DNA of 64,000 bases from a candidate division LCP-89 bacterium B3_LCP. GTDB taxonomy: Bacteria; Electryoneota; B3-LCP. Numbering within the stretch: the first letter of the stretch is position 1; the number at the start of each line of letters is the position of its first letter. Shown piece after piece: positions 1-64,000 of this stretch. The notes under the pieces were generated by a model that ran no database searches, had not been told where the DNA came from, and saw only the letters and a list, made by a program, of their open reading frames with translations. Made by a program: the position numbers and the translations under genes. The stretch lies in NCBI GenBank assembly GCA_005223185.1, contig NJBN01000009.1, positions 1,321 through 65,320 on the forward strand, given 5' to 3'.

Positions 1-906
1 GAAGTTTGGAAGGAATGGAAGATATCTGATAAACTGACCCTGCCCGATGTAATCGCAAAAGCTAAGCAGATGGGATACTCAGAGAATGATACCCTGTTCG
101 ATGTCCTGTATGCTACAAAAGAAGCAAAATCGTATAAGTGGCCCGATCCCATCGGAGAAGGTTTCCTTAACACAGAGGTTGCCGGTGATTCACGCAACGT
201 GGAAGGATTCCAGGGTTACGGATTCTTCGTCCATAAGTCCATGTGGGAAGAATACCGGAAATTCGGATTGGGACACCAACACGACTTAGCTGACTTCGAC
301 ACCTATCACAAAATACGCGGGCTGAAATGGCCGGTGATTGATGGAAAAGAAACAGCCTGGCGCTTCAATTCAGACTACGATCCTTATGCGAGGAAAATCG
401 CCACTGATTTCGCATTTTACGGACCTGCTCTTAAAGCAATACCTAAAGGTGACTTAAAAGGTCCGAAGACCAAAGAAAAAACGAAATTAACTAACAAGGC
501 CAAGATCTTCTTCCGCCCCTATATGGAAGCACCCGAAATGCCGGACAAAAAATATCCCTTCTGGTTGTGCACTGGAAGAGTGCTTGAACACTGGCATACT
601 GGCACCATGACTATGCGCGTTCCCGAACTCTACCGAGCTGCCCCGGAGGCTTTGTGCTTTATGAATGCCAAAGATGCTTCCGATAACGGCTTGAAGTACG
701 GAGACATGATCTGGGTCGAGAGCCGCAGAGGCAAAGTCAAAGTGAGGATTGAGACCCGCGGGCGCAACAGGATGCCCGAAGGAACGGTCTTCATCCCCTT
801 CTTCGATGAGAGGGTTTTCATCAACAAGGTAACTTTAGATGCTACCTGCCCCATTTCGAAGGAGACGGACTTCAAAAAATGCGCGGTGAAAATATATAAA
901 GCGTGA
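1..906 (+). CDS. napA: Periplasmic nitrate reductase catalytic subunit NapA, C-terminal part. The 5' end lies outside the window.
   Basis: Frame 1 is open from base 1. The C-terminus (…[22 protein letters not shown]…[18 protein letters not shown]…[24 protein letters not shown]) is near-identical in pattern to the NapA C-terminal molybdopterin-binding domain. TGA stop at 904-906. Confidence 0.85.
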
Positions 907-1721
907 TAGTTAACTTGGCGGATACTGAGCAGAAAAAACGCCGTGTTTTTCTCAATCAGTTGCTGAAAAGCATCGGTTTAGCGACGGTCGGAGGCATCGC
1001 CTGGGGCGGTTTGGTCGATAAAATGGCTTCAGCTCCGTTATGTCTCCGCCCGCCCGGTGCATTGAGTGAGAGGGAGTTCTTAGCAAAGTGTGTCAGATGC
1101 GGTCTCTGTGTGCAGGCTTGCCCATATGATACCTTAAAACTTGGGAGCCCTGGGGACGACAGACCTTTAGGTACGCCTTATTTCATCCCGCGCCAGATTC
1201 CCTGTTATATGTGCGAGGATATTCCCTGCGTTGAAGCATGCCCTTCCGGGTCGCTCGACAAAGCCTCTGTGAGTAGGGAGGAGAACGGTAAACTTGTATG
1301 GGACATAAAACAATCGCGTATGGGCATTGCCGTTCTGGATCGGCAGTCATGTGTTGCCTTCTGGGGCTTGCAATGCGAAGCGTGCTACCGCGCCTGTCCG
1401 CTGATAGATCAGGCCATAAACCTGAAATACGACCGGAATGTGAGAACCGGAAAACACGCTCTGCTTCTACCTAAGATAAACCCGGAATTCTGTACCGGCT
1501 GTGGTCTCTGTGAACGTGCCTGCATAACTCAGAAACCAAGTATATTCGTCTTGCCATTTTCCGTTGCCCAAGGTGAAGTAGGAACTAATTATATTAAAGG
1601 CTGGGACGAACTTGACGAAAACAGGCTGAAAGGAGTTACCGAAGAGGGCACATTTCAGACTGAAAGAAGCAAGTTAGACCCGGTGGATTATCTTAACATG
1701 GACGATTTAACAGGTGAGTAG
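903..1721 (+). CDS. napG: Ferredoxin-type 4Fe-4S subunit NapG, with TAT signal
   Basis: GTG start overlaps the napA stop (GTGA). Twin-arginine motif [10 protein letters not shown]. Four Cys clusters of the CxxCxxCxxxCP type. 272 aa, typical for NapG. Confidence 0.8.
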
Positions 1722-2532
1722 AGGTTATTTCTATTATCATAGATTTATCATCAGTAGAAGGATTGTGCAGTTATCAATTCTTCTCTTGTATATTCTGGCT
1801 CGTCATACTGATCTTGACATTCTAAAGGGCGACCTGACTTTCTCCGAGTTGCTTGGGGTGATCCCATTTGCTGATCCCTATGCTGTTTTACAGATTATTG
1901 CGACCGGGTCGATACCCGGTAAGTCGCTGATTATCGGCGGATTGATAATTCTCCTGTTCTACGCGCTGATAGGCGGTAGAGTGTTCTGTTCCTGGGTGTG
2001 CCCCATGAACATAGTCACGGATTCAGCAAGTGCCTTGAGGCGTAAGCTGAAGATAGATCAGGACGACAAGCCCACACGGATCAGCCGGAAAATCAGGTAT
2101 TGGGCTTTAGGGCTGTCTTTAATCTTATCTCTGATATTCGGGTTGGCCGCATTTGAGAGTATCAGCCCCGTATCGATATTGCACAGAGGTATTATTTATG
2201 GATTTGGATACGGCTGGCTCGTGGTACTGGCGATATTTTTAATTGACTTATTTGTCCTGAAGAATGGGTTTTGCGGAAATCTTTGTCCTTTAGGTGCTTT
2301 TTATGCGTTCATATCAAAATTCAGTGTCGTAAGGATTAAACATATTAAGGAAAAATGCAACTTGTGCATGGATTGTCGCGTCATCTGTCCCGAACCGCAC
2401 GTGCTTCCCATGATTGGAAAACATGATGCTCTGGTACTTTCAGGTGAATGCAACAACTGCGGTAGGTGTATTGAAGTATGCAAAGACGATTCAATGATGT
2501 TCAGTTTGCGCACTAAATCTGTTAATAAATGA
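1714..2532 (+). CDS. napH: Membrane quinol dehydrogenase subunit NapH
   Basis: Four predicted TM helices. Conserved RVFCSWVCP and GFCGNLCPLGA motifs. C-terminal 2x CxxCxxC ferredoxin motifs (CNLCMDCRVICPEPH; CNNCGRCIEVC). Its start overlaps the napG stop. Confidence 0.85.
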   Translation: MSRGYFYYHRFIISRRIVQLSILLLYILARHTDLDILKGDLTFSELLGVIPFADPYAVLQIIATGSIPGKSLIIGGLIILLFYALIGGRVFCSWVCPMNIVTDSASALRRKLKIDQDDKPTRISRKIRYWALGLSLILSLIFGLAAFESISPVSILHRGIIYGFGYGWLVVLAIFLIDLFVLKNGFCGNLCPLGAFYAFISKFSVVRIKHIKEKCNLCMDCRVICPEPHVLPMIGKHDALVLSGECNNCGRCIEVCKDDSMMFSLRTKSVNK

Positions 2533-3119
2533 TAGAAATAATAAGAGAAAACAACATAACAAAAAGGGTTATGCCGATGCAGAAGGGAATTTTAAGAGTA
2601 AGAGCTTTGAAAGTGCTGGCGGCAATGCTGCTGGTGATACCTTTTCTGATCTGCTCATGCAGCGGGGATAAAACCATAGAAGATGGCGATCTGGGAATAA
2701 GAAAAGGAACTCTTCTAACAGAGGACGTTCTGGTCCCTGAATCTACCACTTCGCTGGTTGAAGCTGGTGCAAGTGAAAGGGTGGCCAGGTCCTTCGAAAA
2801 CGCACCGCCGATGATTCCGCACGAAATCACCGATTATGTGCCGATCACGATTGAAGAGAATGCCTGCACCGAATGCCACATGCCGGAAGTAGCAGAAGAT
2901 GCTGAAGCTACGCCAGTGCCAGCCTCTCACCTGTATGATCTGCGCGAGAATCAACAGTTAAGTGAGCTAAGTGGCGCGGCTTTTAACTGCACGCTGTGTC
3001 ACGCCGCCATGACAGATGCTTCCCTTATTGTTGAGAATGAATTCACGCCAGAATTCAGGGATGATGGCGATGAGCACTCTTCAGATCTTCTTGATAGACT
3101 CAACGAGGGTATCGAATAA
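2529..3119 (+). CDS. napB: Diheme cytochrome c NapB-like
   Basis: Two CxxCH motifs (CTECH, CTLCH). Signal/lipoprotein-like N-terminus (…LLVIPFLICSCSG). ATGA overlap with the napH stop. Alternative internal starts at 2571/2577. Longer than typical NapB, so the true start is uncertain. Confidence 0.65.
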   Translation: MIEIIRENNITKRVMPMQKGILRVRALKVLAAMLLVIPFLICSCSGDKTIEDGDLGIRKGTLLTEDVLVPESTTSLVEAGASERVARSFENAPPMIPHEITDYVPITIEENACTECHMPEVAEDAEATPVPASHLYDLRENQQLSELSGAAFNCTLCHAAMTDASLIVENEFTPEFRDDGDEHSSDLLDRLNEGIE

Positions 3120-3616
3120 ACGGCAAAAGCCTACATCGAAGGGATCTGTTCAAAGCGCTGGTTCAGCCGTTCAGGAATGTCCTGGATCGGAGACCTGTCC
3201 GGCCGCCCTACAATGATGATTCTTCCCTGTTTGATAGCGTCTGTCCGAAATGTGATGAACGCAACTGTGTAACCGCTTGCCCTGAGAAGATCATTGTTAT
3301 CGATAGCAACGGGATTCCTCATCTCGATTTCACCCTAGGTGGGTGTACTTTCTGCGATGCTTGTAAGGAAAGTTGTCCGCACGGTGTACTGAGTTTTGAC
3401 GCTTCTGCAGCCATACGTGGAAGGATAACACTAGATAAGGGGGAATGCATCGCCTGGCAGGATGTGATCTGTAACTTCTGTGGTATATCTTGCGATGAAA
3501 GCGCCATAGAGTTTAGAGGAATGATAAAGCCGCACGTCAATATAGATAAATGCAATTTCTGTGGTAAATGTATCAAGAGCTGCTCCTCAAATGCAATCAG
3601 TATCAATGCAGCGTAA
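3116..3616 (+). CDS. napF: Ferredoxin-type protein NapF-like. No canonical start codon is present.
   Basis: Frame 2 is open from 3098 to the TAA at 3614-3616. The translation (…SLHRRDLF…PVRPPYNDDSSLFDSVCPKCDERNCVTACPEKII…CTFCDACKESCPHG…CNFCGISCDES…CNFCGKCIKSCS) aligns with E. coli NapF, including the GIRPPW…C.RCD.C region and three or four 4Fe-4S motifs. No ATG, GTG or TTG occurs in frame before the first Cys motif, which is why the ORF is missing from the ORF track. The start given is nominal (an ATA codon). Confidence 0.55.
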   Translation: MNGKSLHRRDLFKALVQPFRNVLDRRPVRPPYNDDSSLFDSVCPKCDERNCVTACPEKIIVIDSNGIPHLDFTLGGCTFCDACKESCPHGVLSFDASAAIRGRITLDKGECIAWQDVICNFCGISCDESAIEFRGMIKPHVNIDKCNFCGKCIKSCSSNAISINAA

Positions 3617-4610
3617 CAGGCATACTTTGAATGACTTGAAAGCCTACATCCTTGTTCTCCTTACAGTTGTAACTGCCATATTATTACTTCCAAATGAGGT
3701 CCAATCCAGCCAACCTATAAGAATAAACAGCTTTAAGATAGCAGCTCCCGCCAGTGATTTAATAATTCGTGGCGGGATTGTTATTGCCGGGACCAATGCT
3801 GGGATCGTTTGCAGCTATGATTTAAAAAACGGGACTCTCCTTAAACAGATTAAACTGCCCGAAATCCTCGATTTTATGGGAGACCCCTACGCGCCTTCGA
3901 TATTATCGATCGATTACCTGGAAGACAGATACCTGATTGTGGCAGAAGGCGGCAGAGGTTCCAGAAATATATTTCTTTACACTGGTGACGTTCTTGAAGA
4001 AATACTGCAAGATAAGAGTGATTTGTTGATCAGAAAGGCGAAGTTCATCGATCACGATAGAATCCTCTTAGCACTGGTAAGCAATGAACTAATCTTGTGT
4101 AAAATGCGGGGAGGAGAGGAAATATATCGCCGTCAGGTAAGCCCATCGCTGTTTTCCGATTTTGATGTGGGTGATGGCAAGAGCACAGTTGCAGTTGCTT
4201 GTGAATCGGGATCTATCTTCTTGTTGGATGTGGCTACCGGCAGTGAGATCAGCGAATTACAGGGTGGAAACAAGGATTTGGTGTATGACCTTGAATATTC
4301 TAAAGGTAAGATAATCACAGGTGGCAAGGACAGGCTGTGCGCCCTCTATGACGTCGATACCGGTTCCTTTGAGACGTACCAAGCAGAATTTTTAGTGTTT
4401 GCCGTGGCACTGAATCCATCAGCATCTTGGGGCGCATTCACTGCTGACGAATCGGGAACGGTCAGCATAATTTCCGTCATCGACAGGAGCATAACGGCGA
4501 CTATTCCCGGTGGTGGAGCCCCTATGAATAATCTAAGATTTATCGATGATACAACTCTGCTGTGTTCATCGGAAAGCGCTGAAATAACAATCTGGAGGGT
4601 CGGCAAATGA
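3606..4610 (+). CDS. napL: Periplasmic beta-propeller-like protein NapL-like
   Basis: Its position between napF and napD matches napAGHBFLD operons. The ATG at 3606 overlaps the napF stop (ATGCAGCGTAA). Signal peptide (KAYILVLLTVVTAILLLP). The repeat-rich sequence is consistent with a propeller fold. Function is assigned by synteny only. Confidence 0.5.
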   Translation: MQRNRHTLNDLKAYILVLLTVVTAILLLPNEVQSSQPIRINSFKIAAPASDLIIRGGIVIAGTNAGIVCSYDLKNGTLLKQIKLPEILDFMGDPYAPSILSIDYLEDRYLIVAEGGRGSRNIFLYTGDVLEEILQDKSDLLIRKAKFIDHDRILLALVSNELILCKMRGGEEIYRRQVSPSLFSDFDVGDGKSTVAVACESGSIFLLDVATGSEISELQGGNKDLVYDLEYSKGKIITGGKDRLCALYDVDTGSFETYQAEFLVFAVALNPSASWGAFTADESGTVSIISVIDRSITATIPGGGAPMNNLRFIDDTTLLCSSESAEITIWRVGK

Positions 4611-4891
4611 GTGTTTCCGGGGTGATAGTCAGGACGATGCCTGAGAAGGTCAGTGACGTGATAAAATCTCTCGAGGAATCGGGATTGTGTGATGTTTTCT
4701 TCAGTGATGCCACGGGTAAAATTGTGGTCACCATTGAAGGTGATACTACCGAAGAGGAGATGCGCAAATTCAAGGAGATACAGAACATTCCCGACGTAAT
4801 CAGCGTTGATTTAGCATACTCCCATACTGACGATAATTTCAATAGAAATGGTAAAGATACAGGAGACATACCTGATTTTCTCAAGGATTAG
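4607..4891 (+). CDS. napD: NapA TAT-signal chaperone NapD
   Basis: 94 aa. ATGA overlap with the napL stop. The pattern VSG.IV…V…L…G…V……GKIVVTIEGDT…E……IQNIPDVISVDLAY matches the NapD ferredoxin-like fold family. Confidence 0.6.
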   Translation: MSVSGVIVRTMPEKVSDVIKSLEESGLCDVFFSDATGKIVVTIEGDTTEEEMRKFKEIQNIPDVISVDLAYSHTDDNFNRNGKDTGDIPDFLKD

Positions 4892-5123
4892 GTGTGGGAT
4901 GTCGGCTGATACCCGGAATATTGGGCTGCACTTCGCTATAACCCAACCCACCTTGCTTTCAGGATACAGCACACCTCATAATCCATCCAACCTCAAGCGC
5001 TAAAACTCTTGCGTAATACCAATCTATTTCTTAACTTTCAATGCAGCAGATTGAAAAGTTCTGAAAATGGCAGAAATGTCCGCCAGATGCATCTTCACTG
5101 TTTAGATAAATCGTAGGTTATCT

Positions 5124-6329
5124 ATGGCATCGAAATTCGATTCACTTAGCAGGGATTTTAACTGGCGTTCCAGGAAGGTGGAATGGCCGGTTACGACAGC
5201 TACAGCGCAGGGGTTGTCCGGTGTTATCGCCTGCGAAACCAAGGTGGCATGGGTCAATCCAAATACAGGTGACCTTTACTATCGCGGAATACCTATCGAG
5301 AAGCTTGCTGATAACGCTACTTTTGAAGAGGTGGCGTATCTGCTTGTAGAAGGCAAGAACTGGAAAAGTCGTCCATCAGAATTCCAGCGCTTCTGCGATG
5401 GGTTACACCGCGTCCGGCAGATGCCTGCGGAGGTTCTGCAGATTATCGCTTCGCAGCCGGGGGACGCCCATCCGACCAGATTGCTTCGAGCCGCTGTCTC
5501 CGCACTTGGATGTTACGAGATGCAGCCAGGTAATAATCAGGAGAAAAAACACCCCTGGGAAGATGTATGGATCATCAGCCAGGTGGCGGCTTTAGTCGGT
5601 CATATAGCGCGCTATAGAAACGGTCTCAGGCCTCAAATCACCGACTATCGGCAGTCGCTCGCTAAAGACATGCTTTACATGATCTTAAATACTAAGCCAT
5701 CCAGAGAACAAGTCAGGCTTCTCGATCTTTTATGGGTGCTTTACGCTGATCATGGTTTAGATGCGCCCACCTTCACCGGCATGGTGATTGCGAGTACTGA
5801 AGCGGATCCATATTACAACATCGTAGCAGGTTTGAGCGCTCTGAGAGGTCCTTTGCTTGGTGGCGCCGCTGAAAGAGTAATCCATATGTTGAATGGACTT
5901 CGTGATGCAAACGTTGCCAAAGCCTGGACTATTGGAATGGTAGAGAGAGGATACGTTATTCCCGGGTTCGGACATCGCATGTACCATCAACCCAATCCCA
6001 GAGTGGATATCCTGCGAAAACTCCTTCCGGAATTTGCCACCAGCTCTGAGCAGAAGTTGTTGGTTGAGGTTGCCTCAAGCGTTGAAGAGACAGCCTCTTC
6101 TGTTCTCAATCCGAAGGGGATATATGCCAATCTCCACTTTCATGCAGCGTTGCTTTTCCACTTTTTAGGCGTTGAACCTGAGATGGTTCCCTGTTTTTAC
6201 GCTATCGGGAGAATGGCTGGTTTGGTAGCACGTGTCCGAGAATATCTCCGCGACAACCGGCTTATATATCCTATAGAAGAATATACCGGCAAAACTGAAT
6301 TGACCTATACCAGTATGGAGAAGAGATGA
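5124..6329 (+). CDS. Citrate synthase family protein. Divergent: catalytic His and Asp equivalents are substituted.
   Basis: GL.GV…ETK.A..N…G.L.YRGI.IE.L…ATFEEVAYLL and PGFGHRMY motifs are present. LRGPLLGGAAE replaces the canonical GPLHGGAN. NLHFHAA replaces NVDFYSG. Confidence 0.7.
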   Translation: MASKFDSLSRDFNWRSRKVEWPVTTATAQGLSGVIACETKVAWVNPNTGDLYYRGIPIEKLADNATFEEVAYLLVEGKNWKSRPSEFQRFCDGLHRVRQMPAEVLQIIASQPGDAHPTRLLRAAVSALGCYEMQPGNNQEKKHPWEDVWIISQVAALVGHIARYRNGLRPQITDYRQSLAKDMLYMILNTKPSREQVRLLDLLWVLYADHGLDAPTFTGMVIASTEADPYYNIVAGLSALRGPLLGGAAERVIHMLNGLRDANVAKAWTIGMVERGYVIPGFGHRMYHQPNPRVDILRKLLPEFATSSEQKLLVEVASSVEETASSVLNPKGIYANLHFHAALLFHFLGVEPEMVPCFYAIGRMAGLVARVREYLRDNRLIYPIEEYTGKTELTYTSMEKR

Positions 6330-7444
6330 AACCGATCAAAGAGCCAAGAGAACAAACGTATGACCGTGGGCTGGAGAACCTCATCGTCGGTGAGACCGGT
6401 ATAGGCAAAATTGACGGCGAAGAGGGAAAACTCTGGTACCGGGGGTATGATATCGAGGAATTAGCACAATACAGCACATTTGATGAGGTAGCCTATCTTA
6501 TAATTCATGGTGCTTTACCCACCAGTTCTCAATATGAAAGGTGGCTGCTGGAACTGCAAGTTTGGCACGGGCCTCCGGTTGAAGCTATGACGGTACTCAA
6601 GTGGCTCCCCGCTAACACTCAAGCTCTGATGCTCTACAGGACTATGCTCTCGATCGCCGCCTGTCACATACCAGAAAGCGAAAACACCCGCCTGGATGCT
6701 CAATGGCGTCGTCCGGCACGTATTTTATCATGGTGTTCTACGCTGGCTGCTGCTGCTATATGCCATATTCGTGGAAAAGAGCCCAATCCTTTCAATCCTG
6801 AAAAATTATTCTCAGCCAATTTTCTTTCCCAATCATTGGGCAAGGAGCCTACGGAGTATGAAATAAAAGTATTTGACATCAGCATGATCGTGCAGGCTGA
6901 ACATGGGGTTCACACGGCAGCCTTAGCTGCGCTTGCTACTATCTCAACAGGAGCTGATCTTGGAAGCGCTGTTCTTGCAGGGATGGGAGCCCTTTCGGGT
7001 AAACTGCACGGTGGCGCTAACCAGCTTGCCTTTCAAAATCTCATCCAACACCAATCCGTCGAGGAAGCGAGAGCCTGGACTGCTAAAAGACTGAGTGAGG
7101 GATATAAATTTCCCGGATTCGGTCATCGTATCTATAAAACTCACGATCCCAGAGTAATAATCCTTGAACCCTATGTGGAGAAACTGCTTGCGGATAAAGG
7201 GGATAAGTTGCTGTGGGATATCTATCGGACTGTGCGTGATGAGGTTGAATCGAAGCTAGGAAATAAAGGAATTTATATCAATGCTGACGGCATAACAGGA
7301 ATAATCTACCATGCCCTGGGATTTCCACCGGAATCATTCCGCATTCCATTCCTGCTGGCAATCCAAGTGGGGTGGATGGCACACTGCTTAGAGTATCTAT
7401 CTGACGGAAAAATGATCGAACCGGGAGCAATTTACACAGGATAG
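6326..7444 (+). CDS. Citrate synthase family protein (canonical catalytic residues present)
   Basis: GKLHGGANQ, PGFGHRIYKTHDPRV and NADGITG motifs are conserved. ATGA overlap with the upstream paralog. Confidence 0.75.
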   Translation: MKPIKEPREQTYDRGLENLIVGETGIGKIDGEEGKLWYRGYDIEELAQYSTFDEVAYLIIHGALPTSSQYERWLLELQVWHGPPVEAMTVLKWLPANTQALMLYRTMLSIAACHIPESENTRLDAQWRRPARILSWCSTLAAAAICHIRGKEPNPFNPEKLFSANFLSQSLGKEPTEYEIKVFDISMIVQAEHGVHTAALAALATISTGADLGSAVLAGMGALSGKLHGGANQLAFQNLIQHQSVEEARAWTAKRLSEGYKFPGFGHRIYKTHDPRVIILEPYVEKLLADKGDKLLWDIYRTVRDEVESKLGNKGIYINADGITGIIYHALGFPPESFRIPFLLAIQVGWMAHCLEYLSDGKMIEPGAIYTG

Positions 7445-7450
7445 AGATAA

Positions 7451-7490
7451 AAATGTATGTAGTGATACACATTGAGTATCACTACATACA
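7451..7490. terminator. Near-perfect 15-16 bp inverted repeat hairpin between convergent genes
   Basis: ATGTATGTAGTGATAC-acattga-GTATCACTACATACA, seen directly in the sequence. It lies between the citrate synthase 2 stop (7444) and the response regulator stop (7554). Confidence 0.5.
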
Positions 7491-7553
7491 CTTAAAACAG
7501 GCTTCATGTTGGACTTTCAGAGCATCCGGCAGTTGGTTCCGGGGAGTGGAGCT

Positions 7554-8003
7554 TTAGTTTCCGATGAGCTCTGTGACCTTCGCCACGACTTCTTCAGGTT
7601 CTATGGGCTTGTCGATAAACATTTCGGGTCTGACAAGCTCATCCTCTTGCATCGTCTTTATGGTCTCGCGTAATTTTTCCCGCAAACTATCATAAGGTCT
7701 CTCGAGAGTATCTTCACTCTGGGTATCAAGGTCCTCCAGGGTTTCCGCTACGCCTGTCAACATGATCACTTTCAGATCCTTGAATCTTTCATCCTTACGA
7801 ATCTGTTTATAGAGCACAAATCCTGATTTCTTAGGCATCATTATATCCAGGATAAGCAGATCCGGATTCTCACTCTTAATTTTCTCTATCCCTTCTACGC
7901 CATCGTACGCCCCAATCGGTTCGTAGCCATTCTCCTGCAAAGCTACTGAAAGAAATTTTACCGTATTCACATCATCATCAACTATGAGAACTTTTTTCGC
8001 CAT
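7554..8003 (-). CDS. Stand-alone CheY-like response regulator receiver
   Basis: LIVDDD…D…MP….G motif set (KVLIVDDDVNT; LLILDIMMPKKSG; KVIMLTG). No output domain. Confidence 0.8.
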   Translation of the reverse strand: MAKKVLIVDDDVNTVKFLSVALQENGYEPIGAYDGVEGIEKIKSENPDLLILDIMMPKKSGFVLYKQIRKDERFKDLKVIMLTGVAETLEDLDTQSEDTLERPYDSLREKLRETIKTMQEDELVRPEMFIDKPIEPEEVVAKVTELIGN

Positions 8004-9456
8004 CTATCTTCTCCTCGTTTATTTTAGTCTTATTTATGGGAAGCGTGATACGAAATACTGTACCACAGTTTGGTTTTGAATCTACCTCGATCTCTCCGTT
8101 ATGAGCCTCTATCATTCTCGAAGTAATCGACAAGCCCAAGCCCGTACCGGTCCTGGTTTTTGTGCTGAAGAAAGGGGTAAAAATGTTCTTCTTCACCTCT
8201 TTAGGCATTCCGCAGCCGTTGTCTTCGATCTCGATAACTGCTTTCTGACCGTCATGGTCCAGGTATGCGCTTAATACGATTTCAGGCGTCTCTCCGTCCA
8301 GAAATTCTTTCAGAACGCAGGCGTCCAGAGCATTGGACACTATGTCCATCACCGCTGAATGTATCATCCTGGCATCGCATAATACGGGAGGTAATTCGGA
8401 GGATAAATCCTGCCTGAATTGCACTCCTTTATCTTTCGCTGTCTGTTTTATTACGTTATCTATTTCAGAAAATATCTTAGACAGTTTTACCTGTTCGAAT
8501 TTGGGCTTCCATTCCTTCACGTACTTGAGCATGTGCATCGACATGTCAGTCAGACACGTGATCCCTTCCTGAACGATATCCCACCCCTCTTTGAGCATCT
8601 GTTGGTCATCCTTTGACAAACCGAGTCTGACCATGTAGGCGCCGCCCTTACAAGCATTCAGCATGTTTTTCATAGAATGTTGAATCCCCGTGAAGACCTG
8701 TCCGATAGCAGCATAACGCTGAGAATGAAGCAGTTGATCCTGCAGATGTTTCTCCGCAGTGATGTCCTTGCTGATCCCAATAGTGCCAATTACCTTGCCC
8801 GTTGGATCCCGCAGCCGTGAGATGGTATTCAGCACGTCTCTGACATCTCCGTTCTTCGTCCTGAACTGCGTCTCATAGTTCATCACATTGTCAGTCGGTC
8901 CCATCTTCTGGAGCGCCACTTCTCTGTCATGAGGATCAACGAAGAGCATTTCGATTGGTTTCCCAATCACATCCTGCCGCTGGTAGCCTAAGGCGGTTTC
9001 CGCTCCCTTGTTAATAGTCAGAATCTTGCCTTCAGGGCTAACTGTTATGATGATGTCCGCAGTACTCTCTAAGATGCCCTCTAAGAAATCCTTGTTTTTT
9101 CGCAGCTCTGCCTGGGATGACGCAAGCATAGAAGCCATATTATTGAATGAAGAGGCTAACGTGTTAAATTCATTTCTCTCGTCTTCATTCAACTGCGAAT
9201 CGAATTCATTTTCAGCCAGTTTATTCATACTATTAGCCAATTTACGAACAGGTTGTTTGATGAAGAAATATACAAAGAACCAGGCGGCTCCGCAACTAAG
9301 TATAATGGCAATTGCTATGGTGAAAAAGGTCTGCAGACTCCATTTGGAAACTGGATCTTCTCTTACACCCAAGAGGGCATCTACCAGCAGAACGAGCAAG
9401 CTGATAATTATGAAGACAAAGCTCAGTTTCCAGAAGATGGGGATTCGTTTCAACAT
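7978..9456 (-). CDS. Sensor histidine kinase (TM, PAS, HisKA-like, HATPase_c)
   Basis: Two N-terminal TM segments. PAS-like region (ILESTADIIITVSPEGKILTINKGAE). The C-terminus has the N/G1/G2 boxes of HATPase_c (DNGCGMP…GTGLGLSI). Confidence 0.8.
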   Translation of the reverse strand: MLKRIPIFWKLSFVFIIISLLVLLVDALLGVREDPVSKWSLQTFFTIAIAIILSCGAAWFFVYFFIKQPVRKLANSMNKLAENEFDSQLNEDERNEFNTLASSFNNMASMLASSQAELRKNKDFLEGILESTADIIITVSPEGKILTINKGAETALGYQRQDVIGKPIEMLFVDPHDREVALQKMGPTDNVMNYETQFRTKNGDVRDVLNTISRLRDPTGKVIGTIGISKDITAEKHLQDQLLHSQRYAAIGQVFTGIQHSMKNMLNACKGGAYMVRLGLSKDDQQMLKEGWDIVQEGITCLTDMSMHMLKYVKEWKPKFEQVKLSKIFSEIDNVIKQTAKDKGVQFRQDLSSELPPVLCDARMIHSAVMDIVSNALDACVLKEFLDGETPEIVLSAYLDHDGQKAVIEIEDNGCGMPKEVKKNIFTPFFSTKTRTGTGLGLSITSRMIEAHNGEIEVDSKPNCGTVFRITLPINKTKINEEKIDGEKSSHS

Positions 9457-9533
9457 AAACAGCGTGCATTAATAAGTTTATGTAATGAATGAGAGATTAG
9501 CTTTGTGTTCAAATCAGATATCTGCCTTCAGCG

Positions 9534-10745
9534 TCATAACTTCTTACGACTGGTCGATTCGGGGCAAGGATGGAGAGCCCGCGCTTCTGTTGGAAGTAAT
9601 TTCATATATCTTAATCCCCAGCCAAACATGAACCCTATGACCCCAAATACTCCTAAAGCCTGCAGCACTTCCAGGAAACTGATAGAATAACTGGCAATTC
9701 CTTCCTCGATGGCTGAATGTGTTATCTCCATACCCGGGAAAATCTCTGGCGGATGGGTTAAACCCGGAATAACGATTACATATCTTTCACACAATACACC
9801 GAAGATCACCAGGCTGGATGCTAATACAATCCATTTAACCGATTTGCCCGTTTTTTTTCTGAAAAGAATCACAATGGGAATAACTAAGCCGATCAATATC
9901 AGCCCAATCCAGAAGAGTAAGCTGTGAATGCCTCCAAAGAGATAGTAAACAGCCGCGTGGCGTAATTCAATCACGTAAGCCCGGTATGAATTCTCCACGG
10001 CTATGAAATACAAAACCACGATAACGCAGATTGCCAGAAATCGACCAAGCCATACTATTAGTTCGTCATCCAGTCGCCGATTGGTTAATTTGAATAGCCC
10101 CACTATCATGATAATCATTAGCGCCGTACCAGACGCCATAGCAGCCGCAACGAAACTTGCTGGTAATAACGGAGATTCATAGAGCATTCTGGCGCCAAAA
10201 CCAAAAATAGCTCCGGTGCCGCTATGAACGCAGAAAGCCCATCCAAACGCCAGAGTTGCAACTACTGTCGTCAACTTTTTCCTCTCGGTGAACAGCGCCC
10301 AGAGGTAAACTACACAAATCAGGATATGCCCGATATACAATATTGGATTGATTGAGAACATCGATTGCAGATTGAAATGCACGAATGGTTGAATAAATAC
10401 CCGGTCCATCCTGCCCTGGTCAGTTAGAATCGATAGAAGACCGGCGATGAGGAAGAGCATGGCTAAATAAACAGCGATTCTGGCGAAGGGTTTGTATTCC
10501 AGCTTTCCGAAGACGCCGTATAGACCCGAAATCACCAGAGATCCAGCCGACAATCCGATGTAATAGACTGCCATTACAATCTGTAATCCCCAGGGAACGC
10601 GGCTGTACATGCCGGTAACCCACAGCCCTTTATTAATTATGTAGAACGTCGAAATCAGCCCTGTAATTGCCAGAGCTGCAAAGGCGATCATCGTCACACG
10701 GTATTCAAATGATCTTCCCTCAATGCTCTCGAACTTGATGTCCAT
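9534..10745 (-). CDS. NrfD/PsrC-family integral membrane quinone-interacting subunit (DsrP-like)
   Basis: 403 aa with about 10 hydrophobic helices. It sits directly downstream of a TAT-exported FeS protein and a cytochrome c, the classic NrfD-module arrangement. Confidence 0.7.
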   Translation of the reverse strand: MDIKFESIEGRSFEYRVTMIAFAALAITGLISTFYIINKGLWVTGMYSRVPWGLQIVMAVYYIGLSAGSLVISGLYGVFGKLEYKPFARIAVYLAMLFLIAGLLSILTDQGRMDRVFIQPFVHFNLQSMFSINPILYIGHILICVVYLWALFTERKKLTTVVATLAFGWAFCVHSGTGAIFGFGARMLYESPLLPASFVAAAMASGTALMIIMIVGLFKLTNRRLDDELIVWLGRFLAICVIVVLYFIAVENSYRAYVIELRHAAVYYLFGGIHSLLFWIGLILIGLVIPIVILFRKKTGKSVKWIVLASSLVIFGVLCERYVIVIPGLTHPPEIFPGMEITHSAIEEGIASYSISFLEVLQALGVFGVIGFMFGWGLRYMKLLPTEARALHPCPESTSRKKL

Positions 10746-10768
10746 TTAAACCCCTTGTAATTACAGGT

Positions 10769-11509
10769 TTATAAGCCAATATAGTGCACTTTAGGTGCTG
10801 TACCCAGGTCTTCCTTGAGGCGCTTGACGGCATTGTTCGTGATCAGTTCGGAAACATTGCTTGCCGGATCGTTCATATCGCCTACGAATAGAGCTTCAGC
10901 GCCAACCCTCTGGCAGGCTTCCACACAGGCAGGCATTTTACCAACGTCCAGGCGATGCGCACATAAGTGACATGATTCCGCTACACCATGAGATCTCCTG
11001 GGGCGTTCTTTGTTGGGCCACTCTTCAGTGTCTTTAAAATTAAAGCACCTGGCGTTGTAAGGGCAGGCAATCATACAATACCTGCAGCCTATGCATCGGT
11101 GGTGATCTATAATGACTATGCCGTCATCGCGTTTATATGTAGCCTGTACCGGACAGACTTGTGCGCAGGGCGGATTATCGCAGTGATTACACAGTAATAT
11201 CACTGATTTTTCAGTAGTCTTGGAACCGATCTTACCCTCGATTCTGACCTTCCTGATCCAGTGTATATCCCAGCGTTCGTCCCCTGACAGAGCGACATTA
11301 TTTTCATGACGGCAGGCATCCAGGCAGGCAGTGCAGTTTTCCTGGCATCTGTCGAGGTTAATGACCATACCCCACTTCCGTCCGGTTGACGGTACTTCCA
11401 ATTTCATCCAGGATGCACTGGAAGACGTTAAGAACTGGAAAGCATAAGCGCTGGAGGCTGCTAATAATATTGAGCCTCCCGCTGTTTTCACAAAATCTCT
11501 TCTGTCCAT
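10769..11509 (-). CDS. TAT-exported 4Fe-4S ferredoxin-type subunit (DsrO/NrfC/HybA-like)
   Basis: Twin-arginine signal MDRRDFVKTAGGSILLAASSAYA. Multiple CxxCxxCxxxCP motifs. Confidence 0.8.
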   Translation of the reverse strand: MDRRDFVKTAGGSILLAASSAYAFQFLTSSSASWMKLEVPSTGRKWGMVINLDRCQENCTACLDACRHENNVALSGDERWDIHWIRKVRIEGKIGSKTTEKSVILLCNHCDNPPCAQVCPVQATYKRDDGIVIIDHHRCIGCRYCMIACPYNARCFNFKDTEEWPNKERPRRSHGVAESCHLCAHRLDVGKMPACVEACQRVGAEALFVGDMNDPASNVSELITNNAVKRLKEDLGTAPKVHYIGL

Positions 11510-11547
11510 TATCTGTCTAACCTGTTTAATGCTGATTTATTAGCCTA

Positions 11548-11922
11548 TTACGGATAGTAATGACAGTCAAAGCAATCGGGCGTCAGGCTGGTAGCATCAT
11601 GGCATTTATTACAGAACCGTTCTCGGCTGGTATGACATTCCCTGCACTTGTTAAAGTTTATATCTTCTCTCTTTCCGTATCGAACCACTTCTTCTCGAAT
11701 TCCACGAAGGAGTTCCCAGTGGTGATAGCGCATGTATTCGGTATCTTTGATACAGTTTTTGTATTTTGGATCAGGTCTCTCTAAGAATAGTTGGGAACTC
11801 TGATCACCCTCAGTAGAGACCGAGGAAACAATGCTCCATACCAGCGGAAGCAAGATGAGAAGCACGATAATTACCACAGCTGCGATGCTTGCGTTTTTGC
11901 CCAATATTTCTTGAAGGTTCAT
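11548..11922 (-). CDS. Membrane-anchored triheme cytochrome c (DsrJ-like)
   Basis: N-terminal hydrophobic anchor. Three CxxCH motifs (CRECH, CNKCH, CFDCH). 124 aa. Confidence 0.65.
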   Translation of the reverse strand: MNLQEILGKNASIAAVVIIVLLILLPLVWSIVSSVSTEGDQSSQLFLERPDPKYKNCIKDTEYMRYHHWELLRGIREEVVRYGKREDINFNKCRECHTSRERFCNKCHDATSLTPDCFDCHYYP

Positions 11923-11943
11923 TGATAATCTCCGTTTTAAGGT

Positions 11944-13284
11944 CTATGAACCGTTCTGGGTAGTTGCATTTCCCTGCTCAGATGCAGTTTCTTCTTCCTG
12001 CCTGGGACTATCTTCTCCATCAGAGTTAACTGTCAGATTAGCATTAACCACAGTGGATATTTCCACGTTCCTGCCTGTATATTCGTCATATATCAGAGCA
12101 GTAGTGCGATAGAATATATGCGCCAACTTGGAATAAGGCAGGTAAAGTATTAACCCCAGGACAAAGACTAGATGCGTAAAGTAAGCTAAGTGTCTATGGG
12201 GATCTAAGCGAACGTAATGCAGCACTTCGGTGATATATCCAGTTATTACCACAATGAGGATCGTTCCTAAGAGCAACCAGTCGAAATATTTCCCTGTGTG
12301 GGCACTCTCTTTTCCTTTATAGCGATCCATGATCATCAAGAGAATGCCTGCTAATACCGCCGCGCCGCCCAGATTTGCTAAGATTTTCCAGGGACTCCAG
12401 AAGCTGAAAGGATAGATGAAATCGCCTTGTATAAAAGGATTTATCCTGATGGTAATTATCCAGAATGTCACCAGGCTTAATCCCGCAAAACCGAAAAGGA
12501 CCAACATGTGAGACCATAGCCGCGGCGCTGATTCCGTACATTTACTGAAGTCGTCGTGGAAGATAATCTTTTTTAGTGTTACGATGATACTGGAGAACAG
12601 GCTTTTAGCCGATGCGGGATTTTTCCGGGGGAAGGTAGTTTTCATGGCTTTCCAGAAGCGGATTGCACCGATAATTCCTGAAGCTGAAGCTAAGATACTG
12701 AAGAACATGAAGAAGCTGATCAGCAACCAGTGAGGAAACATACTGGAATAAGGATATATTATCCTTTCGCCTGTAGGTTCAATAATTCCTAAGACGTTGG
12801 CGATGGGGTCCTTCAGATATAATGCCAGGATAAGTAGCAGAGTGGGGATCGCTAAGAGGAAAATAACACTCTGAGGTTCGCTTGCCCATTTACCTAAAAA
12901 ACTAGGGAAGGACCAGCGAATTACACCAGCTTGGCGGATGCCTGCCATGACGTCACCGGGCTTGACGTCACGAGGGCATTTCGCTGAACAATCATTGCAC
13001 TGGTGGCAAAGCCAGACGTCCGGATCTCCCAAAAGAAGGTCTTTCATTCCCCAGGAAGCCCAGGCCATTTCCTTTCTGGGGAATGGCTCAGGATCCGGCG
13101 AAAGTTCGCAGGTTGCCGAGCAGGTTCCACACTGCATACATTTCTTATAAATGCCGGGCGTATGCTTGCCCAACATGCGGATGAAATCCAGATCCGGTTC
13201 GATTAATAAAGGTCTGCCGTTTTTGGAAAGAACAAAAGTGGTTTTGGGGGAATCTTCCGCTGAAATGTTCGGTTTATCCTGCAT
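11944..13284 (-). CDS. qmoC: QmoC-like subunit: HdrC-like 2x[4Fe-4S] domain fused to an HdrE-like heme-b membrane domain
   Basis: N-terminal CMQCGTCSATC and CHQCNDCSAKCP ferredoxin motifs, followed by about 6 TM helices with conserved His. No CCG motifs, so not DsrK. Confidence 0.65.
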   Translation of the reverse strand: MQDKPNISAEDSPKTTFVLSKNGRPLLIEPDLDFIRMLGKHTPGIYKKCMQCGTCSATCELSPDPEPFPRKEMAWASWGMKDLLLGDPDVWLCHQCNDCSAKCPRDVKPGDVMAGIRQAGVIRWSFPSFLGKWASEPQSVIFLLAIPTLLLILALYLKDPIANVLGIIEPTGERIIYPYSSMFPHWLLISFFMFFSILASASGIIGAIRFWKAMKTTFPRKNPASAKSLFSSIIVTLKKIIFHDDFSKCTESAPRLWSHMLVLFGFAGLSLVTFWIITIRINPFIQGDFIYPFSFWSPWKILANLGGAAVLAGILLMIMDRYKGKESAHTGKYFDWLLLGTILIVVITGYITEVLHYVRLDPHRHLAYFTHLVFVLGLILYLPYSKLAHIFYRTTALIYDEYTGRNVEISTVVNANLTVNSDGEDSPRQEEETASEQGNATTQNGS

Positions 13285-13373
13285 AACCTTCCCGCCAGTT
13301 TTAGCTGTGGTTTATCAAATATCTATTCCCAGAATATGCTGGCAAAAGAACAGTTACCAACACAAATTTTGTA

Positions 13374-15647
13374 TCACATCCCTTTAAATGGGTTCATGCC
13401 AATATCTTCGATCAACTCCGCAAAGTTGTTGAATATCTCAGGGAGTTTATGGTACTCGGATATCTGCAATTGATGGAGTTCTACTCTCTCGTTCTCCATC
13501 TGCATCTGTTCCAGTTTTTCCCTGATGTTTTCACCGCGGGAATCGGCCAATTCGCTACCCTTAATAAAGTGGCATTGATAGTCGTCCCCATACTTGCAGC
13601 CGATCAAGATAACTCCGTCAAAACCTTCCGATATAGCATCCTTTACCCAGGCAACATTCATCGATCCCAGACATCGTACCGGAATTATCCTGATGAAGGG
13701 ACTGTACTTCATGCGGTGCTGTCCCACCAGGTCCAAAGCCGGAAATGCGTCGTTTTCACAAAGAAGCGCCAAAATTCTCGGTTTCTCCTCATCCTCATCC
13801 GGTACTTCTACTGCCTTGATCATCGACGCTATGATATTAACCGAGTAATCTTTGAAGTTTACTATTCGTTCAGGACAAGCACCCATACAGACCCCACATC
13901 TTCGGCAGCGAGTGGGCCATGGCTCAGGGGTGCCTTTAGGATCCTCGTTGAGCACTCCGAAGGGACATTCCTCAGTACAACGTTTGCATTGAGTACAATT
14001 CTGCAAGAAGAAGTCCGGATAGGACTTATCACCTGCACGGGGATGAACCGCTTCCCCTCGTGAAGTCATTTCAATGCATTGAATTGCTTTTAATGCAGCT
14101 CCCGTTCCATCTTCTCTGCCTCCGATTCCGTCCATCGGTTGGCGGACAGATCCGGCAGGATAGATTCCGGTGCGTCTGCTTTCATAGGGGAAGCAGATGA
14201 AGTGCGAATCCGGAAAACCGTTCTGGAGTACATTCAGGTCGGGTCCCTGACGATATTCAAGGTTTAAGATCTCGGTTCCCTGGTGGTGTTTGAGCCGTTC
14301 AACAGTCTCAGCGGCTCTATCGCGTTGAATGTCAGATTCGCCCTCTGTTACAGCGACCCTTGCATCTTCCAGCGCCCTGATGGCTTCACCATCGGCAGAA
14401 TTAGGCGTCATTCCAGCAGCGAGAACAACTAAATCCACTTTAACTTGAATTTGTTCACCGGGCATGGTGTTCTTGGCAGTAACGGTAAGTTTCCCGTCGT
14501 CATCCCGTGAAACGTCGGCGACTTCTCCTCTGGTAAAGAATATTCCAGGATCTTCTTGTGTTTTGCGATAAAAATCCTCATAGAGTCCTGGCGTTCGCAT
14601 GAATTCATAGAAGATATATGCTTTGGCGTCATCGTCGCGCTCGCGCAGATATGAAGCTTGCTTCAGTGAGGTGAGACAGCATATCGAAGAGCAGTAAGAA
14701 TGGTGTTCTTTATCCCTGGATCCACCGCATTGTATGAACGCTATACTCTTTACTTCCTTACCATCAGATGGACGGGTTATGCGATCCTGGTTCTTGACCA
14801 TCTCTTCTAATTCAACGTTTCGAATGACGTCTTCAACTTTGCCATAGGGGAGAGTATCACGAGGTTCCACGGGCTTCCAGCCAGAAGCCTGGACTATGGA
14901 ACCCACCCGAAATGTATGCAGTACATCACTGTCCGGCTTGCCGTTTTTGGCCGATTTAATAGATACGTCAAACAAACCGGGAGCCCCGGTAATCTTGCTT
15001 GTTACAGCCGAGGTATATATTTTGATCTGCGTATTTCCCTTAACCTCCTCTATTAATTCATCGACGCCCGTGTCCTCTAAATCACGATATGGAGGTTTCG
15101 TGGGAATTGATTTATGCTGCTTGGCCAACCAGCCGCCCAATTGGTTAGTCTTCTCCACCAAATGGACTTTATACCCTGCCTTCGATGCTTCCAGCGCGGC
15201 CGTCAAACCGGTGATTCCACCGCCGACTACCAGGATGCTCTTATCGATGGCTTCCTCTGATTTGAAGGGTTCCACTGGTTCCATCTTCTGCAGTTTGGTT
15301 ATATACATGCGGAGATAATCTTCCGCCAGCATCTGGGTGTCTTCATCGTTTGCCGGTTGACACCATACGACGTGTTCCCGCAAGGCGACCTTTTCCACCA
15401 TCACATCCTGGGGAAACATATCGTCGGTATAGCAGCGCGGAGATATCCCCGCGATCAGCACTTTATTCAGCTCTTCTCTGGCGATATCTTCGTTGATAGA
15501 ATCCAGGACTGGCTTCTCGCAAGAATCAATCGTTTTACAGAAGGATACTTTATACTCGTCAGTGGCTACTTTGCACAAAGCGTCAATATCAAGTGCTTCA
15601 GATATTCCATAAGCCTTGCAAATAAAGATGCCAATTTTATCTTCCAT
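13374..15647 (-). CDS. qmoB: QmoB-like HdrA-family FAD flavoprotein with C-terminal MvhD-like domain
   Basis: 757 aa. Rossmann GxGxxG (LVVGGGITGLTAA). Cys-rich FeS motifs. C-terminal MvhD-like segment (…CENDAFPALD…RCLGS…GCKYGDDYQC). Confidence 0.7.
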   Translation of the reverse strand: MEDKIGIFICKAYGISEALDIDALCKVATDEYKVSFCKTIDSCEKPVLDSINEDIAREELNKVLIAGISPRCYTDDMFPQDVMVEKVALREHVVWCQPANDEDTQMLAEDYLRMYITKLQKMEPVEPFKSEEAIDKSILVVGGGITGLTAALEASKAGYKVHLVEKTNQLGGWLAKQHKSIPTKPPYRDLEDTGVDELIEEVKGNTQIKIYTSAVTSKITGAPGLFDVSIKSAKNGKPDSDVLHTFRVGSIVQASGWKPVEPRDTLPYGKVEDVIRNVELEEMVKNQDRITRPSDGKEVKSIAFIQCGGSRDKEHHSYCSSICCLTSLKQASYLRERDDDAKAYIFYEFMRTPGLYEDFYRKTQEDPGIFFTRGEVADVSRDDDGKLTVTAKNTMPGEQIQVKVDLVVLAAGMTPNSADGEAIRALEDARVAVTEGESDIQRDRAAETVERLKHHQGTEILNLEYRQGPDLNVLQNGFPDSHFICFPYESRRTGIYPAGSVRQPMDGIGGREDGTGAALKAIQCIEMTSRGEAVHPRAGDKSYPDFFLQNCTQCKRCTEECPFGVLNEDPKGTPEPWPTRCRRCGVCMGACPERIVNFKDYSVNIIASMIKAVEVPDEDEEKPRILALLCENDAFPALDLVGQHRMKYSPFIRIIPVRCLGSMNVAWVKDAISEGFDGVILIGCKYGDDYQCHFIKGSELADSRGENIREKLEQMQMENERVELHQLQISEYHKLPEIFNNFAELIEDIGMNPFKGM

Positions 15648-15651
15648 TAAA

Positions 15652-16914
15652 TCACTCTCCTCTGTTGAGGCATTGAATCGCTTTTAGTGTGGCTGCTGTC
15701 GAATCTTTCGTTGTGCGGGAGACGTCACACGGGCGCTTGGCACAGCCTACCGTGTACACGCCATCAAAGTTTGTAACTCCGTCTGTGAAGCCGTAGTCAT
15801 CGTATTTTAATTCAAAGGGAATCTTGAAGTCCGGAGTGTTGGGTACCATGCCGGTCGCCAGGACAACCATGTCGAATCCTTTATGGAGATTTTCTCGCGT
15901 TATGGTATCCTCCACATCCAGCACCAGATTTTCACTACCAGGTTCCTCACTGATCTTGGCGACCTTACCTTTGATGAATGAGACATTTTCATCTTCCAAC
16001 AGGTCGTAATAGAACTTTTCCTCACGGCCGATGGTACGAACGTCAATGTAGAAAACAGTTATCTTGGCGTTTTCGTTCTTCTCCCTGATGTATCTGACCT
16101 GCTTTAGTGAACCCATGCAGCAGACCGCCGAGCAGTAGGGGAGATGGTTCTCATCCCTCGATCCGGCACATTGCACGAAAGCTATGTTCTCAGCTTTCTT
16201 TCCGTCAGATGGGCGGACGATTTCCCCTGCTGTGGGACCACCCATAGCAGCCAATCGCTCCATCATAACGTTGGTGATCACGTTCTGGCATTGACCAAAT
16301 CCCAGGTAATCTAATTTTGTAGCATCGTATGGCCGCCACCCAGTAGCGATTATGACAGCGCCAATATCCACAGCAATCCTCTTCTCAGTCATCTCCAGAT
16401 CGATAGCTCCCGGAGGACAGATCTCGTTAAGTTTCTCAGCATCTGTCTCGGATAAGGCTTCCCGGTCAAGGACATAACCAGGAGGATAAGCCATGTCATG
16501 CGGCATGTATAATGCCTTGGTCTTATCCATCCCATAATTGAAGTCATTGACCCTTTCAGTTGTCAATTTCTCCGTCATGGAATCAGCTATCAAATGCATG
16601 TCGGTCACATACTTAGGTCTTATGCGGATTTTGGCTCTAAGATCACCTGCTTCGTCGGTGATCTCTTCCACCGTAGCCATAGTATGGACTGTGATTCTGG
16701 GATTTTGCTTTATTCTGCGCGTATTGATTTCAAATCCGCATGTTGGAGGACACATCTTTGGGAAATATCGGTGCATGCGCATCACGCGTCCACCTAAATA
16801 AGCTTCCTTTTCCACCAGGATAACCTTATATCCAATCTCAGCAGCATCCACTGCCGCCGTCATCCCTCCGATTCCACCTCCGATTACAAGAAGAGGTTTA
16901 GCATTAGCATTCAT
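15652..16914 (-). CDS. qmoA: QmoA-like HdrA-family FAD flavoprotein
   Basis: 420 aa. N-terminal GGGIGGMTAA dinucleotide-binding motif. HdrA-like Cys (CAGSRD…CS.VCC). Sits immediately upstream of qmoB with a 4-nt spacer. Confidence 0.7.
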   Translation of the reverse strand: MNANAKPLLVIGGGIGGMTAAVDAAEIGYKVILVEKEAYLGGRVMRMHRYFPKMCPPTCGFEINTRRIKQNPRITVHTMATVEEITDEAGDLRAKIRIRPKYVTDMHLIADSMTEKLTTERVNDFNYGMDKTKALYMPHDMAYPPGYVLDREALSETDAEKLNEICPPGAIDLEMTEKRIAVDIGAVIIATGWRPYDATKLDYLGFGQCQNVITNVMMERLAAMGGPTAGEIVRPSDGKKAENIAFVQCAGSRDENHLPYCSAVCCMGSLKQVRYIREKNENAKITVFYIDVRTIGREEKFYYDLLEDENVSFIKGKVAKISEEPGSENLVLDVEDTITRENLHKGFDMVVLATGMVPNTPDFKIPFELKYDDYGFTDGVTNFDGVYTVGCAKRPCDVSRTTKDSTAATLKAIQCLNRGE

Positions 16915-17474
16915 GAACCGACCTTTTATCTAAACTTAAACTGGTTACCAGTGTCGAGTATTATGCAAATTAGCTTGTAAAATGAAAAGGCACCACCAAT
17001 TCAACCCTCTGAGTTTGACTTAGGAGTGCCCATCAAGTTTGTCTAACTCAACCCGAGATGGCTGAATTTGGACTCGTGATTTGTGAAAGTGATTTATTTC
17101 TTAAAGTTAAGCCTGTAGAGCATCAATGTCAATATATATTCATTGATTTTATCTGTTGATTGTCAAGAATATTGTGTGAGGATCACTAATATTTTCCAAT
17201 TTGGTCGGATGCTACGATGAGCGAAATTCGACTATGACACACTAATTCATCTCATAGGGGAAGGTAATACATCGATAACAGAAATTGTCATTCCGGGAGG
17301 GCTCCAGCCCTGCCCGGTACGTAGTACTCCTACGGAGAATCCAGTGGAGAAAGGTAGAGCGAGGGTTTGCCCCCGTCCAAAAAGTGTGAAATATGAAAAG
17401 CACCAGAATCACAGATTTTCACTGATTAAACAGATGTCGCAGATAAAATCTGTTGAATCAGTGGTTTTGACAAT

Positions 17475-17500
17475 AAAAAACCCGACTCTAAGAGGTCGGG
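17475..17500 (-). terminator. Rho-independent terminator for the 17585-18127 gene
   Basis: On the minus strand: CCCGAC-loop-GTCGGG hairpin followed by a TTTTTT run. Confidence 0.6.
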
Positions 17501-17584
17501 TCACCCGTTCTGAAGAATTAAACCTTCAGTCGTCTATATCAGAGAGAACATAGATCCATATCATTCGATTGTTAGCTTTCATAC

Positions 17585-18127
17585 TTATTTGTTTTGTTGA
17601 ATTAGTTTATTTGCTAGTTCCATTTTAGCTTGGTCTCTTTTTGCCTCATCAGTGACCATACTTGTTGCGAGGAAAGACATAGAGACCTGTTGCATCGTGA
17701 CCAACTTATCATGGAAGAGATTAATTTGTTGAAGGGCCTTATTGTAAAGATAGAAGAACACTCCAGCAATGAACTCAGTTAGCATTCCGGCAATAGAGGA
17801 AAGGTATACGGCATTAAGATTGACATTGCCACTAAATGTAGAGAAGATGCTGATCCCAATCGCAATTGCCAGCAAAAAGAAACCAACAATAGCCATGATT
17901 CGACTAAGGCTAAAACTTTGTTGAGCTTGGATTCTAGTTTGTGCAATATACCCCTCAAGGGCTGCGATATTAATAAGAAGTATGTACTTAAATATTTCAT
18001 TCCCGGTAGCACTCTCTAGCTTGTCCGCATAAGTTTTCTTCTCTTTTGAAGCCTTGTCAACTACTTTAGAAAAGGCTTTTAACATTTCAGAAGCTGCTGC
18101 CCCAAGAAGAAACGGTTCCATCACCAT
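17585..18127 (-). CDS. Hypothetical small membrane protein (helical N-terminus plus 2 TM)
   Basis: 180 aa. Two long hydrophobic helices (IMAIVGFFLLAIAIGISIF; AGMLTEFIAGVFFYLY). No recognisable catalytic motifs. It has its own terminator. Confidence 0.4.
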   Translation of the reverse strand: MVMEPFLLGAAASEMLKAFSKVVDKASKEKKTYADKLESATGNEIFKYILLINIAALEGYIAQTRIQAQQSFSLSRIMAIVGFFLLAIAIGISIFSTFSGNVNLNAVYLSSIAGMLTEFIAGVFFYLYNKALQQINLFHDKLVTMQQVSMSFLATSMVTDEAKRDQAKMELANKLIQQNK

Positions 18128-18619
18128 ATTTTCCTCTAATTACTTTTTTATTTGTGGCCTTCCCGGTATGTCAGGTCTTCGCTTCGCTCAGAGTGACCGC
18201 TTTTAGAACAGCTCCTCCTACCTCGCTGGCTTACAGGGACGATACTAGAACTTTTAATGCCTGGGATCAGCTCTTTGAAATAGTAAATGCAGCGTAAGAA
18301 AATGGTGAATTAATTTACGGAAACTAATTGTCCAACTTCGCATATGCGGAATTCAATTTAGCTGGTATTATGCCAGCAGACGCGTAGCTGCTGATGAAAT
18401 GGTCGGGGATTCCCATGCAAAATCAGGTTGCTGTGTGACTATACAATAATAGAATCAATGGTATTAGAAGTCCCGGATTCTTCTTTTCGAACCGTTATAG
18501 CCATTGTTATATTTCATATTCTGTAACAAGTGATTATTATCTTGATAATAGGTAATTTATTTTTTATATTATTACATACAGATCGGAAGCTTCTGACTAA
18601 TCCTGTTTTAGGAGTGAAA

Positions 18620-21370
18620 ATGCTCAAACATCTCTTAGTTGCCGGGGTATCCACAATACTACTACCTCTCATAACCGCTGCGCAAACTATTATTCCAGGT
18701 GGCAATGTCAATGGGCTCTGGGAGTTCAGCGGCTCCCCGTATAACATCGAAGGCGAAATCACCATCCCCGCTGGAGATACTCTGACTATCGAATCGGGAG
18801 TGGAGGTTGTTTTCCAAGGACATTACAAATTCATAATTAACGGTTTCCTGGAAGCTGCGGGCACAGAAAATGATTCCATCCTGTTCACGTCAGCGAATCC
18901 GGATACCGGCTGGGGCGGGATACGTTTTCTCGACGCGCTTGACAGCAACCAGTTGTTCTTCTGCGTAATCCAATATGGCCGTGCAACAGGTAGTTCGCCT
19001 GATAACCACGGTGGAGGGATCTATTGCGATAATTCTAACCCAGTAATCGCACACAGCAGCATAAGAAATAATTACAGCGAAGCGGCTGGTGGAGGGATCT
19101 ACTGCCTCGAAAATTCGAATCCCTCGATTAACCACTGTGTGATAAACAACAATACAGCAGTATTGGACGGCGGCGGTATCCACTGTTGGGAAGGAGCTGA
19201 GCCGACTGTCAGTTATTGTACAATATTTGCTAACACGGGAAACTATGGAGGAGGTGTATTCTGTGGTAACAATTCCGATTTAACTATTGTCAATTGCACA
19301 ATCAGTAGGAACACAGCTATCCAACTCGGTGGAGCCGTAAACTGCTACAACGCCAATCCAGCTATCCTAAATACTGTTATTGAAGGAAATCTCGGGAGCG
19401 GCGGAGTGAATATTCACAACGCACCTGGTATCTCCATCTCCTACTGTGACCTCTCTAACAACCAGGGTGGTAATCTAATAGGCAATACGATACCTCCTGG
19501 TGCAGGGCAACTTATATTTATAAACACTAACCTGGATTCCTGCGACATATTCTTTAATATCTTTGAAGAACCATTGTTCGAAGATCCTCTAAATGGAAAT
19601 TATAACCTGACTTGGATCAACTATCCTGTCTGGGATAATACACGATCCCCCTGCATCGATGCAGGAAATCCCGATCAACAATACCTCGATCCGGATAGCA
19701 CCACAGCCGATATAGGAGCTTCGTACTTCGATCAAAGCACTTTCCCACCAGTACCCGAAATCGTTGTTTCATCCCAACTATTGGATTTTGAAACTGTTAG
19801 AATAGGAAATCAGGCGGATTTGCCGCTGACTATTTACAACAACGGTAACAGATACCTGATCCTATATGACATCAATTCAAGTTCGCTCGCGTTCAGCACC
19901 AATTTCAATCCTTTGGACAGCCTGATCCTGCCGACCGATAGTCTACTAATTACAGTCTATTTCGATCCAGATGATACTTTATCATACAATGAAATCCTGT
20001 CCATTGACAATGATGATGAGTTGGTCGAAGTTGAATTGCTGGGGATTGGCGAGGAACCTTCCGAACCGAATATTCAGATCACTGCGGATTCGCTTGATTT
20101 CGGATCAGTCATAGTGGGTACTCAATCGAGTCTTCCATTCACAATCTACAATGTCGGGGACACGACTCTGGTCCTATACGATCTCACGGCAAACGATCCG
20201 GCATTCACGACTAATTTCGATCTTGCGGACAGCCTGATCTTGCCCAATGACAGCCTTATGATAACTGTAACTTTTGCGCCGGTAGAAATCATTTCCTATA
20301 GCGATACTCTAAGAATAGACAACAACGACGAATTGGTAGAATTATCGCTAATCGGTGCAGGTGTCAGTCCACCAGCGCCGGACATATCCGTTTCCGGGTA
20401 TACTTTAGATTTCGGGGCTTTACTTCTTGGGGCTCAAGAAACTCTACCACTAACGATCTATAACATGGGCAATGCTGATTTGATTCTCTATGAAATGACG
20501 ACTAGCGATACCGCCTTTACAATGGATTATGATCCCGCGGATAGCCTGATCGCCCCAGGCGATAGTCTTAACATTATAGTCTATTTTACACCATCGCAGA
20601 TTGCCTTTTACCAAGATACATTGACCATTGAGAGCAACGACGAAATAGTTTTAGTCGCCTTGGAAGGTGAGGGTATCGGACCTGTGCAAATTACCCTTAC
20701 TCCGTATAGCCCACCAATCATTATCCCAGAATCTGGAGGTAGTTTCGATTTCAACATCGCCGTTGAGAATCTAACCTCTGTGGAACAAATTTTCGATCTT
20801 TGGACTATCATTCGCCTACCACAAGTGGGGGAAGTTCCGATTATGACCGTTGCCAATATAACCATCCCTGGAAATACAGTCATTGACAGGGATAGAACCC
20901 AGTTTGTCCCTGAGATCGCTCCATCTGGAACGTACACGTATTATGCCTACGTGGGGAACTACCCTTGGGTAATCAATGACTACGACACCTTTAATTTTGA
21001 AAAACAAGGTAATAACGTGAATTGCAGCATGGGTGCTGCTTCAGATTGGCTTTGCACTGGAGAAAATTTTTACGATCTGTTTCCAACTTCCAATATGGAT
21101 ATCCCAACAGAATATATTTTATACTACCCTTACCCCAATCCATTTAACCCAGTGACGACGTTTAAGATCGAGTTGCCGGTGGCGTCATGGGTGACGCTGG
21201 AAATCTACGATGTCAGCGGAAGGTCGCTGGGTATTGTTATTGACGACTGGCGTTTGGCGGGGTATTACGAAGTGACTTTCGATGGATCGAGATTTGTGTC
21301 TGGGATTTATATCTACAAACTTTCTGCAGGCGATTTCATCTCAACTGGTAAAATAGTGCTGATGAAATAA
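18620..21370 (+). CDS. Secreted right-handed beta-helix (pectin-lyase fold) repeat protein with Ig-like repeats and a T9SS C-terminal sorting domain
   Basis: Signal peptide MLKHLLVAGVSTILLPLITAAQT. Repeated GGGIYC/GGGIHC…NS.P.I..C.I..N motifs. Three about 100-aa internal repeats (…DFG.V..G.Q..LP.TIYN.G…L.LYD…). C-terminus YPNPFNPVTTFKIELP…LEIYDVSGR…GIYIYKLSAGDFISTGKIVLMK (T9SS CTD, type A). Confidence 0.75.
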   Translation: MLKHLLVAGVSTILLPLITAAQTIIPGGNVNGLWEFSGSPYNIEGEITIPAGDTLTIESGVEVVFQGHYKFIINGFLEAAGTENDSILFTSANPDTGWGGIRFLDALDSNQLFFCVIQYGRATGSSPDNHGGGIYCDNSNPVIAHSSIRNNYSEAAGGGIYCLENSNPSINHCVINNNTAVLDGGGIHCWEGAEPTVSYCTIFANTGNYGGGVFCGNNSDLTIVNCTISRNTAIQLGGAVNCYNANPAILNTVIEGNLGSGGVNIHNAPGISISYCDLSNNQGGNLIGNTIPPGAGQLIFINTNLDSCDIFFNIFEEPLFEDPLNGNYNLTWINYPVWDNTRSPCIDAGNPDQQYLDPDSTTADIGASYFDQSTFPPVPEIVVSSQLLDFETVRIGNQADLPLTIYNNGNRYLILYDINSSSLAFSTNFNPLDSLILPTDSLLITVYFDPDDTLSYNEILSIDNDDELVEVELLGIGEEPSEPNIQITADSLDFGSVIVGTQSSLPFTIYNVGDTTLVLYDLTANDPAFTTNFDLADSLILPNDSLMITVTFAPVEIISYSDTLRIDNNDELVELSLIGAGVSPPAPDISVSGYTLDFGALLLGAQETLPLTIYNMGNADLILYEMTTSDTAFTMDYDPADSLIAPGDSLNIIVYFTPSQIAFYQDTLTIESNDEIVLVALEGEGIGPVQITLTPYSPPIIIPESGGSFDFNIAVENLTSVEQIFDLWTIIRLPQVGEVPIMTVANITIPGNTVIDRDRTQFVPEIAPSGTYTYYAYVGNYPWVINDYDTFNFEKQGNNVNCSMGAASDWLCTGENFYDLFPTSNMDIPTEYILYYPYPNPFNPVTTFKIELPVASWVTLEIYDVSGRSLGIVIDDWRLAGYYEVTFDGSRFVSGIYIYKLSAGDFISTGKIVLMK

Positions 21371-21395
21371 ATTTCGCGAATGGGTGTTAGAATAA

Positions 21396-21430
21396 AAAGC
21401 CTCAGAATCATCTCCTGAGGCTTTTGCTTT
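21396..21430 (+). terminator. Rho-independent terminator
   Basis: GCCTCAG-aatcatctc-CTGAGGC followed by TTTTGCTTT, 26 nt after the stop codon. Confidence 0.7.
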
Positions 21431-21431
21431 G

Positions 21432-21502
21432 CTGGGATGCAGGGATTCGAACCCCGATACTACGGTCCAGAGCCGCATGTCCTGCCATTGGACGACATCC
21501 CA
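21432..21502 (-). tRNA. tRNA-Gln (anticodon CUG)
   Basis: Cloverleaf folded by hand from the reverse complement: acceptor TGGGATG/CATCCCA, D-stem GTCC/GGAC, anticodon stem TGCGG/CCGTA with loop CTCTGGA (anticodon CTG), T-arm CGGGG-TTCGAAT-CCCTG. The CCA tail is not encoded. Confidence 0.85.
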
Positions 21503-21599
21503 AAAAATCCCGTAAAATATAATAATAAGATTCCCCGTAATCAAGAGGAATCTTTAACGATTAATCTTCAGGCGAATTGTACGGTTTGAAAGGGAATCC

Positions 21600-22208
21600 T
21601 CAGCCTCTGAGCTTTGCAGTAAAAGTAGCCACTCGTCTGCCTAAAGCTCGCGCGATAGCCAAATCGTTTTCAGTAGGTCCCTGCCCTTCACTGGTTCGTA
21701 CCACCGTTGTGGCGCCATAAGGTGAACCACCCAAATCTGCTTTCATTAGTTCGGGCAGGCTAAAAGGTAACCCTACAATGAGCATACCATGGTGCAGTAG
21801 TGGTAGATAAGTCGCCAAAAGAGTGCTTTCCTGTCCACCATGTAGAGAATTGCTGGAACAGAACACTCCTGCAGGTTTATCGACCAACGTACCTTTACTC
21901 CAGAGATCACCCGTGCTGTCGATGAAGGCTTTCATCTGAGCGCACATATTACCGAACCTGGTGGGCGTACCTAATACCAGGCCATCGCATTTTATCAAGT
22001 CCTTCTTGCTCACAATAGACACGTCTCGTTGGAGTTCAGCGGTAGCTTTCATAGCTGGATTTGATCTTATTTCTTCTTGCGGTAACGTTTCAGGTACACG
22101 CCGTAAATTACCAACTACGCCAGGAACCTCGGTTATACCCTTGGTAACAGCCTGAGCCATTTTAAAGATATTTCCGGTAGCGCTATAATAGAGAACCAAA
22201 ATTTTCAT
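21600..22208 (-). CDS. wrbA: WrbA-type NAD(P)H:quinone oxidoreductase (flavodoxin-like FMN protein)
   Basis: MKILVLYYSATGN flavodoxin signature. 202 aa. Confidence 0.7.
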   Translation of the reverse strand: MKILVLYYSATGNIFKMAQAVTKGITEVPGVVGNLRRVPETLPQEEIRSNPAMKATAELQRDVSIVSKKDLIKCDGLVLGTPTRFGNMCAQMKAFIDSTGDLWSKGTLVDKPAGVFCSSNSLHGGQESTLLATYLPLLHHGMLIVGLPFSLPELMKADLGGSPYGATTVVRTSEGQGPTENDLAIARALGRRVATFTAKLRG

Positions 22209-22526
22209 TTAAACCCCCTTTATCCGTTTGACCGTAGCAGAAATCTGCCGTTCTTATTTTTAGTTTATCTATTAGCAATTATTGAGTCTATTCACCGGTT
22301 GTTACTTATTAACCTAATGATTCAACTTCAAGTTTCACGGGAGCTTATCTGGGGATGAAGAATGGTCAGAGTAGGGCAAGCAAGTCGTATAATAGATATC
22401 ATAAACAAAAACTATGAGCAATAACCACCACTGCAATATACAAAGGAAATCTTTACGAGTCAAGTAAAATCTTTTCCTCTGATCAATTATTTTTCACTTG
22501 ATGACATAGATGGATGTGAGGTATTT

Positions 22527-25481
22527 TTAATACTGAATGCTTCGTTCTGTCATGCGGTAGGTCAAATGAGCGGAAGTGAGAGCTTCATCGACTCTGAATT
22601 GGACATATGTATTCTGACTGGGGTAGGGGATTTCCGTTAAGCCAGTGGTTATCGGCATCCAACTGGTAGTCCATTCTACTAAGGCTAAACCGTCGAAATA
22701 GGCTATTCCTGTTCCTGTTCCGGGAGCGCTGTTACGGCATCTTATGTTACAGTACCATCCATCTTCAGGTGAATAGAAGTTCATATAATATCGAGTCCAG
22801 GAAAAGTTGCCTGATTGTGATTCAATATATTCGGATGACTGAGCGTTGTTTGAAAAACGGCTGTCGTAAAATAGCACTCCAAAACGCGCTGATTCGCAGT
22901 TGCTGCCTCCCATATAACCATCAATCGTGTATCGGCTCTGTTCATCTATGGGGATATTGTCTTCTAAGTCGGTGTAGTGATAATTGTATCCTCCGCTATG
23001 CCGTACTCCCATGCAGTACGTACCTGATTGTGGGTACATAGTTTCCAAGAAGGTGTGTTCATTCATGTCCCATAGCCATCCGCCTTCATATTCAAAGCCG
23101 CCGTGGAGCAATATCTCCCGACCTAAGACAGCCTCAAGGGATGCACCACCCGGTATGCCTGAAAGGGATATGAAAGCGCTCAAGAAACCGGGATCTTCGA
23201 TGCGCACCGGTTCGGATACCCAATGATCGCCCTCGTCTCTGAAATCCATGGTAATGGTAACTTCTCTCGTATCTTCAATAACCTGCGCACTGCTGGTAGC
23301 AACTGTTCCAGTACAGGTTGCCGAATCAAAAGCCACGTCAGTGTCCAGTTCTTCGGAAAGCGCCGCCAGCATGCGTCCGATGCTTTCAGCAAGTTCCCCA
23401 TTTGCCGGAGTGGGCAGATAATCATCAATGTAAACCGGTCTGAAAGTGAAATCGGTGAAGCCGTCCAGAGTGGCTCTACAGTACAAGATCATACTGTTGT
23501 ATGTTTCCCAGTAGTTCTGGTCAAAAGCGAAATTACCAAAACTGTGCGCAATCAGCTTGTCCTGATAGACTTCAAAGCCGCGCAGGACATGAGGATGATG
23601 GCAGAAAATAACGTCAGCGCCTAATTCGATAGCGCGGTGCTCTAAGTAGCGGTCTATCGAATCAATCATGGTGCTGAAACGCAGGTACTCCCGCGGGTCC
23701 GAACTGGCTAATTCCGGTGATCCTTCCAGCGGAGAATAATCATATTCAGTTCCGACGTGTGCCTGTACGATGATTAAATCAGCAAGCGAATCAGCAGCCG
23801 GAATGGTGGCTTCCAATGTAGGTTCGTCGAACATGGCGAATCCGGCTTTGTTGTAGCCAGCTTCCAGGAACGGCGGCAGGAAATCTTCCCTTCCATCTCT
23901 GTTGCAGTAAGACAGAACCGCAACTCTGATCCCATCGACACTGAAGAACGCTGGACGCGTCGCCCAGTATTCGTTCAAGCCGGAACCGGAATTTAAGATG
24001 CCCGCTGAATCCAGTATAGCCATTGTCTGCATTAGAGCCGGTTCCATGTAGTCCATGGTGTGATTGTTTCCTAAAGCAACATAATCAAAGCCGGCGAACT
24101 GCAGACCAGCTACATTTTCAGGACTTCCATGGAAGATGTATTGCTTGGTGGGATGAGGATACCCCTGGTCAGTCAACTGACATTCTAAGTTAACCATGCT
24201 TATGTCTGCAGCTTGACCGAACATGGATAGCGTTCGTTCGAATATATACTCCACACCGTAATTCGGAATGATCCCCCATGATTCTTCATAACGGCGTGCC
24301 AACATAACGTCACCAGCCATATTCAAGGTGAAATCAGGATCTGGCGTTCCCGGCGGGGGCAGTAGATGAATCGCGGCATCGCCGAACAAGCTGTCTTCAT
24401 CCATTACAATCAAGGATGCGGTGCGGTATCCTCGTGCAGCGTAAGTATGGCTGGGATTAGGCTGATCTGAGAATGTGGAATCACCGAAATCCCAGAAGTA
24501 GGTGTGGGTAGGGCTATCCGGATCGATCACTGTGCTGGTAAAATCATAGTGAGGCTGCGCTGCTGCTGAATCACCAACAGCAGTAATGTAAACCTGAGGC
24601 TGCGAAGGAAGATCTTCGGTAATATCGTGTATCTCATCGAAAAATGAGATAGCTTCTTCGCCGCCTTCATCAATGTCATTAACGTAGAATAAACGGTCTA
24701 TCACAGGCAGGTCTTCGTAACGAATCATCCAATCTCTACCGACAGGCATATTCAGGAGCGCCCATTCCCTTAGAGGAGCTACTCCGTAGAAAGTCGTGTT
24801 CCACTGTTCACCCGTGATTAAGTAGGTGCCGTCAAAGACGTAAAACAGTTCATCAGTTCCATCACCGATCCCAAATGCTTGAAATTCGCCCAAATCCTCC
24901 ACCATAACTGCAGCCCGCCAGACCGTACCTTCTGATACTGGAATAGGATCGATATATTCTATCTTCCAGGTGTTGCCGTACAGCATTAATGAGAACAGTG
25001 TGGAGTCATATGTGTAAGTAGAAGTAACCTCCCACGCCCATGGATCGTGATCCTGATCAGGGTAGCTGGACAGATTAACGGTGCCATCCTCGAAATCTTC
25101 GATCATAATCTCATCGATGAGGAGGTTCAGTCCATTGGGGAAACTCAGAGCCTGGTAGAACGTGCGTGATGATGATTTCAGCGAGAGAGGATCAACGTAG
25201 AAGGAGCGTTGAGTGGCACCCAAAAGCGTGCTAACTCCCGGTGATAAATCAGGATCAGGACTATAGAATAACAGATAGAGTCCTTCACCACTCTGCACCT
25301 CCGGAAGAACCAGCCGGATATAGTTATTATCCAGGGATAGGCTTAGGTTCTCAACCGGTTTGCCGCTGCTGAGATCCAATTCTCCTGTGTTACCGGCAAG
25401 AGATATTCCTATGCAGGCGCTGATACAGAGTACCAGGCAAACTGAAGCTGATCTTAGGTAAAGCTCATGAATCCGCATCAA
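22527..25481 (-). CDS. Large secreted protein with PKD domain and CapA/PGA_cap-like metallophosphatase domain
   Basis: Signal peptide (SASVCLVLCISACIGISLAG). PKD signature (HTYFWDFGDSTFS…PSHTYAARGYRTASLIVMDED). CapA-like motifs (MAGDVMLARR…; LGNNHTMDY; HHPHVLRGFEVY). No T9SS CTD. Confidence 0.6.
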   Translation of the reverse strand: MMRIHELYLRSASVCLVLCISACIGISLAGNTGELDLSSGKPVENLSLSLDNNYIRLVLPEVQSGEGLYLLFYSPDPDLSPGVSTLLGATQRSFYVDPLSLKSSSRTFYQALSFPNGLNLLIDEIMIEDFEDGTVNLSSYPDQDHDPWAWEVTSTYTYDSTLFSLMLYGNTWKIEYIDPIPVSEGTVWRAAVMVEDLGEFQAFGIGDGTDELFYVFDGTYLITGEQWNTTFYGVAPLREWALLNMPVGRDWMIRYEDLPVIDRLFYVNDIDEGGEEAISFFDEIHDITEDLPSQPQVYITAVGDSAAAQPHYDFTSTVIDPDSPTHTYFWDFGDSTFSDQPNPSHTYAARGYRTASLIVMDEDSLFGDAAIHLLPPPGTPDPDFTLNMAGDVMLARRYEESWGIIPNYGVEYIFERTLSMFGQAADISMVNLECQLTDQGYPHPTKQYIFHGSPENVAGLQFAGFDYVALGNNHTMDYMEPALMQTMAILDSAGILNSGSGLNEYWATRPAFFSVDGIRVAVLSYCNRDGREDFLPPFLEAGYNKAGFAMFDEPTLEATIPAADSLADLIIVQAHVGTEYDYSPLEGSPELASSDPREYLRFSTMIDSIDRYLEHRAIELGADVIFCHHPHVLRGFEVYQDKLIAHSFGNFAFDQNYWETYNSMILYCRATLDGFTDFTFRPVYIDDYLPTPANGELAESIGRMLAALSEELDTDVAFDSATCTGTVATSSAQVIEDTREVTITMDFRDEGDHWVSEPVRIEDPGFLSAFISLSGIPGGASLEAVLGREILLHGGFEYEGGWLWDMNEHTFLETMYPQSGTYCMGVRHSGGYNYHYTDLEDNIPIDEQSRYTIDGYMGGSNCESARFGVLFYDSRFSNNAQSSEYIESQSGNFSWTRYYMNFYSPEDGWYCNIRCRNSAPGTGTGIAYFDGLALVEWTTSWMPITTGLTEIPYPSQNTYVQFRVDEALTSAHLTYRMTERSIQY

Positions 25482-25962
25482 ATACTCCCGTTATGAAAGA
25501 AAACCCTAACTTAATATACACAAATTCTATGCGAAAGTCAAGTACTTGTACACAAAAACTCGAATTATTTATCATTTGTGTGCTGACGCACTACCCCAAA
25601 TAGCACACGAATAAATTCGTGCGCCCAAATTTTTGGTAAAGTCGCTTCCCGAAGGGATTCCTTCGGAAGAAGTGACTGGTTATGGGGTTGGGGTCAGGTG
25701 AAGGATAATCATATGACAGATTCGGCGGACAAATTGTGGCGGACAGTTTTGTCCGACAAATTTGTACAGTGATTGCTGCTGGATTTAGAGGGGCTTTTAT
25801 AGGGAGCGACATTATTGACGCTGCAGGGAGATAGTATTGAAAGGGCGTGATGCATTGTTGGGATGTGTATTTTAGGGAAGATTGTTGAGGATATTAGATG
25901 TCTTATATATAATATACTACAAATCGCGGGGAAAAGCAAGGGAATATTTGCTTAAAAGGCAG

Positions 25963-26030
25963 GGGAAACCTGCCTGAAGTAGACAAGCACCCCTGCCCTG
26001 CATCTATAGGACAGACAGGAATGTCTGTCC
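25963..26030 (-). terminator. Tandem hairpins downstream of the T9SS gene: GGACAGACA-ggaa-TGTCTGTCC, then GGCAGGGG…CCCCTGCC followed by a T-run (minus-strand sense)
   Basis: Perfect 9-bp stem at 26009-26030, immediately after the stop codon. A second GC stem at 25963-26003 followed by TTTTAAG on the minus strand. The same module is duplicated at 28292-28346. Confidence 0.6.
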
Positions 26031-26043
26031 TCCCCTATGATTG

Positions 26044-28029
26044 CTACTTCACCAACACCATCTTGCCTGAAGCGGTGAAGTCTCCTGCTTTCAAGTGATA
26101 AACGTAGAGTCCCGATGGTAATGCGGATCCATCAAAGGTTACTTCATGCACACCAACATCCCGCCAACCGCTCACTAATTCCGCGACTTCACGCCCGGAA
26201 ATATCGTAAACCGTCAGGTTCACCAGACTTGCATTCTGGAGCTGGTAACTCAGAACAGTTAACGGGTTGAAAGGATTGGGAGTGTTTTGATGAAGGGCGA
26301 AAACATAGGAGACCGTCGGTGACTGATTGGAAAGGAAGTACTGAGATTCATCCATGGATAATACTCTGCTATCATCTGGGTCTGGGGTAACTATTGCAAA
26401 CAGAAAGCTATCGATCGCCGTACCGGCAGTTATTTCGGCTTCTGCGATAAAGCTGTAGATTCCCCAGCTCGATCCAGACGCCATTGTAAACGTCCTTTCA
26501 ATAGTATTCATCGACCCGCCGGCTAAACTAAAAGTGGTCGGTTGTCCAACAGTTGTTGTCCGGCCGTCTGGCAATCTGTATTTGGCACTGACGGTAACAC
26601 TGTGTGTACTCTGGCTTTTATTGTATACTCGGAAATTGATATCGCGAGAGTTTTGTACATCAGTGGAAAATATCATTGGTGGATGATCTGGTGATACAGT
26701 CAAGCGTATATCAAGGGTTTGGTCGTAGTAGTAAGCTCCCATATCAATCCGAGTGTTATCGGGTTCATAAGTACTGGTAGGATCGCCACTATCCTGGCAA
26801 GGTGAATCGTATTCAAAGCGGAATTCTCCCTCGGAAACGTCGAGAAATTCAGGATCAGAATTGATATTACCCGTTCCCGTCCAGCCACCCTGGATGTCGC
26901 AATAGGTAGCGTCCATAGTGCCCTGTGGATTACCTGAAAGCGTAATTTGAGTCGGTGAGTTGCCCCAAAGGATGCTGTTTATCATCTCTGGGTGCGCCCC
27001 GTAATAGCTCTCGATGCCACCACCATGGGTAAAGTTAGCGGTATTATATACGATTGAATTGCTTATGAGCGTTGGATCGCAATTATGCAGATATATACCC
27101 CCACCATACCCATTGTTCAGAGCAGAATCACTGGCATCGTTATCATATATGAGATTATAGGAGATCTCAACAGCCTCATCATCACCCTTTCCGTAGATAC
27201 CGGCCCCATAAGTTGCCAAGCTGGATATGACTTCATTTTTACTGATGATGTTTTTACTGATAAGAGATTCAGTATCACCGATGTTAAAGTAAATGCCTCC
27301 CCCTTTTGTATTTGGGTAGTCATTGGCCAAATTACCACTTATTATATTACCGATTATTTGCGTTGCAGAATCATATTGGTAAATTCCGCCGCCGGATACT
27401 GCGGCTTCATTTATAATTACAAAATTTTCCAATATATCCGTTTCGTTGGCATCACAACTATTACAGCGTATCCCGCCACCATAATCAGCTGAGTTTCGGG
27501 CGATGATAGTTCTAGTAATTTCAGGGGCTGAATCATCCCAGGTGTAGATTGCACCTCCCCAATTAGCTTGACAATCACTGATCAGGCAATTATCGATGCT
27601 GGGGCTGGAATTTTCACAATATATTGCTCCTCCGTAGCCCTCTTCATACGCCCCGTCAACTATACCATTTGTCAGGCGACAGAATTTAAGGCTGCTGGAA
27701 CTTGAAGCATCTTCAAAGCGAATACCGCGCCAGCCTTCATCTTCATCAGCGCCGAAGAGAATAGGGTTGCTGAAGCTCCCTTCCGCTATTAGTGTTCCAT
27801 AAACCGTAAATTCCAGATTGTCTGTGGTCTGGAAAATAACAGTTACGCCTGGTTCGATCGTCAACGTAGCATTACTTTCGATCCAAATATCACCTTGAAC
27901 GAGGTAGCGTGAACCTGTTTCTGTCCACGTACCAGAGTGAGCTCCGCCATATATGATTGTATCAGCTCCAAGGATACTGGCGGAAAGGAAAGTAAAAACT
28001 AATGTCAGAAAGATTGATCTTTTCATCAT
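26044..28029 (-). CDS. Secreted beta-helix repeat protein with T9SS C-terminal sorting domain
   Basis: Signal peptide MMKRSIFLTLVFTFLSASILG. GGAIYC/GGGIYQ/GGGIRC repeats. C-terminus NTPNPFNPLTVLSYQL…LTVYDISGREV…GLYVYHLKAGDFTASGKMVLVK. Confidence 0.75.
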   Translation of the reverse strand: MMKRSIFLTLVFTFLSASILGADTIIYGGAHSGTWTETGSRYLVQGDIWIESNATLTIEPGVTVIFQTTDNLEFTVYGTLIAEGSFSNPILFGADEDEGWRGIRFEDASSSSSLKFCRLTNGIVDGAYEEGYGGAIYCENSSPSIDNCLISDCQANWGGAIYTWDDSAPEITRTIIARNSADYGGGIRCNSCDANETDILENFVIINEAAVSGGGIYQYDSATQIIGNIISGNLANDYPNTKGGGIYFNIGDTESLISKNIISKNEVISSLATYGAGIYGKGDDEAVEISYNLIYDNDASDSALNNGYGGGIYLHNCDPTLISNSIVYNTANFTHGGGIESYYGAHPEMINSILWGNSPTQITLSGNPQGTMDATYCDIQGGWTGTGNINSDPEFLDVSEGEFRFEYDSPCQDSGDPTSTYEPDNTRIDMGAYYYDQTLDIRLTVSPDHPPMIFSTDVQNSRDINFRVYNKSQSTHSVTVSAKYRLPDGRTTTVGQPTTFSLAGGSMNTIERTFTMASGSSWGIYSFIAEAEITAGTAIDSFLFAIVTPDPDDSRVLSMDESQYFLSNQSPTVSYVFALHQNTPNPFNPLTVLSYQLQNASLVNLTVYDISGREVAELVSGWRDVGVHEVTFDGSALPSGLYVYHLKAGDFTASGKMVLVK

Positions 28030-28291
28030 TCACCTCCAATGATTTGAGTTTCACTTGCATTTTAAATTTATTTATATTTTACATGCAAGTTTTAATAAAT
28101 ATAGTGTTCAGATTATTAAATGTCAAGTCTTATTTTAAAGATAGAGTGAAATAGTTAAGATGTTTATAGAACGTTACATAAGGCTTTGCCTTCGGGGTCT
28201 TGTATCGTTCCTGCGGGATTACTTAGCACTCACTAAATCCTGTAGTCGGGGTTCTTACCGACTCCAACCCTGGATATTTTAGATTAAGAAA

Positions 28292-28346
28292 GGGCAGGGG
28301 AAACACCCCTGCCCTGCATCCATTGGACAGACAGGAATGTCTGTCC
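28292..28346 (-). terminator. Second copy of the conserved post-CTD hairpin module
   Basis: GGCAGGGG-aaaca-CCCCTGCC plus GGACAGACA-ggaa-TGTCTGTCC. About 90% identical to 25963-26030 over more than 90 nt, including the last codons of the gene. Confidence 0.6.
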
Positions 28347-28358
28347 TCCCCATGATTG

Positions 28359-29876
28359 CTACTTCACCAACACCATCTTCCCTGAAGAAGTGAAGTCTCC
28401 AGTTTTAAGGTGATAGATATATACTCCCGATGGCAACCCTGATCCGTCAAAACCTACCTCATACACTCCCGTATCGCGCCAACCATTCACTAATTCCGCA
28501 ATCTGACGACCTGAAATATCGTAAACCGTCAGTTTCACCAGACTTGCATCTTGGAGCTGGTAACTAAGAACTGTGGTGGGGTTGAAGGGATTGGGAGTGA
28601 TTTCCACAGACAGTTTGCCGGCTCCCGTCTTCGTGTCCTCTGCAGCTACAGTTTCCTGAGGTAATTCACAACAGAGTTCTTGCTGCAATTGCGTTATCAG
28701 CTCAGGCGCCCAGGCAATGAGCCACCAGTGCCAGCCCATATCCACGATGTCAACGTCGGGGAACAGGTCCGTTCGAGTTGTCCCTATAATCATGGCAGAA
28801 GTTGGATCACCTGCATTCACACAGGGGCTGTTCTGGGGTTGACCGGATTCTATCTGACTGATATAGAAGAACCCTAACGGAGGATTGTGGACGAATAGTG
28901 GATCGGTGCCAATGTTGCCCGTTCCTGACATTCCACCTTCAACGCAGGAATAGGTGAACGACGCAGAACCGTATATGTTGGGGCTGTTAGTGGCGAAATT
29001 ATCATAGACGATGTTGTTCTTACCCGTCGCTGAAGCGCCGCTATACGCATATATTCCAGCGCCACTCGCGGTGGTACTGCTTGAATTGGAACGGTTTCTG
29101 GCAATGGTGTTGTTGACCAATGTGGGTGAACAGCCATAGACAAAGATGCCGCCTCCGCGATAATATGCCCTATTTGCAACCAGCAGATTGTTGGTGATGG
29201 TAGCGTCTGTGTACTGGCAGCGGATCCCGCCGCCTCCACAGCTGCCTCACGTGCTGGTGGAAACATTCTTCGCGAATGCGCTGTTTCTAATTTCCGATCT
29301 ATTACTATAGCTCAGGTAAACGCCACCGCCATTACCCGCTTCATTACCGATGAATATACAATCGGATATCTGCATGGGAGCGTAGGAAGCGTAGATTCCG
29401 CCGCCTAAATTGTAAGCATAGCAGTTGGTGATAAGGCAGTTGGAAATACTCACTTCCGTATGGTTGCAGAATATGCCGCCTCCGCTCCAGTTGGGGTAAT
29501 TGGTGTTGCGAGCGAAATCTATATGGCAGTATGACATGGTGCTGCCATTAGGGCCCGCGTTGAAACGAACGCCGCCGTGTTTGCAGGTTTCATCCGGAAA
29601 CTGGCGCACGAAATTGATCGAATCCACCGGTGTGCCATCCGCATGCAATGTTCCGTTTACATTGAAAGTGTAGTGTCCGGAGAAGAGAAATGAAGTTCCG
29701 GGAAGAATTTCCAGTGTCTGCCCTGCGGGAACCTGGCAGTTTCCGACAACAATGTATTCTCCCGGTCCGAACTGGCCGGACAAGTCACCGCTGACAGTCG
29801 GCTGTCCCATTACAGGATAGGAGAACGCCCAGATTAAAAGCAGGGCGGTAAGTAAAACATAGCATCGTTTTCTCAT
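28359..29876 (-). pseudogene. Beta-helix T9SS-CTD protein interrupted by one in-frame TGA
   Basis: The N-terminal ORF (29247-29876, signal peptide plus beta-helix) and the C-terminal ORF (28359-29120, beta-helix plus CTD …GDFTSSGKMVLVK) are in the same frame. They are separated only by the TGA at 29247-29249 (minus sense). Translation across it reads …NVSTST*GSCGGGGIRCQYTDATITNN…, continuing the GGGI repeat. Confidence 0.6.
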
Positions 29877-29925
29877 GACAGCCTCCTTTTTTGGACTTTA
29901 TACTTCAGTCTTATACTTTATATTT

Positions 29926-32900
29926 TCACTTCACCAGCACCATCTTCTTCACCGCAGTGAAGTCACCCGCTTCAATACGGTAGAAATACATCCCCGAAGC
30001 TAAACCGGATCCGTCAAATGTGAATTCGTGGTAGCCCACTTCACGATATCCGTTGACTAATTGTGCTACCTGGCGACCGAGCATGTTATAGACTGCAAGC
30101 TGGACTCGTCCAGCTTCCGGCAGTGCAAAGCCGATAGTAGTCAGTGGATTAAAGGGGTTGGGATAGTTCTGTTCCAGTGAATAGGTTTCAGGCATTAATG
30201 GATCATCTACCGCAGTCAGCCACTCATCGAACGATTCGCCGCTGTTTGACCAATCCTCAACCCAAACACCATCGCCTGTTGTCAGCTTTTCGAAAGTGAA
30301 ACTGTCCATGTCCCAGATGGTGTCGGGATGGAGTCCTAGGAAACCTTGATAAGTGTAAGTCCCTTCGGGAGCACTGCCGGGCACTGTCTGGGAACGATCT
30401 CGATCCAGTTGAAAACCGGCAGGTAGCGTCAAGTTGATGGGGCCTAACAAGGGTCCGTAAAGGTTTCCGTTAGGGAGTATCACATTGCACCAGACGTCGC
30501 CTACTACCTCGTTTACTCCTGAATTTGCTATGGCAATATTGAAGTCGAACGATCCACCTGATACGGGAATCTGAATTGGTGTGCCATAGGGCGTCAATGC
30601 GATGGTAGCATAAGCGGCTCCCTGATCGAAGTAATTTGCACCCATATCATCCCTGGTGCCGTCGGGGTCGTTGTAGAAGGGATCAGGGTCACCGGCGTCT
30701 ATACAGGGCGAATTCGGGTCTAAGAACCAGGTGTTGATTAAGAGGGGATCTTCTTCGATTGTACCCACTCCTGCAGTAGCACCGTTCGCGAAGGGAGTGG
30801 GACAGTTATAGACGCAGCTATACTGGACTTCGAAGGGTCCCCAGAAACCGGTATCGCAGTTATAGACGATGTTATTCTTTACAGGAGAAATAACAACATC
30901 AGACCTAATACCGTATTCCGCGTTTATGATGGTGTTATTGAATATGTCACCGCTACAACCTTTGATTCCTCTCTCACTCGTTTCAATGCAATTGTGACGT
31001 ATGGTGCCGCTGCTGTTTAGAATTCCGCATCCTTCGGTAGAAGCGTATGAATCGATTACGTTATGTGCAAAGGTACCACTACAATTAATAAATCCAGCCG
31101 AGAAAGCCATCCAAACTGAACTGGATGCGTGTGCATATATATCATTAGCGATGAAGGTGCCTTCGGCATTATCAATAGCATCTGCATACACAGAAAACCA
31201 TTCAACTGTACCAAAGACAGACAAATAAAAACTGTTATTCGTTACCGTCCATCCTGTTCCATCCATTATTGCACCATTGATGTAACTGTTTATTAATGTA
31301 TTACCTGATGTATTTTCAGCATGTACACTTCCGTAAATGTTGCAGGAATCGATATATATAGAACCAGTATCAAGATAAAATGTCCCGTGAATATTACTGT
31401 GTAAGACTTCCAAGAGAGTAGTTCCTTCTGAACGAATATCTGAAAAATAAATGTCCCCATATTCGATAGCAGATTGGCCCTGATTGGAGATAAAATACAA
31501 ATGGCAATATTCACCTTCAATGGTCACTAAATCTTCATCTCCCTGGACTAGTAGGACACCATATATTGTAAAACTTATGTCGCTCTCGGAGAATTCAACC
31601 TCTGTACCTGGCGTCATCACTAAGCTATCGCCTTCTGGAATATAAATGTCTTCACCGATGATATAAGGGCTGTTTTCCGCCGTCCAGACTCCCGAAACAG
31701 CACCCGACATTGGCCCACTTCCGTCCCAATAAAATACACCCATATCGGAACGTGTGCTGTCTGGATCCAACGGGAAAGTTGGATCACCAGCGTCAATACA
31801 TGGCGAACCGGACGTTAATTGGCATTCTTCCGTTATCATTGGATCGCCAACCAGATTGCCCTCGCCGGGCCAGTATTCCGGTCCAATTGAATAGGTCATC
31901 TCGATATTCTGTGCAATTCCCGTAATGAACATGTTATCCATCTCATATATGATGGAATTAGCGGCATTGGCAGTGCTTGAATTATCAATGAGTTTCACTG
32001 CTCCTATTAAATAACCACCAGAGCCGTAAACATAACAGATATCACAATGATCCAGATTAAGGTTAGATGAATTATCCAAGGCAATCACAGCTGCACCATC
32101 ATGCCCTGAATAATTGCAGTTTTCAGTAAACAAGGTCCTTGTAATATTCAGGTTGGAATCATTTGCATAAACTGCAACTCCGTCATAAGCACCGGAATGT
32201 ATCTGGGACCTATTGAACGAGCTCGAATCAATAGAAACACTGGAACTATTCAAGTATAAGGCACCTCCCTGTTCATAGGCACTGCAGAGGTAGAACGACA
32301 CATTGTCTATGATTATCTGAGGACAGTTCTCCGCATAAATACCACCACCACTCCATTCAGCAGGGGAACTCACAATAATTGAATTCTCAATGTTAATCTG
32401 GGGGCAATTTATTACGTAGATTGCCCCGCCATTGTTTGCATCATAGTATCCGTCAAGAAGGCTGTGGTTTATCGTAATAATTGAGTTGTCAGCATATATA
32501 CAACCACCGTTTTCTGAGGTTAGAAAAGAGCCTTTAGCGATTGCAATTTTTACATAATCAAAAATGTTTTCCCCATCTGCCTCTTCGAAAATGATACCAC
32601 CCCAACCAGTATTCCAGCCATAAAACCTGATGGTATCCTCTTCAGCACCAATAGCCTGCAGGTTTCCCTCTATTTTTAGCACATGTAAGCTGTCAATGTA
32701 AACTACCACACCTGGTTCAATAACTAACTGCTGGCCATCTTCTACTATGAGATTTTCATTATAATAATATGGTGAATTTTCCACCGTCCAGATACCGGAA
32801 ACAGGAGTGAATTCCTGTCCCAACCCGGTAAAATGAATTGAAGCGGTATCACCAACCACAAATCCTTCTGAATTGATCACCATATCCGTTGAACGTTCAT

Positions 32901-34164
32901 ACCCTGGACTAGTGAATGTGATTGTATATTTTGCCTTTTCGTAAGGCGAGAGGATCGACGAGGTCGGATCAAGAAGGAATGAGAAGTTTTCTGGAGACGT
33001 TAAATATGTATCCAGAATTTCAAGATAATAATTGTTCAAATTATTGAATTCGAAGAATGCCTCCATCTGCTCACCAGGCCAGAGTGGAGGAAAATCAATT
33101 GTGGTTGGATAAGGAGCTAATCCGCTTCCGCCACCTATCCCCATATCTGCTCTGGAACCGTCATAATCATACCAGAAACCACCGGGATTGCCAGAATCGA
33201 TGCAGGGTGAACCGGGATTTAAGGTGAAATCACCGGACATGGGATCGACAAAAAGAGGATCTGCACTTATGTTCCCCTCGCCTGGATATGGAATTTCCAG
33301 ATCACAATAATTTATCTTGGTATAATCCGGTTGATTTGTGATCATATCACAATCCCAGATAATACAGTTATGCACCTCGCTAATAACACCATCACTACCT
33401 AGGTTGAAAAGGTAGTCATCAGGGGACACAGTATTATAAAAAACCGAAAAAGCTAACATACCTTTTGTAAAAGTGATCCCTGAATAAACGGTGCAATTAT
33501 TGTAAAGTGCACATCCATACATTAAGCAACCACAGGCATTCTGCGCATAATTGCAATCAATATGAATGACTTTGTGAGTTGTATTATCGAAAAAATTGCT
33601 GCCCTTAATAATAGCATAATCCTGGCTCTGCGAAAACAGCACATAATCACATGTGTTATTGTAGAATTCACAATCTTCAACAACTAATACATTGCCTATG
33701 CTCTGATACTTCAGCACATACTTGGCGTCATTATTTCGAAAGGAACAATGCCTTAAAGAAAGATTTCCGCTTCCGCCGTTTATAGCTCCTAGGTCATTAT
33801 ATCCAGCACCTTCAAAATTAGCATATGCTATGCGAGAATCAGAAGCAGCCCCTGAAGCAAAATCTATTGACTTCCAACATGTATCCCCGGCTGTGAAATA
33901 GACTGAGTCTGATTCTGTTCCATTGACTAGCAGACTAAATTCAATCTCAAAATCACAAAAGGCGTCAAACTGAACTGCTACTCCTGCGTCAATAGTTAAA
34001 TCCATGGCATGAGTATTACCGATAATAATATACGGACTGCCCGCCGGAGTCCACGTCTGGGTGCCGATATAGCCTGAGATATACGTCTGCCCATGTGCAA
34101 TAGCTGGGAAAAGGAGAACCAGCACTAAGACGATAACAGTATTAGCACGCATTTTCACCTCCAT
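29926..34164 (-). CDS. Very large (1412 aa) secreted beta-helix repeat protein with T9SS C-terminal sorting domain
   Basis: Signal peptide (VIVLVLVLLFPAIAHG). Dozens of NxxGG.IY…N.S…I..S beta-helix rungs. C-terminus NYPNPFNPLTTIGFALPEAGRVQLAVYNMLGRQV…GMYFYRIEAGDFTAVKKMVLVK. Confidence 0.75.
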   Translation of the reverse strand: MEVKMRANTVIVLVLVLLFPAIAHGQTYISGYIGTQTWTPAGSPYIIIGNTHAMDLTIDAGVAVQFDAFCDFEIEFSLLVNGTESDSVYFTAGDTCWKSIDFASGAASDSRIAYANFEGAGYNDLGAINGGSGNLSLRHCSFRNNDAKYVLKYQSIGNVLVVEDCEFYNNTCDYVLFSQSQDYAIIKGSNFFDNTTHKVIHIDCNYAQNACGCLMYGCALYNNCTVYSGITFTKGMLAFSVFYNTVSPDDYLFNLGSDGVISEVHNCIIWDCDMITNQPDYTKINYCDLEIPYPGEGNISADPLFVDPMSGDFTLNPGSPCIDSGNPGGFWYDYDGSRADMGIGGGSGLAPYPTTIDFPPLWPGEQMEAFFEFNNLNNYYLEILDTYLTSPENFSFLLDPTSSILSPYEKAKYTITFTSPGYERSTDMVINSEGFVVGDTASIHFTGLGQEFTPVSGIWTVENSPYYYNENLIVEDGQQLVIEPGVVVYIDSLHVLKIEGNLQAIGAEEDTIRFYGWNTGWGGIIFEEADGENIFDYVKIAIAKGSFLTSENGGCIYADNSIITINHSLLDGYYDANNGGAIYVINCPQINIENSIIVSSPAEWSGGGIYAENCPQIIIDNVSFYLCSAYEQGGALYLNSSSVSIDSSSFNRSQIHSGAYDGVAVYANDSNLNITRTLFTENCNYSGHDGAAVIALDNSSNLNLDHCDICYVYGSGGYLIGAVKLIDNSSTANAANSIIYEMDNMFITGIAQNIEMTYSIGPEYWPGEGNLVGDPMITEECQLTSGSPCIDAGDPTFPLDPDSTRSDMGVFYWDGSGPMSGAVSGVWTAENSPYIIGEDIYIPEGDSLVMTPGTEVEFSESDISFTIYGVLLVQGDEDLVTIEGEYCHLYFISNQGQSAIEYGDIYFSDIRSEGTTLLEVLHSNIHGTFYLDTGSIYIDSCNIYGSVHAENTSGNTLINSYINGAIMDGTGWTVTNNSFYLSVFGTVEWFSVYADAIDNAEGTFIANDIYAHASSSVWMAFSAGFINCSGTFAHNVIDSYASTEGCGILNSSGTIRHNCIETSERGIKGCSGDIFNNTIINAEYGIRSDVVISPVKNNIVYNCDTGFWGPFEVQYSCVYNCPTPFANGATAGVGTIEEDPLLINTWFLDPNSPCIDAGDPDPFYNDPDGTRDDMGANYFDQGAAYATIALTPYGTPIQIPVSGGSFDFNIAIANSGVNEVVGDVWCNVILPNGNLYGPLLGPINLTLPAGFQLDRDRSQTVPGSAPEGTYTYQGFLGLHPDTIWDMDSFTFEKLTTGDGVWVEDWSNSGESFDEWLTAVDDPLMPETYSLEQNYPNPFNPLTTIGFALPEAGRVQLAVYNMLGRQVAQLVNGYREVGYHEFTFDGSGLASGMYFYRIEAGDFTAVKKMVLVK

Positions 34165-34282
34165 AGTTAGTTAATACAGCTACTTAGGATGGTATTCGAG
34201 GAAAAGCGGATATTACTAGTTTATAATATACTAAATATTTTCCTATTTGTCAAGTGGTTTTCTCTTCTCAGGGAAAATTTGT

Positions 34283-34318
34283 ACAAAAAATAAAGGGCAG
34301 ACACACAGGCCTGCCCTT
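34283..34318 (-). terminator. Rho-independent terminator of the C25 protease gene
   Basis: Minus sense: GGGCAGGCCTGTGTGTCTGCCC followed by TTTATTTTTTG. Confidence 0.65.
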
Positions 34319-34343
34319 TCATTTTCTTGGAACATTTTCCTTC

Positions 34344-37300
34344 TTACTTGAGAAGCACCATCTTCTTCACTGCGGTGAAGTCACCTGCTTGTATGCGGTA
34401 GAAATACAATCCCGATGATAATCCCGATCCGTCAAATGTGATCTGGTGGCTGCCGGGTGAGTATTGACGGGTCAACGCAAGGTCCCCAAAGGGGCTGGCG
34501 ACCCCTACGCGGCAGCCGTTGATATCGAACACATCCAACTTCACCCAACTGGCAAACGGCAACTGGAAACTGATGGTAGTGGTGGGGTTGAAGGGATTAG
34601 GGAAAGCCTGCGATAGTCCGAACGCCTCAGGAATAGTTTCCTCATCCGAATTGACAATCCAGGGGTCGAACGATTCGCCGTCATTTTCCCATGCGGTTAT
34701 CACATAGCCACCATCACCATCTGCAAGCTTTTCAAAGGGGAAGCTGTCGGTGGCAGTATCGCCATCGGCGACTGCATAGGCGTTATAGGAATAATTACCG
34801 GCGGGTGCTCCCGCGGGGACTGCCTGAGCGCGGTCACGGTCTATAGTGATACCTGCTGTCATTGTTATGGAAACCGGTCCCAGCGTCGGACCATAAATGC
34901 TACTATTGGGCAGGGTTACGTCGCACCAGATTTCGACAAGGTGGGAAGTATTGTCATTGTTGGTCGCGGAGATGTTATAGTCAAAACTGCCACCAGTTGA
35001 GGGGATGGTAATCGGTGTACCGTATGGCGTCAGAGTTATGCTTACCGGTGGGGGAGACGGTGCTCCTTCTGTTGTATAGGTGATGGTTCTTCCGTTTTCT
35101 ACGGGCCAGGCATAGGGATCGTAATTGTTGTAATAACCGTACTGCAGTCCTATGTTCTCGCTCTGGTTTTCGATACCGAAGGTAGCGGTGTTCGGGTAAA
35201 TTACCGTATTGTATTGAACCAGAATAATTCCATCACCGGAAGTGGTGGGATAGTGTGCAGGATCATATAGGATCACCTGGAAGGTCTCTCGCTGCTCGGG
35301 CTGGTTGTAATGAGGTATGTTATACCATTCAACGATAAACCTGTTGTTCGCCGCATCATCGTAAGTGCATATTTCGCAACTACCCAGACTGGGATCTAAG
35401 TTATTCCAGAAGGCAGCTACCATAGCGCTGGGTCCGGCTAGACCCGGAATCCCGCTGTTATATGCGGATGTCGAAGTGGAATACCCTATCACTAGCCAGC
35501 CGTTAGTACAGATGGAAACCTGGCTGTATGTATCCCGGTAATAGGCAAAATCAAACGGCAGAGTTACCTGTGTTGTCTGGTTGTTGTTAGTCAGCGCTAA
35601 AACCGTCCCGGAACCACCTGCGGACGGGGCTATCTCGACCCAGTCATATTGATGCCCCTGCCCGCCATCCATATCATCCCAGGCGTAGTACCCGTACGCG
35701 TCAGGACCGCAGGGTTGATTGCGCTCATCGCCCACGTAAGTCTGAAACGTATCGGTAACAGCATAGCCACCGGATGCGGTCATATCCAACGTAAAAACCG
35801 CCATTGTTCCTGGAGTGTATGCTGGATCGCAGGTAATGGTGAACGTACCGGATGCTGAAGTTGCGGGATTCAAATCACCGTAACTGACCGGATTACCAGC
35901 TACAGTTAATAGCGGATCATTAGGAACTAATGTTACAGTTAGTTCTTCCGCTGTCGTATTGCCGTTATTGTGAATTGTAACATCAAAGTCTGCCGTTTCC
36001 CCCGGATCCAGGAAGCCGTTGTTGTTACCAAGAGGATCTTGTATGTCCAATTCTTGGAAGACAATTACCGGAGAATTGGCAGTTAGTGAGAAGTAACTTT
36101 CCCAGATGTACGATCCCGACGTTGTTGTCAGCACGAAATCTACTTCATGCTGATCAGGGATAGTCCCGCTTGCTTCAACTCTGAAGCCATCTGTAACCGA
36201 TAGCGAATCACCGGCAGCTATATCACCGTAATATTCGTTATCATCGATAACAGTCACATATTGATCGCTCGATGTTATCGTTACATCGACACCGGTGGCG
36301 TTTTGCACTCCCACGTTCTTAACTTCGATGGCAAGATCAACTATTTCACCGAAATCCCATTGTCCGTTGTTGTTGCCGGTAACTGCATCGTTTATCTGGC
36401 AGGAATTGAAGGCTACATAAGGAGCCTCAGGCGAATAAACCGGCACGTCAACCATGTAACGATAGTAATTCGCTTTGGTTACGGTTACTTTTAATAACTG
36501 CCCTGGCACTGGTTGCGTGATAGGTATCGTTACCGGCCCACCCGTTCCGCTTGCAGATCCTACCAGTTCTCCGGCTATGCTTAAGGCGATTACGGAAGCA
36601 TCATCAGCCGCAACGGTGAATTCACTACTACCACCCAAGATGGAGTCATCATGAACTACCGTCAGGTTCTGAGGTACTTCCGAATAGAGCGTCATAAAAG
36701 CGTCGCCGTGATGATGGAACAGATGATAAGTTACATCTTTACTCTGTGGATTGGAAGGCCAGGTGGAAGCTTCCAGGAACCATTTGGACGTCTGGTTGGC
36801 AACGGCGGGACGTAAATTGGCTTCTCCGATGGGATCAGCGCCGACATCGGGCATGAAATCGGGCCACATCACATCATAGACACCCCAGGTAAAGACGTCG
36901 TTGACGAAGGAATAGGACACTTCACTTGCAGCCATCACGCCCAGCGCGCCGTGTTCCATGCGATGGAATGCTTCGGCAAAACATTCGGTGGGATTGTTAA
37001 ACTTTCCGGTCAGACAGTTAATGGAAAAAACATAAGGATACATGTCGTTGGAAAGACCGGCTAAATCACTGATGGTGTAAGACGGCGAACTCCAACCGAC
37101 TTCTTCCCCATGATCGCGATGTTGAGCGATGAAAGCGCCTGAATTGAGATCAGCATTAATGCGTTCGGCATTACCACCCCAGTCCAACAGGTACGAAGGA
37201 TCAGCCGGTATGTATCCTAAACCGCTGGGACCGAAATAATCCACTATCATCTGAGTATTCACGTTGGTGGACCAAAACGTCGGCGGAGTGGCTGCTCCTG

Positions 37301-38561
37301 CATATTGCCGGGTCGGGTCCTTCCCTTCGATGTAATGGAAGTAACCCCAAATGATCTCACAACAGAGGATAAACCAGCGGTCATCCTGCCATCCTCCGGC
37401 AATGCAGGGGTGCTGATAGAATCCGGGATCGGTTGCAGGTGATCTTTCATATTCCATCATCTTGGATATCATGTTATCCAGGTCTTCCGGCGTCTGTGCC
37501 GTAATCCGTCCGATGATAAGTTCCGGGAGGTCATCTCCGTTGACGTCAGCGTAGATATTATCGGATACGCAGTAATCATCCCAGACTGGTGAAGTGATGC
37601 CATAGCTGTCGCCTGAATTCTCATAATCCGACAAGAGCAGTACTGCTACCAGTGCAGGTTCCCAGGTGGCATAGGCATTGTCGATGTAGTTTTCAATCAG
37701 GACAGCATCGTTGCCGCCAATTTCGCTGATGGTTGTAACCACTGTGGTAATGCCCTGTTCGGTGCGCCACTGTTTGATGGTATCAGCCCAGGCTATGAAG
37801 AAAGGATCATCAGGAACTATAATCAGGTATTCGCCTTCATTTTGGTCAGAAGGACCGATACAATTGAAATCCACTTGCGGCAGAGAAGCATAGTTGACCA
37901 GGTTTTGTCTTAAGACTGGTTCCCACCAGCGACTGCGCAGGCGGTCTTCACCAAAGCGCCCACTGCCCCCATAAAAATTCACTCTTATGCGAATGTCTTT
38001 GTAAACTGTCAAGTCCCGCGTAGCGGGATTGTACTGAAACGGCGTGATTCCGGCTACGACTGCGTCCACGCCTCTCATCTTGACAGGTTCGCTCAACTGC
38101 ACAGGTTCTGCTGGATAATCCGCGTTTATACTGTAGATCTGCGCATCTTTTTTATATACTAGAGGGGAATCGTCATTTTCCCAGGGCAGGACAAATGCCG
38201 GGGCCAAGTTGATATTGTGAAACAGTTCGATGCGGTACGATACCAGTTCAACTTCTGCCCAGGCGCCCTTCGGAATGGCGACAAACCGCCCAGTTCTGGG
38301 AAGATCAGGCGCACCCGCGTCATTTGGTAGAAAGTCTCCGGGAATGGTGACTGTATGCATCAATTCTCCGTTGATTATTACTTGCGAAAGGTCAAATGCA
38401 GGCACAGAATGGATGATCTCAACTCCCGAAGGACTCTGAGAAATTAGATTATGCCCCGCATCTCCCCAGCAGTCCTGGAAGTAGATTATTTCCGCTGACA
38501 CCGCAAATGCTATAAGCAGGGCGAAGAAGACAGCGGTAACGAATCTTGTAATTACAGTCAT
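34344..38561 (-). CDS. Peptidase C25 (gingipain-like cysteine protease) with propeptide, Ig-like domains and T9SS C-terminal sorting domain
   Basis: Catalytic region aligns with gingipain RgpB: HRDHGEEVGWSSP (His) and YVFSINCLTGKFNNPTECFAEAFHRM (Cys), compared with HGSETAW / FDVACVNGDF…PCFAEALMRA. C-terminus FPNPFNPTTTISFQLP…LDVFDINGCRV…GLYFYRIQAGDFTAVKKMVLLK. Confidence 0.7.
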   Translation of the reverse strand: MTVITRFVTAVFFALLIAFAVSAEIIYFQDCWGDAGHNLISQSPSGVEIIHSVPAFDLSQVIINGELMHTVTIPGDFLPNDAGAPDLPRTGRFVAIPKGAWAEVELVSYRIELFHNINLAPAFVLPWENDDSPLVYKKDAQIYSINADYPAEPVQLSEPVKMRGVDAVVAGITPFQYNPATRDLTVYKDIRIRVNFYGGSGRFGEDRLRSRWWEPVLRQNLVNYASLPQVDFNCIGPSDQNEGEYLIIVPDDPFFIAWADTIKQWRTEQGITTVVTTISEIGGNDAVLIENYIDNAYATWEPALVAVLLLSDYENSGDSYGITSPVWDDYCVSDNIYADVNGDDLPELIIGRITAQTPEDLDNMISKMMEYERSPATDPGFYQHPCIAGGWQDDRWFILCCEIIWGYFHYIEGKDPTRQYAGAATPPTFWSTNVNTQMIVDYFGPSGLGYIPADPSYLLDWGGNAERINADLNSGAFIAQHRDHGEEVGWSSPSYTISDLAGLSNDMYPYVFSINCLTGKFNNPTECFAEAFHRMEHGALGVMAASEVSYSFVNDVFTWGVYDVMWPDFMPDVGADPIGEANLRPAVANQTSKWFLEASTWPSNPQSKDVTYHLFHHHGDAFMTLYSEVPQNLTVVHDDSILGGSSEFTVAADDASVIALSIAGELVGSASGTGGPVTIPITQPVPGQLLKVTVTKANYYRYMVDVPVYSPEAPYVAFNSCQINDAVTGNNNGQWDFGEIVDLAIEVKNVGVQNATGVDVTITSSDQYVTVIDDNEYYGDIAAGDSLSVTDGFRVEASGTIPDQHEVDFVLTTTSGSYIWESYFSLTANSPVIVFQELDIQDPLGNNNGFLDPGETADFDVTIHNNGNTTAEELTVTLVPNDPLLTVAGNPVSYGDLNPATSASGTFTITCDPAYTPGTMAVFTLDMTASGGYAVTDTFQTYVGDERNQPCGPDAYGYYAWDDMDGGQGHQYDWVEIAPSAGGSGTVLALTNNNQTTQVTLPFDFAYYRDTYSQVSICTNGWLVIGYSTSTSAYNSGIPGLAGPSAMVAAFWNNLDPSLGSCEICTYDDAANNRFIVEWYNIPHYNQPEQRETFQVILYDPAHYPTTSGDGIILVQYNTVIYPNTATFGIENQSENIGLQYGYYNNYDPYAWPVENGRTITYTTEGAPSPPPVSITLTPYGTPITIPSTGGSFDYNISATNNDNTSHLVEIWCDVTLPNSSIYGPTLGPVSITMTAGITIDRDRAQAVPAGAPAGNYSYNAYAVADGDTATDSFPFEKLADGDGGYVITAWENDGESFDPWIVNSDEETIPEAFGLSQAFPNPFNPTTTISFQLPFASWVKLDVFDINGCRVGVASPFGDLALTRQYSPGSHQITFDGSGLSSGLYFYRIQAGDFTAVKKMVLLK

Positions 38562-38879
38562 GACAACCTCATGTGAAGCTTCAGTCTTTTCTAAAGATAA
38601 TAAGTTTTTATCAAAAAATCAAGCACAAATCTAATAAAAACGATAAAATTTACAATTGATAGGAATTTACAATTTATTAATCACAGCACACAATAGTTCA
38701 TTGCTATTTCTAAACGGAAGAATCCCACCAGCATTACAAAAATATCCATAATTATAACTTGACTTTGCAGATTAAAACAGCGATTTTATTTTGCTAATTA
38801 TTTTGTACTGCACATCTCCCATTTTCAAAGCTGCTGGCACTGCCAGATCACCTGATTGACAACTTCTTCCAAAAGGTGA

Positions 38880-40238
38880 ATGATGAAAGCTCCGCAAATC
38901 TTACTCACTCCCGGAAGCGAAAAGAACTGTGTCAGACTGAAATCGCTCTTAATGAATCAAGGATTCAGAGTACAGGAAGCCGATTCCATTGTTCATGATT
39001 TACCTCCATTGCTTGAAGATCCACCGGAGGTTGTAATCTTCCACACCAACCACACTAATACAGCTGAAATCATTCTTTCCATCAAACGCATCCGGCGCCA
39101 GGATCCCTGGATTCCACTGTTCATTACAGCGGAATCCAGCAGTGAGGACCAGGCGATTACTATGTTCAGGGCGGGAATCACTGATTACTTTAAAGTTCCC
39201 TATTCACTAAATGAGTTGGTTGCGAGTATTAAGAGGAACTTACCCCGCCACATGATGAATGCTGGCAATTCCTTCATCGATCAGAGGATGATCGGAGAGA
39301 GCCAGGTTATGCAATCCATAAAAGACAGTCTAAGAAAAATCGCCAGAACCACGGCGAGTGTTCTAATCAGTGGTGAAACCGGAACGGGAAAAGAGTTGGT
39401 CGCAGAACTAATTCACGAAGAGAGTCCCAGAAGCGGCAAACCATTTATCTGTATAAACTGTGCAGCGGTACCAGAGGCACTAATGGAAAGCGAGTTTTTC
39501 GGTTACGAACGGGGAGCTTTCACCGGTGCATTAGCCTTGAAACGAGGTAAATTCGAGTCAGCCTCACAGGGGACAGTCTTCCTGGATGAAATCAGCGAAA
39601 TGAGCACCAAGTGCCAAGCCAAATTGTTGAGAGTAATCGAGTTTAAGAAGACATATCGTTTAGGCGGTAACACCTGCATTCCTTTAGATTTCAGAGTGAT
39701 TGCAGCTACCAACCGCGATCCTGTGAGATTGGTCAGCGAGGAACGATTCAGGGAAGATCTGTACTACCGGCTGAACGTTGCCCACATTCATCTTCCTCCT
39801 TTGCGGAACCGGAGAGATGACGTCCCTTTGCTGGTCGATTATTTTATAAAGCAGTTGAATCGAAAATTTAAGCGTGCGGTAAAAGGAGTCACCGACAATG
39901 CTATGAATTATCTTTTGGAATATCACTGGCCGGGGAATATTCGAGAGTTGCAAAATCTTTTAGAAGCCGCCTTCATCGATCTTCCGGAGAGGAATTTGTC
40001 CTTCATCGATCTCCCCCAAAGGCCGGATCATGTGGATCGTGAGACCAGATTGCCCATAGTCAATGAAAGAGATAATATGATTTCTGCACTTCTGGAGACC
40101 GATTGGAATAAGAGTAAGGCTGCGGAAAAACTCAATTGGTCACGCATGACCCTGTACCGGAAGATGCAGAAATATCATATATCGAGAGGCGCGCCAAAAG
40201 GCGAAATGCACAACTCGCTGGATTCGATCATCAAATAA
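38880..40238 (+). CDS. Sigma-54-dependent transcriptional activator (enhancer-binding protein) with degenerate receiver-like N-terminal domain
   Basis: AAA+ sigma-54 interaction domain (VLISGETGTGKELVAELIH; GAFTGA; ESEFFGYERGAFTGA). C-terminal HTH (…WNKSKAAEKLNWSRMTLYRKM). The N-terminal domain is about 120 aa and receiver-like, but the acidic pocket and phospho-Asp positions are substituted (LLTPGSEKN; VVIFHTNHTN). Confidence 0.8.
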   Translation: MMKAPQILLTPGSEKNCVRLKSLLMNQGFRVQEADSIVHDLPPLLEDPPEVVIFHTNHTNTAEIILSIKRIRRQDPWIPLFITAESSSEDQAITMFRAGITDYFKVPYSLNELVASIKRNLPRHMMNAGNSFIDQRMIGESQVMQSIKDSLRKIARTTASVLISGETGTGKELVAELIHEESPRSGKPFICINCAAVPEALMESEFFGYERGAFTGALALKRGKFESASQGTVFLDEISEMSTKCQAKLLRVIEFKKTYRLGGNTCIPLDFRVIAATNRDPVRLVSEERFREDLYYRLNVAHIHLPPLRNRRDDVPLLVDYFIKQLNRKFKRAVKGVTDNAMNYLLEYHWPGNIRELQNLLEAAFIDLPERNLSFIDLPQRPDHVDRETRLPIVNERDNMISALLETDWNKSKAAEKLNWSRMTLYRKMQKYHISRGAPKGEMHNSLDSIIK

Positions 40239-40358
40239 TGTAACATTGTAACATATTTGTAACATAGATTAAATTCCTAAAACCCAGCTATAATCATTGC
40301 GGGTTTCATCCCCCCATACCTTGTATCAATTAGCTGTTACAATCTCCTGATTGTTACA
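40239..40358. promoter_or_regulatory. Array of five heptamer repeats TGTAACA (x3, direct) and TGTTACA (x2, inverted orientation)
   Basis: TGTAACA at 40239, 40247 and 40258. TGTTACA at 40335 and 40352. The array starts one base after the activator stop codon, upstream of the injection-system locus. Confidence 0.45.
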
Positions 40359-40517
40359 GTATCCTGCCCATTAGACTAAGTCAACAAGTCATCGCCTATA
40401 TCGACGATAATCCCACTCCTAAAGAAGTATTATGAAAACGGTATTATATTTGCTTAAGTGAATTGATACACCGTTAGCATTGTTCTAAAACAGATGTCTT
40501 TTTAAACATGGAGTAGT

Positions 40518-40763
40518 ATGGATATGCATGAGGAGGCCGAGTCTCAAATTGAAAAGCCGGTGGGACGTTATGCCAATTTTTTCAATATAGGTCATAATGC
40601 ATTTGAATTCCTGATTGATTTTGGCCAGCTTTATTTAGATGGTCACACCGTTCAATATCATACTCGAATTGTCACCAACCCTGTCTATGCAATGGAACTA
40701 TATAAAACATTAAAATCATCCATTGAGCAATATGAGGATCATTTTGGGGAGAAAAGCAGATAG
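40518..40763 (+). CDS. Small conserved hypothetical protein (81 aa) preceding the eCIS structural genes
   Basis: Complete ORF. Acidic, no TM. Function unknown. Confidence 0.4.
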   Translation: MDMHEEAESQIEKPVGRYANFFNIGHNAFEFLIDFGQLYLDGHTVQYHTRIVTNPVYAMELYKTLKSSIEQYEDHFGEKSR

Positions 40764-40921
40764 TTGCAACTTGATTTGATTTGTATTTACATCCTGCCGC
40801 CGGTTCCTACATGCGGTGCTAAACTCACCAGTTTGATCTCTCACCCATTGAACACATGGGAGTTATCTCCTTCATCAATCAGCGAATGAATTAAAACAAT
40901 TAATAGAAAGGAGTTATAAAC

Positions 40922-42913
40922 ATGCCTACTTACCTTCATCCGGGAGTTTACGTGGAAGAAATTCCCAGCGGAGTAAAGCCGATTGAGGGGGTTGCTACTT
41001 CCATAGCGGCTTTTATTGGTGAGGTTTACAAAGGACCGGCTAATGAAGCAGTGCTCATTCATAGTTGGGATGACTATGTAACTGAATTTTGTGACATAAC
41101 ATCAGAAGAAGACAAAATGGGTTTAGCCGTTTCCGCTTTTTACCAGAATGGCGGTAAGGATGCCTATATCGTGCGGCTAGTGAACAACGGTGTCAAGGCA
41201 TCGTTACCGACACCTCCTGGTACACCAGGTGAGAGTACCGGAGGAGCGGACGTTTTCGTTATCGAAGCCAGTAGTGTTGGAACCTGGGGTAATGATACCT
41301 ATGTCCGCATTGTCAAACCGAACACCACCGATCTCACCTTCGACCTGGAAGTCGGTCATATCGAAGACGGCGAATTCGAAGCTGACGAGGTATTCTCCGA
41401 CCTGAGTATGGACAATACTCTTGACAGCTACGTCCTGACGATAGTGAATCGTGATTCGTCCCTGATCAGTATATCCCTCACGGATATAGCCAATCCGGAT
41501 AAAACGGGCAATCTCTACAAAGCGGGCTCTTTGACCAGCGGTGTGGCGATGACCACTGCCACCTATTTTCAGAATAATATCGCTAACAACATGACTCTCA
41601 GCCTCAATATCAACAACCTGGGCAGAAAACGGATTACTCTTGGGGAGGCTTCCTCTTTCAGTTTCACCGGAACTCCTGATAATGATGCAGATGGTAAAAT
41701 ACTGGCTGCAGCCATCCAAAAAGCCGTCCTGGAGCTGGATCCTACGAATCCTCCTTACAAGAACTTTACCTGCGTGTACAACGATACTGCAGCTCCGAAC
41801 AAGTTCATCCTCTCTTCTGGGACAGCCATGCCGAATTCGACTGTATCCGTCTATGATGGTGATGAAAGTAGTACAGATCTGGCGAATGTCATCAAACTAA
41901 GTTCGAAGCACTCACCGGAATCCGTTCACGGCTCAGAGGATGTGATTCCAAAAGAACAGTTGGGTGTCGCTGAGCTGGGTATTCCTTTAGAAGGAGGAAG
42001 CGGTGATCCACCGACAGCAAATGATTACAAGAACTTTTTTGATCCTACATTGAAGAAGATTCGTGACATCAGTATAATGGTTCTTCCCGGGCAATACTGG
42101 GCTGCAAACGGATCTGGAAACGCAGCCATCAGTAATGCACTAACTCACGCAGACGTGATGAAAAACCGGATGGTGATCATCGATCCTGAACCAGGGACAG
42201 ATGGGGAATTAGATCAAGCTAAAAAGGTAACGGATATGGAGCTCAACACTTCCACTTATGGGGTTCTTTACTACCCTTGGGTGAAAGTCGCCAATCCATT
42301 CTATCATGCCGAAACTAATCCTAATGTTTCCAAAACGCTAACAATAGCTCCGTCTGCTTTCGCTGCCGGCATGTGGTCTAAGGTAGATGGCAAGAGAGGC
42401 GTCTGGAAAGCACCAGCCGGCATGGATACTTCGCTTTTAGGCGTTGCGGGACTTGAATATATAGTCGGGGATGGAGAACAAGATCAGCTCAATCCTATGG
42501 GCGTGAACTGTCTACGCAAAATGCCCGGGTATGGTACCGTAATCTGGGGCACGCGAACCCTTTCCACTAAAGCCAATCCAGAGTGGCGTTACATCCCCAT
42601 AAGGCGCACCGCCATCTACATCGAACAGAGCATCTACAACGGCATTCAATGGGCGGTGTTTGAACCGAACTGTCATATCCTGTGGTCCAGCTTGAGGACG
42701 AACATCACCTCATTTATGAATGGTATGTTCCGCAATGGCGCATTCCAGGGTGAAAAAGCTTCCGATGCCTATTTCGTCCGCTGTGATTTGGGAGATACCA
42801 TGACTCAGGATGACATCGACCGTGGACAGGTGATTGTGATCGTCGGTTTTGCTCCCCTAAAACCGGCAGAGTTCGTCATCGTTCGTATCCAGCAAAAAGT
42901 AGCACAGCAATAA
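40922..42913 (+). CDS. Contractile tail sheath protein (eCIS/Afp2-4/Pvc2-like)
   Basis: Hallmark N-terminus MPTYLHPGVYVEEIPSGVKPIEGVATSIAAFIG shared by phage and eCIS sheath proteins. 663 aa. AGGAG RBS 8 nt upstream. Confidence 0.9.
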   Translation: MPTYLHPGVYVEEIPSGVKPIEGVATSIAAFIGEVYKGPANEAVLIHSWDDYVTEFCDITSEEDKMGLAVSAFYQNGGKDAYIVRLVNNGVKASLPTPPGTPGESTGGADVFVIEASSVGTWGNDTYVRIVKPNTTDLTFDLEVGHIEDGEFEADEVFSDLSMDNTLDSYVLTIVNRDSSLISISLTDIANPDKTGNLYKAGSLTSGVAMTTATYFQNNIANNMTLSLNINNLGRKRITLGEASSFSFTGTPDNDADGKILAAAIQKAVLELDPTNPPYKNFTCVYNDTAAPNKFILSSGTAMPNSTVSVYDGDESSTDLANVIKLSSKHSPESVHGSEDVIPKEQLGVAELGIPLEGGSGDPPTANDYKNFFDPTLKKIRDISIMVLPGQYWAANGSGNAAISNALTHADVMKNRMVIIDPEPGTDGELDQAKKVTDMELNTSTYGVLYYPWVKVANPFYHAETNPNVSKTLTIAPSAFAAGMWSKVDGKRGVWKAPAGMDTSLLGVAGLEYIVGDGEQDQLNPMGVNCLRKMPGYGTVIWGTRTLSTKANPEWRYIPIRRTAIYIEQSIYNGIQWAVFEPNCHILWSSLRTNITSFMNGMFRNGAFQGEKASDAYFVRCDLGDTMTQDDIDRGQVIVIVGFAPLKPAEFVIVRIQQKVAQQ

Positions 42914-42932
42914 TAAAATAAAGGAAGGAGCT

Positions 42933-43442
42933 ATGCCTACAACGCTTTTTTCCGTGAACACTCATCGCCATGATCCGTACCGCACTTTTAAATTTCAGAT
43001 CATTATAGACGGTAATGTGGTAGCAGGACTGAAAAAGATGGGTGCCTTGAAGAAGAAGACCGAACCAGTAAAATGGCGCGCTTCCAACGATCCATCCCAT
43101 GAGAGAATTATGCCCGGTGGAACCAGCTATGAACCTGTGGCATTGGAACAGGGCCTGACGCATGATTTGGTCTTTGAGGAATGGGCAAACAAGGTCAACA
43201 ACATCGAGGGTGATGCTGCAGTATCCCTGAAGGATTTTCGCAAGGACATTGTCATCAACGTGCTCAATTTATCGGGGCAGGTGGCAATATCCTACAAATT
43301 ATTCCGTGCCTGGGTCTCCGATTTTCAGGCTCTGCCTGATTTGGATGCGGGCAGCATGAATACGGTGGGCATTCAGACGATTACGCTGCAGCATGAAGGC
43401 TGGGAGAGAGACACCGGCGTATCTGAACCGACGGAGGCTTAA
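42933..43442 (+). CDS. Tail tube protein (T4 gp19 / Afp1/5-like)
   Basis: 169 aa. The motif …YRTFKFQIIIDGNVVAGLKKMG…EPVKW…YEPV.LE.G is characteristic of eCIS and phage inner-tube subunits. Confidence 0.85.
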   Translation: MPTTLFSVNTHRHDPYRTFKFQIIIDGNVVAGLKKMGALKKKTEPVKWRASNDPSHERIMPGGTSYEPVALEQGLTHDLVFEEWANKVNNIEGDAAVSLKDFRKDIVINVLNLSGQVAISYKLFRAWVSDFQALPDLDAGSMNTVGIQTITLQHEGWERDTGVSEPTEA

Positions 43443-44275
43443 TGCGGCTTCCCGGAGGACTCGTTCAGGACGGTAGGCTACTCCGGGAATGCACTTTCAA
43501 ACCACTCACCGGCAAGGTTGAATTGGAGCTCTTCACGGTTCTGGATTCAATGTCTAGTATGCCAGAGCAGGTGACTATCACTCTATCGATGCTATTGAAA
43601 CACCTGGGTGGGGAGAAAGTGACTCCGGAAAAGGTCAGCCAACTGTGCATAGCAGACCGCCAGTTCCTGATGCAGCAGCTTGCCGTCCACATGGGCGAGG
43701 ATGAGCTTTGGTACACGGCTGTATGCTTTGAATGCGAGCAGCGGTTCGATTTCCAGATTCGGACGTCAGAACTACCGGTAAGGGAGGCGCGACCGGGATA
43801 CCCGCATATAAGCGTGGATACCTCTCTGGGTAGATGCCGGTTGCGGTTACCTACGGGAGATGATCAGAGTATCATCTCTGGATTTTCAGATACCGATGTA
43901 GCCTTTAAACAGTTAGTCAAGCGGAGTATCCTCTCGCTTGAGAAAGGCGATAAGAAGAGAAATATATCAGATACTCTGTTATCGAAGTTCACCAAGGATG
44001 ACGTTGCAGTTATGGAAGAGGCAATGGATTCTGTTTCTCCGGCAATTGTGACCTCAATTAGTACGACCTGTCCGGAATGCGGTCACAGAAATATTGCCAA
44101 GATCGATCCGTACTTCATTCTGGAGCATTTCAGCGACAACTTGATCTCTGAGATTCACGTCCTGGCTTCTACTTATCACTGGAGCGAATCTGACATTCTA
44201 GCTCTGCCTCGCCAGCGGCGCCACCATTACCTTTCGCTCATCGATCAACGTACATCGGTGGATGATTATCATTAA
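43442..44275 (+). CDS. Hypothetical eCIS-associated protein with two Cys pairs (CFECEQRF … CPECGHRN)
   Basis: TAATG overlap with the tube gene. 277 aa. Putative zinc-ribbon-like Cys pairs about 150 aa apart. Role unknown; it may be an assembly chaperone. Confidence 0.4.
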   Translation: MRLPGGLVQDGRLLRECTFKPLTGKVELELFTVLDSMSSMPEQVTITLSMLLKHLGGEKVTPEKVSQLCIADRQFLMQQLAVHMGEDELWYTAVCFECEQRFDFQIRTSELPVREARPGYPHISVDTSLGRCRLRLPTGDDQSIISGFSDTDVAFKQLVKRSILSLEKGDKKRNISDTLLSKFTKDDVAVMEEAMDSVSPAIVTSISTTCPECGHRNIAKIDPYFILEHFSDNLISEIHVLASTYHWSESDILALPRQRRHHYLSLIDQRTSVDDYH

Positions 44276-44287
44276 TGATGGATAAAT

Positions 44288-45421
44288 ATGGGATTATTTC
44301 TCGACGTCGTAAGGGATAGTAAAAGGAGAGTCAAGAGTTCGGTGACGAATCCGCGTTCCGCGGGCAGACCTCTGCATTCTGTCTCTTCCCCCACTGAAAT
44401 AACTCACAACCCTGCTGCAGATAAAACTTCGGCCGCCTCGAATCGTACGGTATCGAATACAGCCAGCCAGAACAGAAAAGAGAGTACCAAACCTGCTGAG
44501 AGAAATCAAAATATTTCTCATACCACTTCAGGAGAGTCCACACAGAAGATCCACTTGAAACCGCCCTTTTCGATTGTAAATCGATCAGAAAAACCCAAAG
44601 CAAAGAAACAGAGAAAAGAAACACCGAAACCAACAAAGCTGCAAAGCAAAAGCGGGCGCGGAAGAATCGAAAAACCTGAGGAAGTGCAGGTATCCGGGTT
44701 GTTAAAAAGCAGGAAAACTCCCGCTCAAGAGAACCGCCCACAACATATTGAGGCAAAGAAATCCAAATCCGGCAATAAGAAACGTGAGAGGCGCAAAAGA
44801 AAACCGGAGACCGCTCAAATCAAGGCTGCCATACGTTCAGAGCCGCAAAAACAATCAGACGCACAGCCCATGATGAAGGAGATTCCTGCACAGAAACCTG
44901 ACACATCAGAAAGGAGACCGCTTCGGGTAGAACCAATCGAATCGAAATTCCCATTCCCGGGTCATCAAACCGGTGAAAAACAGAAGGTGGAGAAAGCGTC
45001 GAGGCAGACCTCACCAGATGAAGAAGAGGTAGGTGAAGGTACTCTCTTAGCTGAAGGGGAAGGTTTAAAAAGAGGAGAGGAAGGTTATTATTCTAAAGCG
45101 GCCAATGAGACAATTGTCAGCAATTTTAACGAAACGAGTTCGAGGGAAAGAGTTCAGGACGTAGAAGTGAATGATGTGCAGACGAAAATTACCCCTTACG
45201 AAACGTCCCATCAGCCAGAGATTTCTAGGCCGTTGGAAGAGCCGCTCAGTCATGTTGAAAGCGTTTCCGGCCCTGAACCACCCATCTCTCACGAGCCCAC
45301 TGTCCAGATCGGGTTGGTAGAGGTCATAGTGGCTGTGCAGGATGGACATTCCGGGCGCAAGGTAGCTCATGAATCCTCACCCGGAGATTTCACCAGCCGG
45401 CACTATTTGCGGAGTGTTTGA
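44288..45421 (+). CDS. Low-complexity Lys/Glu/Pro/Ser-rich protein. Putative tape-measure-like or disordered scaffold.
   Basis: 377 aa, strongly basic, with a repetitive K/R/E/P/S/T composition and a hydrophobic C-terminus (PTVQIGLVEVIVAVQDG). Its position between the tube and the cap matches the Afp14-like tape measure slot. Confidence 0.4.
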   Translation: MGLFLDVVRDSKRRVKSSVTNPRSAGRPLHSVSSPTEITHNPAADKTSAASNRTVSNTASQNRKESTKPAERNQNISHTTSGESTQKIHLKPPFSIVNRSEKPKAKKQRKETPKPTKLQSKSGRGRIEKPEEVQVSGLLKSRKTPAQENRPQHIEAKKSKSGNKKRERRKRKPETAQIKAAIRSEPQKQSDAQPMMKEIPAQKPDTSERRPLRVEPIESKFPFPGHQTGEKQKVEKASRQTSPDEEEVGEGTLLAEGEGLKRGEEGYYSKAANETIVSNFNETSSRERVQDVEVNDVQTKITPYETSHQPEISRPLEEPLSHVESVSGPEPPISHEPTVQIGLVEVIVAVQDGHSGRKVAHESSPGDFTSRHYLRSV

Positions 45422-45423
45422 GA

Positions 45424-46494
45424 ATGGCAAATACACCAGAATCCTCACTATCGAAGGCTTGTAAGGTTGTAGCTGATTTCTTGAATGATAAGCTATCGGC
45501 TGGCAATTGGCTGGAAGTCAGCATTGGGAATCTCGCTGATGCTCATAAGCCGTCAGCTAACATAGAGTATCGCATCAACCTGTATTTTTACAACTTCGAG
45601 CCTTCAGGATTTTTCCCGGACATCGCTCCGGAAGATACCTGGTGGCTAAAAACCTATTGTCTCATAACGGCTTTTAGCTTCTCAGAGTCAAGCGATGAAA
45701 GTTCGGGCGAGGGCGAACTAGGACTTCTCGGTAATGTGATACGCGTATTCCATGAATCTCCGGTCTTAACTGCTGACATATCGGGAACGGATTTCCTTCT
45801 ACAGATTATCTATCATCCTTTAAGCGTCGATGCTTTAAACAACCTTTGGTCCACCCAATCTGAAGCTATCCAGCGGGCCTCCATTGCTTATGAAATATCC
45901 CTCTGTCCAGTTATCCCAGAAAAAGAGAAATCGACGTACACTCGTGCAGGTGCATTCGGCACCGAAGTACGCCCAGAAGTCAGTTCGAAGACCAAGACTG
46001 AAAAATTCTCTGGTAAATTCCCCGATGATTACAAGTGGCCCCATGTGACGAAAACTGAGGTGGATATCTTGCCTGAAGACTGGGCACCTGCCATCTGTTT
46101 CGTTCATAATAACGAATGCGCGCAGATTTTATATTTCCTTAAGGGAAGTGCTGAACTTGCAGATTTTAAAAGTCCCGTATGGATTGCTGGAGAAAAAGAT
46201 GCTAAAGTGACGCTCCAGTGGGAAGTATGGACAAGATCGGGAGGATGGGTGAAGAAGACTGGGAAGGATGTAACCATTGAACAACCGGATATCGATCCCG
46301 CGGTAATCGATCCCGATTTGGTTGACAAGGCGAAGACGGTAAATTTTGCTCCAACCGGGATTTCAATCCCCGCTGATGAAATTAGCTGTCAAGCAATGCT
46401 TTACGCCATTCGCAAATACAAACGGGGATTCGATCAACTGGAGATTGAAGTACGAAGTAACCCCTTGTTGGTAACGATTTACAAGAATCCGTGA
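45424..46494 (+). CDS. Tail terminator/cap protein (Afp16/Pvc16-like, DUF4255-like)
   Basis: The N-terminal pattern (…VADFLNDKL…W.EVSIGNL…INLYFYNFEPSGFFPD…) resembles the DUF4255 family. Its position next to the AAA+ ATPase is as in Afp15/Afp16. An alternative TTG start lies at 45418. Confidence 0.5.
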   Translation: MANTPESSLSKACKVVADFLNDKLSAGNWLEVSIGNLADAHKPSANIEYRINLYFYNFEPSGFFPDIAPEDTWWLKTYCLITAFSFSESSDESSGEGELGLLGNVIRVFHESPVLTADISGTDFLLQIIYHPLSVDALNNLWSTQSEAIQRASIAYEISLCPVIPEKEKSTYTRAGAFGTEVRPEVSSKTKTEKFSGKFPDDYKWPHVTKTEVDILPEDWAPAICFVHNNECAQILYFLKGSAELADFKSPVWIAGEKDAKVTLQWEVWTRSGGWVKKTGKDVTIEQPDIDPAVIDPDLVDKAKTVNFAPTGISIPADEISCQAMLYAIRKYKRGFDQLEIEVRSNPLLVTIYKNP

Positions 46495-47831
46495 TGAATG
46501 CAAAACCTGAAACGTGCACGCTGGATGCATTAACTCTGGAATGGGAGCGTGTAGAATTACTGGCGCGCTTTCTCTCAGATTCGCGTGCAGGGCACACGAT
46601 TCCTCAAGAGAAATTAGATCATCTGCAGTCGCTCCAACAGCAGATAGATGTGTGCAGGAAGCAGACCAATCCCTGGAATGATCTGGTTCCGGTGAGGCTT
46701 TCTCCGCTTGAGCAGGATATCCTGGCATGTATCATCGCACCTGAGGCTATCCCCCGCATCGCCTGGCTATTTCAGTCGCTGCAACCGGGAGTTCCCCAGC
46801 CCTATCCAACTTTAGCTCTCTTACAAGAATTATTAGCTCTTTCACCGACCGAATCTTCCCAACTTTATACGGTTCTTTCAGAAGACTACCCCTTACGTAT
46901 GCACCGTCTGGTCGATCTGCAGGGTAGTGAATTATCCCAGCCGGTACAGCCTTCACCAAGAGTAATTTCGATTTTGTTACAGCGCCCACACCTGATGAGC
47001 AATCTTCCCGGCACAGTACGAATTCGAAATTCTGTTAGCTGGGCAGATTTAATTCTACCTCAGGAGCGTAAGACGATCCTAAAAGAATTTCTGTTCTGGA
47101 TTCAACATAAACAGATTGTAGTTCAGGAGTGGGGCGGCAGCGACTGTGGTGGTCCGATCGGCCTATTTTCAGGCCCCTCAGGTACTGGAAAAACGCTGGC
47201 TGCTGTCGTTTTAGCCAATGAATTAGGATGGCCCCTGTACCGCGTCGATTTAGGATGCCTGGTCAGTAAATACATCGGTGAAACCGAAAAGAACCTGAAC
47301 CGATTATTCGATGCCGCCCACGAGCAAAAACTGGTATTGCAGTTCGATGAGGCAGACAGCCTGTTCAGCAAACGTGGCGAGGTGAAAGAAGCTCGCGACC
47401 GTTATGCTAATATGGAGGTCAGCCATCTGTTGGCGCGCATCGAAAGTCACCAGGGGCCTGTGATTCTGACTACAAATTTACGCAAACATCTCGATACCGC
47501 CTTCGTACGACGTTTCCAGGTTGTTGTCGATTTCCCGAGACCGGATAAAACGGCCCGGGCGCAGTTGTGGAAATGTCATTTGCCTGCAGGAGCACCTTTA
47601 TTGCCTGAAATTGACCCAGCTTTCTTAGGTGAGGCGGTTAATTTGACAGGTGGGCACATCCGTAATGCGGCACTGTACGCCTCTTATATTTCGGCTGGAT
47701 ACGGGCAGAAAATCGGTTATAAGCAGATATCTCTCGCCGTATGGCGCGAACTCAACAAGGAAGGCAGAGAGGTTTCACAATCCGACCTGGGACCGTTAGC
47801 GGAATATTTAGTATTGGATGGTCTATGTTAG
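46494..47831 (+). CDS. AAA+ ATPase (Afp15/Pvc15-like)
   Basis: Walker A GPSGTGKT, Walker B LVLQFDEADSLF and a sensor region. TGATG overlap with the upstream gene. Confidence 0.85.
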   Translation: MNAKPETCTLDALTLEWERVELLARFLSDSRAGHTIPQEKLDHLQSLQQQIDVCRKQTNPWNDLVPVRLSPLEQDILACIIAPEAIPRIAWLFQSLQPGVPQPYPTLALLQELLALSPTESSQLYTVLSEDYPLRMHRLVDLQGSELSQPVQPSPRVISILLQRPHLMSNLPGTVRIRNSVSWADLILPQERKTILKEFLFWIQHKQIVVQEWGGSDCGGPIGLFSGPSGTGKTLAAVVLANELGWPLYRVDLGCLVSKYIGETEKNLNRLFDAAHEQKLVLQFDEADSLFSKRGEVKEARDRYANMEVSHLLARIESHQGPVILTTNLRKHLDTAFVRRFQVVVDFPRPDKTARAQLWKCHLPAGAPLLPEIDPAFLGEAVNLTGGHIRNAALYASYISAGYGQKIGYKQISLAVWRELNKEGREVSQSDLGPLAEYLVLDGLC

Positions 47832-48067
47832 TGATCGATAAACTGAAGATTCATCTTCCAGCACAGATGCGCAACCGCGCTGATATAATTGCACGATTGG
47901 TTGCACAAGAGTTGACCTCCACTTCCCAGAAATCGGAAATAACGATAAGCGAACTTAGAACGCCTGCTGTACAGGTACATTCATCTTTCACCGATAATCA
48001 GATTGCACGGTGCATTTCCACCGAAATCCAAACTCAAATCAATCAATTGTCCGTTGAGTCATGTTGA
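47826..48067 (+). CDS. Small hypothetical protein (80 aa)
   Basis: The ATG overlaps the ATPase stop (ATGTTAG). The listed ORF 47741-48067 is longer, but its 5' part overlaps the ATPase in another frame. Confidence 0.3.
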
Positions 48068-48696
48068 AAACTACTAAAGCAATGCTGGTGGAGTATGCCT
48101 TATCCATTCCACCGCTAATTTTACTTTTCGAGTTTAATCCCAAGTTTCTATCGCGCACACGCACTATCACCCTAAAGACTGGAAACGCACCCGGCACTCA
48201 GGGCGGTTACGATTTCACTTTACCGACGGAGACTCCCCGGGTAGCGCAGGGAGTAACCGTTCAACCTGAAACCTTTTCCATAGACATTTTAATCGATGGC
48301 ACTGACCGCATGAATGAGGGTAATGCTATCGTTAAGACGTTTGGTATCGAACCGGAACTCGATACTCTGCGCTGCATGGTTGAACCGAAATCGCAAGGCC
48401 CATTAGGCTTGCAAACCCTGTCCAGTTTGGGACTTGGTGGCGAACGAGCATTTCAGCAATCTGAATCTGCATCGGTGTTGCTTCTGGTTTGGGGTACACA
48501 TATTCTACCTATTTTTCTCACCAGCGCTCAGATTAAGGAAACTGCACATCTTCCTTCCCTGGTACCTTATCGCGCGGAAGTGACCCTCAGCATGCAAATC
48601 ATCGAAGGAAACAACGTCTTTTACATGGTGGAAAAGATACGCCAGGTGGTAAGTGCGGCGATGAACACAGTCGATACTATTGGAGGATTCTTTTAA
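48061..48696 (+). CDS. Hypothetical baseplate/tube-associated protein (possibly Afp7-like tube initiator)
   Basis: 211 aa. Overlapping start and stop on both sides (ATGTTGA; TAATG). Immediately followed by the LysM/gpX gene, as in Afp7, where the tube-like and LysM domains are fused. Confidence 0.35.
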   Translation: MLKTTKAMLVEYALSIPPLILLFEFNPKFLSRTRTITLKTGNAPGTQGGYDFTLPTETPRVAQGVTVQPETFSIDILIDGTDRMNEGNAIVKTFGIEPELDTLRCMVEPKSQGPLGLQTLSSLGLGGERAFQQSESASVLLLVWGTHILPIFLTSAQIKETAHLPSLVPYRAEVTLSMQIIEGNNVFYMVEKIRQVVSAAMNTVDTIGGFF

Positions 48697-48986
48697 TGTT
48701 CAAGAAGGGTTCAAGGTACGAGAAAGCCAGGACGTTCGACCCGGATGCGGATGGCAGCGTGGTGTTAAATGGAGTTCGTCCACGTAAGATCGGCAAGGCA
48801 ACCGGCATGGTAATGCATACGGTTAAGGCTGGTGAACGCATCGATTTGCTGGCACATCATTATTATAACGATGACCGTTTATGGTGGAGGATTGTCGATG
48901 CCAATCCAGAGTTCTTCTACGGAGGAAATATCATTACCAAAGAAATGGAGGGCTCCGTCATCATGATTCCGAAAGCAAAGGAATAG
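48696..48986 (+). CDS. LysM-like tail protein X (P2 gpX family)
   Basis: The pattern …GERIDLLAHHYYNDDRLWWRIVDANP… is a LysM / P2 gpX signature. 96 aa. Confidence 0.7.
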   Translation: MFKKGSRYEKARTFDPDADGSVVLNGVRPRKIGKATGMVMHTVKAGERIDLLAHHYYNDDRLWWRIVDANPEFFYGGNIITKEMEGSVIMIPKAKE

Positions 48987-48987
48987 C

Positions 48988-50124
48988 ATGATACTAGATT
49001 TATTAGCATCTATCTTCAGGGAACCGGGAGAATGCGTTATCAAGGTCGGGAGTTCTGGCGAAGAGATAACTAGTCTATACCCATTCGTAAAGGAACTCAC
49101 CGTCGATTGCAGTCGTAGCGAACCGAGCCAGGCTAATCTCAAATTCGAGACGAGAAGGGACGAAAACGGAAAGTGGATTGTCCAGGATAGCGGAATTTTG
49201 GCTCCCTGGGAGCCCATCGTTATCGAAGCAGTTTTCGGAAGCACAACGGAAGAAATCATGCGCGGATACATTCGTGAAATAAACGCGGATTGCCCTGCGG
49301 AAGCCGGTGAATGCACCGTTACTGTAAAATGTCAGGACGAATCGTTGCAACTGGATCGTGAACACCCACGAACCACCTGGGGACAGGATGCTCCCACCAG
49401 CGACAGCGTCATTATCAATACGATTTTGAGCAACTATAGCCTTTCCCCTGCTCCTGATAATGAATCCGGTCAGGATGAACTGGTTATCAATCAGGACGAT
49501 ACAGACATCAAATTTCTGCAGCAGAGAGCGGAAGCCAATGGTTATGATCTGATGTTTCGTGAAGGGAGTGTTTATTTCGGTCCCATGCGGGTCGATGCGG
49601 AAGCTCAGGCGACAATTATGGTCTATGCTGGAACCGCGACCAACTGTTATAACATCAGTATAAAGGATGACGGGCACCAACCGGACAGTGTCAGCTTCGA
49701 CCGACCGAATACCACTGAACCGGGGAATGTCCCAGCGACCATCGAATCTGATCTCACAGAACTTGGGACAGATTCGACACTGGGACTGGGCGATGGGTTG
49801 AAGGATTTTTCCTGGCGGATGAAACAACAGGGCGGTATGAGTGAAGCGGAATGGACTGCGCGTGCTCAGAGGAAAGCCAATGAGTTGGCTATGAAAGTGA
49901 AGGCTCAGGGCGAACTTGATGGGTCTCTTTACGGACACGTTCTGCGCGCCGGTGAACCGGTCGGTGTGGATGGGGTTGGGGAGAGATATGGGGGAATTTA
50001 TCTAGTCGATACGGTAAAACATTTGTTCAACATGGATGGTTACCGCCAGACTTTCACATTGCTGCGAAATGCCTATGGGGATAATCTGGAGAGTTCAGGT
50101 GACCTGTTATCAGCGGTTCTCTAA
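48988..50124 (+). CDS. Baseplate hub protein (phage late control gene D / gp27-like, VgrG N-terminal homologue)
   Basis: 378 aa. The N-terminal pattern (…EL.VD.SRSEPSQANLKF…GKWIVQDSG……W.PIVIEAVFG…) is typical of the Phage_GPD family. Confidence 0.65.
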   Translation: MILDLLASIFREPGECVIKVGSSGEEITSLYPFVKELTVDCSRSEPSQANLKFETRRDENGKWIVQDSGILAPWEPIVIEAVFGSTTEEIMRGYIREINADCPAEAGECTVTVKCQDESLQLDREHPRTTWGQDAPTSDSVIINTILSNYSLSPAPDNESGQDELVINQDDTDIKFLQQRAEANGYDLMFREGSVYFGPMRVDAEAQATIMVYAGTATNCYNISIKDDGHQPDSVSFDRPNTTEPGNVPATIESDLTELGTDSTLGLGDGLKDFSWRMKQQGGMSEAEWTARAQRKANELAMKVKAQGELDGSLYGHVLRAGEPVGVDGVGERYGGIYLVDTVKHLFNMDGYRQTFTLLRNAYGDNLESSGDLLSAVL

Positions 50125-50133
50125 GGAGGTATA

Positions 50134-50946
50134 GTGGAAGAGGTACTTCTCCAATTAGCCAGGAGACTTCAGAATAAATACTATGGGAAGTATCGAGGTT
50201 TTGTGGTCGATAACGATGACCCGGAACAGTTGGGTAGAGTTCGACTATTGATACCGTCAGTCCTGGGTGAGACAGAGACGGGATGGGCGTTGCCCTGCCT
50301 CCCTTTCGGTGGTCTGGAAGATCAGGGTTTTTTCGCCGTTCCGGGAGTAGATGCACAAGTATGGGTGGAATTCGAGGAAGGCAACATTAACGCACCTATA
50401 TGGGTAGGAGTTTTCTGGCAGAACAGTGGTGAAATCCCCTCAGAAGGAGCCCTGAATCCGCCCACTACCACGGTGATTAAAACCTCTTCAGGGCACACTT
50501 TTCATTTCGATGATGAGGAGAATGCAGAAAAGATCTGTCTCATTCATAAATCAGGAGCGGAATTATGCATCGACGAGAATGGCACTGTAGTACTGAAAGA
50601 TGCGCAGAAAAACGCCCTGACTCTGGATGCTGACGGGACCACGATCACTTTAGAAGATGCCAATGGAAATACCTTATCGACAAGCTCTACCGGTATGACC
50701 CTGCAAGATTGCAACGGTAATAAGATAGATATGACTACTTCAGGGATCACCATCAAGGCACAGGAGATTACGGTCGAAGGAACGCAAGTTCTGTTGGCTG
50801 GTGCGGGTGGAGAACCGGTAATTAAAGGTCAGAGTTTCCTGACTCTTTTTGCAACTCATATTCATCCAACCGGCGTGGGTCCATCAGGCCCGCCGGTTCC
50901 TCAAGGTGAGATGAGCACCTTATCAATGAAGACGATGACAACCTAA
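50134..50946 (+). CDS. Spike protein (P2 gpV / T4 gp5 OB-fold, VgrG C-terminal homologue) with beta-helical C-terminus
   Basis: GTG start with an AAGGAGG RBS. Signature GKYRGFVVDNDDPEQLGRVRLLIPSV (Phage_base_V). C-terminal repeats (T.D.NG…L.D.NGN.I) are typical of spike beta-helices. Confidence 0.8.
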   Translation: MEEVLLQLARRLQNKYYGKYRGFVVDNDDPEQLGRVRLLIPSVLGETETGWALPCLPFGGLEDQGFFAVPGVDAQVWVEFEEGNINAPIWVGVFWQNSGEIPSEGALNPPTTTVIKTSSGHTFHFDDEENAEKICLIHKSGAELCIDENGTVVLKDAQKNALTLDADGTTITLEDANGNTLSTSSTGMTLQDCNGNKIDMTTSGITIKAQEITVEGTQVLLAGAGGEPVIKGQSFLTLFATHIHPTGVGPSGPPVPQGEMSTLSMKTMTT

Positions 50947-50957
50947 AGGGGCATTTA

Positions 50958-51347
50958 ATGTCTGCGAATAATAACCGCAACCTGGCCAATCCTGAATATC
51001 TTGCCTTTCCATTTCGAATTGACGAGGATGGAGGTGAGAAATGCGATCGGGCTGCGCATGTTCGTCAGCAAATAGAGCAGGTGTTATATACCAATCCTTA
51101 CGAAAGAATCTTTCGCCCTGAATTCGGTGTCGGTCTAAAGAAATTGGTGTTCGAGCCAAACTCATCGGCACTCGCTGAAATAACCAAAAAGCGATTACAA
51201 TCATCTTTAGCCGAAGCCCTTAAGGGCGAGGTCGATCCAAAAACCATTGTGGTGGATGTGAACCCTGATGAGGAAAAACTAATCATTAGTGTTTCATACA
51301 CATTGGCAACAATTGGAACGACGGAACAACACGAGTTTTTAATTTAA
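50958..51347 (+). CDS. Baseplate wedge protein gp25/GPW-like (Afp9-like)
   Basis: The pattern G.GW.FP……..G……I.QSI..IL.T..GER…P.FG..L is matched by LAFPFRIDEDGG…VRQQIEQVLYTNPYERIFRPEFGVGL. 129 aa. Confidence 0.8.
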   Translation: MSANNNRNLANPEYLAFPFRIDEDGGEKCDRAAHVRQQIEQVLYTNPYERIFRPEFGVGLKKLVFEPNSSALAEITKKRLQSSLAEALKGEVDPKTIVVDVNPDEEKLIISVSYTLATIGTTEQHEFLI

Positions 51348-51363
51348 CAGTCAGATATAACTT

Positions 51364-52554
51364 ATGGCACAAGCGCCCAAATCTACACTTAAATTCGAAG
51401 GCGGTTGCCCGGATTGCGGCGTTCGGGAGGTAGCGTTACCACCAGCACTTCCCCAAGTCGGTGATGACTTCGATTGGATGACGCGAGACTTTGATAGTTT
51501 TCGCCGTTTTATGCTTGAAGACCTGGCAGCAAGATTTCCCGAAAGAACCCGCTGGACTCCCGGGGATATGGAAGTGGTCATCATAGAAGTCATGGCTGCC
51601 GTCCTGGACCAGATTTCTGACATGGCTGACCGGGTGGCTGCTGAAGCTTATCTGGAAACCGCTCGTAATCCTAACTCCGTAAGGCGTCTTCTGCAGATGA
51701 TTGGCTATGATGCTGCCCTGTTAGCCGATCTAAAAGATGACGATTCTTCCTTAAGTAATAGCAAAACAAAAGAAGAGAAACTTGAGGCTCTCTGGCGACA
51801 AAATCCCACACTGATGGAAGAAGCCAGAAAAAAGGGCCCGCGACTGATAAAAACTCAGAAACGCATGGTAACCATAGAGGATTATGCTCAGCAATTGGAA
51901 GAACATCCCCTGGTATTGTGCGCTAACGCATCCAGCCACTGGAGTGGAAGTTGGACAACTCTGAAGGCTGCCGTAATCTGCTGGGGTGAAGATAATTATT
52001 TGGATGAATATTCAAATAAGTTAACCGAGCCTACGGAAGATCTGCAGAAGGAAGTTACTGAATTTCATAAGGAACGAAATATAACCACCCCTGATTGGAA
52101 TAGTGACACTTTGCCCACGATTCGCACCATTCTCCGGCCCTACATTGAAGGTTACCGGATGGTCGCACAGGAGGTCATTCTTATCGATGCCGTTCCTGTT
52201 GGAATCCAGATGTCAATTAGCGTTTTCATCAATGTGGATTATTATCAATCGGAAGTAAAACATGCAGTGGAACAGGCGTTGGGAACCGGACCGGAAGGTT
52301 TCTTCAAACCGGGACGGTTAGCTTTCGGTGAAGATTTGCACACCAGTGACATATATGAGAAACTGATGTCGTTGAATGGGATTGAAAATGTTTGTCTTAA
52401 CCGTTTCAAGAGGTTTGGAAATCAATACTTAGATCAATCCCGTACGGGAACCATAAAATTAGACGGTTTAGAAGTAGCTGTTTGCGACAACAATCCACAA
52501 AAACCCGAACGTGGTTTCTATCAACTGTTGCTGGAAGGGGGACGAAGAGGATGA
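51364..52554 (+). CDS. Baseplate J-like protein (P2 gpJ / T4 gp6 N-terminal homologue)
   Basis: The segment DFDSFRRFMLEDLAARFP……DM.EVVIIEVMAAVLDQISDMADRVAAEAYLETARNPNSVRRLLQMIGY matches the conserved N-terminal region of the baseplate_J family. Confidence 0.65.
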   Translation: MAQAPKSTLKFEGGCPDCGVREVALPPALPQVGDDFDWMTRDFDSFRRFMLEDLAARFPERTRWTPGDMEVVIIEVMAAVLDQISDMADRVAAEAYLETARNPNSVRRLLQMIGYDAALLADLKDDDSSLSNSKTKEEKLEALWRQNPTLMEEARKKGPRLIKTQKRMVTIEDYAQQLEEHPLVLCANASSHWSGSWTTLKAAVICWGEDNYLDEYSNKLTEPTEDLQKEVTEFHKERNITTPDWNSDTLPTIRTILRPYIEGYRMVAQEVILIDAVPVGIQMSISVFINVDYYQSEVKHAVEQALGTGPEGFFKPGRLAFGEDLHTSDIYEKLMSLNGIENVCLNRFKRFGNQYLDQSRTGTIKLDGLEVAVCDNNPQKPERGFYQLLLEGGRRG

Positions 52555-55500
52555 GTGAACGCTTCGATCTCACACGCTGGAATCGCGCCGGTTTGAGCCG
52601 CTTTCGATATTTAAACGGCAATGCGGTAACCCACCTTGAGGATCTACGTAAGGCATTTCTGGCTGTTGCGAAGTTCGCTGATTGGGACGTACTTTCAGCC
52701 ATCGAACCGGTAGAAGTCGTATCTCCGAACAGCGATGAGGGTGAAATCGCAGCCGCATCTGCCCCCAGGTGGCTGAATAGTAACCAGGTGCCCTCTGGTG
52801 AGACTGGAAAAAGCGAGACAGAATCTGAGAAGATTGAGCGTCTTTTAGAAAATTACAACCGCGAACGGGAAGATTGGGCTTGGGAAATCTCCAGGGCGTT
52901 CGCGCGGGCCTGTCACGTTTTAACTGAGCATGTTGATTGTTACGCCAATGAAGGATTCTTAGGCACTGCTACCCAGTGGGATAACGTCCGGCGCTTAGTA
53001 GAGATGATAGACTATCATCCGGCTCCACCAGCATCAGCTTCTACACCACTTATTATCAAAGCAAAAGAAGGACTAAGCGGTACTATCGAAGCTGGTTTTC
53101 AGGCTAAGTACGCGCCTTCCGATGGCAGTGAACCGCTGATCTTTGAGACTCTGGATGATCTGGAGGTGGATTCCCAAATCAACGAAATCCGCCCTCTGAA
53201 TTATAACCGCAATCAGGATACGCAAAGCGGTAAATCGTTCATTGTCGATGAGGTTATCGAAGACCTCGTCATCGGTGAGCCACTGGTTCTGGAGGATGAG
53301 AATAACGGGAATCTATTTGCACGGATAGTCACCGGTTTTAGTACAGAGGACACCGGGACGAGAATTACACTTGACCAAACGTTACCCGAACCCGAAGCTG
53401 ATGATTCCTTAACTAAAGGCTACATGAAAATCCATGCAATACCGAAAGACCGTCTCACCTTATTGGGACCAGCAGAAGAGGGCAACGTACAGCAACTTGA
53501 CACTCTTCACCTGACAACAGAGCCAGAGGAATTACTGCCTGAAATGGTTGTATATATCAGTGATGGTAATAATCACTATTACAGATTTATTTCCTCGCTT
53601 ACACAAAACTGTATAGAATTGAGTAACACAATAAGTGACCTCTATCTGAGTAAAGCCCAGGTCGGGCTACCGGTTCTTATATCTGCCACCAAGGTTACGG
53701 ACGGTGGAAGTGGTGTTAATTTGATTCAACCAATTGTCGAAAATATGGGCCAAGTCATTGAGGTTGGTGAGAACGTCGGAGCTGTATATAAAACGTCTTC
53801 CGCAAACATCAGCCTAAGCAGCAAGGGTAGTGAGAGCGGCAACATTGAGAATATGGGATTTAGTGTAGAGAACCTTCAAGCCGCCAAAGCTGGTGAGTCC
53901 GTTGAAGTTAAATCCAAAGTGCCTAATACAGGAAGAGACATAACTTTTCAGGTTGGTGAAGACGGCAGCGTTCAATATAAAGTAGCTGGAGATTGGGAAC
54001 GTTTGGCAGGAAAGAAAATTGCTATTGCTATGGAGAAGAATAATCCAATTAGTTTTGATTTAATTTCAGTCGATTATCATGAATGTGTCGAAAATGAATA
54101 CGATTCTCTCCGTGGTTATACTGTGTTTAAGATCGCTGATAATTCTAATTTGAACCCTGATCAGGACTTCTTAGTCCCCCCTGCAAATGACGGTGAGTGG
54201 AAAACCGATACGTTCCTCGAGAGAGATGACAATACCAATACTATTCCTTCCGGGATAACCACCGAGGAACCCCAGAAGACCTCTGCAGGAGACATTGCCG
54301 TAATCGTTCGCAATGGTGGATACGCCTGGGCACGTCTGGAGTCTGTTTCCCTGAATGCGGAGGATGAAGAAGCTAGTCTGACGGCTGAAAGTGGCAGAGA
54401 GGAGTATTGGAAGGAGTATCCGAATAAAAATAGTGAGCGTAGATTCTACCTGACTGAAACCACCGTATTCGGGCATTTTTCTAAGGAGCTTCGTATTCAC
54501 GATTGGCAAGTCAACAACCTATCGCTAACAGGCACGGACGTTTCCACCGAAACTGTTCCTGACTGTTTGGATAAGGGCAGGCGAGTTATCGTCGTCAATG
54601 AAGACAATAGCGATTTAACATTGGACACGACCGTAGCCGATATCCAGAATGATAATGATACTGATACTGTGATTTTGAGTGATCCGCTTCCTTCTGGTTT
54701 TACCTACGGAAATACTGTCCTGCGCGGAAATGTCGTAACGTGCGGACACGGTGAATCCAAGGGTGAGAAAGTGCTTGGCAGCGGTGATGCAACTCGGTCG
54801 AACCAGAGTTTCCTGTTTAAGGAAGAGGGCGTGTCCTTCACTGCTGATGCAACCCAACTTTCCGGTGTGCGAGCCGCCATAGATGTTCAAGTTAACGGGG
54901 AGACCTGGGAACAGGTTGGAAATCTGAATTACTCCGAACCAACGGACAAACAATATACTATTCGCATGGCTGAAGATGGTTACCTGCTGATAGGTTTCGG
55001 AGATGGCCGAAAGGGCAGGCGCCTACCCACAGGAACCAACAATGTCAGGCTCACCTACAGAAAGGGGGCCGGCCTAAGTGGGAACATAAGCGCGGGCGGT
55101 ATCACAAAACCGGCAAAACCGAATAGACTGGTGGATACTATTCAACAACCCTTCGCGGCGACAGGTGGCAATGATATGGAGGGGGTCGAGTCGCTACGTG
55201 AGAATGCTCCTGCCACCCTGCTAACACTGGAACGTGCAGTTTCCCTGACGGACTACAGCAATTTAGCTAACAGCCACAGCAGTGTCTGGCAGGCGAAAGC
55301 CTTTTCTCTTCCGACTGGTCTGGGCCGCAATGAGATAATTGAGGTAGTGGTTGTTCCTGCCAATGGGGGTTTGTTGGGCGATCTGAAAGAAACTCTTCGA
55401 AGTTATATCGCAGAATACTCATTGCCGAACGTCACCATATTAGTGGAAGATTATGAATCTATCAGTTTCTCTCTGGACGTGATTCTGAACGTCAACACAA

Positions 55501-56216
55501 CCGGCTATGACCCGGAAGAGGTTGTTGTAGCAGTAAAAGCAGCTCTGGAAGATGAATTCTCACTGAAAAATCGCAAACTGGGGCAGGCGGTTTACCTAAG
55601 TGAAGTGTACAAAATTGTCGAAGCTACTGCAGGGGTTGAGAATTCCAGAGCCGAACTTAACGAAGATCCGGACGCCCTGAAAATCCCCACGAATAACACG
55701 AATAACAAAAGAGCTGTGCAGATAATCGGCGAGTGCATTGTTACTTATGTTAGCTCTACAACCCAGACTAGCACCGGATTATCAGGACCAGGACCAACTT
55801 CACCACCGAGCGTTGTTCTATCCATCGGCGCGAGAGATCCCTCAATCATCCAGGGGATTGGCACGAAATACCAAAGCATTCTTGCCAGTCAGGGGGTAAG
55901 AACAATCGAAGGTTTGGCTAAACTCGATCCGGAGATTAGCATAGCAGGTATCGCCAGTACGAGACGTTGGTGGTTTAGCACCCGTGCCAGGATCATTCTG
56001 GAGTCTGAATTTGACAGCTCGCAGTTATACGCTCTTCAGAACTATTCCGTAATGGCTATATTACAAAGCCCAACCAGCGATCTATACAATTCCACAGGCC
56101 TCTCTACCGATGTAATCAGCGAGACGAAATCAAGTCTAAGGCGTTTGCAGAGTATTATCGATGACGAGGTTCTCGAACAGGTTACGTTGAGAGAATTATC
56201 AAAATCATCGCGTTAA
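52551..56216 (+). CDS. Large baseplate protein (1222 aa, Afp11/gp6-gp7-like)
   Basis: ATGA overlap with the upstream baseplate-J gene. Size and position match the large eCIS baseplate subunits. The real start MSERFDL is at 52551, not at the ORF-track start 52482. Confidence 0.55.
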   Translation: MSERFDLTRWNRAGLSRFRYLNGNAVTHLEDLRKAFLAVAKFADWDVLSAIEPVEVVSPNSDEGEIAAASAPRWLNSNQVPSGETGKSETESEKIERLLENYNREREDWAWEISRAFARACHVLTEHVDCYANEGFLGTATQWDNVRRLVEMIDYHPAPPASASTPLIIKAKEGLSGTIEAGFQAKYAPSDGSEPLIFETLDDLEVDSQINEIRPLNYNRNQDTQSGKSFIVDEVIEDLVIGEPLVLEDENNGNLFARIVTGFSTEDTGTRITLDQTLPEPEADDSLTKGYMKIHAIPKDRLTLLGPAEEGNVQQLDTLHLTTEPEELLPEMVVYISDGNNHYYRFISSLTQNCIELSNTISDLYLSKAQVGLPVLISATKVTDGGSGVNLIQPIVENMGQVIEVGENVGAVYKTSSANISLSSKGSESGNIENMGFSVENLQAAKAGESVEVKSKVPNTGRDITFQVGEDGSVQYKVAGDWERLAGKKIAIAMEKNNPISFDLISVDYHECVENEYDSLRGYTVFKIADNSNLNPDQDFLVPPANDGEWKTDTFLERDDNTNTIPSGITTEEPQKTSAGDIAVIVRNGGYAWARLESVSLNAEDEEASLTAESGREEYWKEYPNKNSERRFYLTETTVFGHFSKELRIHDWQVNNLSLTGTDVSTETVPDCLDKGRRVIVVNEDNSDLTLDTTVADIQNDNDTDTVILSDPLPSGFTYGNTVLRGNVVTCGHGESKGEKVLGSGDATRSNQSFLFKEEGVSFTADATQLSGVRAAIDVQVNGETWEQVGNLNYSEPTDKQYTIRMAEDGYLLIGFGDGRKGRRLPTGTNNVRLTYRKGAGLSGNISAGGITKPAKPNRLVDTIQQPFAATGGNDMEGVESLRENAPATLLTLERAVSLTDYSNLANSHSSVWQAKAFSLPTGLGRNEIIEVVVVPANGGLLGDLKETLRSYIAEYSLPNVTILVEDYESISFSLDVILNVNTTGYDPEEVVVAVKAALEDEFSLKNRKLGQAVYLSEVYKIVEATAGVENSRAELNEDPDALKIPTNNTNNKRAVQIIGECIVTYVSSTTQTSTGLSGPGPTSPPSVVLSIGARDPSIIQGIGTKYQSILASQGVRTIEGLAKLDPEISIAGIASTRRWWFSTRARIILESEFDSSQLYALQNYSVMAILQSPTSDLYNSTGLSTDVISETKSSLRRLQSIIDDEVLEQVTLRELSKSSR

Positions 56217-56238
56217 TTATCAATTCCAGGAGTACCCT

Positions 56239-57834
56239 TTGAGTACAGAGCCGGAAAAGAAGGAGAAGATATTTCACCCCAAGATCGGGGATCAACTATT
56301 CCAGTTGCTACCCGAGGTGTATAGAACCCGAGATAACTCGACCGAGGATGCACCGGGTGATTTAGGTAGATATCTAGATGCTTGCGGTGAACTTTTAGAC
56401 TCGATCTATTATACCCTGGATCAGCGGTTGGCGGATTCATTCCCCGATGTTCCTGAAAAAGGATTGACCTGCCAAACCTGGCTTCTCCCTTACATGGCGC
56501 AGCTCCTGGATGCCAGGTTGACCTCCCCCGATGCGGACGGGAAACGCACAGAAGTGGCAAACGCCATTTTGTGGCGGCAGAGTAAGGGCACTTTTCCGTG
56601 CATCGAAAAGGTTGCCGAAGCAGTGGGGCGGCTTGACATTGAACCTCAGGAAGGTTGGAAACGGGTGGCTACCACAGCGCGGATCGGAATGCCATTACTG
56701 CGCTCGGAAGCATTGGGAATTCCGGAGGATTTCGATAATCCTTCATATATGGCTCATCCTAACTTCGCATCCCGGCATCCCGGCTTGCCTTCGGTGACCA
56801 TTGATTTTCGCAGGCCCTCCCATGCAATTCAGGTCGGTGAAGGTAAAGAGATCGCCAACCGTGAAGCGGTCACCAAGGAAACCAAATTAAAAGTCAAGGA
56901 CATATTCTGGTATCAATGCCATACGCATGTGTATCCCTGCTATCCTGGAACTTACGAAGACGTATCCAGACGAACTGTAGATGTTCGTACACCTTCGTGG
57001 AAACATGGTCATTATCACCCCAAGAGGTTACTGCTTTATGAACCGATTCCCGCAGGCTTTTTTGAATTTGGGGAAATCTATCCTGCAAAAAATATGGTGA
57101 TAACAGAATCCACCACCTTAGAGAATGCGGTCATCAAAGGTAAGATAACAGTTAAAAACGGAACTCTGACCCTGAAACGCTGTGCGGTTCGTGAGATAGA
57201 ATATAGCTCGAATTGGCAGAACAAAGGTGCTAAGGAACCGATATTCATTGCTGAAGACAGTCTGATCGGTTCCACAACTGCGAATATACCAGGGTTGGTG
57301 CTGATGGAGTACTGCACGGTATTGGATAATTTTGACTGCAATTACATTCGTGCAAGCGACTGTATTTTTAAGGGAGAACTTAACGTTTCGGGGAAGATAC
57401 TTGCTATAATAGATGAAAAGGGTATAAACAGATCAAACTGCGTCCGTTTTTCGAGGATTCCACAGGATACCTTTATACCGGGAATGGATGTCCATCCAGA
57501 ATCCTTTGATACGAACACTCACGAGCCGCCTATGTTTTATAAGACGATGGAATTCGAGAACAACGCCACATCCTATCATCCAATCGCCTTTGGTGATCCG
57601 GGGTGCGGGGTGCTGCACCCATCGACGCCGGATTCCATTAGGTTTGGCGCCGAAGATGGCGGAGAGATGGGCGCTTATCATTACAAACAGTATTGTCTGC
57701 GGGAAGCTGCTATATTGGATAAATTAAAGGATTTCCTGCCGGTTGGAATAGAAGCGGCTTTAATTCCCGATCACCGCCTAAACGAAAAGCCTTTATCCTG
57801 CGAAGATAAACCAGGAACCGAATCGACGGAGTAA
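56239..57834 (+). CDS. Baseplate protein, phage P2 gpI family (Afp12-like)
   Basis: TTG start. WLLPYMAQLLDARL…EVANAILWRQSKGT matches the P2 tail protein I signature (LP.LA.LLG…WR.KGT). Confidence 0.65.
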   Translation: MSTEPEKKEKIFHPKIGDQLFQLLPEVYRTRDNSTEDAPGDLGRYLDACGELLDSIYYTLDQRLADSFPDVPEKGLTCQTWLLPYMAQLLDARLTSPDADGKRTEVANAILWRQSKGTFPCIEKVAEAVGRLDIEPQEGWKRVATTARIGMPLLRSEALGIPEDFDNPSYMAHPNFASRHPGLPSVTIDFRRPSHAIQVGEGKEIANREAVTKETKLKVKDIFWYQCHTHVYPCYPGTYEDVSRRTVDVRTPSWKHGHYHPKRLLLYEPIPAGFFEFGEIYPAKNMVITESTTLENAVIKGKITVKNGTLTLKRCAVREIEYSSNWQNKGAKEPIFIAEDSLIGSTTANIPGLVLMEYCTVLDNFDCNYIRASDCIFKGELNVSGKILAIIDEKGINRSNCVRFSRIPQDTFIPGMDVHPESFDTNTHEPPMFYKTMEFENNATSYHPIAFGDPGCGVLHPSTPDSIRFGAEDGGEMGAYHYKQYCLREAAILDKLKDFLPVGIEAALIPDHRLNEKPLSCEDKPGTESTE

Positions 57835-57837
57835 GTC

Positions 57838-60800
57838 ATGAAAACGCAAATATCACGGGATAGTTACAGCAAGAAAGACCGTTATTCAGGCGTGTACCAG
57901 CAACAAGGACGCATGCTCACCGATGCGGACTGGAACGAGTCCATCGAAGTCTTCAAGGGGCTTCTACAGGAAGCCTTGAAAGACGTCATAGGTGATGGTG
58001 CGCCGCGGTCAAATGCACTCACCATTGAACAATCATCTGGTCTTAAAAAGAAAATCTATATCAAACCTGGTGATCTCTATGTGGATGGTCTGCGTGCTGA
58101 ACTTGCTGAACTTTCGGATGGGTCAAATATAGCCCTCAATGGACAAGATGATCTCCCCCTCGATGAACAGTGTTATCTCCCCACCGGTAGCAATTTCACA
58201 AATCCCACAAACTGTATTATCTATGCGGACGTCTGGGATCGTTCGATAACGTCCTTGGAAGACACTGACCTGCGTGATCCAGGCCTTCACGGAGCGGATA
58301 CCTGTACCCGTACTCAGCGCATGTTACAGATCAAATGGTGTCCGGACACTATCGACCCGGAAAATCCTGATGAGATGGTTAGAAAAGGAGATGCAGCGCT
58401 AACCCTCGAGTTGAGGTCCAACGAACCCTCTGCTGATGTCTGCAATCCCTGTTCGCAGTTACTCGAATCCGAGATTGGCGATGTGGGCAACTACCTGTTC
58501 CGTTTGGAAGTGCATGATATAGAGGTTGATGAAACATCTGGCAATCCGACCAAACTTACCCTGAAGTGGTCATCTGAAAACGGTGCTGAAAGCTACGAAG
58601 CCAAGAGTGAATCCGAGATGCCGCCGGGATTTGTTAACAGCTTTTCCGACGACGGCAGTTATGTGTATGAATTCTTCAGCGATACCAGTGAAAAGCACTT
58701 AGGCGTACATAAAGCGACTGAGTATAAGCCGATACGGGGTGCAATTAAAGAGAGCTACGATCCAAAAAGTGAACCATACGTCCGCCGCTGGGATGGCTAT
58801 TGCATTCTCACATATTCCGGGGGGGAGTGGTCGCTGGAAAAAACCAAAGTATTGGGCAAGAATAAGTACAAGGGAACGGATTCGAACAAAAGATTAGAAG
58901 AGAAAGCTACCCTAAAAGATAAACAACTCGGCGACGTCGTTATCAATAACGACATCGTCATACAGCTTGAAGCGTTGCAATTGACATTAACCTTGAAAGA
59001 TAATAACTTTGTCGCTGGAGACTACTGGTTGGCGCCAGTACGCGCTGAAGTTGAATATCTCGACGATTTTCTTTTAATCAATGCAAAGCCGATTGGAATC
59101 GATCATCACTATCTCACTCTCGCAAGCGTGGATAACAATGGAGATGTAACTCAGTACGGTGACATGAATGATAAAAATCACCGCCGTCAAAATTTCCCAC
59201 CTCTGACTGATCTCAATGCTGAGGAAATTGGATATACCACTGATTGTAGTAATGACTTATTCGATTCTACAGACGATAATGTTGCGAAGGCACTAAACAG
59301 ACTTTGTCAAATTGCGGCAGAGCACATAGGCTTTTCCAATCCATGTCCAAAAAAAATAGGAATATTCAAGGGCGAAGAGATTGGTAACGTGGAAGACGCT
59401 TTGAATCTCTTGTGCCACCTGGCGGCTTCACATGTTAAATACACGCCCGGCGGTTGTATAAACAAAGTCGGAGAAGATGAGGAATTATATTATGGCATGG
59501 TAGAAAATACGGTGCAAGAAGCGCTGGATAAAATATGCGAGATTACAGCGAAACACATTACTTATGATCCGAGTTGTGCCTTTCTGAGGGATCAGAAGAA
59601 TCCTAAGATTGAAACAGTTCATGAAGCTCTCGAAGCGCTTTGCAACCGACCTACTGGCGGCAGCGGTGGGTGTAGAGTAACTGTGGGAAAAAAGGAAGAA
59701 GGAGCTGAGTTTGAGACACTAGATGAAGCGTTATCGTCTTGTTTGAGTCCCCAAATTAAAGACGTCTGCATTTGTCTTCTTCCCGGAAATCATAAGCCTC
59801 CATCTCAAGGAATACTTACAGAATTCAAAGGAAATAATTCGGAAGTCTCGAAGGGATTAAACATCAGTATAATAGGCTGCGGTCCAGGGTCTCGAATTGG
59901 CCTTGGGGATCAATCCCTTGAGTTCTCTCAGTTTAATTCTCTAACGTTTAAGGATTTCGAGTTTAATAGTTCAGAGAATGGCGGAGCACAATTATTTTTC
60001 GATAGTTGTACTAATGTGAATCTCTCTTCAATTAATTATGAAGGACATGTTGGCGATAAATCATCGCTGGTGAAGATAGGCGATGCAGAACGTATCCAGC
60101 TATTAGGAAACAAGTTCGAAGCCCGACGCTCCGATAGTCCGGAAAATCCTGCGGAGGTCTTCGAGTTTAATCCGGGGTATTCCGAATTGTTCCGCTTGTC
60201 TTCAAGGAATGAATTTCTCAAGGAGGTTCCTGAAGTAGCGCGAGAAATGAGCAGCCGTTTCTCTAAGGGGGGTGAAGTTACAAAAGCTCGCAATTCCATA
60301 ACCAACAGCAGGAATGCCATAGTAGCAAATCAACAGACAACTCACAAGGAACAAGTAAGTTACGATAGGCTCTTAGGTGTAATATCAGCGGCTGAAACGA
60401 TGGAACCTGAAATGGCAACAGCAGTTTACGCTGACATCTTAGTGCAGATATACGATTTTGCGCGTGAAGCAGCCCTTGAATGCTCACTGTCACTGATGGA
60501 TGCAAATGCTCAGACCATAATAAAGAATAATATCTTCAAAGGAGCTATTAGTCTATATGGTGAGCCGCCTGATAGCAGCGTTACTATAAATCTTGACGAT
60601 GAAATCCTCGGCAGCCAGCTTTTTAACCAGACGCTTAACCTGGCGACCTCAGATGTTGATTTACACTTCTGCAACAATGAAGTTATCAAATTTATCCTCG
60701 GTGCGCGTTATGCTGAGAGCCTTGCTGGAGCTCTAAAAGGAAAAGGTTCTACAATATCGGACTCAATACCGACGCTTTTTAAAACCGGTTATTTTACTGA

Positions 60801-61506
60801 TAACACGATAAAAGAATCGTATAACTACTTTTACTTTGGGCATCTTGACCTGACCTCCAACTCTTTTGAAACTTTAGAAGAAAATGCTGGTTTTGTGTTC
60901 GGTGGTTCCGCAATTTATGTAGGAAACAAGGGTAATAAAGGAGAAGAGGTAAGCAAAATATACAACTGCACCAATGCCTGCAGAAAAGCAGCAAATCTTC
61001 ATCTAAACATACAGGGATGTGAGGATCGTGTCTATGAAAATCCACCGGTAGTGGGAATAGACCTCGGTAGTTTAGGGATAACCGGCAATTACGCCGTTGC
61101 CTGGCAACCCGGGTCTATAACTCCGACAATAATAGACAAATCATCAAGTGTACTTACACCTACGCCTACACCTAGGCTTACGCCGACACCTACACCAACT
61201 CCGACACCTACGCCAACACCGACACCTAGGCCTACGCCAACACCAACGCCAACACCGACACCTAGGCCTACGCCAACTCCTACTCCAACACCTACGCCTA
61301 CGCCAACTCCTACACCTACGCCTACACCAACGCCAACACCGACACCTAGGCCTACGCCAACACCTACGCCTACACCAACACCTACGCCTATACCTGCACC
61401 GTTGACTCAGATTAAACCAACCGGCAAACCAAAGTCAACTGGAAAGTCTAAATCGCCAAAGAAAACCAGAGGGCCAGGAAAAACTAAACCCAAGAAGAAA
61501 CCTTAG
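57838..61506 (+). CDS. Tail fibre-like protein (1222 aa) with C-terminal (Thr-Pro)n linker and poly-Lys tail
   Basis: Position after the P2-I-like gene (the Afp13 slot). Cys-pair-containing repeated modules. About 80 residues of TPTPTPRP repeats (61153-61400), followed by [30 protein letters not shown]. Confidence 0.6.
61153..61400 (+). repeat. Imperfect tandem hexanucleotide repeat encoding (Thr-Pro)n
   Basis: ACACCTACGCCTACGCCAACACCGACACCTAGGCCT… units repeated about 40 times. An alternate frame gives the artefactual ORF 61148-61405 (LRLHLGLR…). Confidence 0.9.
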
Positions 61507-61561
61507 TTGCCGTGAATGGTAAGAAGGGAAAGAGGAAGTTGATATTGGACAGGGGGAATAG

Positions 61562-62923
61562 ATGAAAACCTTCGCTACTGTAGAAAAGCGCCAGGCGGAT
61601 AAGCCCCCGGTATTTGTGTATAATCCTTCTCTGAAGACCGAGCAGAAGCAGATAAGCCGCATCCTTCGCCCTCATACTGTCCAACCCAAACTCACCATCG
61701 GCGCACCCAACGACCGGTACGAACGGGAGGCCGACCGCGTCGCTGACCAGATCGTACGCATGCCTGATCACACTCTGCAACGGCAGCCGTTGGAGGAAGA
61801 GGAGGAGCTCCAGACCAAGCCCCTTGTCGATCAAATAACGCCGCTGGTGCAGAGGCAGGTTGAGGAGGAAGAAGAAGAGCTCATCCAGACGGTTCAGAGA
61901 CAATGCGATGAGGAAGAATGCTCTATCCAAACTCAGCAGGAGGTAAATCGCACATCAGAAGTAACTCCCGGTCTTGCTTCACAAATACAAGCCATCCGCA
62001 ATGGTGGCAGACAACTACCTCAGGGATGCCGCAACTATTTCGAACCGCGCTTTGGGCGTGATTTCAGTGATGTAAATATTCACACCGATTCTAAAGCCGC
62101 CGACATAGCTAAATCAGTAAATGCCAAGGCATTTACCATAGGACAAGACGTATTCTTCGGCTCAGGGCAGTTTGCACCCGGAACAGATAGTACAGAGCGC
62201 CTGCTAGCGCACGAGTTAACGCATGTGGTGCAGCAATCGTATGGAAATTCACAGAATTTTAATATACAAACGACAAACGGGGCAACTCCCACTACCTCTC
62301 TTTCAGGAATACGAGCTAATCGGATTGCATTTAACAATACAGGTTCCCCAAATAGTGATAACTGTGCAACTACTCAGCCTGCATCACTGGGAGTAGGGAT
62401 TAATGGTAACGCCCAGAATGCCATGGAAATTATTTACAGAATCAGTGGATCCATTCCACCGGGAACTGAGTTCGATATTACTCGAACTGTAAGAGATAAT
62501 GCCTGGGCAAGGAGTTCAGCAGGAACATGGACAAGTGTTGAACAAACACCGGCGGGAACGAAAGATGACTATCATGATTCTGATGAATGTCTAATACCTA
62601 ATGCGAATCGCATATTTGTTACGGATTCGCCTGGATTTAATGGGCTCAATCCAAGAGGAATGGTACTTGCAGCAGGTAATACTGTTCCAGCATTGGCAAC
62701 AGCATTCGTTTTTAAATTAAACTTTGCTGAATGGGTTATCGCTAGGAATCGTTCCCTGGGCATCGGCTGGACTACTATCTCCTCACCAGTATTTACTTTC
62801 TGGCACTCAATTACGTCGGTGTCTCTTAGTGGAGGTACTTGGAGTCTCGTAAATTTCCCAAACGCAGCAAACGAGATAGAACTAGGCAGTATAAGCACAT
62901 CAGGCGCAAGCCCTACAACCTAG
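61562..62923 (+). CDS. DUF4157-domain protein (zincin-like HExxH) with unique C-terminal domain; candidate eCIS effector
   Basis: The conserved block (…TIGAPNDRYEREADRVADQIV…GGRQLPQGCRNYFEPRFGRDFSDVNIHTDSKAADIAKSVNAKAFTIGQDVFFGSGQFAPGTDSTERLLAHELTHVVQQ) is the DUF4157 signature. It is followed by about 220 aa with no recognisable motif. Confidence 0.75.
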   Translation: MKTFATVEKRQADKPPVFVYNPSLKTEQKQISRILRPHTVQPKLTIGAPNDRYEREADRVADQIVRMPDHTLQRQPLEEEEELQTKPLVDQITPLVQRQVEEEEEELIQTVQRQCDEEECSIQTQQEVNRTSEVTPGLASQIQAIRNGGRQLPQGCRNYFEPRFGRDFSDVNIHTDSKAADIAKSVNAKAFTIGQDVFFGSGQFAPGTDSTERLLAHELTHVVQQSYGNSQNFNIQTTNGATPTTSLSGIRANRIAFNNTGSPNSDNCATTQPASLGVGINGNAQNAMEIIYRISGSIPPGTEFDITRTVRDNAWARSSAGTWTSVEQTPAGTKDDYHDSDECLIPNANRIFVTDSPGFNGLNPRGMVLAAGNTVPALATAFVFKLNFAEWVIARNRSLGIGWTTISSPVFTFWHSITSVSLSGGTWSLVNFPNAANEIELGSISTSGASPTT

Positions 62924-63620
62924 CAACTGATAAATTTCTATGAGACTATTCGCCTCAAAAAACAGATATCCCACTAGAAAATCTTTCCTAGCATTGGGTC
63001 TTACGACTAAAGCCACCTTTTCCAATTCCTCGTCTTCCCACCCCCAACTCCGCCGCATCCTCCGCCCCCATTCCATCCAAACCAAGCTCACCATCGGATC
63101 ACCCAACGACCAGTACGAACGTGAAGCTGACCGCGTCGCTGATCAGATCGTGCGCATGCCTGATCACACTCTGAAGCGGCAGCCATTGGAGGAGGAAGAG
63201 GAAGAACTCCAGACCAAACCCATTGCTGATCAGATAACCCCGATGGTTCAAAGGCAGATAGAGGAGGAGGAAGAAGAAGAGCTCATCCAGCCTGATCGGT
63301 TACCGATAATTCAGAGACAGGAAGAAGAAGAGGAGGAAATAGTCCAGACCCTGCAGAGACAATGCGATGAGGAAGAGTGCCCCATCCAAACTCAGCAGGA
63401 CGCAAATAGATCATCAGAAGTAACTCCCAATCTCGCCTCACAAATACAAGCAATCCGAAGTGGCGGCAGATCCTTACCACAACCCTGCCGCAACTATTTC
63501 GAACCCCGCTTCGGCCGCGATTTCAGCGATGTCCATATTCACACCGATTCTAAAGCCGACGACGTAGCCAAATCAATAAATGCCAAAGCATTTACTTTAG
63601 GACAAGACGTCTTCTTCGGA
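61667..63620 (+). repeat. Tandem duplication of the DUF4157-encoding segment (61667-62235 and 63033-63620)
   Basis: Long stretches of nucleotide identity, for example CGAACGGGAGGCCGACCGCGTCGCTGACCAGATCGTACGCATGCCTGATCACACTCTG against CGAACGTGAAGCTGACCGCGTCGCTGATCAGATCGTGCGCATGCCTGATCACACTCTG. Confidence 0.8.
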
Positions 63621-64000
63621 TCGGGCCAGTTCGCACCCGGAACAGAAGGGACGAAGAAGCTGTTGGCGCATGAACTGACGCATGTGGTGCAGCAGAATTC
63701 GAATATCTTAAATTTTTCAAACATAATAATGCGAAAACAAAATCCAGCAGAAGGAACGGAGTGCAAAGAGTTTAAAGGTAGGTGGATTAAGAAAATAGTC
63801 GTCAATCAGGAGGGAGACCAGAAAGTCCACCTATATTGGAATGATGATAAAAAATCAGATACTGACAAATGTTCCACTGGAAAGGGGCACTGCTGTGTTG
63901 AATCTGATGGAATTGCCTGTTCTGAATCACAGTCTAGAGTTGGGGGAAGCAACTGTACACCAGTTAGTAGAGGTGATGGTGAACCTATTCAGAAATGCTA
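62940..64000 (+). CDS. Second DUF4157-domain protein (3' end beyond window) with different, Cys-rich C-terminal domain; candidate eCIS effector
   Basis: Frame 3 ATG at 62940. Absent from the ORF track because there is no stop codon in the window. The N-terminal 230 aa are about 85% identical to the upstream paralog, including LLAHELTHVVQQ. The C-terminus diverges (…ECKEFKGRWIKKIVVNQEG…CSTGKGHCCVESDGIACSES…). Confidence 0.7.
   Translation, partial: MRLFASKNRYPTRKSFLALGLTTKATFSNSSSSHPQLRRILRPHSIQTKLTIGSPNDQYEREADRVADQIVRMPDHTLKRQPLEEEEEELQTKPIADQITPMVQRQIEEEEEEELIQPDRLPIIQRQEEEEEEIVQTLQRQCDEEECPIQTQQDANRSSEVTPNLASQIQAIRSGGRSLPQPCRNYFEPRFGRDFSDVHIHTDSKADDVAKSINAKAFTLGQDVFFGSGQFAPGTEGTKKLLAHELTHVVQQNSNILNFSNIIMRKQNPAEGTECKEFKGRWIKKIVVNQEGDQKVHLYWNDDKKSDTDKCSTGKGHCCVESDGIACSESQSRVGGSNCTPVSRGDGEPIQKC

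Follow-up and report, generated by a model that had tools for sequence, protein, structure and literature searches.

[quoted passage not shown]

Membrane complexes that link the periplasm and the quinone pool to cytoplasmic electron carriers include Hmc, in which a cytochrome c on the periplasmic side is combined with a pair of NrfC/NrfD-type proteins, a heme-b subunit and an Hdr-related protein in the cytoplasm. In DsrMKJOP, the menaquinol:DsrC-trisulfide oxidoreductase activity resides in DsrK, and the role of DsrJOP has been termed ‘an enigma’, for which either quinone cycling or the pumping of protons has been suggested (PMC10861901). Reductive-type Dsr proteins have been described in candidate division LCP-89 (DiSCo paper), of which B3_LCP, a probable sulfate respirer from sediment that has not been cultured, was the only assembly found in a related 2023 table. 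In this genome, a qmoABC set is followed directly by dsrJOP-like genes, an arrangement common to about 40 other uncultured species. No published description of it was found in the literature searched, where it appears only as strings in a published supplementary table.

The window analysed here is the whole 64-kb stretch of contig NJBN01000009.1. As an earlier note made from the sequence alone had described, six co-oriented genes with short spacers (4, 89, 21, 38 and 23 nt, in order from qmoA to the NrfD-type gene) occupy positions 9534-16914, with all open reading frames on the minus strand (Table 1). The PAS kinase and response regulator that had been noticed downstream on the same strand were recognised by Pfam, and their genes overlap by 26 nt. 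These two are the only other recurrent neighbours of the six genes, the kinase adjoining the operon in 30 and the receiver regulator in 33 of 41 complete loci from other genomes, and in most relatives the kinase gene appears to be co-transcribed with the operon or adjacent to it. In a consensus scan, terminator-like hairpins were found on both sides of this eight-gene unit and none inside it, and the hairpin 3′ of the regulator gene, a pattern match only, likely marks the 3′ end of the transcription unit. Promoter-like matches were no more numerous than in shuffled sequence, and the promoter and boundary evidence is therefore weak. No aprAB genes lie upstream of the window qmoA, in line with the earlier note; the next genes are one for a 2-TM protein and a divergent one for a 946-aa surface protein. 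Neither apr nor sat genes were found anywhere in the window. Periplasmic nitrate reductase (nap) genes are also encoded in it, and this linkage is not conserved in the other loci of the operon.

Table 1 Positions of the operon genes, regulatory neighbours and flanking features in the window.
Feature	Position	Strand	Length	Description
qmoA (TKJ38513.1)	15652-16914	(-)	420 aa	
qmoB (TKJ38512.1)	13374-15647	(-)	757 aa	
qmoC (TKJ38511.1)	11944-13284	(-)	446 aa	
dsrJ-like cytochrome c gene (TKJ38510.1)	11548-11922	(-)	124 aa	
dsrO-like FeS protein gene (TKJ38509.1)	10769-11509	(-)	246 aa	
dsrP-like NrfD-type gene (TKJ38508.1)	9534-10745	(-)	403 aa	
HAMP-PAS histidine kinase	7978-9456	(-)		Pfam HAMP, PAS, HATPase_c; two N-terminal TM helices
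Receiver-only response regulator	7554-8003	(-)		PF00072 at residues 5-105, no output domain
Terminator-like hairpin, 18-bp stem and T-run	7451-7493	(-)		3′ of regulator gene; consensus scan
Terminator-like hairpin of upstream gene	17479-17502	(-)		Putative 5′ boundary of unit; consensus scan
Promoter-like sites	17159-17131 and 16988-16960	(-)		After the 17479-17502 hairpin; consensus scan
2-TM protein gene	17585-18127			Next upstream of qmoA

The three Qmo subunits have the composition that the earlier note had read from their sequences. QmoA and QmoB are HdrA-like flavoproteins (NCBIfam HdrA2, 326 and 385 bits, respectively). QmoA, whose identity as TKJ38513.1 was confirmed by exact look-up, shows FAD/Rossmann matches in Pfam and a cluster motif, CxGSRDx7CSxxCC (C249, C261, C265 and C266), that is 100% conserved across 42 sequences. 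QmoB combines a 2x[4Fe-4S] ferredoxin domain with Fer4 motifs (Pfam) and the expected MvhD-like tail (PF02662 MvhD/FlpD, residues 625-750, E = 4e-38); both of its CX2CX2CX3C motifs and the four cysteines of the MvhD domain are 100% conserved among the 42 sequences, and its HdrA-type cysteine motif 93-100%. QmoC carries the HdrC-like 2x[4Fe-4S] domain, predicted to be cytoplasmic, fused to an HdrE-like heme-b domain (NF038018, 367.7 bits against a cut-off of 300) with six predicted TM helices, and its eight cysteines and six membrane-domain histidines, the latter candidate heme ligands, are 100% conserved in the same set. A QmoC family profile gave 140 bits on canonical QmoC and only about 18 bits on DsrM; QmoC as a disguised DsrM was also considered and rejected, the DsrM profile giving 6.7 bits on it. 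The membrane domain shares only about 31% identity with that of a sat-linked QmoC, so the partners of the cluster-type QmoC may differ.

The remaining three genes, which had been said to mirror DsrJ, DsrO and DsrP, encode homologues of DsrJ and DsrO and a probable homologue of DsrP rather than parts of a Psr, Ttr, Nrf, Qrc or Hmc module, as judged from NCBIfam scores, alignment and a tree. The cytochrome is triheme and anchored in the membrane by one N-terminal TM helix; its three CXXCH motifs as well as C57 and H68 show 100% conservation across the 42 sequences. In alignment with canonical DsrJ, C57 falls in the column of the conserved cysteine that is thought to give the His/Cys heme. DsrJ was the sole NCBIfam match of the cytochrome, and its score of 75 bits, below the cut-off of 100, marks it as a divergent member of the family. 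The FeS subunit begins with MDRRDFVK, the twin-arginine motif of a TAT-exported protein, and contains four [4Fe-4S] motifs; it exceeds the cut-off of the DsrO equivalog (NF045797, 280 bits against 200), and its 16 cluster cysteines are 98-100% conserved among 42 sequences. A Ttr, Nrf, Qrc or Hmc origin of this subunit was rejected, the scores being 168 bits for TtrB (cut-off 416), 143 for NrfC (378), 139 for QrcC (400) and 86 for HmcB (420).

The membrane subunit is of the NrfD type (PF03916, E = 1e-46), with 57-87% identity among the loci from the genome scan. DsrP was the top NCBIfam model for it (79 bits against a cut-off of 350) and for nine of its ten nearest full-length relatives; bona fide archaeal DsrP from dsrOPMKJ clusters score only 87-94 bits, so the low score is probably a property of the model. 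QrcD and NrfD were tried as alternative identities and gave 40 bits (cut-off 570) and 51 bits (cut-off 348). Topology prediction and an AF2 model (mean pLDDT 62) indicate about 10 helices, and the best PDB matches of the model are ActC (TM-score about 0.55, Foldseek probability 1.0); the subunit is predicted to interact with quinones. None of the 41 loci contains a Psr-, Ttr-, Nrf- or Qrc-type catalytic subunit, whether molybdopterin or multiheme, within the operon. A neighbour-joining tree built from DsrO and DsrP, without support values, places the Qmo-linked proteins in one clade, with dsrAB-linked dsrOP pairs as its sister and the sat/dsr-linked locus L061 branching first, consistent with a single origin of the Qmo-linked JOP modules.

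The identical six-gene order recurs in 41 complete, non-duplicate loci of other genomes (species-level MAGs and SAGs) and so is not a chance arrangement. The hosts include Zixibacteria, KSB1, Electryoneota/LCP-89, Planctomycetota, Acidobacteriota, Latescibacterota, Gemmatimonadaceae-labelled MAGs and Ignavibacteria. The full qmoABC-dsrJOP order was found wherever a close DsrP-like gene had enough intact upstream sequence, the exceptions being L050 (a 5′-truncated dsrP remnant), the degraded L073, and L009 and L062, in which qmoA or qmoB was not recovered intact. Co-transcription does not in itself imply a single complex, and the genes might instead encode two independent complexes that are merely expressed together, namely an additional, ordinary QmoABC and a DsrJOP-like quinone:cytochrome module that stands alone and serves DsrMK or another partner. 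DsrJOP is regarded as a separable module, dsrOP pairs occur without adjacent qmo or dsrMK (L064-type loci and the cable-bacteria DsrOhPh cluster), and a lone DsrM is encoded elsewhere in the B3_LCP genome. However, the constancy of the gene order in intact loci, the overlap of qmoC and dsrJ in several lineages (4 nt in L002 and L003 in the database’s own gene calls) and the single clade of the Qmo-linked JOP proteins make this improbable; moreover, L053 encodes a complete canonical dsrMKJOP and L061 a dsrMKJO, so that DsrMK has no need of the Qmo-linked JOP copies there.

The earlier note had placed this qmoABC set upstream of dsrJOP-like genes instead of next to apr. The position holds but the displacement does not, as B3_LCP also encodes a canonical AprA-AprB-Sat-QmoB-QmoA-QmoC cluster at a separate locus (TKJ40784-40789, in a published supplementary table), and the window operon is therefore an extra, paralogous Qmo set. 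A check of the rest of the genome, which the note had proposed, thus found aprAB and sat, and also a lone DsrM. The suggestion that QmoC replaces DsrMK stands at the gene level in an amended form: neither dsrM nor dsrK was detected in the window operon by Pfam or NCBIfam, so it is QmoC together with QmoAB that holds the DsrMK position.

Physical linkage of the operon to sulfur-metabolism genes is occasional: about 37 of the 41 complete loci have none of these genes within 10 kb. L053 carries dsrA, dsrL, dsrC and dsrMKJOP directly after the operon, and L061 has sat, dsrC and dsrMKJO after it; L045 has sat about 5 kb downstream, and in L073 the operon is located between qmoBC-sat and dsrA. In some relatives, a complete canonical dsrMKJOP lies less than 10 kb from the hybrid operon. 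At the genome level, sat and aprAB (and dsrAB where checkable) are present in every host with such data, namely B3_LCP, the Zixibacteria B5_G4 (operon, sat-aprAB and canonical dsrJOP) and B22_G1 (sat-aprAB and canonical dsrJOP, with only the DsrP-like gene, kinase and regulator on contig L019), and Ca. Electryonea clarkiae (L021), for which a full dissimilatory sulfate reduction gene set has been reported.

The operon is self-contained, with no conserved neighbours beyond its kinase and regulator. This, and its occurrence in MAGs assigned to Planctomycetota, KSB1, Latescibacterota, Gemmatimonadaceae and others, would fit a function unrelated to APS reduction. The operon would then encode a general oxidoreductase of the HdrA type, linked to quinones or cytochromes and spread horizontally through sediment bacteria. 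Such an enzyme could, for instance, connect the menaquinone pool or donors in the periplasm with ferredoxin, NAD(P)H or a thiol/disulfide carrier by confurcation or bifurcation. There are precedents, as the second QmoABC of Syntrophobacter fumaroxidans is expressed without sulfate, with roles beyond sulfidogenesis suggested (PMC5947623), and some Qmo types occur in organisms without Dsr or Apr (2023 ISME J paper). We nevertheless regard this reading as unlikely. All four hosts with genome-level data encode sat and aprAB (of the operon itself, B22_G1 shows only the DsrP-like part), four loci have sat or dsr genes in physical linkage, the closest relatives of the OP pair adjoin dsrAB, and the cluster is not listed in the five Zixibacteria table rows without Apr/DsrAB that are shown complete. 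In addition, the C-terminal 297 aa of QmoB are 65% identical to the sat-linked QmoB in L073, which suggests the same likely partner.

Building on the directly supported gene content, cofactor motifs, topology, conserved synteny, genome paralogy and occasional sat/dsr linkage, the six genes are proposed, with a probability of about one half, to encode a single accessory complex that spans the membrane, transfers electrons in dissimilatory sulfur metabolism and is regulated separately, here termed ‘Qmo-JOP’. For such a single complex, we infer an electron path, a partner in AprAB, a direction of flow and a form of energy coupling as follows. The anchored triheme DsrJ-like cytochrome, the Tat-exported 4x[4Fe-4S] DsrO-like protein and the 10-helix DsrP-like protein would form a periplasmic/quinone module, joined through QmoC as the heme-b subunit to a cytoplasmic module of the HdrA-type flavoproteins QmoA and QmoB. 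Two sites would deal with menaquinol, and possibly with a periplasmic reductant: one in the DsrP-like subunit and one at the hemes b of QmoC. Electrons would cross the membrane by way of QmoC, through its hemes and its FeS clusters, reach the FAD and FeS centres of QmoB/QmoA and pass on to a cytoplasmic acceptor, most likely the APS reductase AprAB encoded elsewhere in the genome. Electron transfer from menaquinol to APS is nearly isoenergetic, so a reductive electrogenic loop would be hard to drive without a second, low-potential donor. This problem has been noted for Qmo (PMC3333476). The JOP module may strengthen energy coupling through proton translocation or quinone cycling, or may let electrons enter or leave on the periplasmic side, and the flavoproteins may bifurcate electrons. 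The PAS kinase and receiver would switch on Qmo-JOP under particular redox conditions, alongside the plain apr-sat-linked QmoABC.

Qmo-JOP could also run oxidatively, with electrons released by AprAB (sulfite + AMP to APS) passing through QmoAB-QmoC to the DsrJ-like cytochrome or to DsrOP and quinone, and from the DsrJ-like cytochrome to cytochrome c-dependent terminal reductases, leaving sulfate reduction to the plain QmoABC. Published accounts of the host lineages describe them as facultatively anaerobic, with oxidases of high affinity, DsrL-2 and an inferred capacity for sulfite oxidation; the dedicated PAS sensor kinase suggests conditional use, and, by established redox potentials, transfer from APS/sulfite to cytochromes is thermodynamically favoured over the opposite flow. 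The window also encodes nap, but this linkage is not kept in other loci; canonical DsrJ is not known to donate electrons to soluble cytochromes, and genes of a reductive context lie beside the operon (dsrT in L053 and L061, and a putative dsrD in L053). No sequence feature examined indicates a direction. The oxidative reading is considered unlikely, and the accessory Qmo-JOP complex described above is preferred.

Among known systems, the proposed Qmo-JOP shares with DsrMKJOP a plan in which JOP is combined with a membrane subunit carrying heme b and a cytoplasmic module of the Hdr type, including the gene order J-O-P, the triheme DsrJ with its extra cysteine, the Tat-exported DsrO with four FeS motifs and a 10-helix NrfD-type subunit, here a putative DsrP. 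In contrast to DsrMKJOP, the window operon has QmoC in place of DsrM (a NarI-like diheme b protein), and QmoB/QmoA instead of the HdrD-type DsrK with its CCG-motif site for the DsrC trisulfide. The Qmo-linked JOP proteins also form their own clade and share only about 31-45% identity with the canonical DsrJ/O that the same genomes encode, and the DsrJ-like protein is without the 8-10-residue insertion of canonical DsrJ and usually has Trp after the conserved His, where canonical DsrJ has Met. The domain architecture of all three Qmo subunits is the same as in sat-aprAB-qmoABC clusters, but the window copy lies away from aprAB/sat and has dsrJOP-like genes and a dedicated two-component system downstream. 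Desulfovibrio HmcABCDEF and TmcABCD follow the same modular logic (with the NrfC/NrfD-type pair in Hmc), but these complexes use a large cytochrome with many hemes and, in the cytoplasm, a subunit of the HdrD type (CCG), and the window proteins score far under the NCBIfam cut-offs (HmcB 86 versus 420, TmcC 18 versus 240). Alternative complex III (ActABCDEF) resembles Qmo-JOP in that the DsrP-like model is similar to ActC, a 10-helix quinol-binding subunit, and the window FeS subunit matches the FeS domain of ActB; however, sequence identity is only 16-19%, the operon has no pentaheme ActA, pterin-like ActB domain or second NrfD subunit, and Qmo-JOP would have a cytoplasmic flavoprotein module. 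Finally, the TMH1-DsrOhPh-tetrahaem cluster of cable bacteria, compared by description only, similarly places DsrOP homologues away from dsrMK and beside another cytochrome (PMC13047784), but is without Qmo genes and has tetraheme cytochromes rather than the DsrJ-type triheme protein of Qmo-JOP.

The operon lies on the minus strand of the window, and its six open reading frames coincide exactly with those of the earlier note, which had described qmoABC directly upstream of a DsrJOP-like module (JOP) and not beside apr genes. From qmoA to the dsrP-like gene, the intergenic spacers are 4, 89, 21, 38 and 23 nt. The presence of aprAB immediately upstream of qmoA had been named beforehand as counter-evidence; these genes were looked for and are absent, the neighbours there being a gene for a 2-TM protein and then a divergent gene for a 946-aa surface protein. 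The 2-TM protein carries a CyanoTRADDas_TM domain, and its gene is absent from the recurrent operon neighbours at other loci by flanking-ORF clustering. Promoter and terminator sites of the operon are consensus matches; a consensus scan found no terminator-like hairpin of similar strength between the two listed in the table.

Features of the window: the six-gene operon and its surroundings, then other loci
Feature	Position	Strand	Size	Remark
qmoA	15652-16914	-	420 aa	
qmoB	13374-15647	-	757 aa	
qmoC	11944-13284	-	446 aa	
Cytochrome c gene (dsrJ-like)	11548-11922	-	124 aa	
FeS protein gene (dsrO-like)	10769-11509	-	246 aa	
NrfD-type protein gene (dsrP-like)	9534-10745	-	403 aa	
HAMP-PAS histidine kinase	7978-9456	-		3' of dsrP-like, same strand as operon
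Receiver-only regulator	7554-8003	-		26-nt overlap with kinase gene
Strong terminator-like hairpin	17502-17479			upstream of qmoA; consensus pattern match only
Strong terminator-like hairpin	7493-7451			3' of regulator gene; consensus pattern match only
2-TM protein	17585-18127	-		directly upstream of operon
Periplasmic nitrate reductase genes	70-3119	+		napA 3' end, napG, napH, napB
Two tandem citrate-synthase-family genes	5124-7444	+		convergent with operon
PKD and PGA_cap domain protein	22527-25481	-	984 aa	
Two T9SS cargo proteins	29926-38561	-	~1400 aa each	
Sigma-54 activator	38880-40238			beside eCIS locus
eCIS (PVC-like) locus	40922-62923	+		

QmoA and QmoB are HdrA-like flavoproteins, the latter carrying a pair of ferredoxin-type Cys motifs and, at its C-terminus, an MvhD/FlpD domain (E = 4e-38). 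QmoC, in which a cytoplasmic HdrC-like domain precedes six predicted membrane helices, scores 367.7 bits on the NCBIfam QmoC equivalog, above its cut-off of 300. That its membrane domain is a swapped-in DsrM was rejected on two-way profile scores: the profile of cluster-type QmoC, the form encoded by the hybrid operon, gave 140 bits against a sat-linked QmoC versus ~18 bits against DsrM, and the DsrM profile gave 6.7 bits against cluster-type QmoC. Judged by sequence, the cluster-type protein is a true QmoC. Identity to a sat-linked counterpart is 65% for the C-terminal half of QmoB and only ~31% for the QmoC membrane domain.

The cytochrome is anchored by a single N-terminal helix and carries three CXXCH motifs; its sole NCBIfam match is DsrJ (75 bits, below the cut-off of 100). 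The FeS protein has an N-terminal twin-arginine motif and, at 280 bits, exceeds the DsrO equivalog cut-off of 200, scoring far lower on TtrB (168), NrfC (143), ArrB (143), QrcC (139) and HmcB (86 bits). The top NCBIfam model for the membrane protein is DsrP, at 79 bits versus a cut-off of 350. Such a score could be read as non-membership, but bona fide DsrP from archaeal dsrOPMKJ clusters (L069, L070) reach only 87-94 bits on the same model; that reading was therefore rejected, and the low score attributed to a narrow model. Relatives of the DsrP-like protein were drawn from a 50%-clustered library of 1.84 billion proteins, and the ten best full-length representatives were all sub-threshold on NCBIfam, with DsrP the top model for nine and a Psr or Ttr model matched by none. 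An AF2 model of the DsrP-like protein, of modest quality (mean pLDDT 62), has about ten helices, and its top structural match is ActC of alternative complex III (TM-score ~0.55). Sequence searches of the PDB matched no solved Qmo or DsrMKJOP subunit and gave no match for the DsrP-like and DsrJ-like proteins.

The DsrJ-like cytochrome can be aligned with canonical DsrJ along its length, and its invariant C57 occupies the column of the conserved Cys of canonical DsrJ, a proposed ligand of the His/Cys heme. It lacks the 8-10-residue insertion of canonical DsrJ, and the conserved His is usually followed by Trp rather than Met. Cluster-type DsrJ and DsrO share only ~31-45% identity with their canonical counterparts in the same genomes. 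A neighbour-joining tree of DsrO and DsrP, calculated without support values, places the Qmo-linked proteins in a single clade, within which a sat/dsr-linked planctomycete locus (L061) branches first. Its sister clade consists of dsrOP pairs placed divergently beside dsrAB, without dsrJ, in Spirochaetales and 'delta proteobacterium' MAGs, and archaeal canonical DsrOP fall outside both. The pairs of the sister clade (L064, L068, L071 and L074, ~9250-11190 in each) are divergent from dsrAB-dsrL-dsrC-dsrT-dsrM and show ~53% identity to the window DsrP-like protein. The proposed kinship of the downstream trio with DsrJ, DsrO and DsrP is supported by their best or only NCBIfam models and, for DsrO and DsrP, by the position of the Qmo-linked proteins beside dsrAB-linked dsrOP; the membrane protein is a probable DsrP.

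A homology search with the DsrP-like protein returned >1000 matches, with identity of at least 75% throughout the best 120. One scan of GTDB species-representative genomes gave 72 loci, and the order qmoA-qmoB-qmoC-dsrJ-dsrO-dsrP was found by tblastn and ORF analysis at 41 complete, non-duplicate loci, besides which many operon copies end at contig ends. The hosts are all MAGs or SAGs, with no isolates, and their labels, a few of them doubtful, cover Zixibacteria, KSB1, Calditrichaeota, Ca. Electryonea, Acidobacteriota, Latescibacterota, Gemmatimonadaceae, Ignavibacteria and Planctomycetota (Phycisphaerales, Pirellulaceae, Thermoguttaceae). Flanking-ORF clustering identified only two further recurrent neighbours, the kinase gene at 30 of the 41 loci and the regulator gene at 33. 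At two loci (L002, L003), the gene calls supplied with the collection give qmoC and dsrJ a 4-nt overlap.

Four loci with a close DsrP-like gene are exceptions. In L009 and L062, an intact qmoA or qmoB was not recovered. L050, on a Zixibacteria chromosome (CP070813.1, 10001-12821), holds a 5'-truncated dsrP-like gene (residues 126-402) and, after it, the kinase and regulator genes; qmo, dsrJ and dsrO are absent upstream, and the locus is apparently a remnant of the operon. In an Acidobacteriota MAG (L073, 1-11200), the hybrid operon is split into many short, frameshifted ORFs, reflecting either a decaying copy or frameshift errors of the long-read assembly.

Ligand conservation was counted across 42 sequences. 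Conservation is 100% for three CXXCH motifs, one extra Cys and one His in the DsrJ-like protein, for eight Cys and six His in QmoC, for the Cys of the ferredoxin and MvhD domains in QmoB, and for the HdrA-type Cys motif in QmoA (93-100% in QmoB); the 16 cluster Cys of the DsrO-like protein are 98-100% conserved. As nearly all predicted cofactor ligands are invariant, the alignments indicate that the operon encodes functional proteins.

Supplementary Table 1 of Neukirchen, Pereira and Sousa (ISME J 2023; PMC10504309), in which B3_LCP is the sole LCP-89 assembly found, gives GCA_005223185.1 as 97.8% complete and enters the window operon accessions as 'DsrP-DsrO-QmoC-QmoB-QmoA'. The table's B3_LCP entries also include a separate 'AprA-AprB-Sat-QmoB-QmoA-QmoC...' region (TKJ40784-40789) and a lone DsrM, as well as DsrL, HdrBC and HmcEBC. 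Hybrid operon and canonical apr-sat-qmo cluster thus occur in one genome. At the window locus qmo does stand apart from apr, as had been claimed, but the idea that an apr-linked Qmo has simply moved elsewhere is ruled out by the separate region. Because that region is recorded for the same genome, the window operon is a further Qmo set, paralogous to the apr-linked one and equipped with its own JOP, and its host is a putative sulfate reducer. Reductive-type Dsr proteins have been reported for candidate division LCP-89 (DiSCo paper). Given the nap genes in the window, B3_LCP can probably also respire nitrate; linkage of nap to the operon is not conserved at other loci.

Sulfur-metabolism genes lie beside or near the operon at a few other loci. 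In an Acidobacteria locus (L053), dsrA (591 bits), dsrL, dsrC, dsrM (480), dsrK (731), dsrJ (154), dsrO and dsrP lie directly 3' of the operon; in L061, sat, dsrC, dsrM, dsrK, dsrJ and dsrO lie 3' of it; in L045, sat is ~5 kb downstream; and in L073 the operon sits between qmoBC-sat and dsrA. At ~37 of the 41 complete loci, no sulfur-metabolism gene was found within 10 kb. The JOP genes might also be the organism's only DsrJOP, relocated from dsrMK, but for L053 and L061 this was rejected because complete canonical dsrMKJO(P) lies within 10 kb, and it is unlikely for B3_LCP and for Zixibacteria B5_G4 and B22_G1. The hybrid operon in B5_G4, and a piece of it in B22_G1, occur together with sat-aprAB and canonical dsrJOP; the B22_G1 piece is a lone DsrP in the table, on a contig (L019) holding only the DsrP-like, kinase and regulator genes. 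For Ca. Electryonea clarkiae (L021), a full gene set for dissimilatory sulfate reduction has been reported (Ace Lake paper). Among the Zixibacteria rows of the PMC10504309 table, the operon is unlisted in the five that are given in full and lack Apr/DsrAB, a small sample.

Several other loci were recorded in the window. The citrate-synthase pair also adjoins the operon in its closest relatives (L002, L003, L005, L008, L010, L042), and a reversible citrate synthase and reductive TCA cycle have been inferred for Electryoneota, as has poly-gamma-glutamate synthesis (Ace Lake paper), for which PGA_cap is a capsule-synthesis domain. The two ~1400-aa ORFs were considered as rpoBC and rejected; both have T9SS C-terminal sorting domains, and one is a C25 (gingipain-like) peptidase with propeptide. 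The extracellular contractile injection system looks complete, with sheath, gp19-type tube, T4 baseplate protein, Pvc16_N protein, AAA ATPase, VgrG-like OB-fold spike, gp25, an eCIS_core-domain protein and very large ORFs (1244 and 1222 aa).

The products of the hybrid operon most likely form a single complex. A periplasmic/quinone module would consist of the cytochrome c, the NrfC-type FeS protein and the NrfD-type quinone subunit; QmoC would be the heme-b membrane subunit, and HdrA-type QmoAB the cytoplasmic Hdr-type module. Two quinone-interacting sites are predicted, one at the DsrP-like subunit and one at the hemes b of QmoC, and electrons would cross the membrane to the QmoAB flavins and a cytoplasmic acceptor, most likely AprAB. 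Menaquinol-driven APS reduction poses a known thermodynamic difficulty, the step being nearly isoenergetic, and the quinone cycling or proton pumping proposed for DsrJOP would, if attached to Qmo, address it; in reverse operation, the complex would let sulfite oxidation pass electrons to periplasmic cytochromes. That the operon has a PAS kinase and receiver pair of its own argues for conditional use, alongside plain QmoABC.

Two questions in sulfate respiration are open, the function of DsrJOP and the way in which QmoABC uses menaquinol to drive APS reduction. The role of DsrJOP has been called 'an enigma' in a 2024 paper on the DsrMKJOP complex, with quinone cycling or proton pumping proposed for it (PMC10861901). 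Here JOP is paired with a partner that has neither DsrK nor a DsrC-trisulfide site, and the conservation of this pairing across many species argues that its role is general and tied to a heme-b quinol-oxidising subunit, not to DsrC chemistry; the unusual His/Cys heme would belong to that role, as the invariant extra Cys of the DsrJ-like protein suggests. A tentative reading, with a probability of about 0.3, is that Qmo-JOP is an unrecognised respiratory complex and DsrJOP a general, transferable energy-coupling device making the menaquinol-APS step energy-conserving or reversible. Such a device could be attached to different heme-b/Hdr-type units, and its mechanism would be quinone cycling, quinone-based bifurcation or proton translocation. 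If true, this would explain both what DsrJOP does and how Qmo couples to energy conservation. The operon offers a further, independent setting in which ideas on quinone cycling or proton pumping can be tested. Qmo-JOP would be an accessory trait of newly recognised, mostly facultatively anaerobic putative sediment sulfate reducers (Zixibacteria, Electryoneota/LCP-89, Acidobacteriota, Planctomycetota), and could mark a particular mode of sulfur metabolism in these lineages.

Full-text searches found no description of the qmoABC-dsrJOP arrangement; its only trace is in the synteny strings of the 2023 supplementary table, and neither the main text nor the supplementary discussion takes it up (PMC10504309). 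Syntrophobacter fumaroxidans is known to have a second QmoABC, and the passages dealing with it do not mention adjacent JOP genes (PMC5947623). Qmo-JOP would be a new variant among known kinds of complex, well supported at the gene level and predicted from sequence as a protein complex. Its plan would repeat those of DsrMKJOP and Hmc, with QmoC and QmoAB where DsrMKJOP has DsrM and the HdrD-type DsrK.

Follow-up and report, generated by a model that had tools for sequence, protein, structure and literature searches.

Gene content of the locus

We analyzed a 64-kb stretch of DNA (64,000 nucleotides, hereafter the window) from candidate phylum LCP-89. In this DNA, a gene for a sigma-54 enhancer-binding protein (EBP) is followed by an intergenic region with clustered heptamers, a gene for a DUF3467 protein and the genes of an extracellular contractile injection system (eCIS). 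The features are listed below; negative positions are counted from the first base of the 16-nt predicted promoter.

38880..40238, plus strand: sigma-54 enhancer-binding protein gene, 452 aa, TAA stop at 40236-40238 (Pfam, translation, family alignment)
40239..40264, plus strand: distal cluster of three exact TGTAACA heptamers, 40239-40245, 40247-40253 and 40258-40264 (read from the sequence)
40322..40358, plus strand: proximal cluster, TGTATCA 40322-40328 (-117), TGTTACA 40335-40341 (-104) and TGTTACA 40352-40358 (-87) (read from the sequence)
40439..40454, plus strand: predicted sigma-54 (-24/-12) promoter CGGTAT-N5-TTGCT, GG at 40440-41 and GC at 40452-53
40518..40763, plus strand: DUF3467 protein gene, 81 aa, first gene of the putatively regulated operon (Pfam PF11950, 3.6e-13)
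40922..62923, all plus strand: eCIS structural and accessory genes (Pfam)

A preliminary description of this DNA placed an injection-system operon downstream of the heptamers and a sigma-54 activator gene upstream of them. Pfam matches bear out the first assignment. The genes between 40922 and 62923 encode sheath, tube, T4-type baseplate, Pvc16, AAA ATPase, second tube and spike (Phage_base_V) proteins, together with baseplate J, Tail_P2_I, DUF6519 and eCIS_core. The components that define an eCIS locus (sheath, tube, baseplate, spike, Pvc16-like protein, AAA ATPase and eCIS_core, DUF4157) are therefore all found in one cluster. Based on alignment and synteny, the DUF3467 gene stays first after the promoter in related loci. 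An AlphaFold model of the DUF3467 protein made from the single sequence was unusable (pLDDT 60.5, pTM 0.30).

The second assignment agrees with the Pfam domains of the EBP and with its intact GAFTGA loop (YERGAFTGA in the translation). The protein consists of a receiver-like N-terminus, a Sigma54_activat AAA+ domain (PF00158, 3.2e-67), an AAA lid and a C-terminal Fis-type HTH (HTH_8, 2.7e-13, residues 396-432). Walker A, GAFTGA and the recognition helix WSRMTLYRK are invariant in the family alignment. The Response_reg match scores 21.7 bits, under the cut-off of 30.2. The phospho-acceptor position at the end of beta-3 corresponds in the alignment to the Asp that is phosphorylated in PrrA, PhoP and KdpE; it is His in the window EBP and C, G, N, E, F or Y in relatives. 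Because the receiver domain is without the phospho-acceptor Asp, the EBP is, judging by its sequence, not a classical two-component (NtrC-family) response regulator. It reaches none of the NCBIfam equivalog cut-offs, including those for NtrC and every other named EBP. No sigma-54 factor domain (rpoN) was found in the 37 Pfam-scanned ORFs of the 64-kb window, drawn from 41 listed at at least 150 aa plus the 81-aa DUF3467 ORF.

A clustered heptamer array downstream of the activator gene

The distal TGTAACA copies start at -200, -192 and -181. As described previously, they are separated by gaps of 1 and 4 nt, the array adjoins the EBP stop codon (its first base directly follows the TAA), and two TGTTACA copies 10 nt apart follow after a gap of 70 bp. 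Direct and reverse-complement copies had been distinguished, but each heptamer is itself a palindrome, TGT-N-ACA, and the two forms differ at the central base only. The five exact copies listed before are present, but a sixth, degenerate copy had been overlooked. This is TGTATCA at 40322-40328, which has one mismatch and is followed, after a gap of 6 nt, by the first TGTTACA. The resulting TGTATCA-N6-TGTTACA pair is the arrangement conserved in relatives. Together, both TGTTACA copies form a 26-nt near-palindrome (an inverted repeat), CTGTTACAATC-N4-GATTGTTACAG. A direct repeat was detected in the proximal cluster as well. Across the two clusters, the TGT-N1-ACA units are spaced by 8, 11, 13 and 17 bp.

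The window contains 13 copies of TGTAACA/TGTTACA compared with 6.3 ± 2.5 in shuffled sequences, and none of 100 shuffles reached 13. Five of the 13 are packed into 120 bp. With the rate of the window's other copies as background, a 120-bp stretch would contain at least five heptamers with a Poisson probability of 2e-11; multiplied by 64,000 start positions, this becomes about 1e-6. Outside the array the heptamer occurs in the window at the random rate. Clustering of the five exact heptamers is thus far above chance. CRP-type (TGTGA-N6-TCACA) and LexA-type (CTGT-N8-ACAG) sites do not fit the window sequence.

Conservation of the array in related loci

The comparison was made using 54 non-redundant loci, reached via the EBP or independently via DUF3467, the first gene of the operon. 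The annotations of activator relatives name Desulfobacterales/Deltaproteobacteria, and the EBP orthologues (50-57% identity) are all located in front of DUF3467/eCIS genes. In six out of six independent orthologous loci, the EBP gene comes first and DUF3467/eCIS genes follow, and all six have distal heptamers, one or two proximal heptamers and, about 98-111 bp beyond, TGGCAC-N5-TTGC. This shared layout is set in intergenic DNA that is otherwise unalignable. The same layout, with fixed offsets, was found in 80 further loci retrieved through DUF3467 only.

Throughout the 54 loci, TGTNACA is confined to the regions from -300 to -175 and from -120 to -98 upstream of the promoter, with zero copies at -130 to -170 and almost zero at -80 to 0. 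This enhancer zone contains 12.3 heptamers per kb, 69 times the density elsewhere in these loci (0.18 per kb). The DNA downstream of 77 paralogous EBP genes without eCIS contains 0.14 per kb. At least one heptamer is present in the enhancer zone of 52 out of 54 loci, and at least two in 43.

The most conserved feature of the family is the -117/-104 pair with its spacing of 12-13 bp. The -104 heptamer and the -117 TGTATCA of the window coincide with these anchor positions, and TGTATCA-N6-TGTKACA is also found in two relatives (L186 and L194). The distal cluster nearest to that of the window, in L157, lies at -199, -188 and -175. The dominant heptamer spacing in the family is 11-13 bp, or approximately one helical turn, which is typical of HTH dimer sites. 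The two exact proximal heptamers of the window are 17 bp apart, compared with 12-13 bp in relatives. We dropped the idea that six heptamers correspond to one hexamer, given that relatives carry 0-7 heptamers (mode 4).

An EBP gene within 3.5 kb is lacking in about half of those DUF3467-selected loci whose upstream flanks are long, so adjacency of the EBP is not universal. A scan of GTDB genomes with the EBP returned only paralogues (34-47% identity), none beside eCIS genes, and these were used as negative controls. A scan of viral contigs with DUF3467 gave no match. The DNA pattern of the distal cluster gave 56 matches in viral contigs, which are unrelated phage TGTAACA/TGTTACA arrays. These phage contigs, dense in heptamers, have no EBP, DUF3467 or sigma-54 promoter nearby, and the heptamer is thus not exclusive to the EBP of the window. 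A BLAST comparison of one such array with GenBank phages gave no assignment to a phage group.

The candidate sigma-54 promoter

The GG and GC elements of the predicted promoter are exactly 10 nt apart. Transcription is predicted to start near 40464-40466, about 53 nt upstream of the ATG. The distance from promoter to DUF3467 start is 79 bp in the window and 45-110 bp in most relatives. Scored with a position weight matrix (PWM) trained on 53 relatives, the site ranks 11th among 127,950 window positions at 8.8 bits, compared with a family median of 18.5 (range 7.6-23.2). It departs from the family in having C for T ahead of GG, and GGTAT for GGCAC. Resembling variants occur in relatives: TGGTAT-N5-TTGCT in L088, L193 and L197, and CGGTAC or CGGCAT in L224 and L171.

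We applied the matrix to six intergenic regions, comprising the flanks of the EBP gene, the gap between DUF3467 and the sheath gene, and three gaps within the eCIS cluster. The predicted promoter is the sole notable plus-strand match in these regions, and no other sigma-54-like sites were found in the tested internal gaps of the eCIS cluster. A simple consensus count was not useful here, as it loses the site among dozens of other GG-N10-GC sites; the family matrix is needed. The weak GG-N10-GC candidate of the preliminary description is therefore present, and weak as a match, but by position it is the counterpart of the strong family promoters, a homology assigned because the heptamer offsets match. 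A scan for sigma-70-type promoters across 40239-40517 found nothing. No convincing IHF consensus site was detected, and the family has no more than a mild rise in A+T at -60 to -30.

Interpretation of the array

Sites of bacterial EBPs (bEBPs) are located 80-200 bp upstream of -24/-12 promoters, and to our knowledge sigma-54 cannot open promoters without an EBP. The window has the elements of such a module: a GG-N10-GC promoter element, an AAA+ domain with intact GAFTGA, an activator DNA-binding domain, and dyad sites in the expected range (-200 to -87) that are kept in orthologous loci. We consider it highly likely that the heptamers represent a two-part enhancer (upstream activating sequence, UAS) of a sigma-54-dependent promoter, from which the eCIS operon is transcribed, beginning with the DUF3467 gene. 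They are very probably docking sites of the adjacent sigma-54 activator, which would switch on this operon. The same arrangement had been predicted in the preliminary description, and the conserved layout of the relatives supports it. From the sequence evidence we infer that the adjacent EBP is the protein that binds the heptamers, that it would do so as dimers on heptamer pairs, and that transcription would start at CGGTAT-N5-TTGCT. The invariant recognition helix fits an invariant DNA word. This helix is similar to that of many other EBPs, so that sequence alone does not predict TGTNACA. Covariation of heptamer variants (TGTNACA versus TGTATCA) with the HTH was uninformative, as the helix does not vary.

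In the proposed mechanism, EBP dimers would bind the TGTNACA pairs (at about -200/-181 and -117/-87) via the C-terminal Fis-type HTH, and the bound dimers would form an active AAA+ ring. DNA looping would carry the ring to sigma-54 RNA polymerase in the closed complex at 40439-40454, where ATP hydrolysis through the GAFTGA loop would open the promoter. With no phospho-acceptor Asp in the receiver-like domain, a histidine kinase is probably not what controls the switch; its input may be another signal, or the amount of EBP alone.

An alternative is that the conserved heptamers are bound by another protein, for instance a repressor, a nucleoid-associated protein or a regulator of phage origin, and that the EBP binds elsewhere or acts without specific sites. 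The phage arrays described above are consistent with this alternative, as are the class II loci, among them those on contigs WNFI01110513.1 and Ga0306921_10000041, whose heptamers have no EBP gene within 3.5 kb, and the generic character of the recognition helix among EBPs. However, the fixed -117/-104 distance to the sigma-54 promoter in dozens of loci is the geometry that an activator site would have, and a repressor site would overlap the promoter. Furthermore, the EBP is the sole regulator gene conserved beside the module and no further DNA-binding gene is conserved in the neighbourhood. We regard binding by another protein as unlikely.

The enhancer could also be real and the promoter located elsewhere than CGGTAT-N5-TTGCT, with a housekeeping-type or other start. 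The low score of the site, close to the bottom of the family range, and its failure to stand out in the consensus count would allow this. Against it, the offsets to the heptamer (-104) and to the DUF3467 start fit the family, relatives have near-identical variants, and the sigma-70-type scan was empty. In addition, there is no better sigma-54 site in the gap upstream of DUF3467 or in the other tested intergenic gaps. A different promoter is thus very improbable.

Finally, it is scarcely credible that the heptamers are a low-complexity repeat that arose by chance, or that they belong to the 3' end of the EBP gene as part of a terminator or RNA structure: although the first heptamer touches the stop codon and an imperfect hairpin (AAACCCAGC...GCGGGTTT, 40281-40308) lies between both clusters, the corrected probability of the cluster argues against chance, the distal cluster of relatives lies 40 to >700 bp past the EBP stop codon and is thus not tied to the gene end, and 40236-40340 folds as RNA no better than shuffled sequences do (z = -0.9). 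An intrinsic terminator of the EBP gene was rejected based on this fold and on the lack of any terminator-like site on the plus strand across 38500-41200.

Implications

Activation by a bEBP enhancer and sigma-54 is a known textbook mechanism, and the conceptual surprise is accordingly moderate; its link to eCIS was not found described. Searches of the literature on eCIS with sigma-54, RpoN or enhancer-binding proteins, and on DUF3467, returned no description of the module, and none was found that combines TGTAACA with sigma-54.

Outside a few model systems, little has been established on how eCIS particles are switched on. The two-part enhancer reading would provide a sequence-readable switch for one eCIS lineage, consisting of an activator gene, the probable word TGTNACA and a sigma-54 promoter. 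The TGTNACA pairs, about one helical turn apart, are fixed at -117/-104 and at about -200 to -300. The putative switch recurs in >50 independent environmental loci, including one from candidate phylum LCP-89, and this recurrence makes it directly testable. It might also be used to induce the production of eCIS of uncultured organisms in heterologous hosts.

We lean slightly towards a broader proposal, that TGTNACA enhancers, a -24/-12 promoter and an EBP with an aspartate-less receiver constitute an undescribed master switch, shared across phyla, for the eCIS lineage in which DUF3467 is first. Under this proposal the activator's signal would be sensed without phosphorylation, perhaps via a partner protein. 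If it is true, one expressed activator could turn on silent eCIS clusters of uncultured bacteria and the eCIS regulon would be readable from sequence.

Comparison with known systems

At glnAp2 of enteric bacteria, NtrC sites are located at about -140 and -108. Like this system, the window has a GG-N10-GC promoter with short, dyad-like sites grouped in two clusters about 90-200 bp ahead of it. Its EBP has the same order of receiver-like domain, AAA+ domain with GAFTGA and Fis-type HTH, with looping and ATP hydrolysis expected. In contrast to the NtrC site (TGCACC-N5-GGTGCA), the word in the window is TGTNACA, the receiver is without a phospho-acceptor Asp, and the target is an eCIS operon and not a metabolic gene.

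The TyrR/PhhR box (TGTAAA-N6-TTTACA) and the NifA UAS (TGT-N10-ACA) are both sites of EBP-family HTH domains. Like them, the window sites start with TGT and end with ACA, and the half-site TGTAA(A/C) is nearly shared. Unlike them, the outer TGT and ACA are separated by N14 (13-bp spacing), N12 (11-bp) or N18 (17-bp), and every heptamer is a complete TGT-N-ACA palindrome on its own. We therefore rejected both a TyrR box and a NifA UAS; neither pattern occurs in the window clusters, and the likeness is limited to the TGTAA half-site.

VasH, Sfa2 and Sfa3 are EBPs encoded in type VI secretion (T6SS) clusters, which they activate through sigma-54 (PMC3439928, PMC3804575; reviewed in PMC10482370). 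The window likewise has a dedicated EBP beside a contractile, phage-tail-like injection machine, with sigma-54 activation predicted. Its machine is, however, an extracellular system (sheath, tube, Pvc16, eCIS_core) and not a T6SS, and a TGTNACA enhancer is not reported in these three papers.

The only regulator described as conserved beside eCIS loci is of the LuxR/GerE type (PMC8213781, 2021). The text of that study makes no mention of sigma-54 or EBPs. Its supplementary tables of eCIS operons include 49 Sigma54_activat genes (odds ratio 1.59) and six DUF3467 genes (odds ratio 17.6), with Pelobacter propionicus Ppro_0378/0379 as an example. The LuxR/GerE-type regulator belongs to another protein family than the window EBP and needs no sigma-54. 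Like that regulator, the window EBP is encoded by a regulator gene that recurrently adjoins eCIS loci.

Heptamer array 3' of the activator gene

[quoted passage not shown] The copies, spacings and position after the stop codon recorded in the preliminary description are borne out by direct reading of the sequence.

Features around the heptamer array (window coordinates)
other side of the EBP gene, -, C25-type peptidase with T9SS sorting domain
38880-40238, +, EBP open reading frame
40239-45, 40247-53 and 40258-64, three TGTAACA with gaps of 1 and 4 nt, the first directly 3' of the EBP stop
40322-28, TGTATCA, one mismatch, 6 bases 5' of the first TGTTACA
40335-41 and 40352-58, two TGTTACA with 10 nt between copies, 70 bp beyond the TGTAACA trio
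40439-54, +, CGGTAT-N5-TTGCT, putative sigma-54 promoter
40518-40763, +, DUF3467 gene, 81 aa
after DUF3467, +, eCIS genes: sheath, tube, T4-type baseplate, Pvc16, AAA ATPase, second tube protein, spike, baseplate J, Tail_P2_I, DUF6519 and eCIS_core protein

Relative to the first base of the promoter 16-mer the heptamers lie at -200, -192, -181, -117 (TGTATCA), -104 and -87. The copies had been described as direct and reverse-complement; both forms are present, but because the unit TGT-N-ACA is itself a palindrome they differ only at the central base. The TGTTACA pair falls within a 26-nt near-palindrome, CTGTTACAATC-N4-GATTGTTACAG. The window holds 13 TGTAACA/TGTTACA, compared with 6.3 +/- 2.5 in shuffled sequences (0 of 100 shuffles reach 13). 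Five of the 13 are inside 120 bp (Poisson P for at least five, 2e-11; ~1e-6 corrected for all start positions) and the remaining copies occur at the chance rate, so that within the window the array does not reflect a random frequency of the heptamer.

A direct repeat, AATTTACAATTGAT / AATTTACAATTTAT, occupies 38647-38677, between the divergently oriented C25 peptidase and EBP genes. Its starts are 17 bp apart, the spacing of the TGTTACA pair, and its core, TTTACAA, is related; a role in control of the EBP gene itself is possible.

Conservation of the layout in related loci

When GTDB genomes were scanned with the EBP, only paralogues (34-47% identity) with no nearby eCIS genes were recovered, and these served as negative controls. 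A large protein collection contains a family that aligns with the EBP over 96% of its length at 50-57% identity, and all six members looked up are encoded directly 5' of DUF3467 and eCIS genes. The six intergenic regions between EBP and DUF3467 (430-1146 bp) are mostly unalignable with the window, and all share the same order of elements.

Elements of the orthologous intergenic regions
distal cluster, TGTAACA-N1/2-TGTNAC(N)-N6-TGTNACA(-N6-TGTNACA)
proximal pair, 57-150 bp beyond the distal cluster, TGTAACA-N5/6-TGTKACA (one exact heptamer only in loci L083 and L088)
sigma-54 promoter, ~98-111 bp beyond the proximal pair, TGGCAC-N5-TTGCT/C, 10-11 of 11 consensus positions (in L088 TGGTAT-N5-TTGCT, the variant type seen in the window)

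An independent sample was obtained by scanning metagenome contigs with an alignment of seven DUF3467 proteins, which gave 80 loci, the majority from soils and sediments, selected without reference to EBP or heptamers. In almost all related loci DUF3467 is the conserved first gene 3' of the sigma-54 promoter. Nearly every locus with sufficient upstream sequence has a TGG-N-TTGC promoter 45-110 bp 5' of this gene. Many of the loci whose contig extends far enough encode an EBP of 43-62% identity. After removal of near-duplicates, 54 loci, the window among them, were anchored on the promoter.

In these 54 loci TGTNACA is confined to two stretches, -300 to -175 and -120 to -98. Between -130 and -170 the only copy falls in the -160 bin, and between -80 and the promoter there are essentially none. 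The enhancer zone has 12.3 heptamers per kb, compared with 0.18 per kb over the other 268 kb of these loci (69-fold) and 0.14 per kb 3' of 77 paralogous EBP genes. At least one heptamer is present in this zone in 52 of 54 loci, and at least two in 43. The family anchor is a pair at -117/-104, matched in the window by TGTATCA and TGTTACA; TGTATCA-N6-TGTKACA is shared by L186 and L194, and the closest relative, L157 (EBP 57% identical), has heptamers at -199, -188, -175, -118 and -106. Adjacent heptamers are most often spaced by 11-13 bp, about one helical turn. The central base is a purine on the promoter strand in 110 of 154 exact heptamers, and thus the sites have a preferred orientation.

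These elements and their conservation are direct observations. The layout common to the 54 loci supports the original proposal that the heptamers are activating sites of a sigma-54 activator for the eCIS operon, and we consider it very probable from sequence that heptamers and promoter form an enhancer-promoter module.

The activator

The EBP has 452 aa and comprises a receiver-like N-terminus, Sigma54_activat (3.2e-67) with an intact GAFTGA loop, an AAA lid and HTH_8. A ten-member family alignment shows no variation in Walker A, GAFTGA, the arginine-rich AAA+ motifs or the HTH helix WSRMTLYRK. The identical deposited protein (candidate division LCP-89 bacterium B3_LCP) is annotated as 'two-component system response regulator'; no NCBIfam equivalog cut-off is reached, which makes this an unnamed EBP subfamily. 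The N-terminal domain (~125 residues, 38880-39250) retains the conserved Ser/Thr and Lys-x-Pro of receivers. At the phospho-acceptor position, which in alignments to receivers of solved structure falls opposite the Asp phosphorylated in PrrA, PhoP and KdpE, the window protein has His and relatives have C, G, N, E, F or Y. The whole eCIS-associated family thus appears to be aspartate-less, which makes drive by a histidine kinase unlikely. For the same reason, the sole histidine kinase seen in the window (7978-9456, -, HAMP-PAS-HATPase_c), 30 kb from the EBP gene, is an unlikely partner. No rpoN gene was found in the 64-kb window.

A 23-nt direct repeat in the EBP coding sequence (39970-40022, 83% identity, 30 nt apart) encodes a duplicated peptide, FIDLPER...FIDLPQR, between AAA lid and HTH. 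Relatives carry the internal duplication as well (FINLPSRKIAFxDLPK), so it is a family feature. An AlphaFold model of DUF3467 from the single sequence (pLDDT 60.5) was too poor for use; that this protein is an assembly factor or an EBP feedback partner is speculation.

Loci without an adjacent EBP and phage arrays

Of the DUF3467-selected loci with long flanks, about half have a divergent Pvc15-like AAA ATPase gene (WHD and AAA) upstream in place of an EBP gene, with no EBP within 3.5 kb of the heptamers. In eight of nine such loci examined the ATPase gene has a conserved leftward sigma-54 promoter of its own, TGGCAAC-N4-ATTGCC, of 13.5-16.9 bits (L164, 2879-2894, -; also L148, L150, L151, L154, L168, L174 and L200), and the TGTNACA heptamers fall between this second promoter and the one of DUF3467. 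This arrangement points to a sigma-54 regulon that includes more than one eCIS transcription unit; these loci also show that EBP adjacency is not required.

Phage contigs (L091-L101 and other viral loci; for example L093 6460-6620, L095 1640-1790, L098 and L092) carry dense arrays of 6-8 TGTAACA/TGTTACA within ~150 bp, sometimes several arrays per contig, with no EBP, DUF3467 or sigma-54 promoter nearby. The distal-cluster pattern has 56 matches in the viral collection, which we estimate, rather than compute, to be far above chance. The arrays look like iterons or operator arrays for a phage protein; BLAST of one array against phages in GenBank did not reveal which phage group carries them.

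Both the phage arrays and the loci without an adjacent EBP would fit binding of the heptamers by a different protein. We regard this as unlikely, given that the heptamers stand at a constant distance from a sigma-54 promoter, of the kind expected for an activator, and that the EBP is the only regulator conserved in the neighbourhood. Confidence in the adjacent EBP as the binder is somewhat lower than in the enhancer-promoter reading.

The predicted promoter in the window

Scored with a position weight matrix built on the other 53 loci (consensus tTGGcac-N5-TTGC), CGGTAT-N5-TTGCT reaches 8.8 bits, low for a family with a median of 18.5 and a minimum of 7.6. The 'weak GG-N10-GC candidate' of the preliminary description is indeed weak, and it occupies the position of the family promoters. 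We take it as the real promoter because it ranks 11th of 127,950 positions on both window strands, is the only notable + strand match among six intergenic regions tested in the cluster and next to it, and has family-like offsets from the heptamers and to the DUF3467 start codon (79 bp); the predicted start is near 40464-66. Use of another promoter is improbable in view of this positional homology, and a sigma-70-type scan of 40239-40517 found nothing. That the heptamer run is due to chance or is a terminator can be dismissed almost entirely, being rejected by the cluster statistics (~1e-6 corrected), by the variable distance from distal cluster to stop codon among relatives, and by the lack of a terminator and an unremarkable RNA fold.

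The best family-matrix match of the whole window, CTGGGATGGCTATTGCAT (58785-58810, +, 16.2 bits), is inside the coding ORF 57838-61506, with heptamers absent at the expected offset. It is probably a chance match and possibly an internal promoter.

Proposed mechanism and comparison with known systems

In the enhancer-promoter reading, EBP dimers would bind heptamer pairs in the distal and proximal clusters and assemble into an AAA+ ring. The ring would reach sigma-54 holoenzyme at 40439-54 via DNA looping and use ATP to open the promoter, and transcription would then proceed from DUF3467 through the eCIS genes. We infer the binding by the adjacent EBP, the start site and the dependence on sigma-54 and EBP from the conserved arrangement.

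According to Geller et al. 2021, the first conserved regulator of eCIS is of the GerE/LuxR type; in their supplementary tables only, Sigma54_activat (49 genes, odds ratio 1.59) and DUF3467 (odds ratio 17.6) are reported in eCIS operons, and the operon entries include Pelobacter propionicus Ppro_0378/0379 (PMC8213781). We found no paper on eCIS that ties them to sigma-54 or EBPs. The regulatory mechanism itself is textbook, and for this class of machine it has not been described before. The module would work in the manner of NtrC-type enhancers. The EBP, which lacks the phospho-acceptor Asp, is not a classical NtrC response regulator. TyrR boxes and the NifA UAS have the TGTAA half-site in common with TGTNACA and are otherwise a different DNA word. 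The cis-code of the proposed eCIS switch is clear and widely conserved, and the module may be likened to the control of type VI secretion clusters by EBPs and sigma-54, as with VasH and Sfa2/3 (PMC3439928, PMC3804575, PMC10482370).

Follow-up and report, generated by a model that had tools for sequence, protein, structure and literature searches.

The locus described here raises two questions: what kind of contractile machine is encoded by a candidate division LCP-89 bacterium (B3_LCP, FCB group), and whether that machine would act on other cells or within the cell that makes it. Judged from its sequence, the region from position 40922 to the end of the window (the whole 64,000-nucleotide stretch of DNA that was analysed) is a contractile injection system (CIS) gene cluster, apparently complete, organised as a chromosomal operon of the Afp/PVC superfamily. 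Eighteen genes, the first being that of the sheath at 40922 and the last one cut by the window end at 64000, are collinear on the plus strand, and their products were identified by Pfam, PHROGs and PDB sequence searches:

40922..42913, plus strand: g1, contractile sheath (Phage_sheath_1 1e-10, Phage_sheath_1C 6e-13, Pfam)
42933..43442, plus strand: g2, inner tube, gp19/Hcp-like (Phage_T4_gp19 1.7e-37)
43442..44275, plus strand: g3, T4 gp26-family "baseplate hub" protein with two CxxC pairs (PF12322 2e-10; phrog_150 1.7e-14)
44288..45421, plus strand: g4, basic protein (pI 9.8), intrinsically disordered, whose motifs at both termini are conserved
45418..46494, plus strand: g5, tail terminator/cap, Afp16/Pvc16, DUF4255 (Pvc16_N 8e-18)
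46491..47831, plus strand: g6, Afp15-like AAA+ ATPase (AAA 1e-25, WHD 1.6e-8)
47825..48067, plus strand: g7, conserved 80-aa protein (same-position homologues in five related loci)
48061..48696, plus strand: g8, tube-fold protein, tube initiator, Afp5/7-like (CIS_tube 5e-6)
48696..48986, plus strand: g9, LysM/gpX-like small baseplate protein (PHROG 7145 "baseplate wedge subunit" 1.3e-12)
48988..50124, plus strand: g10, gp27/gpD-like hub, N-terminal half of a split VgrG (VgrG chains 9rce_F, 7b5h_AJ, 7aef_q)
50134..50946, plus strand: g11, gp5/gpV-like spike (Phage_base_V 3e-23)
50958..51347, plus strand: g12, gp25-like sheath initiator/wedge (GPW_gp25 1.9e-12)
51364..52554, plus strand: g13, short baseplate-J/gp6-like paralogue (phrog_6 "baseplate wedge subunit" 1.6e-10)
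52551..56216, plus strand: g14, long baseplate-J protein, 1221 aa (Baseplate_J 2.5e-9; 9gtp_1K 1.8e-6)
56239..57834, plus strand: g15, P2 gpI/gp7-like baseplate protein (Tail_P2_I 4.6e-4, borderline)
57838..61506, plus strand: g16, DUF6519 (eBAP5) tailspike-like fibre, 1,222 aa (DUF6519 3.8e-17)
61562..62923, plus strand: g17, cargo/effector candidate (eCIS_core/DUF4157, HExxH, 1e-30)
62940..64000, plus strand: g18, second cargo/effector candidate, cut by the window end (eCIS_core/DUF4157, HExxH, 2e-30)

The eCIS gene classes that an earlier note had named are all present: Pfam supports sheath, tube, cap and baseplate, and the weaker calls came via PHROG, PDB or homologues. Its count of about 20 collinear plus-strand genes is reached when the upstream activator and DUF3467 genes are included, 18 being found without those two. 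At least nine start-stop overlaps had been reported; seven are true overlaps (43442, 45418/21, 46491/94, 47825/31, 48061/67, 48696 and 52551/54), and two further junctions have gaps of 1-3 nt (48986/88 and 57834/38).

The same gene order, i.e. sheath, tube, gp26-like protein, disordered protein, DUF4255 cap, ATPase, small protein, tube-like protein, LysM-like protein, hub, spike, gp25, two J proteins, gpI-like protein, DUF6519 and then one to four eCIS_core (DUF4157) genes, was seen in Desulfobacter sp. (CP054837), a metagenome contig, an Acidobacteriota MAG, Geobacter hydrogenophilus and a Streptomyces anthocyanicus plasmid (NZ_CP109103). The sheath protein, which begins MPTYLHPGVYVEEIPSG, matches a B3_LCP protein (candidate division LCP-89) at 100 % identity. 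It has about 1,900 homologues at E<=1e-20, the best 120 of which are 51-67 % identical to it. The tube protein g2 matches the CIS tube chains 9r9h_B, 7b5h_AN and 7adz_1a. The ATPase g6 has one AAA domain, an N-terminal winged helix and a Walker A motif (GPSGTGKT) at residue 228.

Two conserved genes which the earlier note had left without description follow the tube gene. The g3 gene is next after the tube in nearly all of 80 related loci, its Cys residues and YHW motif are invariant in the alignment, and it gave no match to solved structures; position and composition suggest an assembly factor or chaperone. No match to g4 was found in Pfam, PHROG or PDB, and in four related loci, including those of Desulfobacter, the metagenome contig and the S. 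anthocyanicus plasmid, its counterparts (~295-432 aa) have conserved termini and a variable middle. Because its position fits the phage order of sheath, tube, chaperone and tape measure, g4 is by position and composition a candidate tape measure/ruler or tube-lumen protein.

Several baseplate calls lie close to the thresholds. The CIS_tube score of g8 is 26.7 bits against a 27-bit cut-off, and the protein is 55-80 % identical across related loci. Phage_tail_X in g9 (E=0.01) is below the Pfam cut-off. The hub g10 has no match in Pfam; it matches residues ~17-340 of VgrG in solved CIS structures (9rce_F, 5.7e-8). Tail_P2_I in g15 scores 20.5 bits against a cut-off of 20.6, a call backed by the Acidobacteriota and G. 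hydrogenophilus homologues, the latter with a confident precomputed Tail_P2_I match. The g7 family search gave no match. The N-terminus of g13 matches single J proteins from distant loci, and the C-terminus of g14 is weakly helix-hairpin-helix-like (HHH_5 E=0.002, sub-threshold). The C-terminal HxH motif of g11 is present in 11 of 11 full-length homologues aligned, and by analogy with P2 gpV its apex may bind iron.

The fibre g16, whose DUF6519 domain is a tail-fibre marker (eBAP5; PMC12923769), consists of a conserved N-terminal attachment domain and a variable C-terminal beta-helix half. It ends in a (TP)n linker followed by a Lys-rich tail, both absent from all homologues retrieved, and the DNA carries an 18-nt tandem repeat at 61120-61444. 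With the AF2 model (pLDDT 77), Foldseek retrieved a phage receptor-binding protein (9.5e-8) and the phi812 baseplate (1.4e-5), and, more weakly, polysaccharide lyase and tailspike beta-helices.

The two cargo candidates are 64 % identical up to HELTHVVQQ and unrelated beyond it. In g17 an acidic N-terminal domain and DUF4157 are followed by a 200-aa beta-sandwich C-terminal domain with no recognisable toxin fold, and g18 has the same first two domains with a different, Cys-rich C-terminal domain. This is the architecture of Cgo1 and Cgo2 of AlgoCIS, in which loading is signalled by the disordered N-terminal domain and depends on the ATPase (bioRxiv 10.64898/2026.05.27.728243).

Four further features, of which the activator, the promoter and the DUF3467 gene had been left out earlier, lie upstream of the sheath gene:

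38880..40238, plus strand: sigma-54 enhancer-binding protein, putative operon regulator, with receiver, AAA+ with GAFTGA motif, and HTH_8 (Pfam: Sigma54_activat 3e-67, HTH_8 3e-13, Response_reg weak)
40239..40358, no strand assigned: candidate activator-binding (UAS) sites, TGTAACA/TGTTACA, five copies
40439..40453, plus strand: sigma-54-type promoter candidate, CGGTAT-N5-TTGC, with GG and GC kept
40518..40763, plus strand: DUF3467 small protein (PF11950 3.6e-13)

The promoter candidate is degenerate, with three mismatches in the -24 element. It precedes the sheath ATG by 482 nt and the DUF3467 gene, probably the first in the transcription unit, by ~65 nt. Five of the 13 TGTAACA/TGTTACA copies in the 64 kb window fall inside the 120 bp of the putative binding region. 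The metagenome contig also has an activator gene upstream, a perfect TGGCAC-N5-TTGC at the equivalent position, a comparable TGTAAC cluster upstream of it and a DUF3467 protein (45 % identity). Sigma-54 sites with at most one mismatch were observed 380-750 nt upstream of the sheath in eight related loci, compared to ~0.9 expected. The activator gene was found in ~10 of 56 related loci, and its arrangement with DUF3467 is common to only some of them; DUF3467 is enriched in eCIS loci, with an odds ratio of 17.6 (Geller et al., Supplementary Data). ORFs further upstream (nap, qmo-like, citrate synthase and T9SS-cargo genes) agree with the nap/qmo/T9SS surroundings described before.

We consider it fairly probable that the locus is a sigma-54-controlled lineage II CIS operon whose particles are released by lysis, targeted by the fibre and inject DUF4157 cargo into other cells; an extracellular mode is likely, as read here from genes alone. 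The response-regulator-type activator (38880-40238) would turn on the promoter before DUF3467 and the 18 downstream genes. A baseplate would assemble in the cytoplasm around the split hub g10 and the HxH-tipped spike g11, with gp25 (g12), the J proteins (g13 and g14), the gpI-like g15 and the adaptors g8 (tube-fold) and g9 (LysM-like) as other parts. The tube g2 and sheath g1 would polymerise upon it, probably assisted by the gp26-like g3, with the disordered g4 probably acting as internal ruler and the DUF4255 cap g5 closing the structure. The AAA+ ATPase g6 may load g17, g18 and any cargo encoded beyond the window via the common acidic N-terminal region. Release would most probably occur via lysis of the producer; no lysis cassette was found either in the window or behind the Acidobacteriota and G. 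hydrogenophilus clusters. The beta-helix fibres would bind surface polysaccharide of another cell, and sheath contraction would drive spike, tube and cargo into it.

The earlier note had argued for an extracellular injector, not a T6SS or prophage. The reading as an Afp/PVC-superfamily CIS that has a cap, an ATPase, a fibre and DUF4157 proteins, in an FCB-group host, stands, but "extracellular" is not established, because the nearest solved sheaths are from cytoplasmic and membrane-bound systems, which speaks against our preferred reading, and because sequence is regarded in the field as no reliable guide to the mode of action (PMC12998442). As reported before, capsid, portal, terminase, integrase and TssJLM genes are absent, here among 25 upstream ORFs of at least 150 aa, and no head or integrase genes follow the Acidobacteriota and G. 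hydrogenophilus clusters. Prophage or T6SS identity was rejected on the lack of phage head/integrase genes and TssJLM and the presence of eCIS marker genes.

The closest solved sheath to g1 is Cis2 of the cytoplasmic Streptomyces coelicolor CIS (8BKY, E=1.6e-82, 281 bits). It is possible, but unlikely, that the system stays in its producer, as in Streptomyces and Roseiflexus, and fires into its own envelope under stress, leading to regulated death or content release. Every bacterial lineage II system studied to date is cytoplasmic (PMC10066040, PMC12998442), stress-type two-component/sigma-54 control would fit, and so would the lack of a visible lysis cassette. However, the studied cases are of subtype IId: their VgrG is fused, they lack a tail fibre, and that of Streptomyces has the membrane adaptor CisA. 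In the window, by contrast, VgrG is split, the 1,222-aa fibre has a variable half resembling phage receptor-binding proteins, and g1-g18 include no membrane protein, no transmembrane helices being predicted.

Below two Streptomyces sheaths, the third-best solved match is the membrane-bound haloarchaeal sheath of Halogeometricum borinquense (9EZM; 3e-76, 260 bits, 35.5 % identity). A membrane-anchored, contact-dependent, T6SS-like system, as in this archaeon or Amoebophilus T6SSiv, would agree with this match; H. borinquense Cis11-13 may touch the membrane (PMC11566945), and both g14 and g16 are large proteins at the baseplate periphery. We find it quite improbable, since a trans-envelope complex would be needed in a diderm envelope, and the cluster has no TssJLM, other anchor candidate, transmembrane segment or ClpV-type recycling ATPase. 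A myovirus prophage tail module or R-type tailocin is hardly credible: phage ancestry is common to the sheath, tube, gp25, J, gpI, gpV and gpD-like genes, and the order of sheath, tube, g3 and g4 recalls phage tail modules, but the DUF4255 cap, Afp15-like ATPase and DUF4157 proteins mark an eCIS, no phage genome has a close sheath (<=34 % identity, the best across 62 % of the length), base composition does not jump, and head, portal, terminase, integrase and lysis genes are absent from the 41 kb upstream and after related clusters.

The fibre-targeted injector that we prefer has many relatives. The separate hub and spike ORFs of VgrG, the paired J genes and the divergent Afp12/13-like genes, subtype features given in PMC6899500 (section 10), assign the locus to eCIS lineage II (Chen et al. 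2019), closest to subtype IIa. To call it probably the undescribed system of the window was an overstatement, as the architecture is widespread and the cluster type catalogued in hundreds of genomes, lineage II loci, DUF4157 cargo and DUF6519 fibres included (PMC6899500, PMC8213781, PMC12923769), and NCBI already holds the locus, annotated as "phage tail protein".

The uncharacterised lineage II loci of Desulfobacter, G. hydrogenophilus, the Acidobacteriota MAG and the S. anthocyanicus plasmid likewise have a split VgrG and duplicated J, with proteins 33-85 % identical; the window differs in host phylum (LCP-89), in its fibre, whose (TP)n linker and Lys-rich tail are unique, and in the C-terminal domains of the DUF4157 proteins. 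The S. coelicolor CIS-Sc (subtype IId; 8BKY, 9GTP) shares a single sheath gene, the lack of an Afp14-type tape measure, the closest solved sheath and a J protein matched by g14, but its VgrG is fused, it lacks a tail fibre, its gene order differs, and it needs the membrane protein CisA and acts inside its producer. The H. borinquense CIS ("archaeal T6SS") is likewise a lineage II-type cluster, its own on a plasmid, yet this archaeal system is attached to the cytoplasmic membrane, depends on contact and has an anchor-associated gene (Hbor_38620) of which no counterpart was found in the window. The subtype Ia systems Afp (Serratia entomophila) and PVC (Photorhabdus) are made of an equivalent set of functional parts, namely sheath, tube, tube initiator/LysM, spike, gp25, J, fibre, DUF4255 cap and AAA+ ATPase, and likewise carry their cargo genes at the 3' end. 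They differ in gene order and in having three sheath paralogues, far more distant from g1 (Pvc2 1e-52, Afp3 7e-50), a fused VgrG and PAAR, the Afp14 tape measure, an ATPase of two domains and an adenovirus-like fibre. AlgoCIS of Algoriphagus machipongonensis (subtype Ib, Bacteroidota) has a distant sheath (1.6e-38), a fused VgrG, the tape measure Alg14 and another fibre and cage, but it shares with the window an FCB-group host and cargo built of a disordered N-terminal domain, paralogous within the system, DUF4157 and a variable C-terminal domain.

The contractile injection system (CIS) locus comprises 18 collinear genes (g1 to g18), running on the plus strand from 40922 to the window end, most of which were confirmed by profile searches.

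Genes of the CIS locus and the matches of their products
40922-42913, plus strand, sheath (g1): Phage_sheath_1 / Phage_sheath_1C
42933-43442, plus strand, tube (g2): gp19, 1.7e-37
43442-44275, plus strand, g3: T4 'baseplate hub' family (PF12322, 2e-10; phrog_150, 1.7e-14)
44288-45421, plus strand, g4: basic, low-complexity protein
45418-46494, plus strand, cap (g5): Pvc16_N/DUF4255, 8e-18
46491-47831, plus strand, ATPase (g6): single AAA domain (1e-25) and winged helix, Walker A GPSGTGKT
48061-48696, plus strand, tube-fold protein (g8): CIS_tube, slightly below cut-off
48696-48986, plus strand, LysM/gpX-like protein (g9), 96 aa: baseplate-wedge PHROG, 1.3e-12
48988-50124, plus strand, hub (g10), 378 aa: VgrG N-terminal halves of three solved CIS structures
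50134-50946, plus strand, spike (g11): Phage_base_V, 3e-23
50958-51347, plus strand, gp25 (g12): GPW_gp25
51364-52554, plus strand, short J/gp6-like protein (g13), the second J: phrog_6, 1.6e-10
52551-56216, plus strand, long J protein (g14): Baseplate_J
56239-57834, plus strand, gpI-like protein (g15): Tail_P2_I, borderline
57838-61506, plus strand, fibre (g16): DUF6519
61562-62923 and 62940 to window end, plus strand, two HExxH proteins (g17, g18): eCIS_core/DUF4157, ~1e-30

The sheath, tube, cap, ATPase, spike, gp25 and DUF4157 proteins named in the earlier note were all recovered by these searches. Its gpD-like hub was supported by another route, as g10 had no Pfam match but aligns with the N-terminal halves of VgrG in solved structures and is therefore gp27/gpD-like. 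For the suggested LysM/gpX protein it is the baseplate-wedge match that speaks for the call, while the gpX/LysM signal itself was sub-threshold; similarly, the baseplate-J proteins have clear matches (Baseplate_J and phrog_6), and the P2-I-like protein only a borderline one. No match was obtained for g7 in Pfam or for the cap in the PDB sequence search. Tight coupling of the genes was also claimed, with nine or more start/stop overlaps; there are seven true overlaps, and two further junctions have gaps of 1-3 nt. Scans for sigma-70 promoters and terminators within the cluster gave background level, and transmembrane segments were predicted in none of the 18 products. The end of g14 (window about 55800-56216) carries a helix-hairpin-helix-like motif (IQGIGTKYQSILASQGVRTIEGLAKL; HHH_5 E=0.002, below cut-off).

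By its predicted gene content the locus is an injection machine of the Afp/PVC superfamily, as had been proposed. The sheath and gp19-type tube (Pfam and PDB matches) are accompanied by Afp11-type J, gp25 and VgrG-type hub/spike genes, and the cluster contains both an Afp16-type DUF4255 cap and an Afp15-type AAA+ ATPase, the features that separate extracellular CIS (eCIS, in the genomic sense of dbeCIS/eCIStem) from phages, tailocins and T6SS i-iii. Two DUF4157 (eCIS core) genes close the cluster at its 3' end, where relatives have arrays of 1-4. According to the published subtype criteria (PMC6899500), a VgrG (afp8) split into gp27-like and gp5-like ORFs indicates IIa, IIb or IIc, two J (afp11) genes IIa or IIc, and divergent afp12/afp13 IIa or IIb, lineage II lacks an Afp14 homologue, and an afp10 PAAR gene is expected in IIa, IIc and IId. 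Here, g10 covers only the N-terminal halves of VgrG and g11 carries Phage_base_V, J proteins are encoded by both g13 and g14, g15 (Tail_P2_I) and g16 (DUF6519) are divergent Afp12/13 proteins, and Afp14-like tape-measure families had no match in the cluster (Pfam, PHROG). Subtype IIa is the best fit on these criteria, short of proof, and because no PAAR match was found in any ORF scanned we use only the label 'IIa-like'. At its C-terminus the spike carries instead an HxH motif conserved in 11/11 full-length homologues aligned. By analogy with P2 gpV-type spikes, this suggests that the apex of g11 is stabilised by metal and can do without PAAR.

The fibre gene g16 carries DUF6519, which as 'eBAP5' marks baseplate attachment in eCIS tail fibres (PMC12923769); the fibre body had no Pfam match. 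Its homologues are ~1,000 aa long and align over the first ~1,065 residues of g16; conservation is strong across the N-terminal ~470 residues and poor across the C-terminal ~400. In the AlphaFold model (pLDDT 77, above 85 across most of the C-terminal half) a helical bundle is inserted into a beta-helix. Its structural matches are the receptor-binding protein of a Lactobacillus phage (9.5e-8), baseplate proteins of phage phi812 (1.4e-5) and, more weakly, the beta-helices of alginate epimerase and lyase, glucanase and tailspikes. None of the retrieved homologues aligns past residue ~1,065. Past this point an 18-nt tandem repeat (61120-61444) codes for ~100 residues of (TP)n/(TPTPTPRP), and a Lys-rich tail follows to 61506; this extension may serve in electrostatic surface binding or be a slippage-prone linker. 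The best match to g16 in the protein collections is only 40% identical, and its exact sequence is not on record in protein or contig collections; a contig scan with g16 gave just one unrelated Anaerolineales fragment.

An extracellular mode of action is plausible, if unproven, and judging from the encoded proteins it is the mode that we somewhat favour: g16 resembles phage receptor-binding proteins with a variable distal half, the cluster encodes no membrane protein, and the cargo is of eCIS type. A cytoplasmic mode seems unlikely. The nearest solved sheath is that of the cytoplasmic Streptomyces CIS, no lysis genes were seen in the window or after the related clusters, and every bacterial system of lineage II looked at to date is cytoplasmic (PMC10066040, PMC12998442); those systems, however, are of subtype IId, with fused VgrG and without a fibre, and neither these traits nor a CisA-like adaptor was found in g1-g18. 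An anchored mode is less probable still: the nearest solved sheaths also include that of the membrane-bound haloarchaeal CIS, but none of the g1-g18 products has a predicted transmembrane segment.

Sheath homologues are numerous (~1,900 at E<=1e-20), and the best 120 of the ~1,900 are 51-67% identical; among these 120, the named sources are Deltaproteobacteria/Desulfobacterales, Acidobacteriota, Thermoanaerobaculia, Nitrospina gracilis and Mariprofundaceae. In the metagenome scan a single sheath protein as query gave no matches and an alignment query did. This gene order is shared by complete clusters from a metagenome contig (L002), Desulfobacter sp. (L004), an Acidobacteriota MAG (L085), Geobacter hydrogenophilus (L086) and a Streptomyces anthocyanicus plasmid (L087). 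The clusters end with four eCIS_core genes in L085 and one in L086, after which unrelated genes follow; lysis, membrane-complex and phage head genes were not found there. Within 10909-15384 of L002, g8, g10 and g13 have homologues broken into two or three ORFs apiece, either by assembly frameshifts or because the locus is decaying.

The gene content of these relatives, together with phage genomes that hold only distant sheaths (best 34% identity over 62% of length), rules out both a myovirus prophage or R-type tailocin and a T6SS i-iii; the earlier note had argued against a prophage and a T6SS. Head, portal, terminase, lysis cassette and phage tape measure genes are absent from the window and from the sequence after related clusters, and the eCIS markers DUF4255, Afp15 and DUF4157 are present; a check of the flanks for capsid and terminase genes found none in the 41 kb upstream or after the L085 and L086 clusters. 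The sheath is encoded by one gene of phage type, and the window ORFs include no TssB/TssC pair, TssJLM or ClpV.

Profile searches of the upstream ORFs showed that the 41 kb 5' of the locus hold ordinary chromosomal genes.

Genes 5' of the CIS locus
5' of locus: NapA C-terminus, ferredoxins, NapB
5' of locus: two citrate synthases; PAS histidine kinase
5' of locus: NrfD and Qmo/Hdr-like oxidoreductases
18530-38561: large secreted proteins bearing T9SS sorting domains, among them a C25 gingipain-like peptidase and a PGA_cap/PKD protein

Across the CIS locus the base composition is unbroken, and the only tRNA gene is 19 kb away; the Rfam scan matched nothing but tRNA-Gln, at a distance from the locus. 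This gene content, unbroken composition and distant tRNA show that the host had been pictured correctly, with T9SS and qmo/nap genes; the LCP-89 phylum is filed in the FCB group. A small CyanoTRADDas_TM protein (17585-18127, minus strand, 7.8e-14) adjoins the block of T9SS-sorted proteins.

The genes g3 and g4 had been omitted from the earlier gene list. In nearly all 80 related loci fetched g3 directly follows the tube gene, even in loci whose sheath has no more than 30% identity, and its homologues have invariant CxxC...CxxC and YHW motifs; it had no match in the PDB sequence search. The g4 protein is disordered and rich in Ser/Glu/Lys/Pro, and had neither family nor structure matches (PDB sequence search included). 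Its positional equivalents share an N-terminal GxFxDVVRDS and a C-terminal VQIGLVEV...SRHYLR, and the middle is hypervariable and non-conserved, so that in L002, L004 and L008 (a further related locus) total lengths range over about 295-432 residues.

Equivalents of g4 between the gp26-like and cap genes
7142-8302 in L002
13333-14238 in L004
from 7197 in L008
about 9640-10519 in L087

Proteins of the g4 type are often left unannotated; for the Streptomyces plasmid the RefSeq annotation has only a 53-aa fragment. The order sheath, tube, g3, g4 parallels phage sheath, tube, assembly chaperone and tape measure. In lineage II systems a tape measure gene is reported absent, yet particle length is fixed (PMC6899500; PMC12237407). 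Because of this fixed length, the phage-like order and the conserved ends of g4, we propose that g4 would act as the length ruler of the particle and g3 as the assembly factor of g4.

Two genes lie directly 5' of the sheath gene.

Candidate regulatory genes
38880-40238, plus strand: sigma-54 activator of response-regulator type with GAFTGA motif, directly 5' of the DUF3467 gene
40518-40763, plus strand: DUF3467 gene, between activator and sheath

The gap between them contains five TGTAACA/TGTTACA heptamers in 120 bp (13 in the entire window) and, at 40439-40453, a GG-N10-GC element (CGGTAT-N5-TTGC), a degenerate candidate sigma-54 promoter that was missed by a strict TGG-N9-TGC search. L002 has the same pair of genes and a perfect TGGCAC-N5-TTGC at the equivalent position. 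Among 56 related loci with enough upstream sequence, an adjacent sigma-54 activator occurs in about 10, and a sigma-54 site (<=1 mismatch) lies 380-750 nt 5' of the sheath in 8, compared to ~0.9 expected (background 0.031 per kb). In more distant loci the small gene between activator and sheath is of a different family, winged-helix-like in look. In these loci (L022, L031, L036, L038, L041, L052, L067 and L080) it lies 300-500 nt 5' of the sheath and has the motif ILxYLxxHPxAxDTxEGIAxWWL; another small conserved protein, with an LNSGxTxHL motif, is sometimes joined to its product or comes after it. The supplementary data of Geller et al. list both Sigma54_activat and DUF3467 as enriched in eCIS loci, and the main text contains neither 'sigma' nor 'DUF3467'.

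The cargo proteins g17 and g18 are 64% identical over an acidic, Glu-rich N-terminal region and DUF4157, and diverge right after the HELTHVVQQ motif. In AlgoCIS, whose cargo proteins Cgo1/Cgo2 are built in the same way, loading is signalled by the disordered N-terminal region and needs the AAA+ protein, and DUF4157 is dispensable for it (bioRxiv 10.64898/2026.05.27.728243). Neither C-terminal domain has a Pfam match. That of g17 (window 62264-62920) belongs to a family of 160 representative sequences in which it is always C-terminal; of the 62 members scanned, about half have it fused to eCIS_core, and others to Aspzincin_M35, PG_binding_1, OmpA or VanY. It is modelled confidently as an all-beta sandwich (pLDDT 94.7) with no informative solved relative. 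The C-terminal domain of g18 is Cys-rich and is cut by the window end. The exact g17 sequence is not on record in protein and contig collections; the sheath of the same contig is, as an NCBI protein of candidate division LCP-89 bacterium B3_LCP with 100% identity.

To call the system undescribed was an overstatement, as the subtype is already catalogued and relatives are widespread, though experimentally unexplored. One locus by itself leaves current understanding unchanged. The g4 ruler hypothesis, the sigma-54 control module and the cargo domain stand out as its most useful leads. The architecture also occurs in the cultured Geobacter hydrogenophilus, Syntrophus gentianae, Desulfosarcina cetonica and Nitrospina gracilis, so that the mode, the proposed g4 ruler, sigma-54 control and the beta-sandwich cargo domain are testable there. 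In a more novel view, which we consider rather unlikely, g4 may be the missing lineage II length ruler, the system may be under two-component/sigma-54 control, and its mode in a diderm could prove not to be extracellular. The locus extends to the candidate phylum LCP-89 a widespread, experimentally untouched split-VgrG branch of lineage II in diderm environmental bacteria, set apart from the Streptomyces-type IId by its split VgrG, its DUF6519 fibre and the lack of transmembrane segments in g1-g18.

Follow-up and report, generated by a model that had tools for sequence, protein, structure and literature searches.

What kind of proteins are encoded by two adjacent DUF4157 genes that stand directly behind a complete set of eCIS structural genes and end in unrelated C-terminal domains? 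This question is raised by genes A and B at the end of the 64,000-nucleotide stretch of DNA that was analyzed (hereafter the window), which comes from a candidate division LCP-89 MAG. Pfam matches and ORF coordinates place a complete Afp/PVC-like structural operon upstream of the pair, at 40922-61506 on the + strand. In this operon Pfam identified, all on the + strand, a sheath gene (from 40922), a tube gene (from 42933), a T4-baseplate-like gene (from 43442), Pvc16_N (from 45418), an Afp15-like AAA ATPase (from 46491), a second tube gene (from 48061), a VgrG-like spike (from 50134), gp25 (from 50958), Baseplate_J (from 52482), P2_I (from 56239) and a DUF6519 fibre gene (57838-61506). Gene A begins 55 nt past the fibre stop at 61506, and gene B follows after a gap of only 16 nt that holds no ORF. 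At the 3’ end of this operon the pair comes directly after the fibre gene, as the initial annotation had described. No immunity gene is visible in the window, which ends inside gene B. Promoter and terminator scans around the pair gave nothing above chance, a search for σ54 promoters (TGGCAC-N5-TTGC, at most one mismatch) found no site near the eCIS operon, and tblastn and HMM scans of the window turned up DUF4157 nowhere outside this pair, neither as a copy nor as a remnant.

Gene A (CEE37_12295, TKJ38539.1; 61562-62923, +) encodes a 453-aa protein that matches its NCBI entry exactly. It consists of an acidic, Gln-rich N-terminal domain (NTD; aa 1-133, 61562-61960, +) with a KLTIGAPNDRYEREADRVADQIVRMP motif and EEEE linkers, a DUF4157/eCIS_core domain of zincin-like fold (aa 134-228, 61961-62245, +) in which HELTH occupies aa 217-221, and a conserved all-β C-terminal domain, CTD-A (aa 230-453, 62249-62920, +), that is a candidate payload. 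Gene B (CEE37_12300, TKJ38540.1; +) begins at 62940 and runs off the window at 64000, with 353 of its 837 codons visible. Its visible part comprises an NTD (aa 1-178, 62940-63473, +), which from aa 36 on is a homologue of the gene A NTD and carries an extra 20-aa acidic repeat, a DUF4157/eCIS_core domain with HELTH (aa 179-254, 63474-63701, +) and, from a local HMM match, the first half of a YkuD L,D-transpeptidase-like domain, including a Cys-rich insert (CSTGKGHCC...GIAC...SNCTP) that is specific to its family (63747-64000, +). Exact 41-mer scans of genome and metagenome contig collections, which sought a contig overlap, gave 0 matches, and look-ups of the exact gene A, tube and P0023 products for the same purpose retrieved no record. 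The full 837-aa product (TKJ38540.1, here also P0023), whose recovery had been proposed at the outset, was obtained and is 100% identical over the visible part; its order is NTD, DUF4157, YkuD L,D-transpeptidase domain, helical linker and a pyroglutamyl-peptidase (C15)-like domain.

PF13699 (DUF4157, now eCIS_core) matched the gene A product at aa 151-227 (E 1.3e-30, 105.8 bits) and the gene B product at aa 179-254 (E 2e-30, 105.2 bits), each against a gathering threshold of 22, and both products contain HELTHVVQQ with its HExxH intact. Comparison of the two C-termini revealed no mutual similarity. The shared HELTHVVQQ core, the unrelated C-termini and the Cys-rich string of gene B that continues past the window edge had all been noted in the initial annotation and were borne out. 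We consider it likely that the products of genes A and B are cargo (effectors) of the eCIS particle whose genes lie directly upstream, with a common N-terminal module and differing payloads. A constant N-terminal part joined to unrelated C-termini in paralogues is the layout of polymorphic toxins; the polymorphic-effector pattern that had been proposed for the pair fits eCIS cargo such as Cgo1/Cgo2 of AlgoCIS, and at another locus (L031) up to six DUF4157 genes stand in tandem.

The payload of gene A had been described as a Ser/Thr/Gly-rich domain. The composition is as described (32% S+T+G), but CTD-A is a well-folded all-β domain and not a low-complexity tract. The AlphaFold check suggested for the C-terminal domains returned a confident β-sandwich for CTD-A (AF2 pLDDT 88.5, pTM 0.82). 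CTD-A had no relative in Pfam, in NCBIfam, among PDB sequences or among PDB folds, the folds being compared with solved structures only, and its structural neighbours were generic Ig-like sandwiches alone. Its invariant motifs include GT.DD....DEC, IF..D.PG and FAEWV.AR. The family comprises 76 clusters. In at least six bacterial lineages, in several phyla, its members are eCIS cargo fused to DUF4157; others are stand-alone proteins or are fused with PG_binding_1 or subtilase domains. DUF4157-fused members occur in eCIS operons of Aminicenantes, Chloroflexia, Egibacteraceae, Halomicronema, Geminicoccaceae and others, and some homologues adjoin PG_binding_1 and murein-endopeptidase-like genes. 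Identity between lineages of different phyla is 50-61%, with D, E, C and R residues invariant, a pattern suggestive of either a catalytic site or a highly specific target. The initial annotation had found no recognizable motif in either C-terminus and had raised the prospect of new toxin folds; this did not hold for gene B, which carries YkuD and C15-like domains, and only CTD-A is still a candidate for a new fold or function.

Tentatively, CTD-A could be an undescribed enzymatic toxin domain that attacks the bacterial cell envelope, with an all-β fold and an invariant GT.DD....DEC / FAEWV.AR site. It would then be a horizontally spread plug-in eCIS payload in several phyla, which a second, σ54-linked system would also use without DUF4157, after PG_binding_1 proteins. 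It is also possible, if again short of probable, that CTD-A is a non-toxic, non-catalytic β-sandwich that binds the cell wall or another ligand, acts as a co-factor, or serves as an inhibitor- or immunity-like partner of the YkuD effector. CTD-A has no assignable catalytic signature and only Ig-like neighbours, and could be a binding module and not a toxin; at one locus (L012) the homologue is a C-terminal appendage of a subtilase. The order seen here, with the CTD-A gene directly upstream of a DUF4157-YkuD gene, recurs in a second eCIS clade (L001/L002/L003/L022, L004 and the P0003 locus). However, about ten other eCIS loci (L007/16, L009, L011, L018-20, L024-26 and L031) have CTD-A cargo without YkuD in the flank (up to 10 kb on each side, contig permitting), so that CTD-A is not a dedicated partner of YkuD. 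A non-toxic role is further opposed by the NTD-DUF4157 module that CTD-A shares with other cargo, by its cross-phylum identity and invariant residues, and by the homologue P0111, a PG_binding_1 fusion in which CTD-A takes the position of a catalytic domain behind PG_binding_1. The more specific idea that CTD-A is a dedicated YkuD partner or immunity protein was rejected as a general rule on account of these roughly ten loci without YkuD.

Between the A and B products, the common block corresponds to gene A aa 30-227 and is 83% identical, with a 20-aa insertion in the acidic linker of gene B; the first 29-37 residues of the two products do not align. In the predicted model of the gene A product, aa 1-133 have pLDDT values of 46-62 and aa 134-228 values of 87-96, that is, the NTD is predicted to be disordered and the DUF4157 core to be folded, with the fold of a zincin. 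Across seven loci, NTD identity was 0.52 within a locus vs 0.22 between loci, whereas identity of the DUF4157 core was about equal (0.62 within vs 0.56 between). At the sequence level, this contrast points to the disordered NTD as the system-specific part and to the DUF4157 core as the generic part. By analogy with AlgoCIS, the gene A NTD is presumed to be a system-specific loading sequence. The initial annotation had instead cast DUF4157 as the constant loading domain, which is doubtful because loading in AlgoCIS needs the disordered NTD, while DUF4157 is dispensable for it (PMC8894135; bioRxiv 10.64898/2026.05.27.728243).

With its HExxH intact, DUF4157 may itself be an active protease, as it is in VgrG2b. 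Were this zincin the toxic activity of the two proteins, their variable C-terminal domains would be targeting, stabilizing or accessory modules. The HExxH motif is intact in both A and B, toxicity of VgrG2b depends on HExxH (PMC6899460), and the DUF4157 core is under strong purifying selection, all of which agree with such a role. Nevertheless, we find it unlikely, as the conserved core spans only ~95 aa, vs 179 aa in VgrG2b, and the similarity between A and B ends right after HELTHVVQQ, leaving nothing past the motif that is common to both. In addition, toxicity of Cgo1 is independent of its HExxH motifs (PMC8894135), and in the C-terminus of gene B both enzyme domains are complete and have kept their catalytic residues, more than a mere accessory would be expected to need.

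How the two copies came to share this module bears on their history. The initial annotation called the first 230 aa near-identical and put nucleotide identity at about 85%, from which it proposed that the genes had recently been duplicated in tandem and one had then swapped its C-terminal cassette. Near-identity over 230 aa overstates the common block delimited above, and the nucleotide figure was slightly generous, since aligned positions are 79-84% identical, a value that drops to 76% with gap columns counted. The genes do stand in tandem and read in one direction, their homology stops abruptly where DUF4157 ends, and GC content is lower in the C-terminal domains (44% and 39%) than in the shared part (51-52%). 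The A/B pair, with an identity of 0.70 in the NTD and 0.84 in the core in the comparison across loci, is also more alike than cargo pairs at other loci; in the A/B alignment itself, the NTDs are 83% identical. However, the shared block has a dS of 0.86 (pS 0.51), near saturation, a dN of 0.097 and a dN/dS of 0.11, which indicates that the copies are old and have been kept similar by selection at the protein level. This ratio is evidence of purifying selection on the shared N-terminal part, on NTD and core alike. Both C-terminal domain families are likewise old, widespread modules, and a recent duplication with cassette exchange is accordingly improbable.

The payload of gene B could be interpreted once the full-length product was available. 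The Pfam YkuD profile matched P0023 at aa 285-403 with 28.9 bits (gathering threshold 23.4) and matched relatives with 25.7-29.1 bits. The fragment of the gene B C-terminus within the window, taken alone, had no Pfam or NCBIfam match, and a word-index homology search with it returned no relatives; relatives of this YkuD variant were found by exhaustive phmmer search. The catalytic SHGCIRL lies at aa 388-394 of P0023, beyond the window. H375, S388, H389, G390, C391 and R393 do not vary across 20 aligned sequences, and 66 of the 71 relatives have SHGC[VI]R. At loci L001 and L004, a further DUF4157 gene comes after the YkuD gene. That gene B is a housekeeping L,D-transpeptidase for the producer’s own wall, beside the eCIS by chance, is barely credible even with its YkuD catalytic motif intact, as its N-terminus is hydrophilic with no obvious signal peptide or membrane anchor (by eye), it carries an N-terminal DUF4157 fusion as do 60 of the 71 relatives of the Cys-rich YkuD variant, and its relatives are located inside eCIS operons.

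The last ~225 aa of gene B align with pyrrolidone carboxyl peptidases (PCPs), the family profile matching 1a2z at E 3.3e-07 and also at least 17 other PCPs. The positions of the nucleophile (YLCNE) and of the His (LHxP) align with those of PCPs, and that of the Glu (FEVE) is deduced from the alignment only. The Pfam profile for peptidase C15 (PF01470) scored 20.2 bits on P0023, below its threshold of 22.7, and covered only aa 614-666. The nucleophile position of gene B is Cys, whereas 26 of the 27 relatives with the motif have Ser instead. An N-terminal pyroglutamate is an unlikely substrate of this domain. Neither P0023 nor any of four relatives had a DUF2778 match, even with E values up to 1 admitted. 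If the payload of gene B is peptidoglycan-directed, a bacterial target is implied. The route from the eCIS tube to periplasmic peptidoglycan is a point counted against reading gene B as a peptidoglycan enzyme.

The domain identities, the operon context, the pattern of selection and the distribution of the families are read directly from the data; for the loading, delivery, toxicity and targets of the A and B proteins, we infer the following course. The shared disordered, acidic NTD would most likely be the system-specific loading signal, as the AlgoCIS precedent suggests, and would be recognized during packing into the tube lumen, helped by the Afp15-like AAA ATPase. The DUF4157 minimal zincin would have an accessory role, perhaps in processing, release or refolding of the payload. 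Gene B would deliver a double enzyme, a YkuD-type L,D-transpeptidase/carboxypeptidase with a Cys-rich insert followed by the C15-like domain, which would most likely damage peptidoglycan stem peptides of a bacterial target in the manner of the T6SS effector Tlde1. The β-sandwich payload of gene A would be a second, independently loaded effector, possibly also cell-wall directed.

In Danov 2024 (PMC11297309), 983 of the 1130 predicted eCIS effectors are DUF4157 proteins with an unannotated payload domain, and CTD-A would belong to these 983 DUF4157-only predictions. Genes A and B form a clean natural pair, one with an interpretable peptidoglycan-directed payload and the other with a compact, widely distributed, uncharacterized domain that is confidently modelled. 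The contrast between NTD and core across the seven loci provides independent sequence-based support for the NTD as the system-specific part and bears on the engineering of eCIS cargo loading. The layout of the pair is already known experimentally in another bacterium, and the DUF4157-YkuD combination has been listed among predicted eCIS toxins before. This locus leaves the present understanding of how eCIS work as it was.

The constant N-terminus and variable C-terminus of eCIS cargo were found bioinformatically by Geller 2021 and Danov 2024 (PMC8213781, PMC11297309), and their predicted eCIS toxins (EATs) resemble A and B in having DUF4157 N-terminal to the toxin domain and in being encoded at the 3’ terminus of an eCIS operon. 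‘DUF4157,YkuD’ is among these EATs with a score of 0.9976. The main texts, to the extent available, report no test of DUF4157-YkuD, and neither a tandem of YkuD and C15-like domains nor CTD-A as a named domain was found in the available text or supplements.

Tlde1/Tlde1a (PMC9638812; bioRxiv 10.1101/2020.02.18.954545) resembles gene B as an injected antibacterial peptidoglycan effector with an L,D-transpeptidase-type domain, a functional analogy only: Tlde1 is a DUF2778 protein of the T6SS, whereas gene B, which goes with an eCIS, matches Pfam YkuD, has a Cys-rich insertion there and bears a further, peptidase-like domain. An immunity gene of the DUF2195 type is likewise not seen in the window. 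The alignment of the C15-like domain with PCPs (e.g., PDB 1A2Z) covers the GF(E/D)PF start as well as the motifs of the nucleophile and the His, but unlike PCPs the domain scores below the Pfam threshold and its relatives mostly have Ser for Cys. VgrG2b of P. aeruginosa (PDB 6H56, PMC6899460) is a stand-alone toxin on a T6SS spike, while A and B hold their shorter DUF4157 core between a putative loading sequence and a separate payload.

A close parallel is AlgoCIS of Algoriphagus machipongonensis, whose tube lumen is filled by two adjacent proteins, Cgo1 and Cgo2, that share DUF4157 and a similar disordered NTD but end in different C-terminal domains (PMC8894135). Both pairs are adjacent in an eCIS cluster and combine a similar NTD, predicted to be disordered in A and B, with a central DUF4157 and different C-termini, and both hosts are FCB-group bacteria. 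The present pair differs from Cgo1/Cgo2 in its payloads (YkuD plus C15-like, and a β-sandwich) and in an NTD sequence that is specific to its own system. Genes A and B extend the Cgo1/Cgo2 layout to candidate division LCP-89, a lineage without a cultured representative.

Gene A (61562-62923, + strand, 453 aa) starts 55 nt past the stop codon of the fibre gene (57838-61506, + strand, 1222 aa), and gene B follows 16 nt past the gene A stop, running from 62940 to beyond 64000 with 353 codons visible and its frame open at base 64000. No promoter or terminator signal above chance was found between the fibre gene, A and B. The ~20 kb upstream of gene A hold a complete Afp/PVC-like eCIS operon, with genes for sheath, gp19-like tube, T4-baseplate-like, Pvc16_N, Afp15-like AAA ATPase, second tube, VgrG-like spike, gp25, Baseplate_J, P2_I and DUF6519 fibre proteins. 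Exact look-up identified the products as TKJ38539.1 (CEE37_12295; UniRef 'eCIS core domain-containing protein') and TKJ38540.1 (CEE37_12300; 'L,D-TPase catalytic domain-containing protein'), both from a MAG. Both matched PF13699, formerly DUF4157 and now named 'eCIS core domain', at E about 1e-30 (A aa 151-227, B aa 179-254), and HELTHVVQQ occurs in each. In BLASTP, A aa 30-227 paired with B aa 36-254 and similarity ended directly past that motif; the tandem DUF4157 genes with unrelated C-termini described by the initial annotation are real. Its reading of the two as a cargo/effector pair is well supported; we infer loading, delivery, toxicity, targets and immunity.

At codon level, 198 positions of A and B aligned with 83% amino-acid identity; the acidic linker of gene B is longer by an insertion of 20 aa, and the first 29-37 residues could not be credibly aligned. 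The proposed near-identity of the first 230 aa is not borne out: the shared part covers A aa 30-227 at this lower identity. Nucleotide identity, put initially at about 85%, was 79-83% at codon level, and blastn gave 84% excluding gap columns and 76% counting them. Within the shared block, Nei-Gojobori estimates were dS 0.86, dN 0.097 and dN/dS 0.11, with dN/dS equal in the disordered N-terminal domain (NTD) and the folded core. Because of these dS and dN/dS values, the copies are old, with their similarity kept by purifying selection, and the recent duplication first proposed is unsupported. No further copy or remnant of the module was found elsewhere in the window.

When gene A aa 1-235 were modelled with AlphaFold2, aa 1-133 came out as nearly all coil (pLDDT 46-62) and aa 134-228 as an α/β core ending in the HExxH helix (pLDDT 87-96). 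A comparison took in 31 DUF4157 cargo genes of the window and the fetched loci; within-locus pairs came from the seven sources with at least two cargo genes (six fetched loci and the window). Mean NTD similarity was 0.52 within a locus versus 0.22 between loci, and core similarity was about equal (0.62 versus 0.56). GC content was 51-52% in the shared N-terminal parts, 44% in CTD-A (gene A product aa 230-453) and 39% in the visible gene B C-terminal domain, against a window average of 46%; the drop could stem from amino-acid composition or from payload modules being of foreign origin.

The visible Cys-rich fragment of gene B returned no relatives in a word-index search, and exhaustive phmmer with the C-terminal fragment returned 71 among 1.84 billion representatives. 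The best match, P0023 (837 aa; TKJ38540.1), matched the query at 100% identity, and residues 1-353 of it equal the window translation, so that the full gene B product was recovered. Pfam placed eCIS_core at aa 179-254 and, with 28.9 bits (threshold 23.4), a YkuD L,D-transpeptidase domain over aa 285-403, with a Peptidase_C15 match below threshold. Invariant in 20 aligned full-length relatives were H375, S388, H389, G390, C391 and R393, as well as the insert CSTGKGxCC...SNCTP, the source of the Cys richness noted initially; the domain in which no known motif was first recognised is a Cys-rich YkuD variant. The family profile matched at least 18 solved pyrrolidone carboxyl peptidases (best 1a2z, E 3e-7), whose nucleophile and His motifs aligned with the C15-like domain. 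SHGC[VI]R occurred in 66 of the 71 relatives, N-terminal DUF4157 in 60, and the linker plus C15-like extension in 31. The C15 nucleophile position was Ser (FLSNE) in 26 of the 27 proteins with the motif (relatives P0027-P0079); only P0023 has Cys (YLCNE, aa ~760-770, beyond the window), as do true pyroglutamyl peptidases. Taken together, the Pfam, alignment, profile and relative counts indicate an architecture of NTD, DUF4157, Cys-rich YkuD variant, helical linker and C15-like domain, and two new folds are no longer supported.

CTD-A matched nothing in Pfam, NCBIfam or the PDB sequences, and its AlphaFold2 model (23-sequence alignment) was confidently all-β (pLDDT 88.5, pTM 0.82). Its homologues fell into 76 clusters that make up one tight family, isolated and lacking a weak tail of distant relatives, with invariant residues including R79, T80, W86, W94, GT.DD (103-107), DEC (112-114), D126, P128, E161, W162 and R166. 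In one subfamily (50-61% identity), CTD-A is joined to DUF4157 or to a degenerate remnant of it, and the genes are part of eCIS operons, as a rule between those for the AAA ATPase and the second tube, in Aminicenantes, Chloroflexia, Egibacteraceae, a cyanobacterium, Geminicoccaceae and many soil metagenomes. In one eCIS clade (P0005, P0006, P0009, P0013; loci L001, L004), DUF4157 of the CTD-A cargo no longer has its HExxH half, with only the 'RFGHDFS.VRLH' start left, and the cargo carries an N-terminal RKCxCGG...CxxC motif. The other subfamily (36-45% identity) comprises stand-alone proteins, about 250-275 aa long and starting MY[VIL]R; no signal peptide was obvious by eye among 10 of them, and the six loci flanked by several kb of sequence (L012-L015, L040, L043) had no eCIS marker gene. 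Their neighbours encode PG_binding_1, M74 murein-endopeptidase-like, trypsin-like and Amidohydro_2 amidohydrolase proteins and σ54 components. Stand-alone CTD-A-like loci include L005 (1465-9066), L006, L013 (6802-11586) and L040 (2984-4575), the last with two tandem copies; several such genes, L005 and L006 included, lie in σ54-linked clusters, and unannotated proteins of 444, 444 and 612 aa are also neighbours. P0111 is a PG_binding_1-CTD-A fusion, and at L012 a homologue forms the C-terminus of a subtilase. This recurrent association with peptidoglycan-binding modules hints that CTD-A is connected with the cell wall. CTD-A remains of moderate interest: a compact, widely distributed, unannotated candidate payload with a predicted β-sandwich, invariant acidic and Cys residues and this recurrent association.

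The window's order, a CTD-A gene followed directly by a DUF4157-YkuD gene, recurs in a second eCIS clade (L001/L002/L003/L022, L004 and the P0003 locus). Because about ten other eCIS loci hold CTD-A cargo beside other DUF4157 genes without YkuD in the available flank (up to 10 kb each side), the two payloads recur together without being obligate partners, and are independent modules drawn from a common pool. Cargo position also differs: it follows the fibre gene in the window, whereas related loci use a mid-operon slot. That slot is an empty 230-nt gap in the window (47831-48061) and holds one to six DUF4157 cargo genes in L001, L004, L009, L011, L018-20, L024, L026 and L031.

Directly upstream of the sheath gene lies a σ54 enhancer-binding activator gene (38880-40238, + strand). 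Two related eCIS loci, L001 (1-722) and that of P0003, have this order as well, which points to σ54-dependent regulation in this eCIS lineage. A search near the operon for TGGCAC-N5-TTGC, allowing one mismatch, found no site. In the fibre protein, DUF6519 forms the N-terminus, a (PT)n repeat extends over >100 aa, and the C-terminal tail is rich in Lys, an unusual end for a receptor-binding protein. Farther upstream, the - strand (22527-38561) encodes a series of very large proteins sorted by the T9SS (Por_Secre_tail), among them a gingipain-like C25 peptidase (34344-38561, - strand), as would fit an FCB-group organism. Alongside this series, the PGA_cap/PKD protein (22527-25481) had no detected Por_Secre_tail domain.

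The gene B payload would functionally resemble the T6SS effector Tlde1 in its L,D-transpeptidase fold, but the gene B product had no Pfam match at E up to 1 to DUF2778, the Tlde1 family, and is not a member. A 'DUF4157,YkuD' protein already appears among the predicted eCIS toxins in the Danov 2024 supplement (score 0.9976; PMC11297309), and Geller 2021 place a YkuD gene next to afp15 in Chitinophaga pinensis (PMC8213781). The DUF4157 zincin of VgrG2b is itself toxic via its HExxH motif (PMC6899460); Cgo1 toxicity is independent of that motif (PMC8894135). In AlgoCIS, the adjacent DUF4157 proteins Cgo1 and Cgo2 share a similar disordered NTD and central DUF4157, differ in their C-terminal domains, and by cryoET and mass spectrometry fill the tube lumen and exit on contraction (PMC8894135); loading there needs the NTD and can do without DUF4157, and cargo NTDs are alike within a system, not across systems (PMC8894135; bioRxiv 10.64898/2026.05.27.728243). 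Geller 2021 and Danov 2024 showed DUF4157 to be the signature of eCIS-associated toxins (PMC8213781, PMC11297309). The A/B pair matches Cgo1/Cgo2 and this toxin description feature by feature, and the cargo/effector reading is what the field already expects.
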